From Candidatus Woesearchaeota archaeon (lineage in GTDB: Archaea > Nanobdellota > Nanobdellia > Woesearchaeales > UBA583): a stretch of 64,000 nt of DNA. The stretch spans positions 960,001 through 1,024,000 of the forward strand of contig OZ242164.1 of NCBI GenBank assembly GCA_965205335.1, written 5' to 3'. Each line of letters opens with the position of its first letter. Within the stretch, counting starts at the first letter, position 1. The position numbers and the translations under genes are program-made. Shown here piece by piece: positions 1 through 64,000 of the stretch. The notes beneath the pieces are model-generated. The model worked only from the letters and a program-made list of their open reading frames with translations. It had not been told where the DNA came from and searched no databases.

Positions 1-965
1 CACGCAATAACTTTAAAATCAGAAATTCTATACGATAATTCTTCTGAAATCTGGCGGTTAAAACTAACACTTGTATCTGAATGTGTAACAAGAACCAAAG
101 GATTACTATTTTCCAAAACCTCTTTTAAAATCTTAGAATAAACATCTCTAAACTCCCAATATAAATGGGAAAATTTTTCAAAAACACCTGTTTTCCCACT
201 AACTAGATTTGCCTTAAAATCCGCAAAATCCATTTTTGAAATCTCCTCAACCGCAAGAAGTGCAGTTTGAGGTTTGAAAGACTTAAACAAAATATCAAAA
301 AACATCTTAAATCTTATGAAATTACATTCATACCACAGATACTGAATCCATTTCCTTCTTGAAGAAGCAACCCTCATATCATCAAAAGAATATTTTCTGA
401 TAAAATCAAATAATTCCTCTCTTTTAGAATTATCTATATCAAACATTGAATCAAATACTTTCCTATCATACTCATACAAATCAATAATAATGTCAAGCAA
501 ATAAAAATCACTTAAACTGCCCAAAACAGCATACGGCAGATTTCTTTCATCATCACAGATTCGGTGCATCCAATAAGCACTGCTTCTTGAATCCTTCTGT
601 GAGAAATTCAAGGGATTTAGAAAAAATAGATTTTCATTTTTTTTTTGTAGCTGTGAGATCTTCTCCTTATTAAATATATGATGATCTGCCCATAGAACAG
701 GCCTTTTTCCTATTACATCAAAGAATTCTGATTTAATATGAGGAGTATCAAAAAAAATAACCAAATCATGTTCCTTGCGAATCTGAGTAATTGCTTCATT
801 TTGAAATTCATCATCTTTTCCTAACGGATAACCTTTAAAATCCCTTAATTTTCTAAGTTGTAAAAAACTAGAACTTCCATCAGAATCAGTATCAAAAAAC
901 ATAATAGGATTCTTTGAATTTTTAATCATTTCACGAGCTTTTAAGATTGCTTTTTTCTCATCCAT
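1..965 (-). CDS. DHH family phosphoesterase (RecJ/NrnA-like), partial, runs off window start
   Basis: Manual translation MDEKKAILKAREMIKNSKNPIMFFDTDSDG...FFDTP...WADHH; DxDG and DHH motifs; absent from the ORF track because it is truncated. Confidence 0.8.
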   Translation of the reverse strand, partial: MDEKKAILKAREMIKNSKNPIMFFDTDSDGSSSFLQLRKLRDFKGYPLGKDDEFQNEAITQIRKEHDLVIFFDTPHIKSEFFDVIGKRPVLWADHHIFNKEKISQLQKKNENLFFLNPLNFSQKDSRSSAYWMHRICDDERNLPYAVLGSLSDFYLLDIIIDLYEYDRKVFDSMFDIDNSKREELFDFIRKYSFDDMRVASSRRKWIQYLWYECNFIRFKMFFDILFKSFKPQTALLAVEEISKMDFADFKANLVSGKTGVFEKFSHLYWEFRDVYSKILKEVLENSNPLVLVTHSDTSVSFNRQISEELSYRISDFKVIA

Positions 966-1128
966 TATTCATATATAATCAAACAATTAACTCACATTTA
1001 ATAAATTTACTTTTTTTCTTTTAATGTAAAAGAGCAGAATAATTATATAGTTAAAGTTTATCGTAATACTTATAAGTTCTTCTATTCTAAAAAGATTATA
1101 CAACAGAGATAGGGAGAAAAGAAAACAT

Positions 1129-2469
1129 ATGTTTGCTTCAAAAAAGAGATCTAGTAATAAGAGACACGGGCTGATGACAGTAAGAAGTTTGGTGTGCATG
1201 ACTGATAAGGAGTTGAGAAAAAAGAAGGATATTCTTACTAAGAAAATAAGAGAACTTAATAGACTTGAAAGCAGAAAAGATTGTAAAAATATTATTGCTC
1301 TTTTAGATGGTTATTTTATTCCTGAAATAGATAAAGTAATACGAATTGAACAGATTTTTAATCGCGCATTTGTGGATGAGACAACGGATATTCATATTAA
1401 AGAAGAGATTGAGGAACTATTAGTTTGCTTTGAAGATTTGAAGAGAGAAATTCTAAATGTCACTGATCTCAGTCTGTTTAAAAATAGAGTAGAAATTCTA
1501 AGAAGATATTTGCAGAAAGAACAATTTGAAACTTATGAAAAAGAGAAGAATGCTCTTATTATGGTAGTGGGAATTCAAAGGAATTCTATTGAATATTGGA
1601 AAAAAAAGTTTATGAGAATTGTTTTTTATCCAGGTTTAGTATTTTCTTTCTTGAGTGTCCTTTGTCTTTCCTATAATGATTTTTCTCATAATAGTAAGGA
1701 GGTAAATGATGTAGAGCCGATGGTTCTTTTTGACTCATTGATAAGAAACTATGTATTGGAATCTAATGTTTATTATTATAAAAGTATTAAGATTCATAAT
1801 AGATTAGAGAGGGACTCCAATAATAATGTTGAAATAATCTGTGAGATAGCATCTCGGTACTTCAATTTTGAAAATTTGGCCAATATGGGATTACAAGGGA
1901 TTGTCTTTTTAAACATACAGGATTTTATCAATGATTATGATTATGAAATTAATATGACATTGGGGCTAAAGGATTTATTAATGAATATAACAGGATTTTA
2001 TAATTCTATGACAGGGAGAGTTTTTGTTGGTAGTTTAGAAGGTGAAAGTTACACTTTAGAGTTAGATGTTATTTTTCATGAGATGGGACATTTTATACAT
2101 TTCAATTTAGAAAATAAAGAAGAATTTGATAGGGATTTTATTAGGATTCAACCCAATATTCTTATCTCAGAGTCTGTTAGCATAATGAGATCTATAAGAA
2201 ATCAATCAGGTGAGAGAGAGTTTAGTGATGAAACTATTAATAAGGAGATGGTTACAAGACTACTTTCAATGATATTACTGACTCATTATTTCATTGGGAT
2301 AGCCCAAGAGGAATTCACATTAGATGAATTTGTAGGATATTTTTTGAACAGGTGGGAAGAGGAACTTTCAAAGGATTATAAATTAGAAGAACATGAAATT
2401 AAATTGAAAGAACTTATACATTTATATCAAAAATGGGGTTTTATCCCTAAGAATCTTTTTAATATCTAA
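1129..2469 (+). CDS. Membrane-anchored putative zinc metallopeptidase
   Basis: One hydrophobic segment (IVFYPGLVFSFLSVLCL), FHEMGHFIH (HExxH) and a downstream KEMVTR glutamate. Confidence 0.5.
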   Translation: MFASKKRSSNKRHGLMTVRSLVCMTDKELRKKKDILTKKIRELNRLESRKDCKNIIALLDGYFIPEIDKVIRIEQIFNRAFVDETTDIHIKEEIEELLVCFEDLKREILNVTDLSLFKNRVEILRRYLQKEQFETYEKEKNALIMVVGIQRNSIEYWKKKFMRIVFYPGLVFSFLSVLCLSYNDFSHNSKEVNDVEPMVLFDSLIRNYVLESNVYYYKSIKIHNRLERDSNNNVEIICEIASRYFNFENLANMGLQGIVFLNIQDFINDYDYEINMTLGLKDLLMNITGFYNSMTGRVFVGSLEGESYTLELDVIFHEMGHFIHFNLENKEEFDRDFIRIQPNILISESVSIMRSIRNQSGEREFSDETINKEMVTRLLSMILLTHYFIGIAQEEFTLDEFVGYFLNRWEEELSKDYKLEEHEIKLKELIHLYQKWGFIPKNLFNI

Positions 2470-2519
2470 AATTACTATCCAAAATCAAATATATATAAGA
2501 ACTCATAAGAATATTTGAG

Positions 2520-2594
2520 CGTGGCTTCCAGGATTTGAACCTGGGTCCAAGCGTCCCAAACGCCCGATGATAGACCAGACTACACCAAAGCCAC
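2520..2594 (-). tRNA. tRNA-Pro(TGG)
   Basis: Cloverleaf on minus strand; anticodon arm GGGCG-TTTGGGA-CGCTT; GGTTCAAATCC T-loop. Confidence 0.93.
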
Positions 2595-2610
2595 AATAAA
2601 AAGGAATTAT

Positions 2611-3210
2611 TTATTCAGCATCAGAGAAATCATCAAAGGTGTATTTAAAATCTTTCTCTTTAATAATGCCTCTATTGATTAAGTAGTGTTTTGCCACAAG
2701 ACAAAAAGCAATTGCAAGAGATTTTTTCCCTTTATTATTAATTGGAATAACAAAATCTAATTTATTTGTAACATTATTTGTATCACAGAAACCTATTGTA
2801 ATATTTCCTCTCTCAAACGCTTCATTTAATATATTTTTATCAGTTAAAGGATCACATACAATTACAACCTTATACTCTTTAAAATTATCTAAAGCAGTAT
2901 TTGTTAATTTGCCCGGAAGGTATCTGCCTGTGAAAATATCACATCCAACAACCTTTGAGAAAACAGACAATGGTTTTTTTGCATTTTCACGTCTCCCCAT
3001 AACAACAAACTCAGATGGTTCATATCTTGATAGTATATTAATTAGGCATTTAATCCTTTCATCAGTTATTTCTGAATTTAAGATTTTCAATCCATCTGCT
3101 CTTGATTTAAGAATGAATTTATCTGTATAACTGTTCTTAAATCTTGTCCCGATATGAACCCCGGCAGAAAGATAATCTTCCATAGATGCAAGTGTATTCT
3201 CATTTGCCAT
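2611..3210 (-). CDS. rps2: 30S ribosomal protein S2
   Basis: YLSAGVHIGT, GRYLPGKLTN and IPINNKGKKSLA motifs. Confidence 0.97.
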   Translation of the reverse strand: MANENTLASMEDYLSAGVHIGTRFKNSYTDKFILKSRADGLKILNSEITDERIKCLINILSRYEPSEFVVMGRRENAKKPLSVFSKVVGCDIFTGRYLPGKLTNTALDNFKEYKVVIVCDPLTDKNILNEAFERGNITIGFCDTNNVTNKLDFVIPINNKGKKSLAIAFCLVAKHYLINRGIIKEKDFKYTFDDFSDAE

Positions 3211-3254
3211 ATCTAAAATAAATAAATATCACTTTATAAATCTTAGGTAACTCT

Positions 3255-3382
3255 GGCTCTGTCCGGAAATTCAAGAGAACTTAAAATATTGTATCAATAA
3301 AGCAACTTTTGACGAATAATTTTTTTCTTTGATTGAATATAGTTAGCATAGATTTTGGAAAAAGCAATTTCCGGACAGAGCC
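3255..3382 (+). mobile_element. 128-bp MITE copy 1 (IS1595-like ends)
   Basis: 17-bp TIR GGCTCTGTCCGGAAATT; 8-bp TSD GTAACTCT at 3247-3254 and 3383-3390. Confidence 0.95.
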
Positions 3383-3468
3383 GTAACTCTAAATTATAGA
3401 TTGTATACATAATTCTAAATTAAATCCTGATTAGAAACATATATAAATACAATCTCATTTTTTTAAAT

Positions 3469-3879
3469 ATGTCAGAGGTTAAATTAACACATGCCAGTTC
3501 CTTAAAGCCGGGAAGTTATATTCTAATTGATAATTCTCCATGTATTGTGAAAGATATTAGCACTTCAAGACCTGGAAAACATGGACACGCAAAGGTTAGA
3601 ATTAAAGCAACAGACATTATTTCCGGTTCAACTAAAGAGGTTGTAAAACCGGGACATGATAATGTGGAAGTTCCCATCATCTACAAAAAAGAGGGACAGG
3701 TTCTGTCAGTTAGCGAGGATTTAATTGAGTTAATGGATATGGAATCATTTGAAACCCTTAGTGCTCAGGTTAAAAATGTTGATGACCAGATTTCAGGGCA
3801 AATTGAGGCAGGGCAGACTGTTCTCTTCTGGGAAGTTATGGGTAAAATCCTAATTAAACAAATAAAGGAGGGAGCATAG
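3469..3879 (+). CDS. eif5a: Translation factor aIF5A
   Basis: Hypusine motif SRPGKHGHAK. Confidence 0.97.
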   Translation: MSEVKLTHASSLKPGSYILIDNSPCIVKDISTSRPGKHGHAKVRIKATDIISGSTKEVVKPGHDNVEVPIIYKKEGQVLSVSEDLIELMDMESFETLSAQVKNVDDQISGQIEAGQTVLFWEVMGKILIKQIKEGA

Positions 3880-3886
3880 ATAAAAA

Positions 3887-4057
3887 ATGGGAACTTTTCC
3901 TGAGGCTGAGGCTAGATTATTTGGTAGTGTGTATATATGCAGAAAGTGTGAGAGAAAGACCAGAGTACCAGTTAATAAAGTCCTTGCAGGCAAAGGAGTT
4001 TGTTCTAAATGTGGTTCCAAACAGTTAAGAGTTGTCAGAAAGAGATCTAAAAGTTAA
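3887..4057 (+). CDS. rpl40e: 50S ribosomal protein L40e
   Basis: Manual translation MGTFPEAEARLF...ICRKC...CSKCGSKQLR (56 aa). Confidence 0.9.
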   Translation: MGTFPEAEARLFGSVYICRKCERKTRVPVNKVLAGKGVCSKCGSKQLRVVRKRSKS

Positions 4058-4146
4058 GTAGGTTTGCTAATAGTCTTTCATCACAGATAATGTAACAAAA
4101 AGTTTATAAATAATAAGATTTGACATTTACATATTGAAATTAAAGA

Positions 4147-4512
4147 ATGGTAAGGTTTTTAAATTCAAGAAGGGGAAGAGAGGAGTTTATTGAGGACGAA
4201 ACAGGAGATTATCTTTCAATAACGGAATCTGATGTTGTTTCAGGGAGAGAAGACTCCCTTTTAGATGTTAGGGTGTTCGTTTTGGATGATTACGAGAACA
4301 TCCGGGAAATATTGGATTGTATTCGAGGTGATAAGACTATGTGCTTAATTGACATTCACCTTTTAAGAAATAAAGATCCTGATGAATTAAGAAGAGCAGT
4401 TGATAAACTTAGAAAAACAGTAGAGGCAATCTCAGGAGAATTAGTGGGCTTTCACGAAAACTGGATTTTATCAGTTCCTAAGAATGTTCATATTCATAAG
4501 GGTAAAAAGTAA
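4147..4512 (+). CDS. sepF: Cell division protein SepF
   Basis: Archaeal SepF-like core (ILDCIRGD...LIDI...ELRRAVDKLRK...ISGEL...ILSVPKNV). Confidence 0.8.
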   Translation: MVRFLNSRRGREEFIEDETGDYLSITESDVVSGREDSLLDVRVFVLDDYENIREILDCIRGDKTMCLIDIHLLRNKDPDELRRAVDKLRKTVEAISGELVGFHENWILSVPKNVHIHKGKK

Positions 4513-4535
4513 TTCTCTTATTTATTATTCTAATA

Positions 4536-5453
4536 TTATTTAACTTTGTAACTGAAATAATCATATGCAGATATAGTATTTTCAAAGAATTCCTTGGCTT
4601 CCTCCTCAATTTCTTTAATATCCTTGTATCTCTGGGAAAAATGTGTTATTAGAAGTGTTCCAATATTATTTTCCGCAGCAATCTGGGCGGTTTCGCGAGC
4701 ACTCATATGATCATATTCTTCAGCCTTATCTGCATGAGTTTTGTATATATAAGTTGCCTCCATTACTAAATAATCTGAATCCTTAACTAAAAGATTGATT
4801 TCTTTGCATGGTCTTGTATCAAATACAAATGAAATCTTCATACCTTTTTTCTTATACGTTAAATCCTCTGGCTTGATTTTCCTCCCATTAAACTCTATTG
4901 GAAGCCCCATCTTTGCTCTTGCTAATAAAGGTGATTTTTCAAGTCCCAATTCTTTAGCTTTATCTTTATCTATATTTAAGGTATCTTTTACCTTAAAAGA
5001 ATATCCAATGCAGGGAACACTATGATTTAACTTGGCGCAGTGAATTTCATAATCAGATTTATCAATAATTTTAAGAACTTGGGATGCCTTTGGTTTGTGT
5101 TCAAAAACCTCTATTTGGGCAAGTTTTCCTGTAATTGAACCTTTGAGTGTATGTTCTACAAATTTTTTGCTCTTAATTGGGCCATGAATTTCAATCTTAG
5201 TTACTCCATCTGTATTTGAAAGAGTCTGCAATAGTCCTGCAAGCCCTAAAACGTGATCTCCGTGCCAGTGTGAAATGAAGATTTTTTTAATCTTTCCAAT
5301 TGGGAGTTTCATAATTTTAACTTGCTTCTGTGTGTTTTCTCCACAGTCAAACAGGAAAATATTACCGTTATATTCAAGAGCAGTTGATAAATGGTTTCTA
5401 TCCTTTGTTGGGACCATGCAGGAAGTTCCTAAAAAATGCAGTTTATTTGTCAT
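4536..5453 (-). CDS. rnz: Ribonuclease Z
   Basis: FLGTS, FDCGE, HWHGDH, DTRP, EATY and THFSQRY motifs. Confidence 0.95.
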   Translation of the reverse strand: MTNKLHFLGTSCMVPTKDRNHLSTALEYNGNIFLFDCGENTQKQVKIMKLPIGKIKKIFISHWHGDHVLGLAGLLQTLSNTDGVTKIEIHGPIKSKKFVEHTLKGSITGKLAQIEVFEHKPKASQVLKIIDKSDYEIHCAKLNHSVPCIGYSFKVKDTLNIDKDKAKELGLEKSPLLARAKMGLPIEFNGRKIKPEDLTYKKKGMKISFVFDTRPCKEINLLVKDSDYLVMEATYIYKTHADKAEEYDHMSARETAQIAAENNIGTLLITHFSQRYKDIKEIEEEAKEFFENTISAYDYFSYKVK

Positions 5454-5496
5454 ATTTCTATCTCTTATAAGAATTAGTTGGATTTTATTTATAAGT

Positions 5497-6423
5497 TTAT
5501 TTTAAAAGAGTTGTTGGTGTAGAATCTGATATAATCCCGTTTTGAGTGCCAATTCCAAGTCTTTCAAGTAATTTTGGTTCTGGTCCATAATTTACAATAA
5601 TTGCATTTTCAAACTCTTTTTTAAGTTCTTCTGTAACATCCGGGTAATGTCCTATTTCATCAATAAATCCTATTTCCAAAGCCTTTGAGCCTAAAAATAT
5701 TTCCCCTGTTGCATATTTCTCAACTTCTCCATATGTCATATTGCGATTCATTGCTACATGATGTATGAAGTTTCTATGGATTTCATCTAAAATATCTTGG
5801 ATTATTCGCTCTTCCTCTTCTGTTGGTTCTCTAAAAGGCGAATTTAAATCCTTAAACTCTCCTGCTGTTTGTCTTCTGTATGAAATATTATATTCTTTAA
5901 TAAAATCCTCAAAACCAAGCCCGGCACTTGTTACTCCAATACTGCCAACAGCAGACATTCTTGATGCATATGTTTTATTTGCAGAAACTGCAATCCAGAA
6001 AGCTCCGCTAAGTCCCATATCATTAATGAGAGCATACACAGGTTTTTCCTTTTTCAATTCAATTATAGCGTTTGATATTTCCTCTGTTGCAACAGGAGAG
6101 CCTCCGGGAGAATTAATATCAAGAATTACTGCTTTTACTGAATCATCATCTTTGAAATCATATAATTGATTTGCAATCTCTCTTGAAGAAGAGGATTTTC
6201 CGTAGATGAGTGAATTTGTTTTCTCAGATAGAAGTGTTCCTTCAATTGGAAGTACTGCTATTTTAGGGGACAGGCTCATGCTCAAAGATGAGAACAAACT
6301 TGATAGAAGAAAAAATGCAATAAAAACCAAAAAGAACGTTTTAAAACTAAACCAACTTCGTTTATTTTGTTTACTTTCCTGTGGGTCTTTTCTGCCCTTT
6401 TCAAACTTAACATAATCAACCAT
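5497..6423 (-). CDS. sppA: Signal peptide peptidase SppA (S49)
   Basis: N-terminal TM; INSPGGS, SGAFWIA, GSIGV motifs. Confidence 0.92.
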   Translation of the reverse strand: MVDYVKFEKGRKDPQESKQNKRSWFSFKTFFLVFIAFFLLSSLFSSLSMSLSPKIAVLPIEGTLLSEKTNSLIYGKSSSSREIANQLYDFKDDDSVKAVILDINSPGGSPVATEEISNAIIELKKEKPVYALINDMGLSGAFWIAVSANKTYASRMSAVGSIGVTSAGLGFEDFIKEYNISYRRQTAGEFKDLNSPFREPTEEEERIIQDILDEIHRNFIHHVAMNRNMTYGEVEKYATGEIFLGSKALEIGFIDEIGHYPDVTEELKKEFENAIIVNYGPEPKLLERLGIGTQNGIISDSTPTTLLK

Positions 6424-6513
6424 ATTTTAGCGTATTAATTTGTGTTTATAAAACTTGTTTTATTTTTATGTGCAAAGAGTTACATTTTTAAATATGTGGT
6501 ATCTTGATTGTTT

Positions 6514-6771
6514 ATGGTTAAAGTTAAATTATACACGAAAACATATTGTCCGTATTGTCATGCGGCTTTGGATTTTTTTAAGGAACACAGAATTAAAGTT
6601 GAAAACATTGATGTAACAGATGATGAAACGCCTCTAAAAGAAATAGCTGATAAGACAAATAATCATAAAACAGTTCCCCAGATATTCATAAATTATGAAT
6701 TTATAGGTGGGACAGATGAACTATTTCAGAAATATGAAGCAGGAGAATTAGATAAAATATTGAAGAATTAA
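6514..6771 (+). CDS. Glutaredoxin
   Basis: CPYC active site; TVPQIFI and IGG motifs. Confidence 0.92.
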   Translation: MVKVKLYTKTYCPYCHAALDFFKEHRIKVENIDVTDDETPLKEIADKTNNHKTVPQIFINYEFIGGTDELFQKYEAGELDKILKN

Positions 6772-6805
6772 ACATAAGAGGAAATAAATTAATCATAGAA
6801 AAAAC

Positions 6806-7120
6806 TTAATTTTTTTGATAAAAAAACCCCTTTAAGTTGACAACTCTGTTTTCCATCCCATACTTATACACATTATAATTTGAAGAAAGAAAAAGTTCTT
6901 CAATTAAAGTTTCAGCAATTCTTCCTTTAATCATACCTTCTTTATTTTTCTTTTTTTTATCTGAAAGACCTTTCTCACCATCTGTTATCAATTCTCCTGA
7001 TGAAGATTCTTTTTGATGCTTTCTACATAACGGAAGATCATAGTTCTCAATAGAATATTTATACTCTTTCTCAGTAATATTTTTATTACAAGTGTTACAA
7101 TAATGGACTTTTAATGACAT
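6806..7120 (-). CDS. Zn-finger protein with apparent truncated PD-(D/E)xK nuclease N-terminus
   Basis: CxxC...CxxH; KGRIAETLIEELF...YNV resembles the first helix of restriction-like nucleases, but no catalytic core follows. Confidence 0.4.
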   Translation of the reverse strand: MSLKVHYCNTCNKNITEKEYKYSIENYDLPLCRKHQKESSSGELITDGEKGLSDKKKKNKEGMIKGRIAETLIEELFLSSNYNVYKYGMENRVVNLKGFFYQKN

Positions 7121-7201
7121 ATTTTATTTAAAAATCTCCAAGTTTATAAATGATTTGCTAAAAGTCAGTTTTTTTGAGTTATATATAACCCCAGCAACAA
7201 G

Positions 7202-7284
7202 TGTGAGGGAAGGGATTTGAACCCTCGAACCTTACGGACTGGAGCCTAAATCCAGCGCCTTTGACCTGACTTGGCGACCCCCAC
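7202..7284 (-). tRNA. tRNA-Leu(TAG)
   Basis: Anticodon arm CTGGA-TTTAGGC-TCCAG; long variable arm; T-loop. Confidence 0.93.
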
Positions 7285-7488
7285 AATATAAAACATATTT
7301 TTGAGTATTAAGAAATAACTTAATCTTGTTTAAAAATGTTTTGGGAATATTATTCTATTATCTATCTTGAGAGTATTGCTATATGAATTGAATTCCCTTG
7401 TTGATTATCTTAAATTAATTCCTTTCTTTTTTATTTGAATTGTTGAATAATCATTTAATAGCGCAAGTAGGTGGCAAGTAATTTCAAT

Positions 7489-8013
7489 TCATAATTTTTC
7501 AAGATAGTTTTCTAATTCCAAAGCAAACTTTTTTGCTCTATCTAAAGAAGTTTTTGCTTTTGATATCTTAATCTCTTCAGTAGATTCATACTGCAATTTA
7601 GACCTCTTTATTCTTTCAAAATCATAACTTTCAACTAAATTATTGGAAATCAACAATGCCTCTTCGCTTGCAATCTCATACTCATTTAAAATATAAGTAC
7701 TTAGTTTATCTTTAACTAAAACTATTAACGCATCAGATGTTATTTTATGTGCAATTTTATCTCCTACCTTATATCCTAACTTGTATAACACTGCATTTGC
7801 AAGATAAAACATAGAATAATAACTACTAACTATTACCCACAAACTTGAAGTATTATCTGTGTACAACTTTTGAGCAACATTTAGTGATTCATTATAATTT
7901 CTCATATAAGTTTCAAATATAATTCTCTTAAATTCTTCCTTTCTAATTAAATTTTGATTTAAGTATGATTTATAATTCCCTTTTGCCTCTTTTTCCCTAT
8001 TCTTATCAATCAC
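7489..8013 (-). CDS. HEPN domain protein
   Basis: SYYSMFYLANAVL and R-x4-Y (RSKLQY) typical of HEPN partners of MNTs; directly downstream of MNT. Confidence 0.75.
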   Translation of the reverse strand: MIDKNREKEAKGNYKSYLNQNLIRKEEFKRIIFETYMRNYNESLNVAQKLYTDNTSSLWVIVSSYYSMFYLANAVLYKLGYKVGDKIAHKITSDALIVLVKDKLSTYILNEYEIASEEALLISNNLVESYDFERIKRSKLQYESTEEIKISKAKTSLDRAKKFALELENYLEKL

Positions 8014-8014
8014 T

Positions 8015-8593
8015 TTAATAATACCTTTCTATTAATCTATAATAGTTCTCTATTCCACTAAGAATTATATTATTCTTCACTATCTCTGTTGCAACACTCT
8101 CCCTTTTGGAATTTAACATACTTGAGAATTCTTCAATTGTGAAATCTATAATATGTAAATTTATTGGTAACAATCTCAAGTTCATCTCTATATTTCTGGT
8201 TATTTCCTTATTATCTGAAATAATACATATATCAACATCTGAGTTCTTATTTTGAGTTCCTTTTGCATATGAGCCAAATAACAGAACAATAGAAAAAGGA
8301 TTTTCTATTTTTAAGAGATTTCTGATAATTGCTTTAATGTATTTATTTTTAGATATCTTATCTCTTCTATCATTTTCAACTTTTAATATCAAATCATCAA
8401 ATTTAAATGCAAATTGGATTTGACTTGTATTTCCTAGCTTATTTTGAATTATTAATTTTTTCTCTAACAGTTTCTTTACGTTTGTATGGACTAATTTATA
8501 ATCAGATTTAGCAATTTTGGATAATTCATTAATTGAGTAGGGCTTTTTATTTTCAATTAATATTTTTAGTAGTTTCTCTTGTATGTTTACCAT
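8015..8593 (-). CDS. HTH + minimal nucleotidyltransferase (MNT)
   Basis: N-terminal wHTH; LFGSYAKG...SDVDI motif. Confidence 0.88.
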   Translation of the reverse strand: MVNIQEKLLKILIENKKPYSINELSKIAKSDYKLVHTNVKKLLEKKLIIQNKLGNTSQIQFAFKFDDLILKVENDRRDKISKNKYIKAIIRNLLKIENPFSIVLLFGSYAKGTQNKNSDVDICIISDNKEITRNIEMNLRLLPINLHIIDFTIEEFSSMLNSKRESVATEIVKNNIILSGIENYYRLIERYY

Positions 8594-8641
8594 AACATAA
8601 TACTATGTATCTATTAACATATATAAATGTTTACTTTTTGA

Positions 8642-8769
8642 GGCTCTGTCCATAAATTCAAGAGGACTTAAAATATTGAATAAATAAAGTAATTTTTGAC
8701 AAATAATTTCTTTCCTTGATTGAATATAGTTAGCATAGATTTTGGAAAAAACAATTTATGGACAGAGCC
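8642..8769 (+). mobile_element. 128-bp MITE copy 2 (no TSD)
   Basis: TIR GGCTCTGTCCATAAATT; internal sequence matches copy 1; flanks CTTTTTGA and CATTAATA differ. Confidence 0.93.
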
Positions 8770-8859
8770 CATTAATATATTATAAATAAACTGCTGGTCT
8801 TGTAGTGACAGCATCAATTTTTAAATATATAATCAATTTCATACACACGAAATAGAAAA

Positions 8860-9111
8860 ATGGCAGGAAGAAAACCACTAAATAAAGTTAGAATGAATAT
8901 AAAGATAGACTCTGAGTTAAAGGAAATTTTAGATTCCAAGAAAATAGATAAATCCGCTTATATTAACCAAATTCTGTATAAGGAACTTGTTTTAGAAATT
9001 CATAGAAACCCCTCTCCCCCGTCTCTACTCTCAAATCCCAAATGTTCCGTCGCAGATTTGAACTGCGGACCACTCGATTATCAGTCGAGCATTCTAACCG
9101 GACTGAACTAA
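8860..9111 (+). CDS. Ribbon-helix-helix-like small protein, probably truncated; 3' end runs antisense into tRNA-Ile
   Basis: MAGRKPLNKVRMNIKIDSELKEILD...KSAYINQIL RHH-like pattern. Confidence 0.45.
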   Translation: MAGRKPLNKVRMNIKIDSELKEILDSKKIDKSAYINQILYKELVLEIHRNPSPPSLLSNPKCSVADLNCGPLDYQSSILTGLN

Positions 9112-9117
9112 CGGAAC
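9043..9117 (-). tRNA. tRNA-Ile(GAT)
   Basis: Anticodon arm CTCGA-CTGATAA-TCGAG. Confidence 0.94.
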
Positions 9118-9162
9118 ATTGCAAAAAATTGTTAGGGGAATTCTTATGAAATATTCCCCTAG

Positions 9163-9235
9163 CGCCTCATGCAGGACTCGAACCTGCGACCCCACGGTTA
9201 ACAGCCGTGTGCTCTACCTGCTGAGCTAATGAGGC
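9163..9235 (-). tRNA. tRNA-Asn(GTT)
   Basis: Anticodon arm CACGG-CTGTTAA-CCGTG. Confidence 0.94.
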
Positions 9236-9289
9236 ATACCAAAAAGAAAGCAGATTATTTTATAAAGTTTTTCTTCTTATATAAATATA

Positions 9290-10021
9290 ATGATAACAAA
9301 AGTTGATAACATAATTTTACTGGGCACATCACATGTTGCAACGCAGTCAGTAGAAGAAATAAAACAAGCCATTGAAAAATACAAACCAGAAGTTGTTGCA
9401 ATTGAACTAGACTATACAAGACTCAAATCTCTACTATCAAAAAATCCATCAAAAATGAAATCATCTATATTCACCTTATCAAAAGAATACGGATTTACAG
9501 GAGCACTATTTGCTAAACTTGCTCATTACGTCCAGCAAAGTGTCGGAAAAAATTTAAACATAGACCCTGGAGTTGATATGAAAACAGCATACGAAATTGC
9601 AAGAGAAAAAAAGATACCAACAGCTCTTATTGACCAGCACATTAAAATAACACTAAAAAAATTCTCAGACCTTCCATTTAGAAGAAAAATCTCTATGCTT
9701 GCAGGCATAGTAAAAAGCGGATTTAAAAAAGAAAACAAAAAATACCTAAACTTAAATATTGTTGATGGAGTACCCAATGAAAAAGCCATATCCAAGATGC
9801 TTGAAATTGTAGAAAAAGAAGTTAAAGATTTATACACAATTCTAATTGATGACAGAAACCATGTAATGTCAGACAAACTAATAAAGCTAAGAGAAAAACA
9901 CCAAACAGGTGACATATTAGCAGTTGTTGGAGCAGGACATGTTAAAGGAATGAAAAAAATACTAAAAGAAAAAATTGCTTTGGGAAACTCATTTAATTAC
10001 TCATTTACTGTAGAAATTTAA
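9290..10021 (+). CDS. TraB/PrgY family protein
   Basis: LLGTSHV, VAIELD, PGVDM, DDRNHVM and VVGAGH motifs. Confidence 0.9.
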   Translation: MITKVDNIILLGTSHVATQSVEEIKQAIEKYKPEVVAIELDYTRLKSLLSKNPSKMKSSIFTLSKEYGFTGALFAKLAHYVQQSVGKNLNIDPGVDMKTAYEIAREKKIPTALIDQHIKITLKKFSDLPFRRKISMLAGIVKSGFKKENKKYLNLNIVDGVPNEKAISKMLEIVEKEVKDLYTILIDDRNHVMSDKLIKLREKHQTGDILAVVGAGHVKGMKKILKEKIALGNSFNYSFTVEI

Positions 10022-10114
10022 CTCAGAATTAACTTGATTAAAGAGACCAGAGATAATAGCAATTAACTTTTTCGATTTCAAAACTCAAAATAATTATTAA
10101 ACAAGTCTTAACAC

Positions 10115-10232
10115 CTACATAAATTTTATAAAGTTCTAAGATTTTCTTCTACTTGTACAAAAGAATGGTTAAGGAAAATAGAAAAATTGGCACAATTTTA
10201 AGAGTTAGCGGACCTGTAGTTGAGGCGATGGG
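10115..10232 (+). repeat. Diverged duplicate of the atpA promoter and first ~22 codons (other copy 10903-11020)
   Basis: Manual alignment gives about 17 mismatches in 118 bp; identical 30-bp core AATTTTAAGAGTTAGCGGACCTGTAGTTGA. Confidence 0.92.
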
Positions 10233-10303
10233 CCAGGCCTTGCCAAACCGCTGGCGACTTGATTATAGTGTGCTAACGTCGTTCAACAGACAAGGTGCAG
10301 AAT

Positions 10304-10798
10304 ATGACTAACAACTCTTCCACATGCCTATTGATAGTTGATGTCCAAAAAGGCTTTATAAATAACTTTACTAGTCATATTCCTGCTCTAGTGCAACGGC
10401 TACAATATGACTACGATCATGTGTTTGTGACGCGGTTCTACAACGATAATCCCTCCATGTTTAGATCCTTAATGAACTGGCATGAATTTGGAAAGGACTC
10501 GGTCGATTTCCCTTTAGCTTTTGCCCCTAAGTCAACCGCCTCCATAATTGACAAGACAGTTTATACATGTGTCACCAAGGACTTCTTAATGAAATTAAGA
10601 GTTCGAAATATTACCTGCGTTGATATATGTGGAATCAACACAGATGTTTGTGTCATAAAGTGTGCTGTGGATCTTTTTGAGAGCGGCATTAAGTCCAACG
10701 TTCTGAAGGATTATTGTGGCAGCGAGGCAGGTTCACGTATGCACAAGTTAGGTCTAACTATCCTAAAGGGATATATTGGGGACAATCAAGTCAAATGA
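10304..10798 (+). CDS. Isochorismatase-family cysteine hydrolase
   Basis: LLIVDVQKGF, IDK and GINTDVCV triad motifs; codon usage visibly unlike the neighbours. Confidence 0.88.
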   Translation: MTNNSSTCLLIVDVQKGFINNFTSHIPALVQRLQYDYDHVFVTRFYNDNPSMFRSLMNWHEFGKDSVDFPLAFAPKSTASIIDKTVYTCVTKDFLMKLRVRNITCVDICGINTDVCVIKCAVDLFESGIKSNVLKDYCGSEAGSRMHKLGLTILKGYIGDNQVK

Positions 10799-10952
10799 CC
10801 AATATCTACACTGTTTCCATTGTTCCAAGTTCTTCATTTCGGACGTCGCTGAGGCAGTAGAATAGTTTCAGAATATGATTTATTCACAAAATTATACTAT
10901 ATCTACATAAATTTTATAAAGTCCTAAAATTTTCTTCCACTTATAAAAAAGA

Positions 10953-12704
10953 ATGGCAGGAAAAGATAGGAAAATTGGCAGAATTTTAAGAGTTAGCGGA
11001 CCTGTAGTTGAAGCGACAGGGATTTTAGTTAAAATGTCTGATATTGTCCGTGTTGGAAATGAAGCCCTTATGGGAGAAGTTATCAAAATTGAAGAAGAAT
11101 CATTTATCATTCAGGTCTATGAAAATACAATAGGAGTCAAACCAGATGAACCGGTAACCAGTACAGAATTACCATTATCTGTTGAATTAGGACCAGGACT
11201 TTTAGGTTCAATTTACGATGGAATTCAAAGACCTCTTGAAGTTCTTGAAAATGAAATGGGTCACTTCATAAAAAGAGGAGTTAATGCAAATGGAATTGAC
11301 CACCAAAAAAAATGGAAGTTCACTCTAAAAGTTAAAACAGGAGACAAATTAGAAGAAGGAGCAATAATTGGAACTGTCCCGGAATATGACTTTACTCACA
11401 AAATTATGCTTCCAAACGGAGTATCAGGAAAAGTTACCCAAATCAAATCAGGAGAATTCTGTGTTGATGAAATAATTGGAAAATTACAAGATGGAACCGA
11501 ATTAAAACTATCCCACTTCCAGCCAGTAAGATCCCCAAGAGCATTTAAAGAAAAATTAGTTCCAGCAATCCCACTAAAAACAGGACAGAGAGTATATGAT
11601 GTATTCTTCCCAGTTGCAAAAGGTGGAGTTGCCGCTCTTCCAGGTCCTTTTGGGGCAGGCAAAACAGTAACACAACAATCAATCGCCAAATGGTCTGATG
11701 CTGACATAGTAGTGTATGTAGGTTGCGGAGAGAGAGGAAATGAAATGACAGAAGTATTAACAGAATTCCCTCATCTAATTGACCCAAAATCAGGAAAACC
11801 AATGATGGAAAGAACAGTTCTAATTGCAAACACATCAAACATGCCCGTTGCCGCAAGAGAAGCATCAATTTACGTGGGAATTACAATTGCGGAATATTAC
11901 AGAGACCAAGGATATCACGTAGCCCTTATGGCAGATAGCACATCAAGATGGGCTGAGGCTATGCGAGAAATCTCATCAAGACTTGAAGAAATGCCCGGAG
12001 AGGAAGGATACCCAGCATACCTCTCAACCAAACTTGCAAACTTCTATGAAAGAGCAGGACTTGTTACAACGCTAAATGGAGAATCAGGTTCAGTTACAGC
12101 AATTGGGGCAGTATCTCCTGCAGGAGGTGATTTCTCAGAACCAGTTACCCAAAACACACTAAGAGTTGCCAAATGCTTTTGGGCACTTGATGCAAAACTT
12201 GCTGAAAAAAGACATTATTGGTCAATTAACTGGCTGAACTCATACTCATTATATCACGAATCCCTAAGAGAATTCTTCAAGAAAAACATAGACAAAAACT
12301 GGGAGGCGAAAGTTAGCGAACTTATGAACATCCTGCAAGAAGAAGACTCCCTAATGGAAATTGTTCAATTAGTGGGCTCAGACTCTCTGCCAGAGGACCA
12401 GCAGGTAACCCTTGAAGTTGCAAGACTAATTAGAGAAGAATTACTGCAACAAAATGCTTTCCATGACGTAGACAGATACTGCCCTTTACCTAAAGCAAAT
12501 GACTTAATGGATTTAGTTCTGCTATTTAAAGAGATTTCTCAAGAAGCTTTAAAAGCAGGGGTTGGAGCAAGAGAAATAATAGAATCCAAAGGAAAATATG
12601 AAATTTCAGCAATTAGAATGGAAAAAGACTATGAAAAACTTCTTCCAAAAGTAAGAGAGCAAATGCAATCTGAAATGGGGGGAATAATTAAGAGGTATGC
12701 GTAA
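10953..12704 (+). CDS. atpA: A/V-type ATP synthase subunit A
   Basis: [29 protein letters not shown]. Confidence 0.98.
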
Positions 12705-12705
12705 A

Positions 12706-14067
12706 ATGGCAGTTAAAAAAGAATACAGAACAATCAGTAAAATAGCAGGACCTTTGATTTATGTAAGAAAAACACATCCTGTTGGATATGGAGAATTAGT
12801 TGAAGTCAAAATAGGAAATGAAAAAAAGTTCGGACAGGTTCTAGAAACAGACAGTGAAGTTGTAGTAGTTCAATTATTTGAAGGAACATCTGGTGTAAAT
12901 AAAGAAGCATCTGTTAAATTTCTCGATGAACCTATTACATTAAAATTAGATGAAACAATCAAAGGCAGAGTTCTTACAGGAATGGGAACTCCCATTGATA
13001 GCGGACTGGAATTGGTTGGTAAAAAATATGAAATTGGAGGAGCAGCAATTAATCCATATTCAAGAGGACTCCCAAACAATTTCATTCAGACAGGAATCAG
13101 TGCAATTGATTTAATGACAACTCTTGTTCGTGGCCAAAAACTACCTATCTTCTCAGGTTCAGGATTAAGCCATAACGACTTGGCTCTTCAGATTGCAAGA
13201 CAGGCAAAAGTAGTTGGGGAAAAATCAGAATTCCTTGTAGTATTTGCGGCAATGGGAATTACAAATGAAGAAGCCTTAAAATTCCAGAAATCATTTGAAG
13301 AATCAGGTGCAATTGATAACGCAGTATTATTTATTAACAAAGCAGATGACCCATCTGTTGAAAGACTTGTAACCCCAAGAATTGCATTAACAGTTGCTGA
13401 ATATTTTGCCTTTGAAAGAGATGCACACGTACTTGTAATACTTACTGATGTCACAAATTATTGTGAAGCCCTAAGAGAAATTGGAGCGGCAAGAGAAGAA
13501 ATTCCTGGAAGACGTGGATACCCGGGTTACATGTACACAGACTTAGCTGAATTATACGAAAGAGCAGGAATGGTTAAAGGAAGAAAAGGCTCTGTAACTC
13601 AACTCCCAATTCTGACAATGCCAGGAGATGATAAAACTCATCCAATCCCGGACCTTACAGGATATATAACAGAAGGGCAGGTTCAATTGGGAAGAGACTT
13701 GCATCACAAAAACATCTACCCATCAATTGATGTACTTCCGTCACTTTCAAGACTTATGGGCTTGGGAACAGGTGAAGGCAAAACAAGAGAAGACCACAAA
13801 AAAGTAGCAGACCAGATATTTTCCCTATATGCCGAAGGAAGAGATTTAAGAGGACTTGTTGCAATAGTAGGTGAAGAAGCCTTATCAGACAGAGACAAAA
13901 GAAAACTTAAATTCACATCAGAATTTGAAAATAAATTTCTAACACAAGACCTAAGCGAAAACAGAAGTTTCAAGCAGACAATGGATATTGCATGGGAAAT
14001 ATTAAGAACCATCCCTCAGGAAGAACTTACAAAAATAGATAAAAAACTAAGAGACAAATACTATTAA
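12706..14067 (+). CDS. atpB: A/V-type ATP synthase subunit B
   Basis: [24 protein letters not shown]; second ATG taken as start. Confidence 0.98.
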
Positions 14068-14085
14068 TAACTCACCTAAATAAAT

Positions 14086-14718
14086 ATGGCAAAAACTATT
14101 AGTCCGAACCGTTCAGAATTAATCAGGCTTAAAAACAAAGTCAAAACAGCATCCAAAGGACACAAACTTCTAAAAAAGAAAAGAGATGGATTAGTTATAG
14201 ATTTCTTCAAATTACTTGAAAATGCAAAAGACATAAGATCTGAAATGATTGAGAATTTCAATACTGCAAAACAATCTCTAAAAAGAACCAGAATTCTCTC
14301 ATACGACTTAGAATTAAAACTATATTCCAAGACAACAAAGGGCAGAAATTTAATAGATTTCCAGTCAAAAAACATAATGGGTCTTTCAGTTCCCCGGATT
14401 AAATCAGAATTCAAGAAAAGAGAATTAATTGAAAGAAACAGAACAGTTTACTCATCTTTTACAATGGATGACACAGTTAAAAAATATGAAGAATTAGTAA
14501 ACAAAATAATTATAACAGCTGAGGTTGAGACTACAATGATTAGATTATTAAATGAGATTGAGAAAACCAAAAGAAGAGTAAACGGTTTAGAATTCAATAT
14601 TATACCTCAACTTAGAAAAGCCGAATCTTTTGTTGCATTATCACTTGAAGAAATGGAAAGAGGTAACACAATCAGGTTAAAAAAAATCAAGGCAAAATTA
14701 GATAGGATAGAAAAATAA
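14086..14718 (+). CDS. atpD: A/V-type ATP synthase subunit D
   Basis: GHKLLKKKRDGL, EIEKTKRRVNGLE. Confidence 0.96.
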   Translation: MAKTISPNRSELIRLKNKVKTASKGHKLLKKKRDGLVIDFFKLLENAKDIRSEMIENFNTAKQSLKRTRILSYDLELKLYSKTTKGRNLIDFQSKNIMGLSVPRIKSEFKKRELIERNRTVYSSFTMDDTVKKYEELVNKIIITAEVETTMIRLLNEIEKTKRRVNGLEFNIIPQLRKAESFVALSLEEMERGNTIRLKKIKAKLDRIEK

Positions 14719-14815
14719 TATTAAAATTTCTAAATTTTGATTTACCATAGACTTCATAAGTTGCGTCTTATATTCACAAGCTTTATAAATTTTGTAGTAT
14801 TACTTATTAATTACA

Positions 14816-15349
14816 ATGATTGATATTAAGGAACTTAAAGATAATCCAAGGCTATTCTATGTATTTGAGAGATTGACTTCTTACATTGCCCCTGATTTCA
14901 ATGATGAAAAGAAGAGGAATATGAATTATTGGGATTACTTACAAGAATTTGCCACACATAATAGGTTAAATGAGGAATTGTTCAGAAATAGTGCAAGAAT
15001 GCGGATAATTAATAACTTGACATTTATTACAGTAAATACGAGATTAGTAGTATATGAAAGACTTGAAAATATTCTATATCTAATATCGAAGATTTCCAAT
15101 GAGGAAGATGTTATATCCTATTTAAATGAACAAGAAAAGTGTGCTCTTGATTTACCTAATATGACTTCTAATGAATTCTTTAATATTAGAAGAGATGAAA
15201 TAATGACGGATAATGATGGGAGAATCATAAGATTGTATGAGCATCGAGGATGTTTTGGTAGATATTTTATTTCACGTAAATCTAATCAACGTCCTATTAA
15301 CAAACCAACTCCTAAAATTAATCCCAAATCTTTGCGCTCTTTAGACTGA
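14816..15349 (+). CDS. Hypothetical protein
   Basis: 177-aa ORF preceded by a TTTATAAA box. Confidence 0.55.
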   Translation: MIDIKELKDNPRLFYVFERLTSYIAPDFNDEKKRNMNYWDYLQEFATHNRLNEELFRNSARMRIINNLTFITVNTRLVVYERLENILYLISKISNEEDVISYLNEQEKCALDLPNMTSNEFFNIRRDEIMTDNDGRIIRLYEHRGCFGRYFISRKSNQRPINKPTPKINPKSLRSLD

Positions 15350-15767
15350 ACTTAGCAAACTGAAATTCTAATATATTATAAATCCCAATAACTATAATTA
15401 TATAATTGATACTAAAAATCTCAAGAATTATTGAACATGCATAAACAGATGGGATAAGCAAAAAATTACAGATTATCATTTTATGCTGTTTCCAGCATCT
15501 TGTCTGTCTAAATACAAAAGAATAAAAATAAATAATAAACCCAGAATTTATAGCAAATAATACCCAGACCCATTTTAAAAGAAGGGCTGTTTTAAGAAAT
15601 ACATACTCTGAAAACAAGAAAATAATTCCAATAATAACATATAAAAAAGGTTTATATTTATGATATATCCTATTATGCTTATCCTTATTACTTCTGTGGA
15701 TTTTAAACCCAATAAATAAAGTTACAATATATATTAAAAGTTCTAATGCTAAAAAATAATTAAACAC
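15318..15767 (-). CDS. Hypothetical membrane protein
   Basis: Several hydrophobic segments; TATA box 21 nt upstream of ATG. Confidence 0.55.
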   Translation of the reverse strand: MFNYFLALELLIYIVTLFIGFKIHRSNKDKHNRIYHKYKPFLYVIIGIIFLFSEYVFLKTALLLKWVWVLFAINSGFIIYFYSFVFRQTRCWKQHKMIICNFLLIPSVYACSIILEIFSINYIIIVIGIYNILEFQFAKFSLKSAKIWD

Positions 15768-15816
15768 ATAGAATTTCTAATTTAGACATTTATAAATCTT
15801 ATCACATATTTTTTTA

Positions 15817-16738
15817 TGTGTAATCAAGTAGCATATGCTACCAATCAATTTTATTGAAGACTTCAGCAGGAGTTTTCTGATGAAGGCTAAAATGAGGTCT
15901 AAATTGATTGTAATTAAAACGAAATAACTCTAAATCATTATTATAAAAAGAGCATTCACTTTTAATAGTACCAAAAAGTCTTTCGACTTTTCCATTCGTT
16001 TGAGGTCTTTTGACCTTTGTACGAATGTGTTTAAGATTTCTTCTTCTACACCAAACATCAAATTTTGAATACTTTGATTTCCCGCCATAGGGACTTCCAT
16101 TATCACTAATTATCTGTTTGGGAGTTCCAAACTGGGAAATCAAAGTATCTAAGAACTGCGTAACTACAAATGTGGTGACTGTTGGAACATGTAAAATACC
16201 TAAGCAGTAACGTGAACAGTCATCAATTACTGCAATTACTTTACCTGATTCACCAAACTCACTATCATCAATATGCCATAGAGAGTTTGGATTTTCACGT
16301 TCGAAACGAACGTATTTAGCTCTTTGCCCACGATTATGTTCTTTACGAGTTAAACCATTACATTTTAGAACTTTATTGATTGTAGTATGAGATAATTGAA
16401 CAGATTTAATCTTTTGCTTTAGCTTTAGTGCTCCAACCAGTTTTATTACGTAACTCAATTATCTCTTTTTCAGCTTCTTGAGTTACTTTGTAATAAACTT
16501 TATTAGGGATTTTAGATTTGTCTTGAAAATTCCAAATTCCATCATTAAATCGTTTATACCAACGCTTTAATGTTGAAATATGAAAAGTTCTACTGAACTT
16601 TTTCTCTAAAAGTATTTGACATTTAGAGTACGAATACTTACATTTTAACTTTATGAATTCACGGCGTAAATGTTCTTTTTTCATAAAAATTAGAAAAATT
16701 CTAATTTTATATGGTAGCATATGCTACTTTACTGCACA
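15817..16738 (-). mobile_element. IS481-family element, copy A (frameshifted transposase)
   Basis: TGTG...CACA ends containing GTAGCATATGCTAC; 15-bp TSD TCACATATTTTTTTA at 15802-15816 and 16739-16753. Confidence 0.92.
15838..16684 (-). pseudogene. IS481 DDE transposase with 2-bp deletion at about 16433
   Basis: WHID, IDDCSR, SDNG, PQTNGKVER; split into two ORFs; CC here versus CCCC in copy B. Confidence 0.88.
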
Positions 16739-16804
16739 TCACATATTTTTTTAACTGTGGAGTAAAAGAAAACTTTATAAATTCTAAACATCAACAAGAT
16801 TATT

Positions 16805-17098
16805 ATGAGATTATTAGAAAATCAAAAGAGAGGGCAAGGTTTACCTTTAAACGTAATAGTCGTTGCAATTCTTGTAATCATTGTATTAGTTATAATTGTT
16901 TTATTTTTTGTAACGAAATTTGGTGAACAAGGTAAGAAGGTAGATGAGACAAGTAAATATGTCTACGACAATTGTGATAAGGAAAAGAATCCTTTAATTG
17001 GTAGTATTTATTCTGAAGTTAGTTTTTTTAGGAATGGGAATTGTGATGGTAGGGAACATAAGAAAATTCCAGGAACAAATTGTTGTGGAAAAATATAA
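16805..17098 (+). CDS. Class III signal peptide (pilin-like) protein
   Basis: KRG|QGLPLNVIVVAILVIIVLV; C-terminal cysteines. Confidence 0.75.
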   Translation: MRLLENQKRGQGLPLNVIVVAILVIIVLVIIVLFFVTKFGEQGKKVDETSKYVYDNCDKEKNPLIGSIYSEVSFFRNGNCDGREHKKIPGTNCCGKI

Positions 17099-17141
17099 AA
17101 ATCCTTTTTACAATTTTTTTTACTTAAGTAATAATTAAAAC

Positions 17142-18152
17142 CTAAAAAAACTTATCTAATGTTTTTATGTTTTTAATTGTATTCAAACTTCTATCTATTG
17201 TTGTCTCATCAAAATCTTTAAGAATTAAAAACTCTCTTACCTTATCTTTTAACAATTCTTCAAATTTAACCTCAACATCTGTTGTTGGTATTTTCTTAAA
17301 TGTATTATATGTTTCAATCCAGGTATGATCAAAATACTTATGCCAGTCAAGTATCTTAAACATTTCATCCCAGCGATCCCTATAATCCTTTACCAATTTC
17401 AGAGCCTTTTTTGGGCCAATCCCCTTTATCCCTCCGGGATTAAAATCCGTTCCGCACAGAATTGCAATAATAATTAACTCATCATTTGAAATATTAAGAT
17501 TCTTAAGATTTTTCTCTAAATCATAGAACTCAATAGGAACTTCCTTATATACAGAACTTGAAGGAACTTTCCTCCTATTTGAGACAGAAAGATTTCGGAT
17601 TAAAAACCGAGCACCAAACAAAAGAGAATCAAAATCCTGCGAAGCGCTTGCAAAAACCTGCCCGCTCTTAGTCATGTAAGCCGCCTGCGCCTCACCCTCA
17701 GAGGGAGCATCAATAACAGGAAAACCAAACAATCTGATTAACTCCTTAGAATCACAAATCATAGTATCATCTAATTTACTAAGAGATTGAGAATACTTCT
17801 TAACATCTTCCATTAACCCTAAATCAAGAGCCTCGCGGTATTTCTCATCAGCCAGAGCCTTTCTCTTTGCTCTAAGTTCTCTTTCCTTTTCCTTTAATTT
17901 TGGGGCTTTGCCATCAAAAACAAAAACAGGCTTTATATTATTTCTCTTAAAATAAACACACCTGTTAAACAAACCCTTAATATGAGAAGTAACGTTACCT
18001 TTTGAATCAGTCAAAGGATTTCCATCAGGCTGTCTTATTGATGCAAGGAACTGATACAACATATTAAAAGAATCAATTGCAATACACTTATTTGAAATGC
18101 TTGATAACTCAATTTCATCATACTCAAGAATATCTTTTATAGAAACACCCAC
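17142..18152 (-). CDS. fen: Flap endonuclease 1
   Basis: YQFLASIRQPDG, APSEGEAQAA, SQDFDSLLFG; C-terminal PIP box TLDKFF. Confidence 0.97.
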   Translation of the reverse strand: MGVSIKDILEYDEIELSSISNKCIAIDSFNMLYQFLASIRQPDGNPLTDSKGNVTSHIKGLFNRCVYFKRNNIKPVFVFDGKAPKLKEKERELRAKRKALADEKYREALDLGLMEDVKKYSQSLSKLDDTMICDSKELIRLFGFPVIDAPSEGEAQAAYMTKSGQVFASASQDFDSLLFGARFLIRNLSVSNRRKVPSSSVYKEVPIEFYDLEKNLKNLNISNDELIIIAILCGTDFNPGGIKGIGPKKALKLVKDYRDRWDEMFKILDWHKYFDHTWIETYNTFKKIPTTDVEVKFEELLKDKVREFLILKDFDETTIDRSLNTIKNIKTLDKFF

Positions 18153-18413
18153 TCTAAACTTTCCCCATTAAATACTTATATAAAGATTTGGTTTATATTT
18201 ATATCACAAAAAATAGTTTCCTATGTCAGTAACACTACTTAATCATATTCCTAAGGGCACCAAACAGTAACTTCACTATCAAATCCAAGGCACTGGATGC
18301 TTGGGCATGAGATGATATATAAAAATATAGAGGATAATGAAATTCTATCGTGCATTTCAACAATAAGAGATTTTAGTTCTGATAAGACAATTGAGATAAG
18401 ATTGGCTCTGTAA

Positions 18414-19670
18414 TTATTTTAGCAGGAAGTCCCCTTTTTCATATTCATCATATACTTTCTTTAAACATTCAATAATGTAATCAATTTCCTGTTTTGTGTT
18501 GTAAAAACTTAGGCTTATTCTTGAAGTTCCACTAACTCCTAAGAGTTTTGCAAGAGGCATGGCGCAATGATGTCCTCCTCTAATTGCAATTCCAGATTTA
18601 TTTAAAATAGCACAAACATCATGAGAGTGAATTCCTTTGATTTCGAAAGAGAAAATAGGAAATCGGTTTTTAGAGGATTTAGAACCGTAAAGAGTTAATC
18701 CTTTAACTTCTTTAATTCTTTTAAGAAAGTGCTTGGTTAGAATCTTCTCATATTTCTCAATGTCAGATAGTCCAATTTTATTTAAGTAATCAATTGCAGC
18801 TCTAAGTCCTATAACTCCACAGATGTTAGGTGTTCCTGCTTCTAATCTTTGAGGCAGTTTTGCATAGTTTGATTTTTCATAACTAACTTCATAAATCATG
18901 CTTCCTCCAAAGACAGTAGGTTTTAATTCTTCAAGACATTCTTTTTTTCCGTATAAAACACCAACTCCTGTTGGGGCAAGCATTTTATGTCCTGAGAAAA
19001 CTAAAAAATCAACGTCTAAATTTTTCACATCTGTTTTAATATTGCAGATACTTTGGGCAGAATCAATAATAGTTATTGCCCCTACTTTTCTTGCAAGTTT
19101 TACAATGTCTTTTAGAGGACAAATTGAACCTAAGACATTGGATATGTGAGATATTGAAATTATCTTTGTTTTATTGGTTATGATTTTATTTGCAGAGTAC
19201 ATATCTAAATTATAATTGCTGTCTAATTTAATAAATTTTAATTTAGCCCCTGTTATTTTGCAAACTTCCTGCCAGCAAACAAGGTTTGCATGATGTTCAG
19301 AGGAAGATAAAACAATTTCATCACCTTTTTTTAACTTGTGAGCAATGCCAAAGGAAATTTTATTTATAGAATCTGTTGTGCCTGATGTGAAAATTATTTC
19401 ATCTGGATGAGAGTTAATGAATTTTGCAACTTTTTCTCTCGCCTTTTCATATTCATGTGTTGCTTTTTCTGAGAGGGAATGCACTCCTCTGTGAACGTTT
19501 GAATTGTATTTTGTGTAAAATTCTATCTGGGAATCAATAACTTCTTTGGTTTTTTGGGTTGTTGCGGCATTATCTACATAGATTAATTTTTTAGAGTTAA
19601 TTGTCCTGCTTAGTATTGGGAAATCTTTTCTGATTTTCTCAAATTTTTTTATTAAATCTTTTTCATTCAT
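18414..19670 (-). CDS. sufS: Cysteine desulfurase SufS
   Basis: DNAATTQK, SGHKM, RGGHHCA. Confidence 0.95.
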   Translation of the reverse strand: MNEKDLIKKFEKIRKDFPILSRTINSKKLIYVDNAATTQKTKEVIDSQIEFYTKYNSNVHRGVHSLSEKATHEYEKAREKVAKFINSHPDEIIFTSGTTDSINKISFGIAHKLKKGDEIVLSSSEHHANLVCWQEVCKITGAKLKFIKLDSNYNLDMYSANKIITNKTKIISISHISNVLGSICPLKDIVKLARKVGAITIIDSAQSICNIKTDVKNLDVDFLVFSGHKMLAPTGVGVLYGKKECLEELKPTVFGGSMIYEVSYEKSNYAKLPQRLEAGTPNICGVIGLRAAIDYLNKIGLSDIEKYEKILTKHFLKRIKEVKGLTLYGSKSSKNRFPIFSFEIKGIHSHDVCAILNKSGIAIRGGHHCAMPLAKLLGVSGTSRISLSFYNTKQEIDYIIECLKKVYDEYEKGDFLLK

Positions 19671-19688
19671 TCTTTAAATTTTATTGTT

Positions 19689-20585
19689 TTAATTTGATAT
19701 TAATTCTTGTTTTAGATTTAAAAACGTTTTCACCTGCTCAAAGTAAGAGTCAACAACTAAATTTATGGCATCTTCTCTTCTGATTCCCCTTGAGTTTATA
19801 TAAAACATTATTTCATCTTTTATTTGGGAAATGCTTGCCCCATGAGAACATTTGACATCCTTGTTTTCTATTTCAAGAATCGGTTCTGATAAGATTGAAC
19901 TTTCATCATCAAGAAGAAGCCCATTTAGTTTCTGATGTCCCAATGAATTTATTGCATTTTTTTCAATTCTCACTAACCCATCGCAGAGAACTCTCGCTCC
20001 ATTAACTGCAACCCCATTTACTATTATCTCCGAACTGGAATTTTCTCCAATATGGTTTACTTGAGAGCAGATGAAATTCTCAATTGCGTCTGCATTATAT
20101 GCTCCTTTTAATTCAAAGCTAGAGTTGTAATCTAAGTATGATTTGATAAAGGAAAATCTTGATTCTTTGTTTATGAAACCGTAGTCAAGGCTTGAGTTTT
20201 CTTTCTGATAAATTTGGACAAATTTGAAAATTTCTTTATTGGAACTTGTATCCAATATTTTGCATTTAATGTTTTTTTCAATGATTACTCTGATAATTCC
20301 TAAAAATTTTTGGAGGAAATTCAATTCTAAAAATAAGTCTTTTTTAATCAAGATGTTTAATATGCCCTTGCCTGATATTTCTAATTCTGTATCTTCTGTG
20401 ATTTGAATAGATTTTTCATCTGGTTTATTTTTTTTAAGAGTCTTTGTGTAGAAGTTATGTTCAAAGAATTTAGTATTAAATTTCTGAGTTTTATAGGTTT
20501 GATTAAGTTTAAGGTTTTCTTTAAAGTCTGATGTTTCTTTTTCAAATAATTCTTCAATGCGTTTGATTTCTCTTAGAACTGCCAT
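19689..20585 (-). CDS. sufD: Fe-S assembly protein SufD
   Basis: PILEI...DVKCSHGA...FYINSRGI. Confidence 0.88.
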   Translation of the reverse strand: MAVLREIKRIEELFEKETSDFKENLKLNQTYKTQKFNTKFFEHNFYTKTLKKNKPDEKSIQITEDTELEISGKGILNILIKKDLFLELNFLQKFLGIIRVIIEKNIKCKILDTSSNKEIFKFVQIYQKENSSLDYGFINKESRFSFIKSYLDYNSSFELKGAYNADAIENFICSQVNHIGENSSSEIIVNGVAVNGARVLCDGLVRIEKNAINSLGHQKLNGLLLDDESSILSEPILEIENKDVKCSHGASISQIKDEIMFYINSRGIRREDAINLVVDSYFEQVKTFLNLKQELISN

Positions 20586-20590
20586 ATTAC

Positions 20591-21997
20591 TTATCCAATG
20601 GAATTTTCCATTTCAAGTTCAATTAGTTTGTTTAGTTCAACTGCATATTCAAAGGGCAGTCTTTTAATAACTTCATTTGCAAATCCTGTTGCTATCATTT
20701 GTTTTGCCTGTTCTTCACTCATTCCTCTGCTCATTAAGTAAAATATTTCATCTTCTCCAATTTTTCCAACTTTTGCTTCATGAATTATCTGGGCATCTAA
20801 TCTACTGCATTCTATTATTGGATATGTATTGGATACTGAGTTGTTATCAACCATTAGAGCATCACATTCAACTGTTGAGATGGAATTTTCTGCCCATTTT
20901 CCTATTTTAACAAGCCCCCTATATGAAGAAATTCCTCCATCTTTTGAGATTGATTTGGATTTAATTATTGATTTTGTATTTTTTCCTAAATGAATTACTT
21001 TTGTTCCTGTGTCCTGTTCTTGGTTTTCACCACTAAATGCAATACCCATACTCTCTGACTGGGAGTTTTCCCCAATTAGAATTGAACAAGGGTAGAGCAT
21101 TGTTCTTGAACTTCCCATATTCCCGTTAAGCCATTCAATTTTTCCGTTTTTTGAAACTATTGCTCTTTTTGTGTTTAGGTTAAATGTATTTTTTGACCAG
21201 TTTTCAATGCTTGAGTAAATAACTTTTGCCCCTTCTCCTACATATATTTCAACGCATCCAGCGTGAAGAGAGTTTTCTGCATATCTTGGTGATGAGCAAC
21301 CTTCAATGTAGTGAACCTCTGAGTTTTTATCTGCAATAATTAGTGTGTGTTCAAATTGTCCTCCTCTCTGGGCGTTCATTCTAAAATAAGCTTGAAGTGG
21401 CATATCTATTTTAACTCCCTGCGGTATGTAAATGAAAGTTCCACCGCTCCAGACTGCCCCATGAAGCATTGCGAATTTATGATCTGAAATTGGAACGCAG
21501 TTTGTCATAAAATGCTTTTTTACAAGTTCTGGGAATTTATGCAAAGCACTGTCCATATCTTCAAAGATGATTCCTTTTTCTTCCCATTCTTTTTTAAGGT
21601 TATGATATACATTTCTTGAATCATATTGTCCGCCAACTCCCGCCAAGGCTTCTCTTTCTGCTTTACGGATTCCCAGTTTTTCAAATGTTTGCTTTATATC
21701 CTCTGGCACATCATCCCATGTTCTTGCTGATTCACTCTGTGGGTTAATGTAATAAATGATTTTATCTAAGTCTAATTTGGAAATGTCAGGACCCCAGTTT
21801 GGAATACTTGTTTTGTTGAATAATTCAAGCGCTTTTAGTCTTTTTTTGAGCATCCAATCTGGTTCATTTTTATCAGATGAAATCTTCCGGACAACTTCTT
21901 CTGTAATTCCTGGTTTTGCAATATATTTTGATTTGGAGTTTGGATTCGCATCATCATATCTGCTCCTGTCAATTTCAAAGTCTGAATTTATTTCCAT
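20591..21997 (-). CDS. sufB: Fe-S assembly protein SufB
   Basis: GQFEHTLI, YIEGCSSP, HEAKVGKI, YLMSRG. Confidence 0.96.
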   Translation of the reverse strand: MEINSDFEIDRSRYDDANPNSKSKYIAKPGITEEVVRKISSDKNEPDWMLKKRLKALELFNKTSIPNWGPDISKLDLDKIIYYINPQSESARTWDDVPEDIKQTFEKLGIRKAEREALAGVGGQYDSRNVYHNLKKEWEEKGIIFEDMDSALHKFPELVKKHFMTNCVPISDHKFAMLHGAVWSGGTFIYIPQGVKIDMPLQAYFRMNAQRGGQFEHTLIIADKNSEVHYIEGCSSPRYAENSLHAGCVEIYVGEGAKVIYSSIENWSKNTFNLNTKRAIVSKNGKIEWLNGNMGSSRTMLYPCSILIGENSQSESMGIAFSGENQEQDTGTKVIHLGKNTKSIIKSKSISKDGGISSYRGLVKIGKWAENSISTVECDALMVDNNSVSNTYPIIECSRLDAQIIHEAKVGKIGEDEIFYLMSRGMSEEQAKQMIATGFANEVIKRLPFEYAVELNKLIELEMENSIG

Positions 21998-22655
21998 AAT
22001 CTAATTACTAATAGTATGTTAGGGTTTATAAATTTAGACATTAACTATTAGTCAAGATATTGTGCCATTTCTATTGAGATGTCAATTAGATTGTTTATTT
22101 CTTTTGTAAGAAATTCTTCCCACTTCCTATTTCATATGTAAATAAACCAAGGTGAAAGAAATAATTTTTTGAGTTCTTGTTATGAAATCCTCAGAGTCGA
22201 TCTCTAATCTGCTGACTTATGTAGTTCCTTCTATCAATAATTTCGCTAAAGTTTATTTTTAAGTCTGCAATTCTTTGGGTGTTTTTGCAAATACTCATAT
22301 TATTCTTCAAGTTGGACACATTCTTTTCTTGCTTTTTCTATGTCTATTTTCCCCACAGGATTCCATAATTTAAAGTTATAGTTAAATAGGTTTTGTTTGG
22401 CTTTTTCTTCATCTTCCTGATTTGTTCCTTTAAAGAGCATAAAGAACATTTTCTATAATTTAAAATTGCACTTTGATTTGTTTTTTTTTCTTCATCTTCT
22501 GAGGCTTCAAAGGATTTTCAGGATTGTGTCATAGTTTTATAAATTCTTGATGATGCAATTGAATAACAAATCTTAACCCTAGTAAGATGTCTTAAATTTG
22601 TTGTTACTTCAGAGTTTGAGTTAATTTATTTATAGTTTTTAAATGCGAACCTTTC

Positions 22656-23255
22656 ATGGTTGAGAAAAATTTATTTAGAATTTTGTTTAGAGTTTTTGTC
22701 TTCTTTTTTGTTGTCTTGGGGGGAGCAACTCTCGTATTCGCGGATTCAAATGGAGTCTGGCATTATGCAGATGATATAAAGGGTGGTGTTTTAGGTGGTG
22801 ATGAAAGTTTTCAGGATTTTATTTTAAATAGTACATTAAGTTTGAAAGATTCTGGCAAGATAACGGATGTTCCAACTCCGATAAATGGAAGTGATGCAGT
22901 TAATAAAGCTTACGTTGATGTCCAACTTGGAGGAGGTAGCTGTAGTAAAGAAGTTTGTACTTGGGCAAGAGGTAGAGTTTGTCCTCCTAACTGGATGAAG
23001 TTGGATTCAGGGGAACTTCTTTCAGATGGATTTAGATTAGATCCTAATTTTAATAGTAGTGATGATGATAAAATGGGATCTTTTTGCTGTAGAAGTTTTT
23101 CTTCTTTCCCTGCTGGTGGTGAAGTATGCGGTTCGGGTAAAGACATTTGTATTGTTGGAAATTTTTATAACTCATCTTCTAATTCAACTCATTATAATTG
23201 GTATTGCAGTGGTGTTAATGGTGGAAATGATACTATGTGCAGTAAAATTAAATGA
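22656..23255 (+). CDS. Secreted Cys-rich surface/adhesin-like protein
   Basis: Signal peptide; ITDVPTP...DAVNKAYVD neck-like motif; Cys-rich C-terminus. Confidence 0.6.
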   Translation: MVEKNLFRILFRVFVFFFVVLGGATLVFADSNGVWHYADDIKGGVLGGDESFQDFILNSTLSLKDSGKITDVPTPINGSDAVNKAYVDVQLGGGSCSKEVCTWARGRVCPPNWMKLDSGELLSDGFRLDPNFNSSDDDKMGSFCCRSFSSFPAGGEVCGSGKDICIVGNFYNSSSNSTHYNWYCSGVNGGNDTMCSKIK

Positions 23256-23274
23256 TACTATGTGCAGTAAAATT
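23225..23274 (+). repeat. 25-bp perfect tandem duplication
   Basis: AAATGATACTATGTGCAGTAAAATT twice. Confidence 0.95.
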
Positions 23275-23439
23275 AAATCTCCTTCTTCCCAATTTTCTCC
23301 AATAGAGTAATATGATATCGATCCTTAAATTATTCACAAATTAATAAAGAGAATATTCCTTTATTATTAATCTCTTCTTAAATCCGAGTCCTCTAATAAA
23401 TTCATCATAAGATATAAATAAATCCATATTGCAAGAAAA

Positions 23440-23802
23440 CTATTTTTTGAATAGAATTTCAAGTTTATTAGGATTCATTTTAACTTCTTTTATAATCTTG
23501 CTTGGACCTACAACAGTTAAACCGAGTCTATTTCCTACTAAGACTTTTAAAATATGCTTTTTCACTTTTTGAACAATTGTAGTTGATTCTTTCCCTTCAA
23601 GAAAAGCAATCTCAATTCCTGTAAATTTCCCTGACACATTTTCCAGTGCTTTCGCCATCAAATCTGTCTCCTCCTGTGGATTTAGTCTGCCCTCTATTAA
23701 GACAATATCTCCTTTCTTAACAATCCTAAGAATTTTATCTACTTTACTTGAAACATCTAAATCATCTAATAACTCATGTGATAATACTTGAACTCCCATT
23801 TT
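23440..23802 (-). CDS. DUF2073 (OapB-like) protein
   Basis: EGRLNPQEE...GIEI...GLTVVGP; directly downstream of the Era-like GTPase; start approximate. Confidence 0.75.
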   Translation of the reverse strand, partial: KMGVQVLSHELLDDLDVSSKVDKILRIVKKGDIVLIEGRLNPQEETDLMAKALENVSGKFTGIEIAFLEGKESTTIVQKVKKHILKVLVGNRLGLTVVGPSKIIKEVKMNPNKLEILFKK

Positions 23803-24424
23803 AATAAAACTCCTCAAAAATTACCTTATATAAATTATCAATTCCTTTTCCTGTTTTTGCACTGACCCCAACAACTTCATAGTCTGGAAAAACTAATTTG
23901 ATTTTGTCAATATTGGATTTTTTCATATCAGTTTTATTTGCAACAATTATTAATTTTTTATTCTTTGCAACTAAATTTCCAACAAGGGTAATATTCACCT
24001 GACTATAAGGGTTTAATCTGGAATCCAATACAACAAGCACAGCATCAACCCTATCAAGCCATTTTATACTCTCAATAACTCCTCTTGTTGCCTCTTTAGC
24101 TCTTTCCTTTGCATCTTTTTTCCGTATGCCCTTTTTAACAAAATCTTCAAAATCAATCTTAGTTGCGATACCTGGGGTGTCAATTAAATTAAAATTTATT
24201 GTTCTTCCTCCCTTTTTCATTTCAAGTTTTTCAACCTTTTGAATTTCCCTTGTCTCATGTTCAATTGCGGATTCAACAAAAACTGGTGCATCCTTGCCTA
24301 AAACATCTTTCAAGATTCTATTTGCAAGGGTACTTTTCCCTGCATTTGGGGGACCATACAAACCCAAACTAAGTTTCTTCTTTTTCATAAACATACTAAT
24401 AAATCTTGAAAAGAAATTTGCCAT
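23801..24424 (-). CDS. Era-like GTP-binding protein (OapA-like)
   Basis: GPPNAGKS, DTPG, NKTD, SAK motifs. Confidence 0.88.
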   Translation of the reverse strand: MANFFSRFISMFMKKKKLSLGLYGPPNAGKSTLANRILKDVLGKDAPVFVESAIEHETREIQKVEKLEMKKGGRTINFNLIDTPGIATKIDFEDFVKKGIRKKDAKERAKEATRGVIESIKWLDRVDAVLVVLDSRLNPYSQVNITLVGNLVAKNKKLIIVANKTDMKKSNIDKIKLVFPDYEVVGVSAKTGKGIDNLYKVIFEEFY

Positions 24425-24521
24425 GTATTATATCCTAAAAATTAGTTTAAAAAACTTTCCATTCATTATTAAAAGTTACAACAAAATTTCCATTAAAGTT
24501 ATAATATATTATTATAGGAAA

Positions 24522-24767
24522 TTAGGAATTAACAATTCTTTCGATTGATGTTATAGCATCCATAATTACATTTCTTGAGAAGGAGTCAATGTTTTGCATA
24601 TTTGAAATTGTTTCAAGTTTATCCTGAATTTTAAGCAAGTCATTGTTATCAGAAACATTTTTTAATTCTTCAATTACTTTTTCAAGTTCATCTCTAACTC
24701 TCAAAGGAGAATCAGAAACAAGCATTTCCAAACCTTCAACTAAGTCTTCTATCAAGTCTTCATCCAT
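24522..24767 (-). CDS. UPF0147-like protein
   Basis: Small acidic helical protein (SPLRVR...LETIS...NIDSFSRNVI); start assumed at MDEDL. Confidence 0.55.
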   Translation of the reverse strand: MDEDLIEDLVEGLEMLVSDSPLRVRDELEKVIEELKNVSDNNDLLKIQDKLETISNMQNIDSFSRNVIMDAITSIERIVNS

Positions 24768-24768
24768 T

Positions 24769-25002
24769 TTATATTTTGAGAGTTTTATCAATAACCTCCA
24801 AACTTTTTATTAGGGCGTTTGTTGCAATTTTCAAATCAAGAACTGAATTTGTATCAATTCTAACTGCAACTGCATCATTTTCTTTTGAAACATCAACAGT
24901 TATTTTTTTGGTTTTAAAGTCAAAATCTTCCTGAGATAATAAATTAAAATAAATATCATTATTCTCTTTTACATCTAATAAAAATTTGGAAGAAAATTTC
25001 AT
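24769..25002 (-). CDS. pcc1: KEOPS subunit Pcc1
   Basis: Follows rpl37ae-rpoP; IDTNSVLDLKIATNALIK pattern. Confidence 0.7.
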   Translation of the reverse strand: MKFSSKFLLDVKENNDIYFNLLSQEDFDFKTKKITVDVSKENDAVAVRIDTNSVLDLKIATNALIKSLEVIDKTLKI

Positions 25003-25145
25003 CTGGCTTTAATTGGGTCTAAAATTCTGTTTTGTTTTTTAGATAGAACTTTTGAGGAACAAAAAGGACATCTAATCTTTCGTTCAACTAGTTTACCATT
25101 AACTGTTTTTCCACATTCTGAGTTTGCGCAAATATAATCTACCAT
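24999..25145 (-). CDS. rpoP: RNA polymerase subunit P (Rpo12)
   Basis: Manual translation MVDYICANSECGK...IRCPFCSSKVLSK...IKAR (48 aa). Confidence 0.88.
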   Translation of the reverse strand: MVDYICANSECGKTVNGKLVERKIRCPFCSSKVLSKKQNRILDPIKAR

Positions 25146-25148
25146 TTT

Positions 25149-25358
25149 TTAATACGGTCTGTAAGCTTTACCCACAAATACTTTCTCACAGGCATGGCAT
25201 TTCCATATCCCATAAGCCATTCTTCTAACTTTTGCTTCTTTTGAACAAAAAGGGCATTTGTGCTTAGATCTTGAAGATTTTTCTATGTCTAATACTTTTT
25301 TCCTCAGAGTGTTTCCATATCTTACTCCAAATCTTTTAGAACTGCCTATCTCCTTCAT
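25149..25358 (-). CDS. rpl37ae: 50S ribosomal protein L37ae
   Basis: RFGVRYG, CPFC, GIWKCHAC. Confidence 0.96.
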   Translation of the reverse strand: MKEIGSSKRFGVRYGNTLRKKVLDIEKSSRSKHKCPFCSKEAKVRRMAYGIWKCHACEKVFVGKAYRPY

Positions 25359-25699
25359 CTTAATATTACAAATAATGCTATTTTCTTTATAAAGATTATG
25401 GAATTTTAAATTTTTTCTATGTTCTTTTCTTGCTTTGTTTTTGTCTAAGCTTTATCTTCTTAATTTGTTATATGTATTTCTAATAGAAATATTAAACTAT
25501 TTTTGCTTTTGGTCTTAGTTAGTAATTTTTTATTATGGGGTAAATTTTATAAAGGGGATTGTGTTATTTATATTTACTTGTGAGCAATCATCCTTTGTGA
25601 TGTTTGTGATAGACGAAATAGACAACGCATACTATTGTATGTACAAAACTCTAGGCAAAAATGATTAAAGATTTGAATAATTTAGATCTTTGACTAAGA

Positions 25700-27150
<1,451 letters not shown>

Positions 27151-27211
27151 TTTTATAATAAAAACAAAAATACTAATACTTCTTTCTCAGGGATTAGATA
27201 TATTCTATAAA

Positions 27212-27634
27212 ATGAATGAACTAAAAACAAAGAAAAATTCCACAAGCGTAATTAAGTTTATAGATAATATAAAAAATAAACAGAGAAGAGAGGATTCTAA
27301 AAAACTTCTTGAGATATTTAAAGAAGTAACTAATATGAAACCATCTATGTGGGGAACAAGCATTATTGGTTTTGGAGAGTACCATTATAAAAGTAAAAGT
27401 GGATGGGAAGGGGATTGGCCAATTACTGGTTTTTCTCCAAGAAAGCAGAATTTATCAATTTATATAATGAATGGGTTTAGTGAATATTAAAATTTATTGA
27501 AAGAAATTGGAAAACATAAAACTGGTTCATCATGTCTTTATATAAATAAATTATCTGATATTAATGTTAGTATATTAAAGAAAATAATTAAACATTCTAT
27601 TAAAACTATGAAGAAAATATATAACGTCAAATGA
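27212..27634 (+). pseudogene. DUF1801 family pseudogene
   Basis: MWGTSIIGFGEYHY...GFSPRK; in-frame TAA at 27488, then LLKEIGKHKTGSSCLYINKL continues. Confidence 0.82.
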
Positions 27635-27781
27635 ATTAATCTTGTATATAATCTTACTCTTCTAAATTAAAGATTTAGTTTATTATCATTGGTATCTTTA
27701 ACACATTCAATTCTGCAATAGAGAATAAAAAAATTTAAATATAACAGACAAAAGAAACAAAGTATCCTTATATATATCAAA

Positions 27782-28162
27782 ATGGATGAAGACTTAATAG
27801 AAGAAGAAAGGGAAAGAAAAGAACTGTTTATACAGAAAGTTGATAAAGCAATAGAAGAAGAAAAAGAAAAGAGAGAACTATTTACATGGCAGGGGGTATC
27901 TATTGTTTCTATTTTGCTTTGGTATGTTTACTATTTTATTGCCCCACATTTAAGTGTTCTTTTCAATATAGGCAAAACAGGTATCTGGATTGTTATGGCT
28001 TTTATATTCTTTGCGGGCACAGCCTTATATAAACTCATTACAAAAATAATAAGGAAAGATACAAGTTTAAAAGCAGAAAAGAAAATAACAGTCATACTTT
28101 TATGTTTCGCCATTTGTTTTTGGGTTTTTGTGTGGGTTGGAGTAATTTCTCCACACAATTAA
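27782..28162 (+). CDS. Hypothetical membrane protein
   Basis: Charged N-terminus followed by three TM segments. Confidence 0.6.
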   Translation: MDEDLIEEERERKELFIQKVDKAIEEEKEKRELFTWQGVSIVSILLWYVYYFIAPHLSVLFNIGKTGIWIVMAFIFFAGTALYKLITKIIRKDTSLKAEKKITVILLCFAICFWVFVWVGVISPHN

Positions 28163-28360
28163 ATTTTTAAGAATTTAATATAGATGGGAATAGTAACTAA
28201 TCCAGATGCAATAGTTGATATTTATTAAAAATAGCTCTATTGAATACTGGCCAGTCAAATACTTTTACTGTGCCAGATATGTCTTCATAATTTTTTCCTT
28301 TTTTAGTGTTTCTTTTTTTGTGGAATAATATTGTAACAAAAATTCTTTATATAAAAGGAA

Positions 28361-28444
28361 CGGCAACACTGGGATTTGAACCCAGACGACTATAAAGTCC
28401 TACCTTTCCAGGGTAGTGGAATAACCAGATTATCCGATATTGCC
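28361..28444 (-). tRNA. tRNA-Ser(GGA)
   Basis: Anticodon arm CTACC-CTGGAAA-GGTAG; long variable arm. Confidence 0.92.
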
Positions 28445-29172
28445 TCAAATAATTATTTGTAATAAGATAGATAATATGTGAAATATTTATAATAACTATG
28501 AAATGAAATTCTATTTATATAGTTTGCTAATCGTTTTTTATTGTGCAGTAAAGTAGCATATGCTACCAATCAATTTTATTGAAGACTTCAGCAGGAGTTT
28601 TCTGATGAAGGCTTAAATGAGGTCTAAATTGATTGTAATTAAAACGAAATAACTCTAAATCATTATTATAAAAAGAACATTCACTTTTAATAGTACCAAA
28701 AAGTCTTTCGACTTTTCCATTCGTTTGAGGTCTTTTGATCTTTGTACGAATGTGTTTAAGATTTCTTCTTCTACACCAAACATCAAACTTTGAATACTTT
28801 GATTTCCCGCCATAGGGACTTCCATTATCACTAATTATCTGTTTGGGAGTTCCAAACTGGGAAATTAAAGTATCTAAGAACTGCGTAACTACAAATGTGG
28901 TGACTGTTGGAACATGTAAAATACCTAAGCAGTAACGTGAACAGTCATCAATTACTGCAATTACTTTACCTGATTCACCAAACTCACTATCGTCAATATG
29001 CCATAGGGAGTTTGGATTTTCACGTTCGAAACGAACGTATTTAGCTCTTTGCCCACGATTATGTTCTTTACGAGTTAAACCATTACGTTTTAGAACTTTA
29101 TTGATTGTAGTATGAGATAATTGAACAGATTTAATCTTTTGCTTTAGCTTTAGTGCTCCCCAACCAGTTTTA

Positions 29173-30156
29173 TGTGTTGTCCTAATTCTTTTTCCCACTT
29201 TTATTACCTCCAATCATTTTTATAAACCTACCTAATGTCCATGGCATTAATTCACGCCAGAACACTTGTTCAGGCGTATCAAAATCCAAGCTACCATGCG
29301 GTCTATGATTATACCAGTCCATAAATTCATTAAATGTGTTGAATTTCTGTCTATGAAGTTCATAGGTATGATTCCACTTCTCAAACTTACCATTGGTTTG
29401 AGGGTGTTTATATCTACATTTTGAATGTGTAATTCCTAACCTGGCAAGGACTCTTTGGAACTCAGATATGCCCTGCTGTTTACCCTCTTGCTTATTTGCA
29501 TAAAACTGACTGCCTCTATCAGTCAAACAAATATCAATTGGTCTTATATTCAAATACGTTTTGTAAGCTTGTTTGATCAACCCAATATTGTGTTTTGCTT
29601 CTTGTTTTTTGAACTCGCCTCCACAAAGGATTTTCCTTGATTTATCATCTAAGACCGCACACATCCACATTTGCAAATGTGAATTATAGTGCCAATCCAT
29701 ATGAACCATATCTAAAGACCATGGTTTTTCATAACGAATCCATGGCTTTCTTCTCTTTTGCTTTTTAGGATTGGCAGTTGCTTTATTATTTGCAAGTAAC
29801 ACAATATGAACATAGTTATTTGCAATTTTAAAGTTTTCTTTCTTACGCAGATATTGAGAAATGTAATTTGCTCCAAACCCTAGTTTTGAATGCAAAGAAA
29901 GAATTCTTCTTTCTAAACTTCTAGGATAGACTCTTTTTGGTTTCATGCCATTCTTCTGCAAAACAGGAAGTAACCCTGTTTTCTTAAATTCTAAGAAAAG
30001 TTGATTAACTCTTCTTTTACTAATATTGAACTGCTTAGCAATAAAAACAGATGAAACACCTTTATTCTTACGCTTAATTATCTTTTCAATGTCCAAAGCA
30101 TTTAGTTTCATAAAAGACTCAATTTCCAAAGTGGGAAATTTTTTGCGGACAACACA
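29173..30156 (-). mobile_element. Nested IS481-family element (different transposase)
   Basis: TIR TGTGTTGTCC-N9-TTCCCACTTT; 15-bp TSD CCCCAACCAGTTTTA at 29158-29172 and 30157-30171. Confidence 0.93.
29182..30111 (-). CDS. IS481-family DDE transposase
   Basis: VHMDW, LDDKSR, TDRGSQF, HPQTNGKFE; start MKLNALD lies inside the element. Confidence 0.9.
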   Translation of the reverse strand: MKLNALDIEKIIKRKNKGVSSVFIAKQFNISKRRVNQLFLEFKKTGLLPVLQKNGMKPKRVYPRSLERRILSLHSKLGFGANYISQYLRKKENFKIANNYVHIVLLANNKATANPKKQKRRKPWIRYEKPWSLDMVHMDWHYNSHLQMWMCAVLDDKSRKILCGGEFKKQEAKHNIGLIKQAYKTYLNIRPIDICLTDRGSQFYANKQEGKQQGISEFQRVLARLGITHSKCRYKHPQTNGKFEKWNHTYELHRQKFNTFNEFMDWYNHRPHGSLDFDTPEQVFWRELMPWTLGRFIKMIGGNKSGKKN

Positions 30157-30553
30157 CCCCAACCAGTTTTATTACGTAACTCAATTATCTCTTTTTCAGC
30201 TTCTTGAGTTACTTTGTAATAAACTTTATTAGGGATTTTAGATTTGTCTTGAAAATTCCAAATTCCATCATTAAATCGTTTATACCAACGCTTTAATGTT
30301 GAAATATGAAAAGTTCTACTGAACTTTTTCTCTAAAAGTATTTGACATTTAGAGTACGAATACTTACATTTTAACTTTATGAATTCACGGCGTAAATGTT
30401 CTTTTTTCATAAAAATTAGAAAAATTCTAATTTTATATGGTAGCATATGCTACTTTACTGCACAGGAAATTAACATGAGAGAGAGGAAATAAATTAACTA
30501 TTGAACCACTTGAATAATAATAATAATATTTTATCATAAAATACTCCATTAAC

Positions 30554-30901
30554 TTAAAAACTATCATTTGTATTCTTTAATTCTAAATCTTTTAATAATT
30601 TTATATATTTAGCTGCTGTACTGTTTTGTTTATTTCTTATTTGTGTTGGTGATAATGTTTTTGTAAATCTTAGTCTTGTTGGTCATACTATCCCTCTTGT
30701 AAAATTTAATGTAGTTAAAATATCTTTTCTCATTGTTTCAAATTCTTTTTTATTATTTATATTTTTACTTGTCATAATTTCTGGAAAAACTTGATACAAT
30801 ATTTTACCAATTTGAGAACAAAATCTTCTATTAGCATTTCCTTCATGTACTTGAATATTATAATTTATCTCACATAATTTCCCATAAGTATAATTATCCA
30901 T
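30554..30901 (-). pseudogene. Hypothetical protein with probable internal stop
   Basis: 72-aa ORF ends at TGA 30683-30685 and the same frame stays open for 42 more codons. Confidence 0.35.
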
Positions 30902-30992
30902 TTTTATTATATAAATTTATATACCTAAACTTTTAAATATTTATCTTTTATCAGTTCATTCGTACCCCTCTAACTTAACAACTCATCGAAAG

Positions 30993-31120
30993 GGCTCTGT
31001 CCGGAAATTCAAGAGAACTTAAAATGTTATATAAATAAAGCAACTTTTGACGAATAATTTTTTTCTTTGATTGAATATAGTTAGCATAAATTTTGGAAAA
31101 AGCAATTTTCGGACAGAGCT
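30993..31120 (+). mobile_element. 128-bp MITE copy 3
   Basis: TIRs with minor mismatches; 8-bp TSD ATCGAAAG. Confidence 0.95.
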
Positions 31121-31167
31121 ATCGAAAGGATACTTTTATAAACCAAATGAAATTATTTTTAGGTATT

Positions 31168-31392
31168 ATGAAATCAGATAGACCGTTTGACAGTCTTATG
31201 GAAAGTATAGGTAAAGAGGTGTCAGTTAAATTAAAGGACGGACTTTTGTATACTGGTAAATTGGTTTCTTTTGATATGCACCTAAATATTGTTTTAGAGG
31301 ATGTTTGCGAGAACTCAGAGAATATTAATGAGAAGGTTTTAATCAGAGGAGATATGATTTCAACAATTAAACATAATAAATCTGATATGTAA
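31168..31392 (+). CDS. Sm/Lsm RNA-binding protein
   Basis: [19 protein letters not shown]; upstream of L37e. Confidence 0.93.
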
Positions 31393-31393
31393 A

Positions 31394-31561
31394 ATGAAAG
31401 GAACACCAAGTATGGGGAAGAAGAGCAAGGGGAAGTTGCACATAATGTGTAGAAGGTGTGGAAGTAGATCATATCATATGAAAAAAGGAGTTTGCTCATC
31501 GTGTGGTTATGGAAAATCTTCAAGGCTTAGAAAGTATAGGGCTGGCAAAAAAGAATGTTGA
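31394..31561 (+). CDS. rpl37e: 50S ribosomal protein L37e
   Basis: Manual translation [10 protein letters not shown]...HIMCRRCG...CSSCGYG. Confidence 0.95.
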
Positions 31562-31565
31562 ATTT

Positions 31566-32336
31566 TTAGATTTTGGGTTGTTTTATTTGAGAGATGACTT
31601 TTAGGAGTTTTTCTTTAAAATCATTAATGTTGTTTTTTGTTTTTTGTTTTTTTCCGCTTAGATATTGGTATCGCCCGAATTCAATTTGAATAACTTCTCT
31701 TTTAGGTTTGTTTATTCCATATTTTTGAGTTACATATCCGCCTTTGTGTGGTTTGTTTAGAGATGGCTTGATTTTAAATTCTTTTTCAAAAATCTTCGCT
31801 AAATGGTTAAGGGTTGCTTTTGATGATGATTTGTTACCATAGTTTCCAAGGTTAATTTCTGGAAAGTTTTCTTTTCTTTTTGTGTCACCTTTTTTATTTG
31901 GGGATAGTAAGTAATTTCTTGTATCGTGTATGTCTAAGATTAAGATTTTTTCGTATTTTTTTTCTATCAGAGATATTTTTTTTTCAATTTGTTTGTGGTA
32001 TTTGTCATAGTACTTTTTTGTTAGATAGTTTTTTAATAGGGCAGGGAAATCAATCTTCCAGATTTTTACTGAGTTAAAGTCGTATTTTCTAAATGATTCT
32101 TTTGAATTCCTTTCTCTGTTAGGATCGCCTAAGGCTCTTGAGAAGTTGCAGATTATTATCTGGTTTTTTGGGATTTTTTCAGATAATAGTTTGCTTGTTC
32201 CAAAGTCTGAATAGTTTTTTAGAAGTCTGTAATTGTTTTTTTTAAATTGGGAACTTAGAAGTATTTTTAGATAGGATGGTATGTAGTAACTTCCATGAGT
32301 TACTAGTATTAAAATGTTTTTTGGAACGGTCTCCAT
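31566..32336 (-). CDS. N-formylglutamate amidohydrolase family protein
   Basis: THG, SD, SR..DPNR, YY..YH, LDIH, GGYVT, IQIEF motifs. Confidence 0.8.
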   Translation of the reverse strand: METVPKNILILVTHGSYYIPSYLKILLSSQFKKNNYRLLKNYSDFGTSKLLSEKIPKNQIIICNFSRALGDPNRERNSKESFRKYDFNSVKIWKIDFPALLKNYLTKKYYDKYHKQIEKKISLIEKKYEKILILDIHDTRNYLLSPNKKGDTKRKENFPEINLGNYGNKSSSKATLNHLAKIFEKEFKIKPSLNKPHKGGYVTQKYGINKPKREVIQIEFGRYQYLSGKKQKTKNNINDFKEKLLKVISQIKQPKI

Positions 32337-32464
32337 AATTTATCTAAATGTGAGATGTTTATATATTTTTTCCCTTTTTTCTATGGGTTTAGATGGAAGA
32401 AGTGATTTTTTAGAACTTATTATATATTTTAATGAAGTATATTATGTGGTATGAATTATCTTAA

Positions 32465-32478
32465 GTTTCCACTGGAAA
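32465..32478 (-). promoter_or_regulatory. ORB-like Cdc6/Orc1 binding box
   Basis: Minus strand TTTCCAGTGGAAAC matches the ORB core; lies in the AT-rich gap upstream of cdc6. Confidence 0.55.
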
Positions 32479-32562
32479 TATTAGATATTCTACTAAAGGT
32501 GTGAGTACTATATACCATAGCACTAAACATTTATAAAGCTGTTAATTTGGATAATATTTCTA

Positions 32563-33849
32563 ATGGGAAATGACATTGAAAAAATACCTGATTCTTTAGA
32601 TACACAAAGAGATGAATTAGATGATTTCTTTGAAGATTTTATGGAATCCAAGCCTATTTTCAAGGATAAGTCAGTTCTCCAGTCAAATCATAATCCTGAT
32701 AAGATTTCACATAGAGAGGAATACTTAAAAGAGATTGCAAAAACCCTCGCCCCATCTCTAAGGTTAGAGAGGCCATCTAATATTTTTATATATGGAAAGA
32801 CGGGAACGGGAAAGACATTGTGTGTTAATTATGTTTTAAATAAGATGTTAAATATTGCAAGTGCAAGAGAGATTCCTTTAAGGATTATTTCAATTAACTG
32901 CAAGTTGAAAAAGGTTGCTGATACTGAATATAGGATTATTCTTGAAATTTTAAAAGAGTTGGGACGTGAAATGCCTTCAACTGGAATTTCAACAAATGAT
33001 TTGTATAAGGAGTTGTATAAGATGCTTGATTCAAGGAAACAAACTGTAATTCTTGCCCTCGATGAGATTGATGCACTTATCATAAAAGCAGGAGATGATA
33101 TTTTATATAATTTGACAAGAATTAACCCTGAGTTAAAGCAATCAGAGGTAACAATAATTGGAATAACTAATGATTTGATTATTATGGATATGGTTGATGC
33201 AAGAGTTAAATCATCTTTAAGTGAAGAGGAAATTGTTTTTCTGCCATATAATGCTATTCAGATTCAGGATATTCTAAATGATAGAGCAATTAAAGCATTC
33301 GTTGAGGGAGTTTTAGATGAGGAGGTAATTCCAAAGTGCTCTGCATATGCGGCAAGAGAGCATGGGGATGCGCGAAGGGCATTAGAATTGTTGAGGTTTG
33401 CAGGAGAACTTGCTGAGCGTTCTGGCAGTGAGAAGGTTCTTTGCGAGCATATTGATAGTGCTGATAAAAAGACGGAAAGAAACAGAGTCATTGATGTAAT
33501 AAAATCTCTGCCAAAACAATCCAAACTTGTAAATTATTCAATTATTAAGACTTCTATGCGAGAGAAACATAATCTTGTAACAAATAAGAAATCTCTTGTT
33601 ATTGAACCAACTACAACAGGAGCAGTGTATGATTATTATAATAAGTTAGCCAAGGATTTGAGGATTGCAACTTTATCTTCGCGAAGAATTTCAGACCTTA
33701 TTGTTGAACTTGATGTTTTGGGTATTATTAATTTTAGGATTGTTTCAAAGGGAAGGTATGGGCGAACAAGATATATTTCAGTTGGACTTCCTAAGAGTTT
33801 GTTTAGTGAAGTAATAAGTATTCTAAAAAAAGATTTGAATTTGGTTTGA
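32563..33849 (+). CDS. cdc6: Orc1/Cdc6 replication initiator
   Basis: GKTGTGKT, LDEID, HGDARRAL, GRYGRT. Confidence 0.96.
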   Translation: MGNDIEKIPDSLDTQRDELDDFFEDFMESKPIFKDKSVLQSNHNPDKISHREEYLKEIAKTLAPSLRLERPSNIFIYGKTGTGKTLCVNYVLNKMLNIASAREIPLRIISINCKLKKVADTEYRIILEILKELGREMPSTGISTNDLYKELYKMLDSRKQTVILALDEIDALIIKAGDDILYNLTRINPELKQSEVTIIGITNDLIIMDMVDARVKSSLSEEEIVFLPYNAIQIQDILNDRAIKAFVEGVLDEEVIPKCSAYAAREHGDARRALELLRFAGELAERSGSEKVLCEHIDSADKKTERNRVIDVIKSLPKQSKLVNYSIIKTSMREKHNLVTNKKSLVIEPTTTGAVYDYYNKLAKDLRIATLSSRRISDLIVELDVLGIINFRIVSKGRYGRTRYISVGLPKSLFSEVISILKKDLNLV

Positions 33850-34028
33850 ATTATTCTTTGAATTAGAAGTGTTAGGATTTTAGAGTCATCAAAATTAGAT
33901 TTATTGTTATTACATTGTTTCATAATACTTATCTAATATTTTCCAAACGAGAAGTTTTATGATTAAGAAAAATTCACTTGGAATTTTAATTGGAGTTTTT
34001 GCTTTTTTATCTGTTTTTTGTTAAGAAA

Positions 34029-34544
34029 CTAAAGGAATAAGTAAGGGATAACCACATAAACTAGAATTTGACTAATTAATATCGGAATTAAATATAATGC
34101 ATATTTTACAAACTCTTTTTCTTTAAATAAAAAAATCAGGTAATTCAGATTAAAGCTTAACAAAAATAAAATTGAGTATAAAAGTAAATTTACATCAACA
34201 ACTGAAATAAAAGATTCTACCAGGGAGAGTTCAGCAGAAACTCTGGTAATTTCATTCATTATTCCAATAATTAGAACAAATACAGACAATAAAAATGCAG
34301 ATGTGATGATTGAACTCTTTAATCTAAATTCAAAACTATAATTAAATCCATCTTGTAACCATTTATATAAGAACCCAAAAGGCAGAGATATAATAATTAA
34401 GAAGATGTAATTTGTAATTGAACTTAAATCCCCAAATGAAATCCCAAATATAACTGCTAACATTATTAAAATATATAATATTAGAATTACAAAAGAGAGA
34501 AATAATTTGACTTTGCTTTTTTTGTTTGATTCTCTTCCTTCCAT
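34029..34544 (-). CDS. Hypothetical membrane protein
   Basis: About five hydrophobic segments. Confidence 0.6.
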   Translation of the reverse strand: MEGRESNKKSKVKLFLSFVILILYILIMLAVIFGISFGDLSSITNYIFLIIISLPFGFLYKWLQDGFNYSFEFRLKSSIITSAFLLSVFVLIIGIMNEITRVSAELSLVESFISVVDVNLLLYSILFLLSFNLNYLIFLFKEKEFVKYALYLIPILISQILVYVVIPYLFL

Positions 34545-34814
34545 TCTAATTTAGAAATTCAAATATATATGAATTTTTCCACGCATTATTAAAAGGAATG
34601 CTTTGTCAATAAGTGCAAATGCTAGAAAAACTCAATTATCTATTAATCTTAATATTATCACAATCCGAGATTAGTAAAGTGTTGGTCATAACTGCCGTAG
34701 TTCCCGAGCAACCTGCCCACACAAAAGATACACTAAGACACAATACTATTTCAAATTATTTTACCTGAAGAGTAGTATATAATTAATATAAATTCATTTT
34801 CTAATATAAAAATT

Positions 34815-36461
34815 ATGAGTGTAAAAGTTGCATATTTTAGTACTGAGATTGGATTGAAATCAGAGATTAAGACATATTCTGGTGGCTTGGGAATTTTGGC
34901 AGGGGATACAATTAAGGCGATGGCAGATTTGAATTTTCCATTCTGCGCCTTAACTCTCCTCTACAAAGAAGGGTTTCTTAAACAAAGAATAATTGATGAT
35001 ACTCAGGTTGAAGAGGATGATAACTGGGATTTTTTAAGTATATTAGAGGATACTCAAAAAGAATGTGAAGTGGAAATTGCAGGAATTCCAATTTATGTGA
35101 AAATCTGGAAATACGTGCATAAAGGGCTTAGAGGACATGAAATTCCAATATATTTTCTTGATACAGATTTGGAGAAGAATCCAAAATGGACTAAGAAAAT
35201 CACAAATAAGCTTTATCAGGGGAACAGGTTATATCAGGAAATTGTTTTAGGGATTGGAGGAATTAAAGCATTAGAAGTTCTTGGGCATAATGAAATTGAA
35301 AAGTATCATATGAATGAGGGACACTCATGTTTTTTAACACTGCAGCTTTACAAAGATTTAGGAGAGAAAAATGGTTGGGATGGTGATGCCGTAAGAAAAA
35401 AATGTGTATTTACAACTCATACTCCAATTCCTGCAGGACATGATAAATTTGATTATAAGCATGTATATGAAGCGTTTACAGATGATACTAAATTAATACC
35501 TTGGCATATTGAGAAAATCGCAGGTTTTAATGAATTAGATACAACAAAACTTGCAATGAGTTTTAGTTCTCATATAAATGCGGTTTCAAAAATCCACTGC
35601 AAAATAACTAAGGAAATGTTTCCAGATTTTGATATTCATTATATTACAAACGGGGTTCACTGCGAGTCATGGGCAAGTTCATATATGAAGGAGGTGTTTG
35701 ACAGGAACATCAAAGGGTGGAGAGATGATTATACTAAGTTAACCAAAATATTTAGTGTGCCAAATGAAGAAATATTAGATGCTCATCTAAAAGCTAAGCA
35801 TGATATGATTAAATTTGTTAATGAACATAATATCATAGATAGTAAGTTAAAAGAGGGAGTTTTAACAGTTGGGTTTGCAAGAAGATTTATTGAATATAAG
35901 GATGCAGAATTAGTTTTTAAGAATCTTGACAGGTTAAAAGAGATAGGAGATAAGGTGCAGTTTGTATTCTCAGGCAAAACTCATCTAAATGATGGGATGG
36001 GAAAAGCAATTATGAAAAAGGTCATAGAATATGCAAGAGAATTAAAGAATGATGTTGCAATTGCATTTATTGAGAATTATGATATGAATATCGGGAAGAT
36101 TCTTGTTGGTGGATGTGATTTATGGCTAAACACTCCCATTCCATACCATGAGGCATCAGGAACATCAGGAATGAAAGCCGCAACGAATGGATGTTTGCAT
36201 TTTTCAACTCTTGACGGTTGGGCAATCGAGAGTTTTGAGAGAAATGGAGGAGGATTTCCAATTTATACATATGAGGATTTAATTACAACTCTTGAATATA
36301 AGATAATCCCAAAATTCTCTTGTGAGTTATCAACTGCATGGGTGTCTGAAATGAAACTTGCAATAGGGAATTCCGCTTCATATTTTAATACTCATAGAAT
36401 GGCAAAAGAGTATATTGAAAAGACGTATGAGATGGATATTAATGATTTTAATCAACCATAA
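34815..36461 (+). CDS. Alpha-glucan phosphorylase
   Basis: YSGGLGILAGD, HMNEGH, FTTHTP, EASGTSGMK. Confidence 0.95.
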   Translation: MSVKVAYFSTEIGLKSEIKTYSGGLGILAGDTIKAMADLNFPFCALTLLYKEGFLKQRIIDDTQVEEDDNWDFLSILEDTQKECEVEIAGIPIYVKIWKYVHKGLRGHEIPIYFLDTDLEKNPKWTKKITNKLYQGNRLYQEIVLGIGGIKALEVLGHNEIEKYHMNEGHSCFLTLQLYKDLGEKNGWDGDAVRKKCVFTTHTPIPAGHDKFDYKHVYEAFTDDTKLIPWHIEKIAGFNELDTTKLAMSFSSHINAVSKIHCKITKEMFPDFDIHYITNGVHCESWASSYMKEVFDRNIKGWRDDYTKLTKIFSVPNEEILDAHLKAKHDMIKFVNEHNIIDSKLKEGVLTVGFARRFIEYKDAELVFKNLDRLKEIGDKVQFVFSGKTHLNDGMGKAIMKKVIEYARELKNDVAIAFIENYDMNIGKILVGGCDLWLNTPIPYHEASGTSGMKAATNGCLHFSTLDGWAIESFERNGGGFPIYTYEDLITTLEYKIIPKFSCELSTAWVSEMKLAIGNSASYFNTHRMAKEYIEKTYEMDINDFNQP

Positions 36462-37263
36462 GACTTCCTCCATATGCCTCAATGGGAAAGTCTTTTTGGA
36501 CAAATTCTATTTTGCATTCTGTGTTATTGAAATACTGCATTAGAGATTTTTCAAATAAATTTAAAGAATGTAGAAAACCTCCAGCTATGAAAATTTTATT
36601 CAATTCAAGGGTTTTTGATAGGGATAAGAGAACAATCCCCAAATTCCCCCCAAATTCTTCAAATATTAGTTTAGATTCATTCTTAAAGGAATGCAGTTCA
36701 TGAACATTAGAGATTTTTAAACCCATTTCTTTTGCTTTGTTAAGTAAAAATCTTTTTGATATTTTATCTTCAATTGAATAATCAGAGTGAAAAAAATTAG
36801 TGTGGGAAAAATCAGAACTGAAATCAGATTTTGTATATAATTTTCCATTGATATACAGGCTTATTCCTATTCCAGTTCCAAGAGTTATAAATGCTATATT
36901 CTTATCGTGAATTGATTCTTTTAATGCGTAGTAAAGAAGATATGAGTCATTGCAAACTTTTACTAAACATTTATATTTTCGAGAAACCACATCATTGATT
37001 CCATAGCCGTTTATTATTTTTAAGTTTGGGGCATCAAGCACAATTCCTTTTTCAACTCTTCCACAAACTCCTACACCAATTCCATTTATTTTATAATCTT
37101 TTCTTAAATCATCAATTATTTTAAATAAGACTTTTTCAAAGTTTGCTATGTTATCATTTGGTGTTTTAGTTTTAATTTTTCTTACAATTATATTAGAACA
37201 TCTTAAAACTCCTTTAATATTTGAACCACCAATGTCTATACCGATATAATATTTTTCATTCAT
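36448..37263 (-). CDS. ROK family sugar kinase
   Basis: GIDIGGS, ND, TLGTGIG. Confidence 0.85.
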   Translation of the reverse strand: MNEKYYIGIDIGGSNIKGVLRCSNIIVRKIKTKTPNDNIANFEKVLFKIIDDLRKDYKINGIGVGVCGRVEKGIVLDAPNLKIINGYGINDVVSRKYKCLVKVCNDSYLLYYALKESIHDKNIAFITLGTGIGISLYINGKLYTKSDFSSDFSHTNFFHSDYSIEDKISKRFLLNKAKEMGLKISNVHELHSFKNESKLIFEEFGGNLGIVLLSLSKTLELNKIFIAGGFLHSLNLFEKSLMQYFNNTECKIEFVQKDFPIEAYGGSLMVD

Positions 37264-37266
37264 TTT

Positions 37267-37638
37267 TTAACTATAAGAATTCCTAAGAGTTTGTCTTTTA
37301 TATGGTCTATATTGCCAAGTTTCTAGGATATAATCCAGAACATCTCTACAATAGCGAAACATATAAATTGCAATTCTATCTGTTTCTTCTTCTGTTCTAC
37401 TCAAATTAAAATGATCATCTCTGTAATGAACAAATTCATGTAGCAATATTATTAATTCATCGTCCAAGTTCTCACAATTTCTTGGGAAAATTTTTATCCT
37501 TTCTTCACTTCTATCATACAACCCTTTTAATTCTTTTATTTTCTGCTCTTTTCCATAATAAATTTTACTAATATCAAAATATTCATCTATAAATAGTTTA
37601 AATACTTCTTCTTTGGTTACTGTTTCTAATCTACTCAT
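37267..37638 (-). CDS. Small HExxH (zincin-like) protein
   Basis: LLHEFVH...TEEET. Confidence 0.55.
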   Translation of the reverse strand: MSRLETVTKEEVFKLFIDEYFDISKIYYGKEQKIKELKGLYDRSEERIKIFPRNCENLDDELIILLHEFVHYRDDHFNLSRTEEETDRIAIYMFRYCRDVLDYILETWQYRPYKRQTLRNSYS

Positions 37639-37770
37639 CCTCTATGTTTTGTATCATTTTAATTTTTTGGTAAAGGTGTTTTTCTACCTTTTATATAGAT
37701 AAACCCTCTTATAGTTTTTCTATGTATTAAGAAATCTTGATTTGAGATATTATAAATGTTTTGTAAAATA

Positions 37771-37898
37771 GGCTCTGTCCATAAATTGTTTTTTCCAAAA
37801 TCTATGCTAAGTATATTCAATCAAAGAAAGAAATTATTTATCAAAAGTTGCTTTATTGATACAATATTTTAAGTTCTCTTGAATTTATGGACAGAGCC
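37771..37898 (-). mobile_element. 128-bp MITE copy 4 (inverted)
   Basis: TIR GGCTCTGTCCATAAATT; 8-bp TSD GTAAAATA. Confidence 0.95.
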
Positions 37899-37993
37899 GT
37901 AAAATATTAAAATAAAAAATGCTTATAATTGTACATTTATTTCCTAAGTCTTTAATGCTACAGTCTGCTAAAGAATATAGATTTTTAGTTAGA

Positions 37994-38182
37994 TTATTTT
38001 TCTTTTTTGTAAACTTCTAATTCAAGTTTTCCTTTGTCATATTCTTCTTGGGCTATTTTTACGTAGTCCTTTGAAATCTTTACTCCCTTTGAAACTTTAA
38101 CTTTGGGTTTGTCGCCCTGAGCTAATTCAAGGGCTCTTGCTGATAGTAATCTTGTTTTCTCAAATTTGTTTAGTTTTTCCAT
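37994..38182 (-). CDS. rpoK: RNA polymerase subunit K (Rpo6)
   Basis: NKFEKTRLLSARALELAQG. Confidence 0.9.
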   Translation of the reverse strand: MEKLNKFEKTRLLSARALELAQGDKPKVKVSKGVKISKDYVKIAQEEYDKGKLELEVYKKEK

Positions 38183-38186
38183 TTTT

Positions 38187-38684
38187 TTATTCACTTTCTT
38201 TTTTTTCTTCCTCTGCATGTTCTAAAACTCTAATGTCATCAATTGTCATTGTTATTGGAATCGGAACAGCCATATTTATCGGTTCAACAACAACTCCCTC
38301 TTTACCTGGCACCACACGTACAACTCTTGCCCTATCACCTTTGAAAGGACCTACAATTATTTCAACAATATCTCTCTCAGATACCATTATCTGCTCCATG
38401 CCTTTTTCAAAGTATTTCTCAAGGTCTTTAAAATCAATTTGATCTCTTATTACACCTTTGCTGTTAGGGACCCCACGGGTTGCATCAATTAGTTTGGTTA
38501 GAGATTCAACTTCAGCAAAAACATATCCTTTAATGTTCTCAACTCGAAATACGCTGTAAATTCCATGGTCTTCTTTGCTTAACAGGGATTTTTGCAAAGA
38601 ATCCAAGAATTTGTCTTCGCGACCAATAGATGTTCTGACTACATAATATTCATGGTTCTCTTTTGTATCATTCTCACTATCCAT
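38187..38684 (-). CDS. spt5: Transcription elongation factor Spt5
   Basis: NGN domain (IKGYVFAE) and KOW (VEIIVGPFKG). Confidence 0.94.
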   Translation of the reverse strand: MDSENDTKENHEYYVVRTSIGREDKFLDSLQKSLLSKEDHGIYSVFRVENIKGYVFAEVESLTKLIDATRGVPNSKGVIRDQIDFKDLEKYFEKGMEQIMVSERDIVEIIVGPFKGDRARVVRVVPGKEGVVVEPINMAVPIPITMTIDDIRVLEHAEEEKKESE

Positions 38685-38685
38685 T

Positions 38686-38958
38686 TTATCCGAGTAATCT
38701 CTTTAATATGTTGCGCATGTCCATTCTTTTAGTAAAGAATAATCCAAAGGTAGAGAATAGTCCTAGGCATTTTTCTTCTTCTCCAAAACATCCCTTTAAT
38801 AAGAACTGCCATAATAATTCAATAATAAAGCCAATTAATCCAATTACTAAGAAACCTATGGCAACAATTTTTAAGGTTAGAAAATAATCTTTTTTAGTTG
38901 GCTTTCTTGTAACCTTCCATACTCTTTTCATATCAGAAATGCTTTTTGCTATGTTCAT
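38686..38958 (-). CDS. secE: Protein translocase SecE/Sec61-gamma
   Basis: RVWKVTRKP...GFLVIGLIGFII; upstream of spt5. Confidence 0.9.
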   Translation of the reverse strand: MNIAKSISDMKRVWKVTRKPTKKDYFLTLKIVAIGFLVIGLIGFIIELLWQFLLKGCFGEEEKCLGLFSTFGLFFTKRMDMRNILKRLLG

Positions 38959-39067
38959 TTATTTTTATTTAAAGAAGTTTTTGAGAAATACTAAAAACTA
39001 ACTCTCTAAACTCTTTGTATATAAAAAACTATTTCACATTTATAAAATTTGTTATAGTTAGGTTCTG

Positions 39068-40009
39068 TGTGTAGTGCCATGACATATGTCACCACCTCAA
39101 CTTTCTCTGAAAGTTGTCAAACTCATAAGAAGGAGTTTGACTAAATAAGCTCTGATGAGGTCTAAAAACATTATATCTATACCTAAATAACTCTAGATCA
39201 TTGTTGCAATACCCAATTTCCCTGTCAATTGTTCCAAACAAACGTTCCACTTTTCCGTTTGTTTGAGGACGGTTAACTTTAGTTCTAATGTGCTTAATCC
39301 TTCTTCTTTGACACCATTTATCGAACTTAGACTTCTTACTTCTAAGTCCATATGGTGCTCCATTATCACTGATTATTTGAGTAGGATTTCCAAATTTCTT
39401 GATTAAATTATCAAGAAATTGTGTTACAATTGGTGTTGTAACAGTTGGAACATGTAAAATACCTAAACAATAACGAGTGGCATCATCAATGACCGCAATT
39501 ATTTTACCTTTTTCACCAAATTCACTGTCATCAATGTGCCAAAGTGAATTTGAGTGTTTACGTTCGAAACGAACGTATTTAATCAGAGACCCTCTATTTC
39601 CCTCTTTACGAGTTAAATGATTCTTTCTAAGAACTCTATTAATGGTTCTCTCTGAAATATCCAGAATAGGCAGGAAGTTATGAAGCTTTTTAGATCCCCA
39701 ACCAGTTTTATATCGAAGATTTAAAATTGCTTTCTCATCTTCTAAAGTAACTTTGTAATAGATCTTGTTTGGTCTTGTAGACTTATCTTGATAATCCCAT
39801 ATTTCTTTCTCAAAACGGTGTTGCCAACGTTTTAAAGTACGAATACTTACAAAGTATTTGCACTCCTCAGCAAGTATTTTCTTGCATTTAGAATAAGAGT
39901 TTTGTTTAACTCTTAGCTTTATGAAAACTTTCCTAATTTCGTATTTTTTCATAAAGTTAACAAGAATTGTTAACTTTTAGATTGGTGACATATGTTATGG
40001 CACCACACA
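39068..40009 (-). mobile_element. IS481-family element, copy C (relative of A/B)
   Basis: 27-bp imperfect TIR TGTGTRGTGCCATRACATATGTCACCA; no TSD. Confidence 0.9.
39089..39952 (-). CDS. IS481-family DDE transposase (intact)
   Basis: WHIDD, IDDATR, SDNG, PQTNGKVER. Confidence 0.92.
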   Translation of the reverse strand: MKKYEIRKVFIKLRVKQNSYSKCKKILAEECKYFVSIRTLKRWQHRFEKEIWDYQDKSTRPNKIYYKVTLEDEKAILNLRYKTGWGSKKLHNFLPILDISERTINRVLRKNHLTRKEGNRGSLIKYVRFERKHSNSLWHIDDSEFGEKGKIIAVIDDATRYCLGILHVPTVTTPIVTQFLDNLIKKFGNPTQIISDNGAPYGLRSKKSKFDKWCQRRRIKHIRTKVNRPQTNGKVERLFGTIDREIGYCNNDLELFRYRYNVFRPHQSLFSQTPSYEFDNFQRKLRW

Positions 40010-40020
40010 TGTAGTTTTCA

Positions 40021-40148
40021 GGCTCTGTCCATAAATTGTTTTTTCCAAAATCTATGCTAAATATATTCAATCAAAGAAGAAAATTACTTATCAAAAATCA
40101 TTTTATTTATACAACATTTTAAGTTCTCTTGAATTTATGGACAAAGCC
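40021..40148 (-). mobile_element. 128-bp MITE copy 5 (inverted)
   Basis: TIRs with one mismatch; 8-bp TSD AGTTTTCA. Confidence 0.95.
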
Positions 40149-40260
40149 AGTTTTCAGATAGGTTTATAAAGTTCTTACTTTAAAAAAAGAAATTATTGAT
40201 GTCTTAAAGCAATTCTAATTAAAATATATAACTTTTTATATAGTATATAACACACAATAC

Positions 40261-40911
40261 TTAACTTTTCCTAACCAATTCACAGATTTTTTCCACCTGC
40301 TCATCAATGCTCATATCTGAGTTGTCTATTTCTATGGCATCTGGACTTTTAATTAATGGGGATATTTCTCGGTTTTTGTCCTGAAAATCTCTTTTCTCAA
40401 TGTCTAATCTGACTTCTTCAAAAGTTTTACTAAATCCCCTCTTCTTAAAATCCTCTAATCTTCTTTTTGTTCTCTCTTCTAATGATGCTGTCAAATATAT
40501 TTTCAAACTTGCATTAGGGACTATGAATGTTCCTGCATCCCTACCATCAACAATGCAATCACAACTATTAGTTATGCGTCTTGCAATTTTATTAGCAAAT
40601 TCACGAACAATTCCTATTTTTGCATAATCAGATGATAATTCGCATATTTTAGGGTCTCTTATTTTATCATGAACTTCTTTGCCATCTAAAAGAAATCCCC
40701 AATTCTCCCCTAATTCAATTTTTAAATCTTTAAAACTTGCCCCATTAACATTTGAAGGTAGAATCTTCTTTTGGTTTAGATAATATGTAATAATTCTGTA
40801 TATTGCTCCTGAATCAATGTATTTTATGCCTAATTTTTTGGCAACTAATCTTGAAACTGTTCCCTTTCCTGATGCAACAGGCCCATCCACTGCAATAATT
40901 AAATGGTTCAT
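40261..40911 (-). CDS. cmk: Cytidylate kinase (bacterial type)
   Basis: AVDGPVASGKGT, DSGAIYR, DGRDAG, RDFQD..R. Confidence 0.92.
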   Translation of the reverse strand: MNHLIIAVDGPVASGKGTVSRLVAKKLGIKYIDSGAIYRIITYYLNQKKILPSNVNGASFKDLKIELGENWGFLLDGKEVHDKIRDPKICELSSDYAKIGIVREFANKIARRITNSCDCIVDGRDAGTFIVPNASLKIYLTASLEERTKRRLEDFKKRGFSKTFEEVRLDIEKRDFQDKNREISPLIKSPDAIEIDNSDMSIDEQVEKICELVRKS

Positions 40912-40923
40912 AAAACCTCACTC

Positions 40924-41583
40924 TCATGCAAAATCCAATTTTGCTTTATTGTAATTCTCGGCTTCTTCTAAACTTATAAATCTTGGGTCTTTATTCTCTT
41001 CTGTTTTTTTGGGTTTTGAAAATCTTTTAACAAATTTCTTTCTTCTTGAAAGCAGATAATAAGCATACGCAAAGCCCACAGCCATTCCAACTAAATGAGC
41101 AAAATTCGCTGTATTATTTGGCATATAAGTTCCCAATAAATCATAGATTACATATATTACCCCCAAAAACCACATAGGCATTGGTATAACAAAAAACAAT
41201 AGAACTTTAAGTCTTGGAAAAAATACAATCGTTGCTCCGATAATTCCCATAACTCCTGCTGATGCTCCTAAAAATGAATCATATATGAAACTCCCAAATA
41301 CTGCCGCTAAAATACCTGCACCAAAATATAGCATCAGAAATCTTCTAGTTCCGATTTTTGATTCAAGCAAAGAACCAAAGATAATTAAGGCAAACATGTT
41401 AAAGAACAGATGATAAAAATGTGCATGAGCAAACATATATGTCACAAATGAAAAAGGATTAAAGACTTCATTTGACGATGAAAAAATCAATAAACCTCCT
41501 AAATTGGGAATAGTTAAAGTCAAGACAAAAATAAATACGTTCGCAATAACCAATGAAAAGACGGCACTTCTAAAATTAATCAT
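40924..41583 (-). CDS. Rhomboid intramembrane serine protease
   Basis: HLFFNM, GASAG, AHLVG. Confidence 0.92.
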   Translation of the reverse strand: MINFRSAVFSLVIANVFIFVLTLTIPNLGGLLIFSSSNEVFNPFSFVTYMFAHAHFYHLFFNMFALIIFGSLLESKIGTRRFLMLYFGAGILAAVFGSFIYDSFLGASAGVMGIIGATIVFFPRLKVLLFFVIPMPMWFLGVIYVIYDLLGTYMPNNTANFAHLVGMAVGFAYAYYLLSRRKKFVKRFSKPKKTEENKDPRFISLEEAENYNKAKLDFA

Positions 41584-41786
41584 ATTTTAAATTAATTCAA
41601 ACTTTTTTAAAAATCTTTGTTTTGTGTTTTTCTCTTCTTAATTTCCAATTATAATTTGTTTGAGAGATATATTTAATTGAAAAAATTAGAAAATTAGATA
41701 AAAATTATGAAAAAAGATATAATAATTCTAAGATTGATGAAAAAATTTAACTTAAATCTTTTAAAATCATATTTATCTCTCCCTTT

Positions 41787-42458
41787 ATGGGTCAAGTCAA
41801 AGGTTTACTCCAAAACGAGATGCCACGAGAGAAACTGATTGCCTTTGGACCCAGCAATTTAACAGAGGTTGAACTTTTAGCAATTATCCTAAGAACAGGT
41901 TCTAAGAAATTAGGAGTCATAGAACTTTCAAGAGATATAATACAAACATTTAATGAAGAAACAATTGCAAGACTTGATTATGAAAGTTGGTTGAATTTTG
42001 ATGGAATATCAAGAGTTAAGGCATGTTCAATTGTTGCAATATTTGAACTTTCTAGAAGATTGGCTATTAAATCTGTATCTAAAATGAAGTTAAATAAACC
42101 AGAAGATATATATAATCAGGTTAGAATGGATTTTCACAATCTGGCACATGAGAACCTTATTGCTCTGTTTACGGACTCAAAAAATCAACTTATAAGAAAA
42201 GAATACATATCCAGAGGAGGGTTAAATTATTCAATTGTAGACCCAAGAATACTTCTTAAATGCGCCTTAAAACACAATGCATCAGGCATATTTTTAACTC
42301 ATAATCATCCGAGCAGCGATACAACTCCAAGTTCTGAAGACATTGAGATTACAAAGAAAATACAAAAAGCCTGCAAAACCTTAGATGTAAGATTTCTTGA
42401 CCATCTTATAATCGGCAATAATTCATATCATAGTTTTGCTGATAATGATAATTTATAA
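41787..42458 (+). CDS. radC: RadC (JAB domain) protein
   Basis: PREKL...ELLAIILRTG; HNHPS...PS.ED...LDHLI. Confidence 0.92.
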   Translation: MGQVKGLLQNEMPREKLIAFGPSNLTEVELLAIILRTGSKKLGVIELSRDIIQTFNEETIARLDYESWLNFDGISRVKACSIVAIFELSRRLAIKSVSKMKLNKPEDIYNQVRMDFHNLAHENLIALFTDSKNQLIRKEYISRGGLNYSIVDPRILLKCALKHNASGIFLTHNHPSSDTTPSSEDIEITKKIQKACKTLDVRFLDHLIIGNNSYHSFADNDNL

Positions 42459-42480
42459 AGTTATTAGTATTTTAATTTTT

Positions 42481-43632
42481 ATGAAGATAAAACAAATTCC
42501 TGAGGATTTTATAGTTCATGAAATATATAGTCCTGAAAAGTTTAAAGAAAAAGATGAGAGGGATGAGTTCTTCTATTTTAAATTGACTAAAAAGGATTAC
42601 ACTCAAATAAAAGCAATAGAAAAAATTGCAAAAATATTTAATGTTTCTAAAAAGACAATTCATTTCGCAGGAACTAAGGATAGAAAGGCAATAACTTCTC
42701 AGGTAATTTCAATGCATTATGTAAATGAGGATACTTTAAAGGAAAATCTGAAATTTCTAAATGAAAAAGTAGAGGACTTAGAACTTGAATTTTTGGGGAA
42801 GTTTAAGGGGAGAATTAATCTTGGGGATAATCTTGGAAATAAATTTACAATAACAATTCGGGATTTAGAAAATAGCGATATTGAGAAAGCTAAAAATAAT
42901 CTAAGAGATATTAAAAGAAATGGAGTTTTGAATTATTTTGATTCTCAGAGATTTGGGTATGCGAATAATTCTCATATTATTGGGAAATATATTTTAAGAA
43001 ATGAGATAAATAATGCAGTATTTGAAATTCTAACATCTCTTCCCCAGAATCCAAATCTTGAAAATATAGAGTTTGCAAAATTCATAGATAAGAGTAAACA
43101 AAATATTAAGGAGCAAAATACTGAGATTATAGATAGTGCAATTGAACTTGCACCCAAGTATTTAAGAGATGAAGTGAAAATATTAAATCATTTAAAATCA
43201 GCGAAAAATGATTTTCCCGGAGCTTTTAGAACAATCCACAAGAAACTTAGAACTCTTTACATAAATGCATATCAGTCATATATTTTCAATGAGATTTTAG
43301 ATAAGATTAAAAAAGGGAGAATTAAAACGAACAGAGAAGAAATAAATTTGATAAATAGTGAAACTGTTTATGATGAGGAATTTATGAAAGTGATATGTAA
43401 CATTCTAAAAAGAGATGGTTTGACTCAGGAAAATTTTAAACTACCTCATATGCCAGAACTTATAAGAAACCAAAAGCAAGTGTCAAGAAAGATTGTAGTT
43501 CATCCAAAAAATCTTGAAATAAGCAGGGTAGAGAATGATGATTTAAATGAAGGCAAGAAAAAAATGATTGTGATGTTTGAATTAAGCAGAGGAGAATATG
43601 CAACAAATATAACAAAGCAATTATTCATTTAA
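42481..43632 (+). CDS. truD: tRNA pseudouridine(13) synthase TruD
   Basis: PEDFIV, AGTKD, GNKF, NYFDSQRFG, GEYAT. Confidence 0.94.
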   Translation: MKIKQIPEDFIVHEIYSPEKFKEKDERDEFFYFKLTKKDYTQIKAIEKIAKIFNVSKKTIHFAGTKDRKAITSQVISMHYVNEDTLKENLKFLNEKVEDLELEFLGKFKGRINLGDNLGNKFTITIRDLENSDIEKAKNNLRDIKRNGVLNYFDSQRFGYANNSHIIGKYILRNEINNAVFEILTSLPQNPNLENIEFAKFIDKSKQNIKEQNTEIIDSAIELAPKYLRDEVKILNHLKSAKNDFPGAFRTIHKKLRTLYINAYQSYIFNEILDKIKKGRIKTNREEINLINSETVYDEEFMKVICNILKRDGLTQENFKLPHMPELIRNQKQVSRKIVVHPKNLEISRVENDDLNEGKKKMIVMFELSRGEYATNITKQLFI

Positions 43633-43992
43633 TACTATTTTAATTTTATCGCCTATTTTAATGTTTTCAAGTTTTCCCGGGTATGCTTCAATAATATATT
43701 TTGCTTTAGCCTTTGGGATGTAGGACATAATCCAAGGTCTTAAAATAACTTTATCAACAACTTTGAATTTAGAACTGATGAAAATGATTTCAAGAGAGCA
43801 AAAACAAAACATCATGGTAACAGCACTTCCATAGCGAACATCTTTTGATGCTGGCATAACCATGCAAACACCCTTAGAGCATCTTTTTTTTCCTGAAAAC
43901 ATTAAGCCCAAAGAGATACTTAGAGTGCCTGTCAGATATTTCATCTCGGAGAGAATTACATTCTTTTTATGGATTAATTTCGCAATCATCAA
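43621..43992 (-). CDS. DUF192 family protein
   Basis: GLMF...TMMF...IIFI...AKYIIE pattern. Confidence 0.65.
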   Translation of the reverse strand: MMIAKLIHKKNVILSEMKYLTGTLSISLGLMFSGKKRCSKGVCMVMPASKDVRYGSAVTMMFCFCSLEIIFISSKFKVVDKVILRPWIMSYIPKAKAKYIIEAYPGKLENIKIGDKIKIVLNE

Positions 43993-44039
43993 AAAGAGTT
44001 ACAGGAAAGATTTATATAAAACTTTCTAAGAATAATTAT

Positions 44040-45431
44040 ATGAAAGAAAATCTTAAAAGTATAGCAAAAGAAATTGTGAACTCAATTCATGATAAGGGTT
44101 TGTATTCTGATTTTAATTATATTAATCAAAAGGAACTAAAAATTGTTATTGATAAGGAAAATACAAGTATAAACAAGGATTGTGACAAAGGAGTTAAAAT
44201 TAGGTTATGGGACGGAGAGAAATTTTTGGAGAGTGCAACAACTTTATTAAGCAAAGAAGGTTTAAAGAGTGTTGCATCTGGCTTAATTGAAAGGTACGAA
44301 ATGTCTAAACATGAAATAAAGAGTCCAAAAAAACTCAAAGTAGATAATGATATTGTTGAAAAGGATTTTGAGAGGAAATTGGAAAAGTCTTTTGAATCTT
44401 TAAGTCTTGAAGAGAAAACAGATAAACTTATGAGGATAAAAGATGATATTTTAAAAATAGATGATGATGTTGTAAATGTTCGGGTAATTATGAGCGAGCA
44501 GACGGAAAATCATATTTTTGTAAGTAATTCCAAAACGCTTTCTCAGAAGATTTCTCTTGGAAAGATTGCAATGGTTGCTTTTGTTAAATGCGAGGATGGG
44601 ACAAATAGGATGGTTTTCAAATCACTTGTTGATGATGATTTAAAGATTTTTGATAAGGCTTATGATTCATTTGAAGAGTTTAGAGAAGATGTTCCCAATA
44701 TGAAGAAAGCCAAGAAATTAAAGGGGGGAAAGTATAAAGTTCTTTTGTCTCCCAAGATTACAGGTCTTCTTGCCCATGAGTCATTTGGGCATGGAATGGA
44801 GGCAGATACTATGATGAAAGAAAGAGCATTGGCATCAGAATGGATAGGTAAAAAGATAGGAGATGATAATATAAATATTGTTGATTGTCCTCAAATTGCA
44901 GGAAAGCATGGAGAGTTTTATTTCGATTATGAGGGAAATATTGCAAAGAAGACATATCTTGTAAAGAATGGAGTGATTAAAGATCCAATGGCAGATTTGT
45001 ATTCTAAGACGGAACTTGATTTGGAGAATTCATTTAATTCAAGGTTTGAGTCGTTTGATCATAAACATTATACACGAATGTCAAATACATATTTTGAACC
45101 AGCAGATGAGTCGTATAAGGATATGCTTAAAGAAATTGATGATGGAATATATGTAAATGGAAGTGCAGGGGGGATGGAAGATCCCAAAGGCTGGGGAGTT
45201 CAGATACAAGGATGCTCCGGGCAGAGAATAAAGAACGGAAAATTGGTTGATGAGTTTTATGATGGTTTTGCATTAACAGGGTTTCTGCCCGATATTATAA
45301 AGAATATCTCAGGAGTTTCAAAGGAATTTGAGATAGAAGGCGGAGGTTTCTGCGGAAAAGGGCATAAGGAATGGGTCCGTGTTTCTGAGGGCGGAGCATA
45401 TTTAAAGATTGATGAAGTAGTTTTAGGGTAA
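44040..45431 (+). CDS. tldD: TldD metalloprotease
   Basis: HESFGHGMEAD, RMSNTY, CGKG. Confidence 0.92.
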   Translation: MKENLKSIAKEIVNSIHDKGLYSDFNYINQKELKIVIDKENTSINKDCDKGVKIRLWDGEKFLESATTLLSKEGLKSVASGLIERYEMSKHEIKSPKKLKVDNDIVEKDFERKLEKSFESLSLEEKTDKLMRIKDDILKIDDDVVNVRVIMSEQTENHIFVSNSKTLSQKISLGKIAMVAFVKCEDGTNRMVFKSLVDDDLKIFDKAYDSFEEFREDVPNMKKAKKLKGGKYKVLLSPKITGLLAHESFGHGMEADTMMKERALASEWIGKKIGDDNINIVDCPQIAGKHGEFYFDYEGNIAKKTYLVKNGVIKDPMADLYSKTELDLENSFNSRFESFDHKHYTRMSNTYFEPADESYKDMLKEIDDGIYVNGSAGGMEDPKGWGVQIQGCSGQRIKNGKLVDEFYDGFALTGFLPDIIKNISGVSKEFEIEGGGFCGKGHKEWVRVSEGGAYLKIDEVVLG

Positions 45432-45439
45432 GATGTAAA

Positions 45440-46840
45440 ATGAGTCAGATTCAAATTCAGAAAAATAAAAATACCCAGATAAAGGAGTTGTTGCAGAAAG
45501 TGTTAAATGAGAATGAGATTTCTTTCTGGAAGATGAATTCTTACAAGAAAAGAAAAAATAATATTTATATTCAAAAGGATTATAAGATTGAATCAGTACT
45601 TGAATCACAAAGAAATGAGTTTGATATTTCAGTTGCAAAGGATTATGAGGATTGTGTTGGAGAGAGTTCATTTAAAATCTCTCAGAGTGCAGATATTGAA
45701 GATTTTAGAAAGGAACTTTTGGATGCTATATTTATTTGTTCTAAGTCTAAATCACGAAAGTATGATTATATAAAGAAAGAAGACAAGGAGGTAGATGATT
45801 CAGAGATTGATTATGATTCATATTATAGTCAAAAGTTTGTAGATGATTTTGAAACAAAGAATTTAAATCTTTTTTTTGCAGAGAAGTTAGAGATTTTTAA
45901 GGAATTAATAGATAGGAACTGGGATGATGAATTACAGATTAAGTTAAATGCTCTTGAGTTTCATAATAATATTGTTGATGAGAATTTAGAGACTTCAAAT
46001 AGAGTTGTTAAGTCAAATACAAAAACAAATACATATATAGAGTTTGTTTTAACAGCAGTTCATAAGGTTACAAAAAATGAAACTGAGCATATTATTTATA
46101 AGAAAATAAATGATGTTTACAGGTTTGATTTTGAGGAATTTTTTAAGGAAAATATTAGTTTTGCAGTTCATAGCGCTAAGGATAATAGGGCTAAGGATTT
46201 TAGTGGAAAGGTTATATTAACAAAGAAGGCAGTAATGGATTTTTTTAATCCTGATTTGTCAATGAATTCAGTAATTGCTCAGTGTCTTGCAAGATATAAA
46301 TATCACGGGGTTACAAGATTTGAAAAAGGGGATGAAGTGATTAAAGGTAAGTATGATAGATTAACAATTTATTCAAATCCTCTGCGTGTAGATAATAATC
46401 GTTCACATCCTTATGATGATGAAGGATTATGTGCAAGAAAGTTATGTCTGATTAGAGATAATGTTTTGGAGAATTTTGCGGCATCAAATAAATATGGTCA
46501 GTACATAAATGAGAAACCAACAGGACCTTTGGGACCGTTCGAGATAGAAACTGGAAATAAGTCATATAATGAATTGATTAAGGATAAGGATAAGCAGATT
46601 GAGATTGTAACGTTTGCGTCATTTTCACCAGATACAATTTCAGGGGATTTTAGTGCTGAGATTAGATTGGGTTATATAATTGAGAATGGGAAGAGAAAAC
46701 CGTTTAAGGGAGGTTTGTTTACGGGAAATGTTTTCAGGCTTCTTGAGGTGGTTGAGTTATCAAAAGAGAGTATTGATGAGGTTGGTTATATAGGACCTAA
46801 GTCAATTAAGTTCCATAATGGCTCGGTAGTTGGACTGTAG
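45440..46840 (+). CDS. TldE/PmbA-like protein
   Basis: YDDEG, ISGDFS and ENG..PFK motifs; adjacent to tldD. Confidence 0.82.
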   Translation: MSQIQIQKNKNTQIKELLQKVLNENEISFWKMNSYKKRKNNIYIQKDYKIESVLESQRNEFDISVAKDYEDCVGESSFKISQSADIEDFRKELLDAIFICSKSKSRKYDYIKKEDKEVDDSEIDYDSYYSQKFVDDFETKNLNLFFAEKLEIFKELIDRNWDDELQIKLNALEFHNNIVDENLETSNRVVKSNTKTNTYIEFVLTAVHKVTKNETEHIIYKKINDVYRFDFEEFFKENISFAVHSAKDNRAKDFSGKVILTKKAVMDFFNPDLSMNSVIAQCLARYKYHGVTRFEKGDEVIKGKYDRLTIYSNPLRVDNNRSHPYDDEGLCARKLCLIRDNVLENFAASNKYGQYINEKPTGPLGPFEIETGNKSYNELIKDKDKQIEIVTFASFSPDTISGDFSAEIRLGYIIENGKRKPFKGGLFTGNVFRLLEVVELSKESIDEVGYIGPKSIKFHNGSVVGL

Positions 46841-48085
46841 ATGAAAATGGATTCAAAGTTTTTCAAAAGGAACAGAGTGAAATTTGGCAATAAGTTAAAA
46901 AGAAATTCTGTTGCAGTATTTTTTTCAAAAGATGTAATTGTAAAAGGAGATAGTGAGTTTTTTGATTTCCCTGATTCTAATTTGTTTTATTTAACAGGAA
47001 TTAGTCAGGCAAAAACCAAACTTCTTGTTCATAAGAATTCAAAGGGAGAGATTAATAAGTATGTGTTTATTGTGAAAACAAGTAAGTTAATTGAAGTATG
47101 GGAGGGTGCTAAGTTATCAGTTAAAGAAAGTAAGGCAATATCATTGATATGTAATGTGAAGTATTTAGATGAGTATGAAGAGATAGCAGATAAGATATTG
47201 TCAAAAACCAAGAATTTGTATTATTTTAAAAATGAGGAATTGAAGGGTATGGAGAATCCAAGTGAGTATAGTGATTACATAAGAAAGATTAAAAGAAGAT
47301 ACAAGTTAAATGGAATTAATTCGTTTGAGATTATAAGAGATTTAAGGCAGATGAAATCAAAAGAGGAGATAAGTGAGATAAGAACTGCAATGAAAACAAC
47401 AAGTGAGGCGTTTAGATATGTTTTAAGAAATATTAAGTCGTACAAATCCCAGCAGGAAGTTGAGGCAAGTATTAGTTATGTTTATACTAAAAATTTATGT
47501 AAGCATTCTTATCATCCAATTGTTGCATCCGGAAAGTATGCTAATATTTTGCATTATATAAAAAATGATAAAAAGTTTAAGAAAAATGAACTTGTTTTAA
47601 TTGATTCAGGAGCAGAGTTTAATAATTATAAAACAGATATTACAAGAACTTTTCCTATTTCTGGAAGGTTTACAAAAAGACAAAGAGAAGTATATAGAGT
47701 TGTTTTGGATGTTCAAAAAAGAGCAATTAAAATGCTAAAACCTAATCTTTTAAGGATTAATTGGGAGAGAGATGTTGCAAAAATGATTCTTGAAAAGTTA
47801 ATTGAATTGAGTGTTATAACAAGAGAGGAATTTGAAAAAAACAAGGATATATTGAGAAAGTATTATCCACATAGAGCGGGACATTTCTTAGGACTTGACA
47901 CACATGATTTGGGAGATTTTAAAACTCCTTTTCAGGTTGGAGAAGTTTATACAGTTGAACCGGGGATTTATATAAAAGAAGAGGAAATAGGTGTAAGAAT
48001 TGAAGATGATGTTTTAATTACAGAGAATGGGTGTGAGGTTCTCTCAAAAATGATTCCAAAAGAAATAAAAAGCATTGAGGATTAG
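46841..48085 (+). CDS. pepP: Xaa-Pro aminopeptidase (M24B)
   Basis: LHY, DSG, DITRT, GHFLGLDTHD, TVEPG, RIEDD. Confidence 0.92.
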   Translation: MKMDSKFFKRNRVKFGNKLKRNSVAVFFSKDVIVKGDSEFFDFPDSNLFYLTGISQAKTKLLVHKNSKGEINKYVFIVKTSKLIEVWEGAKLSVKESKAISLICNVKYLDEYEEIADKILSKTKNLYYFKNEELKGMENPSEYSDYIRKIKRRYKLNGINSFEIIRDLRQMKSKEEISEIRTAMKTTSEAFRYVLRNIKSYKSQQEVEASISYVYTKNLCKHSYHPIVASGKYANILHYIKNDKKFKKNELVLIDSGAEFNNYKTDITRTFPISGRFTKRQREVYRVVLDVQKRAIKMLKPNLLRINWERDVAKMILEKLIELSVITREEFEKNKDILRKYYPHRAGHFLGLDTHDLGDFKTPFQVGEVYTVEPGIYIKEEEIGVRIEDDVLITENGCEVLSKMIPKEIKSIED

Positions 48086-48098
48086 ATTTTATGTTACG

Positions 48099-48674
48099 AT
48101 GAAAGTTATAAGTAAAGAAGAGATTTTAAGAAATAAGGATTTTTATTTAGAGGAAATAAAGTCTGGAAAGGTATTTATTTATCCAACTGATACTGTTTTA
48201 GGGCTTGGATGTAATGCAAGTAATCATATGCAGGTTGAGAGGATATTTGAGATTAAGAAACGGGACAGTAAGTCTTGTCTTATTGTTGTTCCAAGTATTA
48301 ATTGGATTGAAACGTATTGTGAAACTACAAAGGAAAGTTTGGAATTTGTAAAGGAAAAACTACCTGGTCCTTATTCGTTTGTTCTTAAACTTAAAGATAA
48401 TTCTCTTAATTTGTCAAAAAGAGTTATTGGTAAGGGAAATACAGTAGGTGTTAGAATCACAAAGAACTGGTTTTGGGATTTGATACGAGAGTGCCAGACT
48501 CCATTTGTATCAACTTCTGTTAATATCTCGGGAGAGGAGAGTGCAAAGTCAATTTATGATGTTGATGAATCTATAAAAAGTCAGGTAGATTACGTGGTTA
48601 ATGATAATGATTTTTCAGGAAAGCACTCTTTAATTATTGATTTGACAAAAGAACCACCTGAAATTATAAGATAA
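48099..48674 (+). CDS. L-threonylcarbamoyladenylate synthase (TsaC/Sua5-YrdC)
   Basis: YPTDT, IKKR, PGP, STSVNISG. Confidence 0.92.
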   Translation: MKVISKEEILRNKDFYLEEIKSGKVFIYPTDTVLGLGCNASNHMQVERIFEIKKRDSKSCLIVVPSINWIETYCETTKESLEFVKEKLPGPYSFVLKLKDNSLNLSKRVIGKGNTVGVRITKNWFWDLIRECQTPFVSTSVNISGEESAKSIYDVDESIKSQVDYVVNDNDFSGKHSLIIDLTKEPPEIIR

Positions 48675-49014
48675 TTTTTTATAGAGATTTCAATAAGATG
48701 TAACAGGGAAAAAATTAGAGTTCTAAGAGTTGCCAAATAGAAAGTTTATTTTTTTGGTTTCGTTGGCTTCGCAATACAAACATACAATATGATTCCAAGA
48801 AATGTTACAAAATAAATTAAATACTGTATATCAGAGTAATATCCAATATCACCAATTATAAATATCACTAAAAATAATATTAAAGCAACAATTCCAATAG
48901 GATTATTTTTGAAGTCTAAACCAAAATTATTCTCAAAATGAATTTCTATATCAGATCTGTTGTTTGAGTCATTTCTTTTGGATTTGGAAATTTTATCTTT
49001 GTTTTTATATCTCT

Positions 49015-49293
49015 CTATTCTTCATCATATTCTAAACTTAATCTTTCTGCTGATTTTTCATACGATTTTATCTTAGTGTCTAACTCACTAAGTTCTGAAT
49101 CTGAAATTTCTTTATTCCAAGAATTTCCAATATGATATTTTCTATCTTCTGATTTATTGTTATAATCTGAACCCTTTTCATCTATATTTTCTGTTTTTTT
49201 AATATGGCTTTTCTTCCAAAATGCAAATCCAGATTTTTTTATCGGGCGGCCAAATTCATCATATCTTCTTCCACTTTGTGATTCTCTTACCAT
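49015..49293 (-). CDS. Hypothetical protein, possibly the 5' part of a frameshifted membrane protein gene
   Basis: 92-aa ORF; another frame continues to about 48834 with a TM segment (PIGIVALILFLVIFII). Confidence 0.35.
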   Translation of the reverse strand: MVRESQSGRRYDEFGRPIKKSGFAFWKKSHIKKTENIDEKGSDYNNKSEDRKYHIGNSWNKEISDSELSELDTKIKSYEKSAERLSLEYDEE

Positions 49294-49310
49294 TTAAATA
49301 AAATAAATAA

Positions 49311-51764
49311 TTAAGCATAAGAACTCATATTCAGACTTTCAAGTTCTTTTTTAGGGTTTTTCATTTCTTTTTCAATTTCCTGATAGTGCTTTTGAAGTTC
49401 AATGTTTACAGATGGTTTAACTATTTTCATTGCTTCTTTGAAATCTTCACTGCTTATTTCTTCTGTTTTAATATTACGTCTTAGAGCAATTAGTCCTGCT
49501 TCGCGAACAAGTGATTCTAAGTCTGCTCCAACATATCCTTCTGTTTTTCCTGCAATTTGTTTTATGATTTTGTCCTTATCTTTAATTGGAGTCTTTCTCA
49601 TATGAACTTTTAAGATAGCTTCTCTTGCTTCTAAGTTTGGAATATCAACTAAAACTAATTTATCAAATCTCCCAGGTCTTAATAATGCAGGGTCAATTAG
49701 CCCAGGACGGTTTGTTGCGGCAAGAACTTTTACATTGATTAAGTCCTCAAGTCCATCCATTTCAGTTAGGATTTGATTAACTATTGTATCTGTTGTTTTG
49801 GATTTTTCCCCTCCAAGTCTCATTCCAGCAATTGCATCAAATTCATCAAAGAAGAGAATGCTTGGTGAGTTCTGTCTGGCTTTTTCAAATAATTTTCTAA
49901 TGGATTTTTCTGATTCTCCTACGTATTTGTTAATTATTTCAGGACCTTTTACATAAATGAAATTTGATGATGTTTCTGTGGCAACAGCTTTTGCAAGAAG
50001 AGTTTTTCCAGTTCCAGGGGGTCCGTATAAGAGAATTCCTTTTGGGGATGAAATCCCAAGTCTTGCAAATGCTTCCTGTTTTTTTAACGGCCATTCTATC
50101 ATCTCAGTTAGTTGTTGTTTTAAATCATTAAGTCCTCCAATATCATCCCATTTAACACGAGGGATCTCAACTAAAAACTCACGCATAGCAGAAGGTCTGA
50201 CTAATTTTAACGCTTCTGCAAAGTCTTTCTGAGTAATTTCTAATTTGTTTAAAACATCTTTTGGGATTTCTTCGTCAGATTTTACATTCATATTAGGAAA
50301 ATGTCTTCTTAAAACATTAAATGCGGCTTCTTTAATGAGAGCCTCTAAATCTGCCCCAACGAATCCGTGAGTAATTTTTGAGAATTCTGATAGAGTTCTT
50401 TTAGATTCTTTCTTCATAACTTCTGATACAACTTCATCAGGCATTAGTTTAAGTCCTTCCATCTTATCTTTTTTTAGAGTTTCTTTAATCTTCTGGATAT
50501 CTATTTTCAAATCTTTGTTTTTTTCTTTCTCTTTCTTTATGAAATTATTTAGAGTGGTTTCATATTTCTTGAAATCTCCTGGGAGTTCTAAGGGCATTCC
50601 TCTTGAATGTATTCTTAGTATTTCTAATCTGTCTTCTTCTTTTGGAACTCCTATTTCAAGTTCTCTGTCAAATCTTCCCGGTCTTCTTAGAGCCCCATCT
50701 AATGAATCAGGACGATTTGTTGCGGCGATTACAATGATTTTGTTTGATTTGTTTAGTCCATCCATTAGTGTTAGAAGCTGGGCAACAATTCTCTTTTCAG
50801 TTTCTCCTTGGACTTCTTCTCTTTTTTGGGCGATTGCATCAATTTCATCAATGAATATTACTGATGGGGAATCTTTTTCGGCCTTGTCAAATAATTCTCT
50901 TAGTTTTTTTTCAGATTCACCATAGAATTTGTTTACAACCTCTGGCGCTGATATGGAGTAGAAACTGGCTTCTGTTTCATTTGCTATTGCCCTTGCAAGA
51001 AGAGTTTTTCCTGTCCCAGGGGGTCCGTATAAAAGAATTCCTTTCGGGGGTGAGATCCCAAGTCTTGCAAATATTTCAGGATGTCTTAGTGGAAGTTCAA
51101 CTAATTCTCTGATTTTTTCAAGTTGCGATCTAAGTCCTCCTACGTCTTCATAATTAACACCTGAATCCATTTCACTTTCAGGCTTGTTTGAAATTTCAAT
51201 TACTGTCTGCGGTCCGATTATCAAGAAATTTGCAGGTTTTGTCATTGCTACTTTGAATTTAGCTCCTGATAAACTAAATCCTAAGAAATCTACTTCTATT
51301 GAACTGAATAAGTCTATTGCAAAAGGATTATTTGATGAAAATGAGGTTCTTTTTTCAGTCGGGGATGATGAGATTGTTATAATATCTCCTTGAACTACTG
51401 GTTTTCTTAAAAGTCCTTTTTTTATTGTATTAAGTGTTGTTGGGTGAAGGGCAAAGTCTTGCATTGGGCTTAGAACTACTTTCTGGGCTTCTTTTAACTC
51501 TGGTTTAAATACTTGAATTTGTTCTCCCACAGAGATTTTTGCATTTTTACGAATTATTCCATCCATACGAATTATTTCAAGTCCTAAATCACTTGGGTAT
51601 GCTCTATCAACTATTGCAAGTGTTTCTCTTTCCCCTTTGATTCCTATGACTTCACCAACAGACATTCCCAAGTTTCTTAGAATTGCACTATCTACTCTAA
51701 CAATACCTCGGTTTACATCATCTTGATGCGCCTCTGCAACTTTTAACTTTATTTTCACAGACAT
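49311..51764 (-). CDS. cdc48: CDC48/VCP AAA ATPase
   Basis: Two GPPGTGKT AAA modules; RPGRFD motifs. Confidence 0.97.
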   Translation of the reverse strand: MSVKIKLKVAEAHQDDVNRGIVRVDSAILRNLGMSVGEVIGIKGERETLAIVDRAYPSDLGLEIIRMDGIIRKNAKISVGEQIQVFKPELKEAQKVVLSPMQDFALHPTTLNTIKKGLLRKPVVQGDIITISSSPTEKRTSFSSNNPFAIDLFSSIEVDFLGFSLSGAKFKVAMTKPANFLIIGPQTVIEISNKPESEMDSGVNYEDVGGLRSQLEKIRELVELPLRHPEIFARLGISPPKGILLYGPPGTGKTLLARAIANETEASFYSISAPEVVNKFYGESEKKLRELFDKAEKDSPSVIFIDEIDAIAQKREEVQGETEKRIVAQLLTLMDGLNKSNKIIVIAATNRPDSLDGALRRPGRFDRELEIGVPKEEDRLEILRIHSRGMPLELPGDFKKYETTLNNFIKKEKEKNKDLKIDIQKIKETLKKDKMEGLKLMPDEVVSEVMKKESKRTLSEFSKITHGFVGADLEALIKEAAFNVLRRHFPNMNVKSDEEIPKDVLNKLEITQKDFAEALKLVRPSAMREFLVEIPRVKWDDIGGLNDLKQQLTEMIEWPLKKQEAFARLGISSPKGILLYGPPGTGKTLLAKAVATETSSNFIYVKGPEIINKYVGESEKSIRKLFEKARQNSPSILFFDEFDAIAGMRLGGEKSKTTDTIVNQILTEMDGLEDLINVKVLAATNRPGLIDPALLRPGRFDKLVLVDIPNLEAREAILKVHMRKTPIKDKDKIIKQIAGKTEGYVGADLESLVREAGLIALRRNIKTEEISSEDFKEAMKIVKPSVNIELQKHYQEIEKEMKNPKKELESLNMSSYA

Positions 51765-52096
51765 AATATTTGTTTTAGTAATCTTTGAGTTTATAAGTCT
51801 TATGTGTAAAAAGAATAAATAACATTCTATTTCTAATTTTTTAATTTAGAACACTAATTTTTTGATGCATAGGATATGAGTATTAGTTAATGGAAGATTT
51901 GCTTGAAAGTATAAAAGTTATTTGTTTTAATTGTGATTGTACTTCTGATAGAAAGATAATTCATAAGAGAACATTGTCTGATATTAAGAGTTATGTATGC
52001 AAATTATTTTCATAAGTTTTCCCAACATATATAAATAATTACTAAACTTATAAGTAGTAAATTTTATATATTAACTTCAATTTCCTATTTTATAAA

Positions 52097-52804
52097 ATGG
52101 AAAGAAATATAATGGAAGGGGATACGCCAAGAAAAATAATGGAGACTTATGATAAGGACAAAATAGTCCCAGTCTCTTATGAAAATTATCTTAAAATCAT
52201 GAATTGTCTTGATCCCGAAAAGAACTATTTAATAGTTCCTGAAGGATTAGTAGGTAGTGATGTTTTTCGTAGTACGGACTGGTCAAATTTTGGTAAATAT
52301 GTAAAAGATCAAAGAAAAGGAATAGAATTTTTAGAGAATCGTAATTTGTGGAAAAGAGCAAATTTTTTCAATTTTGACATAGGCCAGATATCAGGAGCGA
52401 TGATTGGTTCTCTTTACGATTGTAAAATAGGGAAATTAGAGGGCGACTCAGTTATTAATTTAGTGCTTGGTAATACTCAGATTGATTATATGTGTAATAC
52501 AAGTATAATTGAACGTCTGATTGATGAAAGTAGGGTTCATTGTATGGGTGGTAAAAGTAGGGTTCGTTGTATGGGTGGTAAAAGTAGAGTTCATCATATG
52601 GATGGTGAAAGTATAATTGAGGAGATGAGATGGAGAAGTAAGGTTTTTCTCATGAGAAATGAAAGTAGTGTTTTGAAAATGTTTGGGCTAAGCAATGTTG
52701 TGTGTATGGAAGGTGAAAGTAGAGTTCTTTGTAGGTATGGTAGAAGTAGCATTGGAAGTTGGTGGGGTAAGGAAATTTATCGTTTCTTTTCTTTAGCAGT
52801 TTAA
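52097..52804 (+). CDS. Hypothetical protein with 9-residue repeats
   Basis: S-x-V-x-x-M-x-G-x repeats; 27-bp tandem units at about 52527-52612. Confidence 0.6.
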   Translation: MERNIMEGDTPRKIMETYDKDKIVPVSYENYLKIMNCLDPEKNYLIVPEGLVGSDVFRSTDWSNFGKYVKDQRKGIEFLENRNLWKRANFFNFDIGQISGAMIGSLYDCKIGKLEGDSVINLVLGNTQIDYMCNTSIIERLIDESRVHCMGGKSRVRCMGGKSRVHHMDGESIIEEMRWRSKVFLMRNESSVLKMFGLSNVVCMEGESRVLCRYGRSSIGSWWGKEIYRFFSLAV

Positions 52805-52844
52805 ATAGAAATAGTTTTTTAAATTGTTAGTTTGTATGTATTGT

Positions 52845-53594
52845 ATGGATGTTAGATACGATCAGCATTTTTTGATTGATGAGAATGTTCTGAACTTAAT
52901 TATTGAATGTTCCGATATAAAAAGTGATGATGTTGTATTTGAGATAGGTTGCGGGAACGGAGTATTGAGTAGAGAAATTCTTTCTAAGAAACCTAAGAAA
53001 CTTATTTGTGTTGAGTGTGATAGGAATCTTAATCCTAATATTAATGATGATAATTTTGAACTTATTTATGGAGATGGCTTAGATGAGATTGATAAACATG
53101 ATTTTAATAAACTCGTTGCAAATATCCCATATTCAATTACAGAACCTTTGTATAGGAAAATTCTGGATACGAAAATTGCTTTTGTTGTTATGCTGTGTGG
53201 TTTTGATTTCTATAAGAATTTAAGTTCTCGAAATACTAAATGGAAATATTTTGTGAATGCTTTTTATGATGTTAAATTAGTAACAGAGGTTTTGGGGGAT
53301 AAGTTCAGTCCTCCAACTAAGGTTAAGTCTGCTGTTGTTAAATTAGAACTAAAAGAGGATGTAAGTAAAGAGGAATATTTTTTTCAAAAACTCTGGGAGA
53401 GAAGAGATAGGAATACATACAACGCTGTAGTTTTTGCTCTTGTTGATTTGTTTAATATGTCTAAATCTGATGCAAAGGAATTAGTTAATAAGTTTAATCT
53501 AAGTGATGAAGTGTCAAAGAAGATTTTAGATAGTTTGTCAAATGAAGAGTTTACTCAATTAGTTAAATGTGTCTTTAAGTTTGTGAGATTTTAG
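52845..53594 (+). CDS. rsmA: 16S rRNA adenine dimethyltransferase KsgA/RsmA
   Basis: QHFL, EIGCGNG, ANIPYSI, FSPPTKVKS. Confidence 0.92.
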   Translation: MDVRYDQHFLIDENVLNLIIECSDIKSDDVVFEIGCGNGVLSREILSKKPKKLICVECDRNLNPNINDDNFELIYGDGLDEIDKHDFNKLVANIPYSITEPLYRKILDTKIAFVVMLCGFDFYKNLSSRNTKWKYFVNAFYDVKLVTEVLGDKFSPPTKVKSAVVKLELKEDVSKEEYFFQKLWERRDRNTYNAVVFALVDLFNMSKSDAKELVNKFNLSDEVSKKILDSLSNEEFTQLVKCVFKFVRF

Positions 53595-53647
53595 TATTCA
53601 ATCAGATAAATAATAAATATAATTTAGAATAAAATGTGAGAAGAGAT

Positions 53648-54001
53648 TTACAAGTCTCTTGCTCCAATTGTTTTTCTTCCATTTGCTTTTGCTCTCTCAC
53701 ATGCCTGCATAATATTCCAGTGTAGAACATCGTTTAAAGCATCAGCAAAATCTCCTGCTACATTGTGTTTTACAACATCTTTAACTTTGGATTTAACAAC
53801 AAGCATTGTTTTAGCCGTTGAATCACCAATGTAAAGATCCTTTCCTTGAACTGTTTTTCTCCCATTAGCATCTGCTCTTTTTACAGATGCTTTAACTAAA
53901 CTAACTGCAAGTTTATTTAAAGCATCAGCAAAATCTCCTGCTACATTGCAGTCTCCCGAAACCTCTTTAATCTTAGATTTAACAACAATCATTTCTGCCA
54001 T
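53648..54001 (-). CDS. Tandem (doublet) short histone-fold protein, DUF1931/face-to-face-like
   Basis: Two repeats of VVKSK.K...NVAGDFADALN...RA.ANGRKT....DL. Confidence 0.82.
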   Translation of the reverse strand: MAEMIVVKSKIKEVSGDCNVAGDFADALNKLAVSLVKASVKRADANGRKTVQGKDLYIGDSTAKTMLVVKSKVKDVVKHNVAGDFADALNDVLHWNIMQACERAKANGRKTIGARDL

Positions 54002-54314
54002 TTTTTAATAGTATAAAGGCTTAATCAACCTTTGTAAGTAAGTTAGAAAAAAGATACTTTATAAACATTTCGCCAAAAAACTCTTAAAATCAACTTTATA
54101 ACCCCATATTTTGATACTACATTGTAGTATGAACAAATAAATCATAATAATACAGAGTCTGTTAGATATTAGAAAATTCTTCTTGAAGCAAAAGTCTTGT
54201 AGTAAATAAAAATCAAATGGTAAAATTTACAGAGATTTACCGTTATTGATAATAAGATTTCTACAAAGTTTAAAAAGTAAAGAAATGTTTAACATAAATA
54301 AATTATTTTAAAAG

Positions 54315-56867
54315 TCAAGTAATACTGCTTATGTGATTTATTTTCTCTATGCGTAAAATCTTATCAGAAATTGATTCTATTTTTTCATCGTGAGACACTA
54401 AGATAATTTGCTTTATATTTGATTGTTTTAATATGCTACCTAATCTATCAACCTGTTCGTTTGAAAATCCGTCCGTTGGTTCATCAAGTATTAATATATT
54501 TAATTTCTGTGTATTTTCTAAATTATTTTCAACGATTTTTTTAAGAGATAATCTATATGCAACTGCAAGTGATGATTTTTCCCCACCAGATAAATTCTTT
54601 ATATCTATATCGTATCCATTTTGTTCAACTATAACCTCAAAGAATTCATTGAGTCTGATATCTATTTCGTTATCCTCAATTAATTCTTTAAACAGATATT
54701 CAAATTCTTCATTAAATTCAGAATAATATTTTGTAAAAACTGCTCTCTCAATTAAATTTATAATTTTCATTACTTTTTCTGAAAGGAATTTTTCAATGCT
54801 AATGATTTGTTTTAATTTATTTTCTAATTTTTCATGCTCTAATGCTTTTTTCTTTGCTTCTTTCAAATTCTTTTCTTTTGATGAAATTTCTGCTTCGTAT
54901 AATGATTTCTTTGATATAATTGATTTCTCTTTATCGAGTAATTCTTCTAAGTGATTTGTAAATTTTAATTTGCTATTTTTTGCTTGTAATTCTCTTGAAG
55001 AGATTTTATTTTTTACTTCTGATAATCTCTTCTGAGAACTTAATTTTTCCTTGTAGTTTTTTATGTTTGCTTCAAGTTCTTTTATATGCTCTTTAAGTTT
55101 TTTAATTTCTTTCTCTTGATTATTTAAATTCTCTGATTTTAGTTTAATATCTGATAGTTCTTTTCTTAATTTTCTATCTTTCTCATTTAGTTTTTCAAAT
55201 TTTAATTCATCATCTTTTATATTTTTGATGTTGGTTTCTACTTCTTTTAATTTTTTATCTATGTTTAACTTCTCAAATTCTTCAATTTGATTTCTTAGTT
55301 GTCTTAATTCATCATATTTATGTCTTTCTTTTTTTTCTAATTGTGTTAAATGTTTGTATTTTTCTTCTTCTTTAATTAAATCATCTTCTAATTTGTCTAA
55401 TTCATTTAATTTATTTGAATTTTCTTTCAAATCTTTGCTTGTTTTCTCTAAGGTCTCTTTTAATTTTTTAATTTTAATTTCTATATTCAAAATCTCTTCT
55501 TCAAATTCCTCCCCAATATTTCTCTTATGTTCTTTGCAAATTTTCTGAATACATACTGGGCATATTTCAAGTTTTGAAATTTGTTTTATTTTATCTCTTT
55601 TATCTTTTAACTGGTTTTGCATATTTTCTATTTCAAGTTGTAGTTTTAATTTTTCATTTTTATTGTTCTCAACTTTATCTTTAATTCCAATTAGATTTTT
55701 TAATTTTTTTAATAATTTCCCTATTAAGACTTTGCTATCATTTAGTTTACATTTTGTTAGCATATAATCAAATGATTTGGATTCATTTTTTAGAGATTCT
55801 TTTTTATAGTTTAAATCTATTAATTTTCTCTCTAATTCATTTTTTTCACAAATGAACTTTTCGTTCTCGGTTTTATTTTTTTGTAATAGTTCTAATGACT
55901 TTGATATGTCTTTTAATTCCCTTTCTATTTCTAATTCTCTTTTTTTTAATTTAGTTTTTGTCTTCTCTATTTCTTTTTGAGAGTAGGAATCAATTTCTTT
56001 TTTAATTTTGTCTGATTTTTTAATATCATTTTCCATTTGATTTTTAGTCTCATTTAATTGGGATAATTTTTTTTCTACTATAATTTTTTTTGCATTTAAT
56101 TTTTCTAAAAATTCGTCTCTTTTAGAGATTGCTTTCTGGCATTTTGAGATTTTCTCTTTTAATATTTTTTCGTTAGATTTTATGTGTTCTAATTTCTGTG
56201 ATAATTCTTTTATTTCTTTGCTATTATCTTTTATCTCATTTTTAATTTGATTTTTATCTTCAAGTTTTGATTCAATTATCTTTTTATGTGTTCTTGACTC
56301 AGATACATAAATTTGTATTGCATCATTTAGATTTTTATATTTGTCAATTCCAAAGATCTTTCTTATTACTTCTAATTTTTTTTCTCCTAAAGAAAACAGG
56401 ATTTCTTTTAATTGTTCCTGAGGAGCATATGTTGTAAATCTATATATCAGATTTTTATCTTTTGTTATGAATTCTTTTGGAAAATTCAATATCTCAAATA
56501 TCCTAGAATTTAATTCCTGAGGAGATAATTCTAATAGGTTATTCTTCGTTTTTATGTACCCATTTTCCTGAGTTATAGAACCTGATGTTTTTGATTTTTT
56601 TAGTCCTCTGTATATTTCGACAGTATTATTTGTTTTATTATCAATTAGAGTTAATTTGACAGATGCTCTTTTTTCTCCCTTTCTTAAAATATGATAGCCT
56701 TCTAAGTCCCCTCTTTTAAATCCAAAAAGTGCAAATTCTATTCCAAGAAGTATTGTTGATTTTCCAGAACCAACGTCCCCAAATAAAGAATTTATGGAAT
56801 CGTTAAACTCAATTAATTCTTTTTTATAACTTCTGATGTTTTCAAGTTCAAGCGATTTAATTATCAT
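54315..56867 (-). CDS. Rad50/SbcC-like SMC ATPase
   Basis: GDVGSGKS, coiled coils, CPVC zinc hook, LSGGEK, LILDEP, H-loop. Confidence 0.88.
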   Translation of the reverse strand: MIIKSLELENIRSYKKELIEFNDSINSLFGDVGSGKSTILLGIEFALFGFKRGDLEGYHILRKGEKRASVKLTLIDNKTNNTVEIYRGLKKSKTSGSITQENGYIKTKNNLLELSPQELNSRIFEILNFPKEFITKDKNLIYRFTTYAPQEQLKEILFSLGEKKLEVIRKIFGIDKYKNLNDAIQIYVSESRTHKKIIESKLEDKNQIKNEIKDNSKEIKELSQKLEHIKSNEKILKEKISKCQKAISKRDEFLEKLNAKKIIVEKKLSQLNETKNQMENDIKKSDKIKKEIDSYSQKEIEKTKTKLKKRELEIERELKDISKSLELLQKNKTENEKFICEKNELERKLIDLNYKKESLKNESKSFDYMLTKCKLNDSKVLIGKLLKKLKNLIGIKDKVENNKNEKLKLQLEIENMQNQLKDKRDKIKQISKLEICPVCIQKICKEHKRNIGEEFEEEILNIEIKIKKLKETLEKTSKDLKENSNKLNELDKLEDDLIKEEEKYKHLTQLEKKERHKYDELRQLRNQIEEFEKLNIDKKLKEVETNIKNIKDDELKFEKLNEKDRKLRKELSDIKLKSENLNNQEKEIKKLKEHIKELEANIKNYKEKLSSQKRLSEVKNKISSRELQAKNSKLKFTNHLEELLDKEKSIISKKSLYEAEISSKEKNLKEAKKKALEHEKLENKLKQIISIEKFLSEKVMKIINLIERAVFTKYYSEFNEEFEYLFKELIEDNEIDIRLNEFFEVIVEQNGYDIDIKNLSGGEKSSLAVAYRLSLKKIVENNLENTQKLNILILDEPTDGFSNEQVDRLGSILKQSNIKQIILVSHDEKIESISDKILRIEKINHISSIT

Positions 56868-56909
56868 ATATTATATATGAAAAAGTGAGTGTTTAATAAA
56901 TGTTTTGTA

Positions 56910-57959
56910 TTATAAACATAATCCTATCTGTTCTGGCCTAATATCATATAATGCAAAAAGTCTTTCAGACATCTGCATTAAAGTTTCAAATCCTCTAACA
57001 TTACTCTCATTATTGTTTTTTCTCAAAATATCTTCAATGTTCTTCCTTGAGTCAAGTTTATATTTATCATGTGCTGTTAATTTACATGAACCTAACTGAG
57101 ATTCCAATAATTTTCTAAGAGTCTTTATTCTAATTTCTACAGCATTTTAAGGATTTCCTTCCCTCAATACTGCTCTAATTGTAGCATTATCTTTTTTACC
57201 ATAAGAACCCTGACTTTTATAGGGAATAATCAGATTGGGAGGAAACCTTTCTTCATCATAAAATCAATCTTTAATTTCTTTAAGATCTTTTTGTATGTGT
57301 GTTACAATTGCAACTCCTGAATTATCAAGAAGAAGTGTGCCCAGAAATAACTTATCTAATAAAACTCCATTAAATCTGTTCTTATCTCTGAATTTATCAT
57401 TGGCAAATACACTCGGCTTATATTTTCTTTTATTTTTTCTATCTGGACATATAGTTTCGAAAATATCTTTTCCTTCTTCCAAAACTTTGCTAAACCACTC
57501 TTCATAAAGTCCATAGACCTCCTCTGCCTTTACTCTTTTTTCTCCTTTTATAGTAAGTTTATCCAAATCCTCCTGCGTTGGATTATATATTATACCAAAA
57601 TTTCCCAAAACTTTCATAGCAATACTTAGTGAGTACTTTACTCTAAAAAAAATTGAATGAATTCCATAATCTTTCAGAAAATCACCTAATAAGTGTGCAA
57701 CTCTAACTTTATTAGGACCATATCCATTAAGATCTAAATAACCTGAACTTATGGCCTCATATTTCTTTCGTGTGAGATCACATAAACTTAATTTTTCTTC
57801 AATATCAGGTGTTACAGAATCCACCATACCACTCACAACTTGCGCATCATCTCTCATGAAATTCATCCTCCACATTCCTTCTTGCCTCTCTTGTGTATAT
57901 TCTTCTTCATCGAAGAACCTAGGACTTGTTAAGTAACGTAAAGCTTGAGCATCTCTCAT
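56910..57959 (-). pseudogene. RelA/SpoT-like nucleotidyltransferase pseudogene
   Basis: Single frame with two stops (57264-57266, 57147-57149); RVKYSLSIAMK, DNSGVAIV, VEIRIKT, AHDKYK. Confidence 0.6.
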
Positions 57960-58304
57960 TGAAATACTTAAACACTTCTATCTGAAAATAGTCTGGAATG
58001 TGTCTCTATGGCACATTCCAAATCTCCTTTTCTTAAATCACTTAAAATATACTGAATAAATTCAAGAGGTTTACCAGATAACGGAACTCCGAATACAGGA
58101 TTTACTGAAAGTGAAAGAAGACGAGAGTTTCCCATCTTACTAAAAGAATATCCTCCTGACATTTCCTCAATTCTTCTAATTGTTCCTTCAACTTCTGGGT
58201 TCTCTCTTAACTCTAAATAGTGCGAATTCTCCTTCCATTAATAATTAATCTTCTAACTTTTATAAACTTTCTCAATTGGTTATTACTTATTAGTAATAAT
58301 TAAA

Positions 58305-58769
58305 TTATGATTCATTATGTATATGTACTTTATTTTTTTTGTTTTCAAGCACTAAGGAAAATCTTCTATTATTTGGCTTAGCACAAAAACACCCTTCAAA
58401 CTTCCCAATTTTACCTGAACTTAAAATCCCTTTTTCATCTAATACTGCAATATTATCACCACTATCATATATTCCTTCTAAGTCACTAGAGACAGGAAGA
58501 GAATTTGTGCATGTACTATTTCCTATGAAACAAATATTACTTACCTGATTTGAGACTTTGTAATCAAGAACTTTCTGAGAACCATATGTTCTATAAACCG
58601 ATTCATAATCATCCTCTATTGTATCATAGAATTTTTGTTCTGCAATTGTCTCTGCATCACCTGTAAATGATACAACAAATTTAACAACTACAAATCCAAT
58701 AAATGCTATTACGAAAGCTGATAATATATACACAAATACCTGATTTATCTGTCCCTTTTTGCTATGCAT
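58305..58769 (-). CDS. Class III signal peptide (pilin-like) protein
   Basis: KKG|QINQVFVYILSAFVIAFIG. Confidence 0.72.
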   Translation of the reverse strand: MHSKKGQINQVFVYILSAFVIAFIGFVVVKFVVSFTGDAETIAEQKFYDTIEDDYESVYRTYGSQKVLDYKVSNQVSNICFIGNSTCTNSLPVSSDLEGIYDSGDNIAVLDEKGILSSGKIGKFEGCFCAKPNNRRFSLVLENKKNKVHIHNES

Positions 58770-58800
58770 ATTTTAGTTTTAAATTATTAGTATATAAAAT

Positions 58801-59823
58801 TTACTTGTTATTTTTCAGAATTAATATATGGCGTGTCATACTTTTATTGATATATTGATTTATTTCTTTAATTTCATCAAAGTATTTTAATGCCAGATTT
58901 TTAAATTCAACAAAATCTGCATATATTATCACTAATCTTTTGTTAGGTTTTAAGTATTGTTTTGCTGATTTTAAGAATTCTTCGTATAAATTTTCACCAA
59001 TTTTTCTGCATGATCTTCCGTAAGGTATATCACATACTATTCCATCAACAGAGTTTGTTTTTAGAAATTGAGTTTTTGAGTTTGCAAGAATTCTTGTGTA
59101 TTTTGCATCAGGATAAAAATAATCAAAATTTTGTTTGAAATATTTTAAATTATTCCATGATATATCATTTCCGATTATTTCAAAACCCATTTCATACGCT
59201 TCAAGAAGTATTCCACCAAGTCCGCAAAAGGGATCTAAAATTTTTCCGTCTTTTATCCCAAGCAGATTAACTGATGCTCTTGCTATATCTGATTTTAAAG
59301 TGTATGGCATTACCACTGGTCTTAGTTTTGGCATTCTTCTAAGGTAATTTTTATCATTTTCATATATTTTCTTGGTTAGTATGAAATCATTCTCATTTTT
59401 AAAGAAAAAGTTATATTCATAATCTGGGTGATGTATTTTAACTTTGGGGTTTTTTATACTATCAAAAATTGGTTTTGCAAGTTCTTTATCGGGAAGTTTT
59501 ATATTGAAATCTTTTTTTAATCTTTGAGTTTTAATTGCAAATGTTTTGTTGTCTGCTTCGCTGAAATCCATGTTTTCAATTTCATTGTTTAATTTTTTGA
59601 AATTTCCTGTAAATAATTTTATGCATATTTTGTTTGTAAGAGTTAGTCTTGATGTAAGTTTGTGATTTGACTCTATCTGGTTTTTAGATTCAAAAGTATG
59701 AAATGTGTTGTGGATTTGGGTTAATTTTATTTCTTCTTTAAAATATGTCACCCAAAGTGTTTCAAATTCATATTTTGCAAGTTCTTTGTTTGTTCCTTTT
59801 AGAACAAGAATATATTCATACAT
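58801..59823 (-). CDS. THUMP-domain tRNA methyltransferase (Trm11/TrmG10-like)
   Basis: LDPFCGLGG, CDIPYG. Confidence 0.82.
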   Translation of the reverse strand: MYEYILVLKGTNKELAKYEFETLWVTYFKEEIKLTQIHNTFHTFESKNQIESNHKLTSRLTLTNKICIKLFTGNFKKLNNEIENMDFSEADNKTFAIKTQRLKKDFNIKLPDKELAKPIFDSIKNPKVKIHHPDYEYNFFFKNENDFILTKKIYENDKNYLRRMPKLRPVVMPYTLKSDIARASVNLLGIKDGKILDPFCGLGGILLEAYEMGFEIIGNDISWNNLKYFKQNFDYFYPDAKYTRILANSKTQFLKTNSVDGIVCDIPYGRSCRKIGENLYEEFLKSAKQYLKPNKRLVIIYADFVEFKNLALKYFDEIKEINQYINKSMTRHILILKNNK

Positions 59824-59998
59824 AATTATAGAAGTTAAATTTTGTTTATAAAAATTGTTGAAATTCTATTACGGTGTATAACTCCATAAGTCTCCAATCT
59901 TTCGGAGATGTCACCCTCTTTTAAGGGAGTGGGTCTAAGAGTTGGGGTTAATATGTAGTAATACGAAGTTTTACATACTACAATATATTATTAATATT

Positions 59999-60427
59999 AT
60001 GACAAAACAAAAGAACTATGATTTTGATAAAAATCAACATGCTGTTTATTCTCTCTCTTATCACTTAGTGGTTTGTGTGAAATATCGTAAAAAGGTTCTT
60101 ATTGACAAATTAATTATTAATGATTTGAAAGAACAAATTTACAAAATAAGCGAGTTGTATGATGTAAGAATTAATGAGATGGAAACAGATGAAGACCACA
60201 TCCATATTTTATTTAGTGCTAAACCTCAAACTGATTTGATTAAATACATTCAATATATTAAAGGCTCAACTTCAAGAAAATTAAGAGAACTCCACAAAGA
60301 AAAATTACATAAAGATTTATGGGGTGACAATTTCTGGAGCAGGTCTTATTGTTTGATTACAACTGGACAAGTTACATTAGAAGCAGTAAAAAAATATATT
60401 CAAAATCAGGGGTTTAGTAAGAAATGA
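59999..60427 (+). CDS. tnpA: IS200-type HUH transposase TnpA
   Basis: YHLV..VKYR, DHIH (HUH), FWSRSY, YIQNQ. Confidence 0.95.
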   Translation: MTKQKNYDFDKNQHAVYSLSYHLVVCVKYRKKVLIDKLIINDLKEQIYKISELYDVRINEMETDEDHIHILFSAKPQTDLIKYIQYIKGSTSRKLRELHKEKLHKDLWGDNFWSRSYCLITTGQVTLEAVKKYIQNQGFSKK

Positions 60428-61605
60428 CAACAACATACAAAGTAAGGTGCTTTCCTTCAAATGAGATAGTACAAACAATATTTGAAAACTTTGAAGTATT
60501 AAGGAATTTTCATAATTGGAATGTATCAACCATTCTTACTGCAAGAAAGAATAATCAGTTTTTATCTTGGTTAGATACACAAGCAATGCTCCCTAAACTC
60601 AAAGAACAAGACCCCGCATACAAGAAAGTTTATGCAAAAGTTTTACAATTACAAAACAGAGAACTTCACGCAAACATTAAAGCAAGAGATGTTAAACGTA
60701 AGCGTGGGGATAAAAAAGTTAAAATGCCACGTTTCAAGAATGAGGAGGGAAGTTTTAAGAGGATAGGTTACAATCAATTTGGGTATAGTGTAGATAACAA
60801 TATTTGTAAATTATCTAAAATTGGAGAGATACCATTTAAGAAGTCAAGAGACATCAAAGGAAATATTAGACAAATCATACTTAAAAAAAAGAGAACTAAA
60901 TATTATTTGTATTTTGTAACTGATTATGTAAGAACTTGGAAAACAACTGGGAAAAGTGTTGGTATAGATTGGGGAGTTACAAAATTTCTCACGTTATCTA
61001 ATGATATTGCTTTTGCTTCTTATTATCCTCAATTAATGTATGACAATCTCAAAAAGAAAATATACAAAGCAATTAGCAGAACACAGAAAAATAGCAACAA
61101 CAGAAACAAACTTAAATTAAGACTTTCTAAAATCAATGAAACAATACACAATAAGAGAATGGATTGGACATACAAAATAAAATTATATCTGTTAGATACA
61201 TTTGATAATATATCTTTTGAAGATGTCAGAATACAAGATTTATGTAAAATCAAATCTTGGAAAATATCAAAAGAAAAAATGATGTTAAGTTGTTTAGGTA
61301 TGCTTCGTAGCATGCTGTCTTGTGAGGTTGAAAGCACTAACAAGATAGCAAAAGAAGTAAGTAAAACAAATACAAGTCAGGAATGTTCTAAATGCGGACA
61401 TATTCCTAAAACTAAAAAAACATTAGCAGACAGAGAACACAACTGTATCAAGTGCGGTCTTGTATGTGACAGAGACCAAAACTCTTCACGTGTTGTTCTG
61501 TCTCGGGGTATGGGACAATCCTCATCATTTGCAGAGATAGAACCTCTACACGTTATTAGTCCATTGGATGTAATATCGGGCAAGTTTTATTGTAGAAGCA
61601 ATTAA
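60424..61605 (+). CDS. tnpB: RNA-guided endonuclease TnpB
   Basis: VGIDWG, FED, TSQECSKC...CIKC, DRDQN (RuvC D/E/D intact). Confidence 0.93.
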   Translation: MTTTYKVRCFPSNEIVQTIFENFEVLRNFHNWNVSTILTARKNNQFLSWLDTQAMLPKLKEQDPAYKKVYAKVLQLQNRELHANIKARDVKRKRGDKKVKMPRFKNEEGSFKRIGYNQFGYSVDNNICKLSKIGEIPFKKSRDIKGNIRQIILKKKRTKYYLYFVTDYVRTWKTTGKSVGIDWGVTKFLTLSNDIAFASYYPQLMYDNLKKKIYKAISRTQKNSNNRNKLKLRLSKINETIHNKRMDWTYKIKLYLLDTFDNISFEDVRIQDLCKIKSWKISKEKMMLSCLGMLRSMLSCEVESTNKIAKEVSKTNTSQECSKCGHIPKTKKTLADREHNCIKCGLVCDRDQNSSRVVLSRGMGQSSSFAEIEPLHVISPLDVISGKFYCRSN

Positions 61606-61635
61606 ATAAATCTCCCTCATTTATGGGGGTGTGGT

Positions 61636-62490
61636 TCAAATACTATTAAGGATTATCTTAATAATTGCCTTTTGAATGAAAATTGTAATAATTGCAGAGG
61701 AGAATAAATATAATGTGAAAGGACTGTTATAGTTTCCTTTTATTTTTGATTTGATTTTAGGGGCTAAATCTGAAACTAAGTCAATAATGAATTTAATAAT
61801 GAAAACTGCTATAAATAAGATGACAAAATTAAAATATCCTCCAAGTAAAAAGAGAAGTATAAAGATTGAAATGTTTAATGTTAGTTTTACTTTGTTTGTT
61901 ATCTTCTCTAAGAGTTTGTTTATCACATTGCTTAAACTGATTATAAGGGCTAATACAGAAATGAATAACAGGAGATTAATATATGTATTAATATTTTCCT
62001 CAGAGATAAAGAATAGAGTGAGGAAAAATACTGCCTTGAAGATTAGAATAATGAGCAAAGTCATAAATATGAGTTTGTTGTAATTAATTGATTTGATTTT
62101 TTTCATTTTATCTTTTTTTGATGTATGAATTAATATTAGAATTAGTATCGAAATAAGATATATTATAAATAGGTTCAAGATAAATTCTAGAAATAAAGTT
62201 GAATCCTTAAAAGCAGTTAGAAGTAGAAATATACCAATAAGAATTTTTCCATCTGCTGCTCCCCAGATTTCTTTTTTGTATATGTAATATGATACTAATA
62301 GGGTTGCAAGTAATATTATTAAATCAATATAGGATAAATAGTTTATTCTTAGTGTAAATAGAATAAATGAAATTAGAATGAATGAGAAAGTTATTATGTT
62401 TGGTACTTTTCTTGTTTTAATGTCTGCTTTTATTGAGATAACTGCAAAGATTAATAGAATGAAGAGTATAAGAAAAAAGTTATATTCCAT
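61636..62490 (-). CDS. A24 prepilin/preflagellin peptidase
   Basis: ADIKTRKVPN and WGAADGK aspartate motifs; polytopic membrane protein. Confidence 0.85.
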   Translation of the reverse strand: MEYNFFLILFILLIFAVISIKADIKTRKVPNIITFSFILISFILFTLRINYLSYIDLIILLATLLVSYYIYKKEIWGAADGKILIGIFLLLTAFKDSTLFLEFILNLFIIYLISILILILIHTSKKDKMKKIKSINYNKLIFMTLLIILIFKAVFFLTLFFISEENINTYINLLLFISVLALIISLSNVINKLLEKITNKVKLTLNISIFILLFLLGGYFNFVILFIAVFIIKFIIDLVSDLAPKIKSKIKGNYNSPFTLYLFSSAIITIFIQKAIIKIILNSI

Positions 62491-62565
62491 AGAAGTTATT
62501 TTTGTTTAGGATATATAAATATTTGTTCTCATAAGATTATTAGAAAAGAGGATTTAGGATTAGAA

Positions 62566-62736
62566 TTATTTAAGTTCTAGAATTTCAGCTTTAATTGATA
62601 ATTTTCCACCTCTTGGAGTTCCAAGTATTTCATTACATTTGATGCATTTAATTTCACTTGATGCTCTGGCGAAAATTGTCTGTTCATTGCCACAGGAATG
62701 GCATTTAACTTTAATCCATGATTTTTTGTTTTCCAT
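62566..62736 (-). CDS. rps27e: 30S ribosomal protein S27e
   Basis: Manual translation WIKVKCHSCGNEQTIF...CIKC...PRGGK. Confidence 0.93.
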   Translation of the reverse strand: MENKKSWIKVKCHSCGNEQTIFARASSEIKCIKCNEILGTPRGGKLSIKAEILELK

Positions 62737-62744
62737 TTTTAATT

Positions 62745-63149
62745 TTATCTGTATGATTTTTGCCTCTTTGCTCTTGCATGAGAGTTGTTTGGTTTTTTCA
62801 TTTCTTTAAATCTTGTGTCAGAAACAAGCATGCTTCTGTCATATTCCAAAAATTTCTTTCTTATTTCTTCGCCTTTTGATTCAACTAATGCTCTTGCAAT
62901 TGCCTGTCTTATGGCATCTGCCTGCGAGTTAGAGCCTCCTCCAAATACATTAATTTTCAAATCATACTTTCCATCTTCTCCTGAGATAATTAATGGTTCT
63001 TTGATTTTCAACGCAAGTATTGAAGCACTAACATAATTGTCAAGATCTTGATTATTAATTCGTAAGATTCCACTTCCTTTCTTAAGTGTTGCTCTTGCAA
63101 TGCTTGTTTTTCTTCTTCCTGTTGTGTGAATAACGTTTGATTTTGCCAT
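62745..63149 (-). CDS. rps9: 30S ribosomal protein S9
   Basis: GRRKTSIARA, GGG..SQADA, QKSYR. Confidence 0.97.
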   Translation of the reverse strand: MAKSNVIHTTGRRKTSIARATLKKGSGILRINNQDLDNYVSASILALKIKEPLIISGEDGKYDLKINVFGGGSNSQADAIRQAIARALVESKGEEIRKKFLEYDRSMLVSDTRFKEMKKPNNSHARAKRQKSYR

Positions 63150-63150
63150 T

Positions 63151-63603
63151 TTATTTCTCCTTGTTATAACCTAATAGATTTGAAATTTCCCCTACTTTTG
63201 AATAATAGAATACTGAATTTTCATCTAATTTTGCGGATTCAATAATTTCTTTTTCTGAATTAGCTAATGTGCTTGGAATAGAATTGTAGCATTTAAGTCT
63301 TCGGAAGGCGTCAATTCCACGTGCATTTTTGTATGGAAGCATATTCCGAAATGCTCTTTTAACTAAATCAGCAGGGCTTTTTGAATAATAAGGTCCCTGC
63401 TTGATCACTTTATTTGAAATCTTGTTTTTATATCTTTCAACGAGATATTTTTTTCTGCCTAAAATCACCACATCTTTGCAGTTTACAATTTTAAATGATT
63501 CTCCTAAGAGAAGTCTCTTGCAAATTTCACTTCCCAATCTGCCTAAAATCATATTCTGACCATCAATTATTGTGTAATTTTCTTCTTTATTAGTTTGTTT
63601 CAT
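63151..63603 (-). CDS. rpl13: 50S ribosomal protein L13
   Basis: ILGRLGS, GPYY, MLPYK..RG. Confidence 0.94.
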   Translation of the reverse strand: MKQTNKEENYTIIDGQNMILGRLGSEICKRLLLGESFKIVNCKDVVILGRKKYLVERYKNKISNKVIKQGPYYSKSPADLVKRAFRNMLPYKNARGIDAFRRLKCYNSIPSTLANSEKEIIESAKLDENSVFYYSKVGEISNLLGYNKEK

Positions 63604-63604
63604 T

Positions 63605-64000
63605 TTACAGTTTGCTCCCCAATTCAGTGATTTTATCAATTAATATGTCAATTGATTTGTTATAGATTTCTTTTGCATTCAATTGTCCAAATGGTTCTAT
63701 AATCAAATTTATTTTTCCACCTTTTTCTTCTCTTAAATAAGCATGAGCAGGAGCCCATTTTGCATGTTCTATTCCTTTTCCTAACTGAGCTTTCATATTT
63801 ACTTCAAGTTTCTGTTTTTGAAATAATTTAGTAATTGCCATATTCTCAATTGTAGGAACAATGTTTGGGTCATCTGATTTAATGGATGATGATAAGACTA
63901 ATCCTTCTTCTTCTTGTTTTAGACTCATACTGACTTCACATAGGGCGCATCCAATTCCACCGCATTTGCAACTTTCTTTAAAGTTGTATGATTTTAAATC
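63605..64000 (-). CDS. rpoD: RNA polymerase subunit D (Rpo3), partial
   Basis: Cys cluster, ITKL..Q, LGKGIEHAKW; upstream of L13/S9; 5' part outside the window. Confidence 0.9.
   Translation of the reverse strand, partial: DLKSYNFKESCKCGGIGCALCEVSMSLKQEEEGLVLSSSIKSDDPNIVPTIENMAITKLFQKQKLEVNMKAQLGKGIEHAKWAPAHAYLREEKGGKINLIIEPFGQLNAKEIYNKSIDILIDKITELGSKL

Follow-up and report, generated by a model that had tools for sequence, protein, structure and literature searches.

What places a small transposable element at the same distance from a TATA box each time it lands? The question is raised by the window analysed here, a 64,000-nt stretch of a Candidatus Woesearchaeota genome (contig OZ242164.1, positions 960,001–1,024,000), which contains five 128-bp MITE copies bounded by GGCTCTGTCC inverted ends. 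A sequence-only reading of this DNA had reported TTTATA 14 bp past one end of every copy, and flank alignment agreed: TATAAA is invariant in 5/5 window copies, its end exactly 14 bp from one MITE end, and TTTATA begins at offset 14 when the flank is read outward.

MITE copies of the window and their autonomous partner

Copy 1 (3255–3382; strand unassigned, as for the other four) is flanked by the duplication GTAACTCT (3247–3254 and 3383–3390), which a 6-bp BRE-side spacer (3241–3246) separates from the octamer TTTATAAA (3233–3240, minus strand) of the promoter of rps2, the ribosomal protein S2 gene (2611–3210, minus; Ribosomal_S2 match 3.4e-15), whose ATG follows 22 nt past the octamer. Copy 2 (8642–8769) has no duplication when its flanks are compared (CTTTTTGA versus CATTAATA); 14 bp away lies TTTATATA (8620–8627, minus), with the ATG of a nucleotidyltransferase gene (8015–8593, minus; NTP_transf_2 match 9e-11) 26 nt further on. 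Copy 3 (30993–31120; duplication ATCGAAAG at 30985–30992 and 31121–31128) faces the TTTATAAA octamer of an LSM/Sm promoter (31135–31142, plus), the ATG of this gene (31168–31392, plus; LSM match 6.6e-16) being 25 nt past it. On its far side, copy 3 adjoins the motif GAGTTGTTAAGTTAGAGGGG, whose final base is 30984. Copy 4 (37771–37898; duplication GTAAAATA at 37763–37770 and 37899–37906) lies 14 bp from TTTATAAT (37749–37756, minus); the nearest downstream ORF (37267–37638, minus), which has no Pfam match, starts 110 nt past the octamer. Copy 5 (40021–40148; duplication AGTTTTCA at 40013–40020 and 40149–40156) is 14 bp from a TTTATAAA octamer (40163–40170, plus) that points at the 3′ end of cytidylate kinase, a convergent gene (40261–40911, minus). 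No gene was found at leaderless distance from this octamer, and the BRE polarity of the copy 5 flanks is promoter-like (score +3.7). The four duplications named in the sequence-only reading, its three ATG distances and its remark that copies 4 and 5 lack a clear gene at leaderless distance all stood.

That reading had also placed the autonomous element outside the window, correctly: an insertion sequence (IS) of 1030 bp with the inverted ends of the MITE lies elsewhere in the genome. It had named IS1595 (ISPna2 group) as the parent, an assignment that was rejected. The PF12762 (IS1595 DDE) profile gave 0 matches over the whole genome, and the IS with matching ends encodes a single 304-aa DDE_Tnp_1 transposase (PF01609 match 8.9e-22; 78.3 bits, cut-off 23) and no accessory gene. 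The GGC-starting inverted ends and 8-bp duplication are present, and such features are not exclusive to IS1595. A second family, B, has a 274-aa transposase (PF01609 match 1.7e-24), and the best NCBIfam model for both was NF033579 (IS5), at 109.1 bits for family A and 131.8 bits for family B against a cut-off of 140. Judged by its PF01609 transposase of approximately 300 aa and its inverted ends, the 1030-bp element is IS5-like. The MITE occurs in 36 non-coding copies of 127–129 bp genome-wide; it shares its first 17–20 nt with the termini of the 1030-bp IS and both make 8-bp duplications, features by which we class the 128-bp element as a non-autonomous derivative of that IS5-like insertion sequence.

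Precision, orientation and unrelated families at the promoter edge

Genome-wide, TTTATA stands at offset 14 in 53/129 matching ends, where 0.54 would be expected from its chance rate per intergenic position and orientation (p = 0.0042; binomial p = 6e-90 for the excess). At every other offset it occurs in at most two of the 129 ends. Among 32 complete elements with perfect duplications, 30 have an octamer at least 7/8 like TTTATAAA at the duplication plus 6 bp on exactly one side (p = 8e-52), in line with the earlier view that position relative to TATA is selected rather than the duplicated sequence; with or without a duplication, 42/47 complete elements have the octamer at the expected place. 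The octamer is perfect in 28/47 events, an enrichment among occupied sites, and 26 family A events show 8-bp duplications. In stacks (genome 664537–665624 and 34049–38751), different families re-used one site and have a single duplication in common. The IS5-like DDE transposase inserts the 128-bp element at one specific site, the upstream margin of archaeal core promoters, where staggered cuts, 6 and 14 bp from the octamer on its BRE side, lead to duplication of the 8 bp in between; flank and BRE analyses bear out the earlier statement that both cuts lie at the BRE's outer edge, with the core promoter left intact.

The host promoter is TTTATA starting 29–35 nt ahead of the start codon (221/1105 ORFs). 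Genes were called crudely as ORFs here, and promoters were placed by consensus and position rather than by mapped transcript starts. TTTATAAA is palindromic, yet the element is gene-distal at 34/34 occupied gene promoters, and it lies on the BRE-predicted upstream side at all 34 of these and at 23/25 occupied sites without a called gene. Insertion on this side leaves BRE, TATA and leaderless start codon intact. Either MITE end may face the box (12 one way, 16 the other), as had been claimed. The BRE/TATA profile of occupied sites matches that of 151 empty promoters; A stands at −3 in 26/26 occupied sites and in 86% of the empty ones. C/G at −7, the last duplicated base, is commoner at occupied sites (69% versus 38%). 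The genome has 411 TTTATAAA sites, 59 of them occupied: 34/193 with a leaderless gene, 24/135 intergenic sites without a called gene (a class that takes in RNA-gene and small-ORF promoters) and 1/83 within called genes. Because the first two classes are equally occupied, productive promoters are not preferred over mere sequence. Besides that of window copy 5, targeted octamers at genome 34026 and 147201 point at gene or tRNA 3′ ends.

The landmark is shared by a second IS5-like family and by unrelated IS481-like elements, with differing duplication lengths. Family A combines an 8-bp duplication with a 6-bp spacer and family B a 9-bp duplication with the same spacer (offset 15 in 7/19 ends, p = 1e-12). 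Family C shows 14 + 6 or 15 + 5 (offset 20 in 7/36 matches, p = 2e-10). Of five family D copies, the two that keep a duplication beside a TATA octamer show 15–16 + 7, two others lack a duplication and lie 20 and 22 nt from a TATA-like octamer, and one is within a gene. The near cut thus falls 5–7 bp upstream of the octamer across families and is not identical. Within the window, a family C element (39068–40009, minus; 942 bp, transposase 39089–39952, minus) lies with its left end 21 nt from an octamer at 39039–39046. A degenerate IS481-like copy (15817–16738, minus; 15-bp duplication TCACATATTTTTTTA at 15802–15816 and 16739–16753) ends 20 nt (15 + 5) from the octamer at 15789–15796. Another copy (28542–30464, minus), with TATA-like TTTATATA (28514–28521) 20 nt from its left end, is interrupted by a second IS481-like element, of family D (29173–30157), which has a 15-bp duplication.

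The IS481-like transposase matches PF00665 (rve) at 2.7e-11 (44.1 bits, cut-off 32.6), and the best NCBIfam model, NF033577, scored 180.7 bits for C and 151.6 bits for D against a cut-off of 224. By rve core, TGT...ACA termini (TGTGTAG...CTACACA) and duplications of 14–16 bp, families C and D are classed as IS481-like. Comparison of the A/B with the C/D transposases detected no similarity (E >= 1.8; DDE_Tnp_1 versus rve), and no N-terminal module common to both lineages was found.

Checking the offset in related genomes, another proposal of the sequence-only reading, showed that the 14/15-bp spacing recurs in the genus and the order. The gap in GGACAGAGCC-N-TTTATA is 14 in 12/16 matches from eight other genomes of the genus. 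Across the order, a hand tally of the 149 matches listed gave a gap of 15 in 86 and of 14 in 14, and relatives of the 1030-bp IS have the octamer at 14/15 in 11/14 assessable cases.

Candidate readers of the promoter edge

The pattern could in principle be a residue of selection, if elements inserted near-randomly or with an AT bias and survived only where they spared promoters and genes. Coding density is high (approximately 86% by crude calls), occupied TTTATAAA sites within called genes are almost absent, and for many genes an element separating the TATA box from the start codon would be lethal. Yet sites 7, 8, 10 or 30 bp upstream would be equally harmless, the same spacing is seen in other species, and the 17.5% of the genome that is repeated is largely neutral ground in which the MITE almost never lies, other than in promoter-site stacks. 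Past the insertion point, the stretch of free non-coding DNA is 87 bp long at the median and reaches 20 bp or more in 25/30 cases and 50 bp or more in 21/30, so selection alone is insufficient for the precision. This account is already contradicted by the spacing, and we consider it highly improbable, even if selection could contribute to the one-sidedness. Intrinsic DNA shape is also improbable. DDE transposases and integrases favour deformable or bent target DNA, and an A-rich BRE next to a flexible TATA might be a generic strand-transfer hot spot requiring neither host protein nor sequence-specific recognition, which would suit a site common to several unrelated DDE enzymes. Against this, the distance from octamer to duplication centre, where the bend would lie, is approximately 10 bp with 8-bp duplications and approximately 13 bp with those of 14–15 bp, equally AT-rich 8-mers are otherwise plentiful in the genome, and 1-bp precision in 30 of 32 events exceeds usual shape preferences.

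A stronger competitor, quite possible if on balance doubtful, is that each transposase or its DNA-binding part recognises BRE and TATA directly and cuts a set number of bp away, selection on the elements having tuned the spacing so as to spare the host promoter. Prokaryotic insertion sequences with strong target specificity usually achieve it by reading sequence in this way. The enrichment of perfect octamers and the invariant A at −3 fit it, the C/G excess at −7 hints at the enzyme's own preference, and octamers without a leaderless gene are as often occupied as those with one. It would, however, have to arise in at least two unrelated lineages without similarity or a common N-terminal module, each evolving recognition of one asymmetric 14-bp module from a common side and at near-equal distance; a landmark that lies beyond the duplication on one side only, and that either element end may face, is also unusual for a symmetric transpososome reading the target by itself.

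We take the convergence of unrelated transposases on one oriented, one-sided landmark as a sign that what they meet is the TBP- and TFB-bound promoter, or the geometry that these factors give the DNA, rather than bare sequence; we favour this reading at about even odds, and the convergence strengthens the case for tethering. The insertions keep a constant, oriented spacing to the place where the factor would bind, one of two marks of host-factor-tethered integration; the other, dependence on the bound factor with physical contact to the transposase, would follow from the model. The core of the host TFB is a homologue of the TFB in solved TBP–TFB–DNA complexes and of Brf1 in TFIIIB. On this model, the transpososome would dock on the TFB/BRE side, its nearer active site attacking the first accessible position past the BRE. 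The elements would thereby settle without harm among densely packed genes, as a DNA-transposon equivalent of Ty3 docking on TFIIIB. Several observations weigh against factor binding: reading of BRE and TATA by a transposase domain would yield the same pattern and equally predicts the perfect-octamer enrichment, octamers lacking a called gene are occupied as often as the rest, some face 3′ ends, and the near cut varies between families. Slightly short of an even chance is the broader proposal that the TBP–TFB-bound core promoter is a platform used independently by at least two and perhaps three unrelated DDE superfamilies (IS5-like, IS481-like and possibly IS6-like) across a whole order of DPANN archaea.

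Known targeting systems and the meaning for archaea

In the IS5 family, the IS903 group makes 9-bp and the ISH1 group 8-bp duplications. Families A and B resemble it in their length of approximately 1 kb, single DDE_Tnp_1 transposase of approximately 300 aa, GGC-starting inverted ends and 8- or 9-bp duplications; no report of promoter- or TATA-linked targeting by this family was found in the literature searched. Tn7 uses its own TnsD to select a single chromosomal site, attTn7, in one orientation. As with Tn7, the elements here keep a fixed one-side distance from a presumably protein-bound site and spare the adjacent gene; unlike Tn7, they have hundreds of promoter targets, both orientations and, in the 1030-bp IS, no accessory gene.

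The closest parallel is Ty3, for which the consulted part of 10.1101/2021.07.27.453949 describes a requirement for TFIIIB and contacts of the intasome with TBP within it. Both systems show near-base-pair precision relative to TBP plus a TFIIB-family factor at a TATA-type promoter (TFIIIB, comprising TBP, Brf1 and Bdp1, at yeast Pol III genes), although factor dependence is proven for Ty3 and inferred for our elements. Both integrate harmlessly in a dense genome, and the IS481-like elements share an rve-type integrase core with Ty3. Ty3 is an LTR retroelement inserting at the transcription start of Pol III genes, downstream of TATA, whereas the elements here are DNA transposons and MITEs inserting upstream of the BRE at ordinary protein- and RNA-gene promoters. 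According to the abstracts of PMC6101501 and PMC5006619, unrelated retrotransposons of Dictyostelium and yeast have likewise converged on tRNA-gene safe sites in gene-dense genomes, one transcription-complex landmark serving several elements as it does here. The elements in question are retroelements of eukaryotes that target Pol III genes, in some cases with insertion intervals of tens of bp; ours are archaeal DNA transposons exact to 1–2 bp. Families C and D share TGT...ACA termini, an rve-type DDE and approximately 15-bp duplications with the archaeal IS481-family elements ISMac4 and ISA0963-1, as given in the consulted part of PMC10045372, which makes no mention of target choice.

No description of promoter-adjacent, TATA-guided transposon landing in archaea was found in the literature searched; the safe-landing habit known for yeast retrotransposons is, as far as these searches show, apparently new there. 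Should the broader platform proposal be true, it would be the first case in prokaryotes of transposition guided by a promoter complex, and safe havens at the basal transcription machinery would not be confined to eukaryotic retroelements, cut-and-paste elements having reached the archaeal solution in genomes of approximately 1 Mb. Because the IS481 rve core is common to Ty3 and TFB is a homologue of Brf1, an ancient link between integrases and the TBP/TFIIB family could exist. Promoter-edge targeting explains how a 1.2-Mb genome with 17.5% repeats has few broken genes. Element ends flag BRE/TATA boxes and so offer a free genome-wide promoter map for uncultivated archaea. A 304-aa transposase, a 128-bp substrate, TBP and TFB would make a simple system for how a transpososome reads a transcription complex, and may provide a tool for promoter-proximal insertion in archaea.

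Spacing between the elements and the TATA box

The 128-bp MITE, with inverted ends GGCTCTGTCC...GGACAGAGCC, occurs five times in the window (copies 1–5 at 3255–3382, 8642–8769, 30993–31120, 37771–37898 and 40021–40148). Flank alignment bore out the spacing that a sequence-only reading had noticed: in 5/5 copies an invariant TATAAA lies off one MITE end, exactly 14 bp away, and the 14 bases that separate the two are different in each copy. The four target-site duplications listed by that reading are perfect 8-bp repeats in four copies. Copy 2 has no duplication, and a search for a recombination partner that could account for its absence found none, returning only a 3.5-kb composite and an 894-bp derivative. 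The start codon follows the TATA octamer by 22 nt in copy 1 (ribosomal protein S2), 26 nt in copy 2 (a nucleotidyltransferase) and 25 nt in copy 3 (an LSM/Sm protein). Copies 4 and 5 had been described as having no gene at leaderless distance, and this is the case: the nearest ORF to copy 4 is 110 nt off, and the octamer of copy 5 points at a convergent cytidylate kinase gene from that gene's 3′ side. The possibility that the element itself carries the TATA box was ruled out, as the box lies outside the duplication, the intervening bases vary and it may be faced by either MITE end.

The genome is a single contig of 1,199,749 bp (30.9% G+C), in which the end pattern has 148 matches, 129 belonging to family A (the MITE and a 1030-bp IS5-like insertion sequence (IS)) and 19 to a sister IS5-like family, B. 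The TTTATA offset, counted from the element end outwards, is not flat across the genome, in keeping with the positioning proposed from the window: 53/129 family A ends have TTTATA at offset 14, any other offset occurring at most twice. The chance rate of 0.0042 per intergenic position and orientation gives an expectation of 0.54 (p = 6e-90). The complete elements number 47: 36 MITEs, five 1030-bp IS copies and six 117-bp MITEs. A perfect duplication flanks 32 of them, and in 30 of these the octamer TTTATAAA (at least 7/8 match) stands precisely 6 bp beyond the duplication, always on a single side (background rate 0.0081, p = 8e-52). One of the two exceptions is the second MITE of a stack, sharing its duplication with a TATA-adjacent MITE. 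Such an octamer is present in 42/47 complete elements, and either MITE end faces the box about equally genome-wide (12 versus 16), as the window copies had suggested.

Promoter character and polarity of the targeted box

TTTATA starts 29–35 nt 5′ of the start codon in 221 of 1105 crude ORF calls, with a peak at -29, and is rare elsewhere, as is characteristic of leaderless promoters in archaea. Of the 411 TTTATAAA sites in the genome, 59 have an element ending at the offset specific to its family. Occupancy is 34/193 for octamers with a recognisable gene versus 24/135 for those without, a class that includes promoters of RNA genes and small ORFs, a probable RNase P RNA promoter being one example. 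At genome 606084, an occupied TATA octamer is followed by sequence containing GGGAGGAAAGTCC, a motif that makes it resemble the start of RNase P RNA at its 5′ side.

When the empty sites of 26 family A insertions were reconstructed and compared with 151 unoccupied promoters, the two profiles were the same, with an A-rich BRE, avoidance of T at -7 and a start codon signal at about +29 to +31; A occupies position -3 of the BRE in 26/26 reconstructed sites versus 86% of the unoccupied promoters. TTTATAAA reads alike on both strands, which makes it informative on which side of the octamer an element inserts. Occupied sites next to a leaderless gene all carry the element on the side away from that gene (34/34), and a polarity score trained on empty promoters, and correct for 91% of them, puts the element upstream at 34/34 gene sites and at 23/25 occupied sites without a called gene. 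Eight TTTATAAA sites have a leaderless ORF start 27–40 nt off on both sides; none is occupied by an element, and these are possibly bidirectional promoters with one common box.

Element families in this and other genomes

The autonomous element, which the window lacks, lies elsewhere in the genome: it is the 1030-bp IS, which has the same ends as the MITE and a single 304-aa ORF. The encoded protein carries a DDE_Tnp_1 domain (8.9e-22), and its top NCBIfam model is IS5, with a score under the cut-off. An IS1595-type DDE domain occurs nowhere in the genome, and the earlier assignment of the MITE to the IS1595 family was therefore wrong. Three IS copies are identical, one is at 89% identity and one is frameshifted. 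Positions 11–12 of the inverted ends read GG, AT or GA across MITE and IS copies genome-wide and, within a copy, the version at one end mostly co-varies with that at the other. The three identical IS copies have the GA version and the other two AT, and none of the IS copies observed in this genome has GG.

Family B (ends GGCTTTGTAC) comprises the 117-bp MITE and a 1664-bp IS coding for a 274-aa DDE_Tnp_1 protein related to that of family A, plus a SWIM-finger ORF. Its duplications are 9 bp and TTTATA lies at offset 15 in 7/19 ends (p = 1e-12), so that the duplication-to-box distance is 6 bp, the same as in family A. Family C is a 945-bp IS that is bounded by TGT...ACA and encodes a transposase of the rve type (top model IS481); its duplications are 14 or 15 bp long, TTTATA is at offset 20 in 7/36 pattern matches (p = 2e-10), and several further copies are at offset 20 after subtraction of a stacked MITE. 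Family D, a second IS481-like element, has five copies: two keep a 15–16-bp duplication with TTTATAAC or TTTATAAA 7 nt past it, and two others lack a duplication and end 20 and 22 nt away from a TATA-like octamer. Another copy (window 29173–30157) is nested, with a 15-bp duplication, inside the transposase gene of the IS481-like element at 28542–30464; it has no nearby TATA box and is one of few insertions not at a promoter. From the duplication lengths and offsets, each of the four families places its near cut 5–7 bp upstream of the octamer, and its far cut 14, 15, 20 or 22–23 bp upstream according to family. The A/B and C/D transposases show no mutual similarity (E >= 1.8), and no module common to the A, B, C, D and K transposases was found, only A–B, C–D and weak C–K core similarity.

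In IS6-like elements (GGTTCTGTT...), too, a TATA-like octamer stands 14 nt off many of the ends, and three pairs read by eye suggest a duplication plus spacer of 9 + 5. This family is not counted as shown, because the pattern is noisy (164 matches, most of them false) and the ends are linked to a 355-aa IS6-like transposase in one subtype only. Elements with IS6-like ends and non-transposase ORFs inside (a 196-aa repeat protein; a 132-aa ORF with a DTGA motif) are present at genome 664673–665488, 1044577–1045492 and 827255–828633, in the same TATA-linked position and stacked with MITEs.

Single sites are re-used by different families, forming stacks in which each member lies between copies of one short repeat. 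A 3.5-kb composite at genome 173445–176942 combines a 1030-bp IS and a MITE with 2.3 kb of other sequence; a single 8-bp duplication (ATATAAAC) surrounds the whole and TTTATAAA lies 6 bp further out, so it seems to have moved to a promoter site as a unit. A further motif, GAGTTGTYAACTTAAAGGGG (core AGTTG-N-CAACT), occurs at window 30965–30984 and at genome 30954, 39990, 57306, 112460, 173436, 404468, 894634, 896169 and 966846. Its distance to a TATA octamer is exactly 14 nt; where a MITE or IS lies between the two, the motif is instead 8 nt from the element's far end. BLAST of the window region delimits a repeated stretch of only ~55 nt, and the motif may mark the terminus of a further element family, or be a regulatory site that the MITE has severed from the promoter downstream of it. 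Beyond IS, genome 280000–405000 contains genes that resemble those for surface proteins and are repeat-rich, cysteine-rich or acidic; they form large families, with segments repeated up to ~36-fold.

Among IS relatives in other genomes (transposases 25–48% identical), a TATA octamer stands at offset 14 or 15 in 11/14 loci with an identifiable end; loci L003, L012, L018 and L026–L028 have no recognisable end, and the L024 flank, being the same as that of L005, was counted once. L024 is a 6.4-kb contig labelled Bdellovibrionales bacterium with the same archaeal-type IS and TTTATATA at offset 14, and is probably mis-binned. The pattern GGACAGAGCC-N(0-30)-TTTATA matches 38 times in this genome, and the gap is 14 in all but one. 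Of the other genomes of the genus, 8/19 give 16 matches, with gaps of 14 (12 matches), 15 (one) and 16, 19 and 22 (the remaining three), and the backwards control gives 0. Across the order, 72/401 genomes have matches, with four in total for the backwards control. A hand tally covers the 149 matches listed outside the genus (150 less one from an unpublished genome), there being 88 further matches; among those listed, the gap is 15 in 86, 14 in 14, 17 in 15 (many reading TTTTTATA) and 16 in 7, and the other 27 are scattered across 17 other gaps. For IS481-like relatives in the order, a strict octamer (at least 7/8) lies at 20–22 nt in 4 of ~11 assessable loci, with weaker TATA-like boxes in five more and one locus clearly without; these loci are supportive only, and argue less strongly for TATA linkage than those of the IS5-like relatives.

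What sets the position

Selection alone was rejected as the source of the spacing: positions further upstream would be equally harmless, yet the spacing is exact. Non-coding DNA beyond the insertion point has a median of 87 bp and reaches at least 20 bp in 25/30 cases; it also counts against selection alone that the MITE hardly ever lies in the repeated DNA that makes up 17.5% of the genome. The remaining mechanism is a ruler measured from the oriented BRE–TATA module, and two readings fit it. We favour, at roughly even probability, one in which promoter-bound TBP/TFB would guide insertion to the upstream edge of the BRE. Unrelated enzymes converge on one side of the box at near-equal distance, and the landmark is one-sided, lies outside the duplication and is faced by either element end, all of which favours a bound promoter over recognition of the DNA by the transposases. 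The near cut coincides with the upstream BRE end, to which TFB contact extends in solved archaeal TBP–TFB–DNA complexes, and this likewise favours the bound promoter; the host TFB is homologous to the TFB of these entries and to Brf1. Ty3 offers a precedent, described as needing TFIIIB and as having an intasome that contacts TBP (10.1101/2021.07.27.453949).

Direct read-out, in which each transposase itself recognises BRE and TATA, is possible, if somewhat doubtful in our judgement. The preference for a perfect octamer, the C/G bias at the cut, the equal occupancy of octamers with and without a recognisable gene and the targeting of some octamers that face gene 3′ ends all fit it. Structure prediction for the 304-aa transposase (6-row alignment) reached a mean pLDDT of 44.7, too low to be of use, and a co-fold of TBP, TFB core and transposase gave a score that was not specific versus one control and was counted neither for nor against promoter-bound TBP/TFB.

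A full-text literature search found no description of TATA- or promoter-linked insertion in archaea. It included word counts in two recent surveys, which deal with archaeal IS and prokaryotic MITEs. The main text of PMC13343696 contains 'TATA', 'promoter' and 'target site' 0 times each, and that of PMC11602168, which places a Woesearchaea genome among the MITE-densest archaea, contains 'TATA' 0 times. Safe-haven targeting of a transcription complex is already known for eukaryotic retroelements; the novelty would be that archaea show it too, that the elements are MITEs and DNA transposons of several families together, and that the sites are ordinary BRE/TATA promoters. If the sequence at genome 606084 is RNase P RNA, promoters of RNA genes would also be among the targets.
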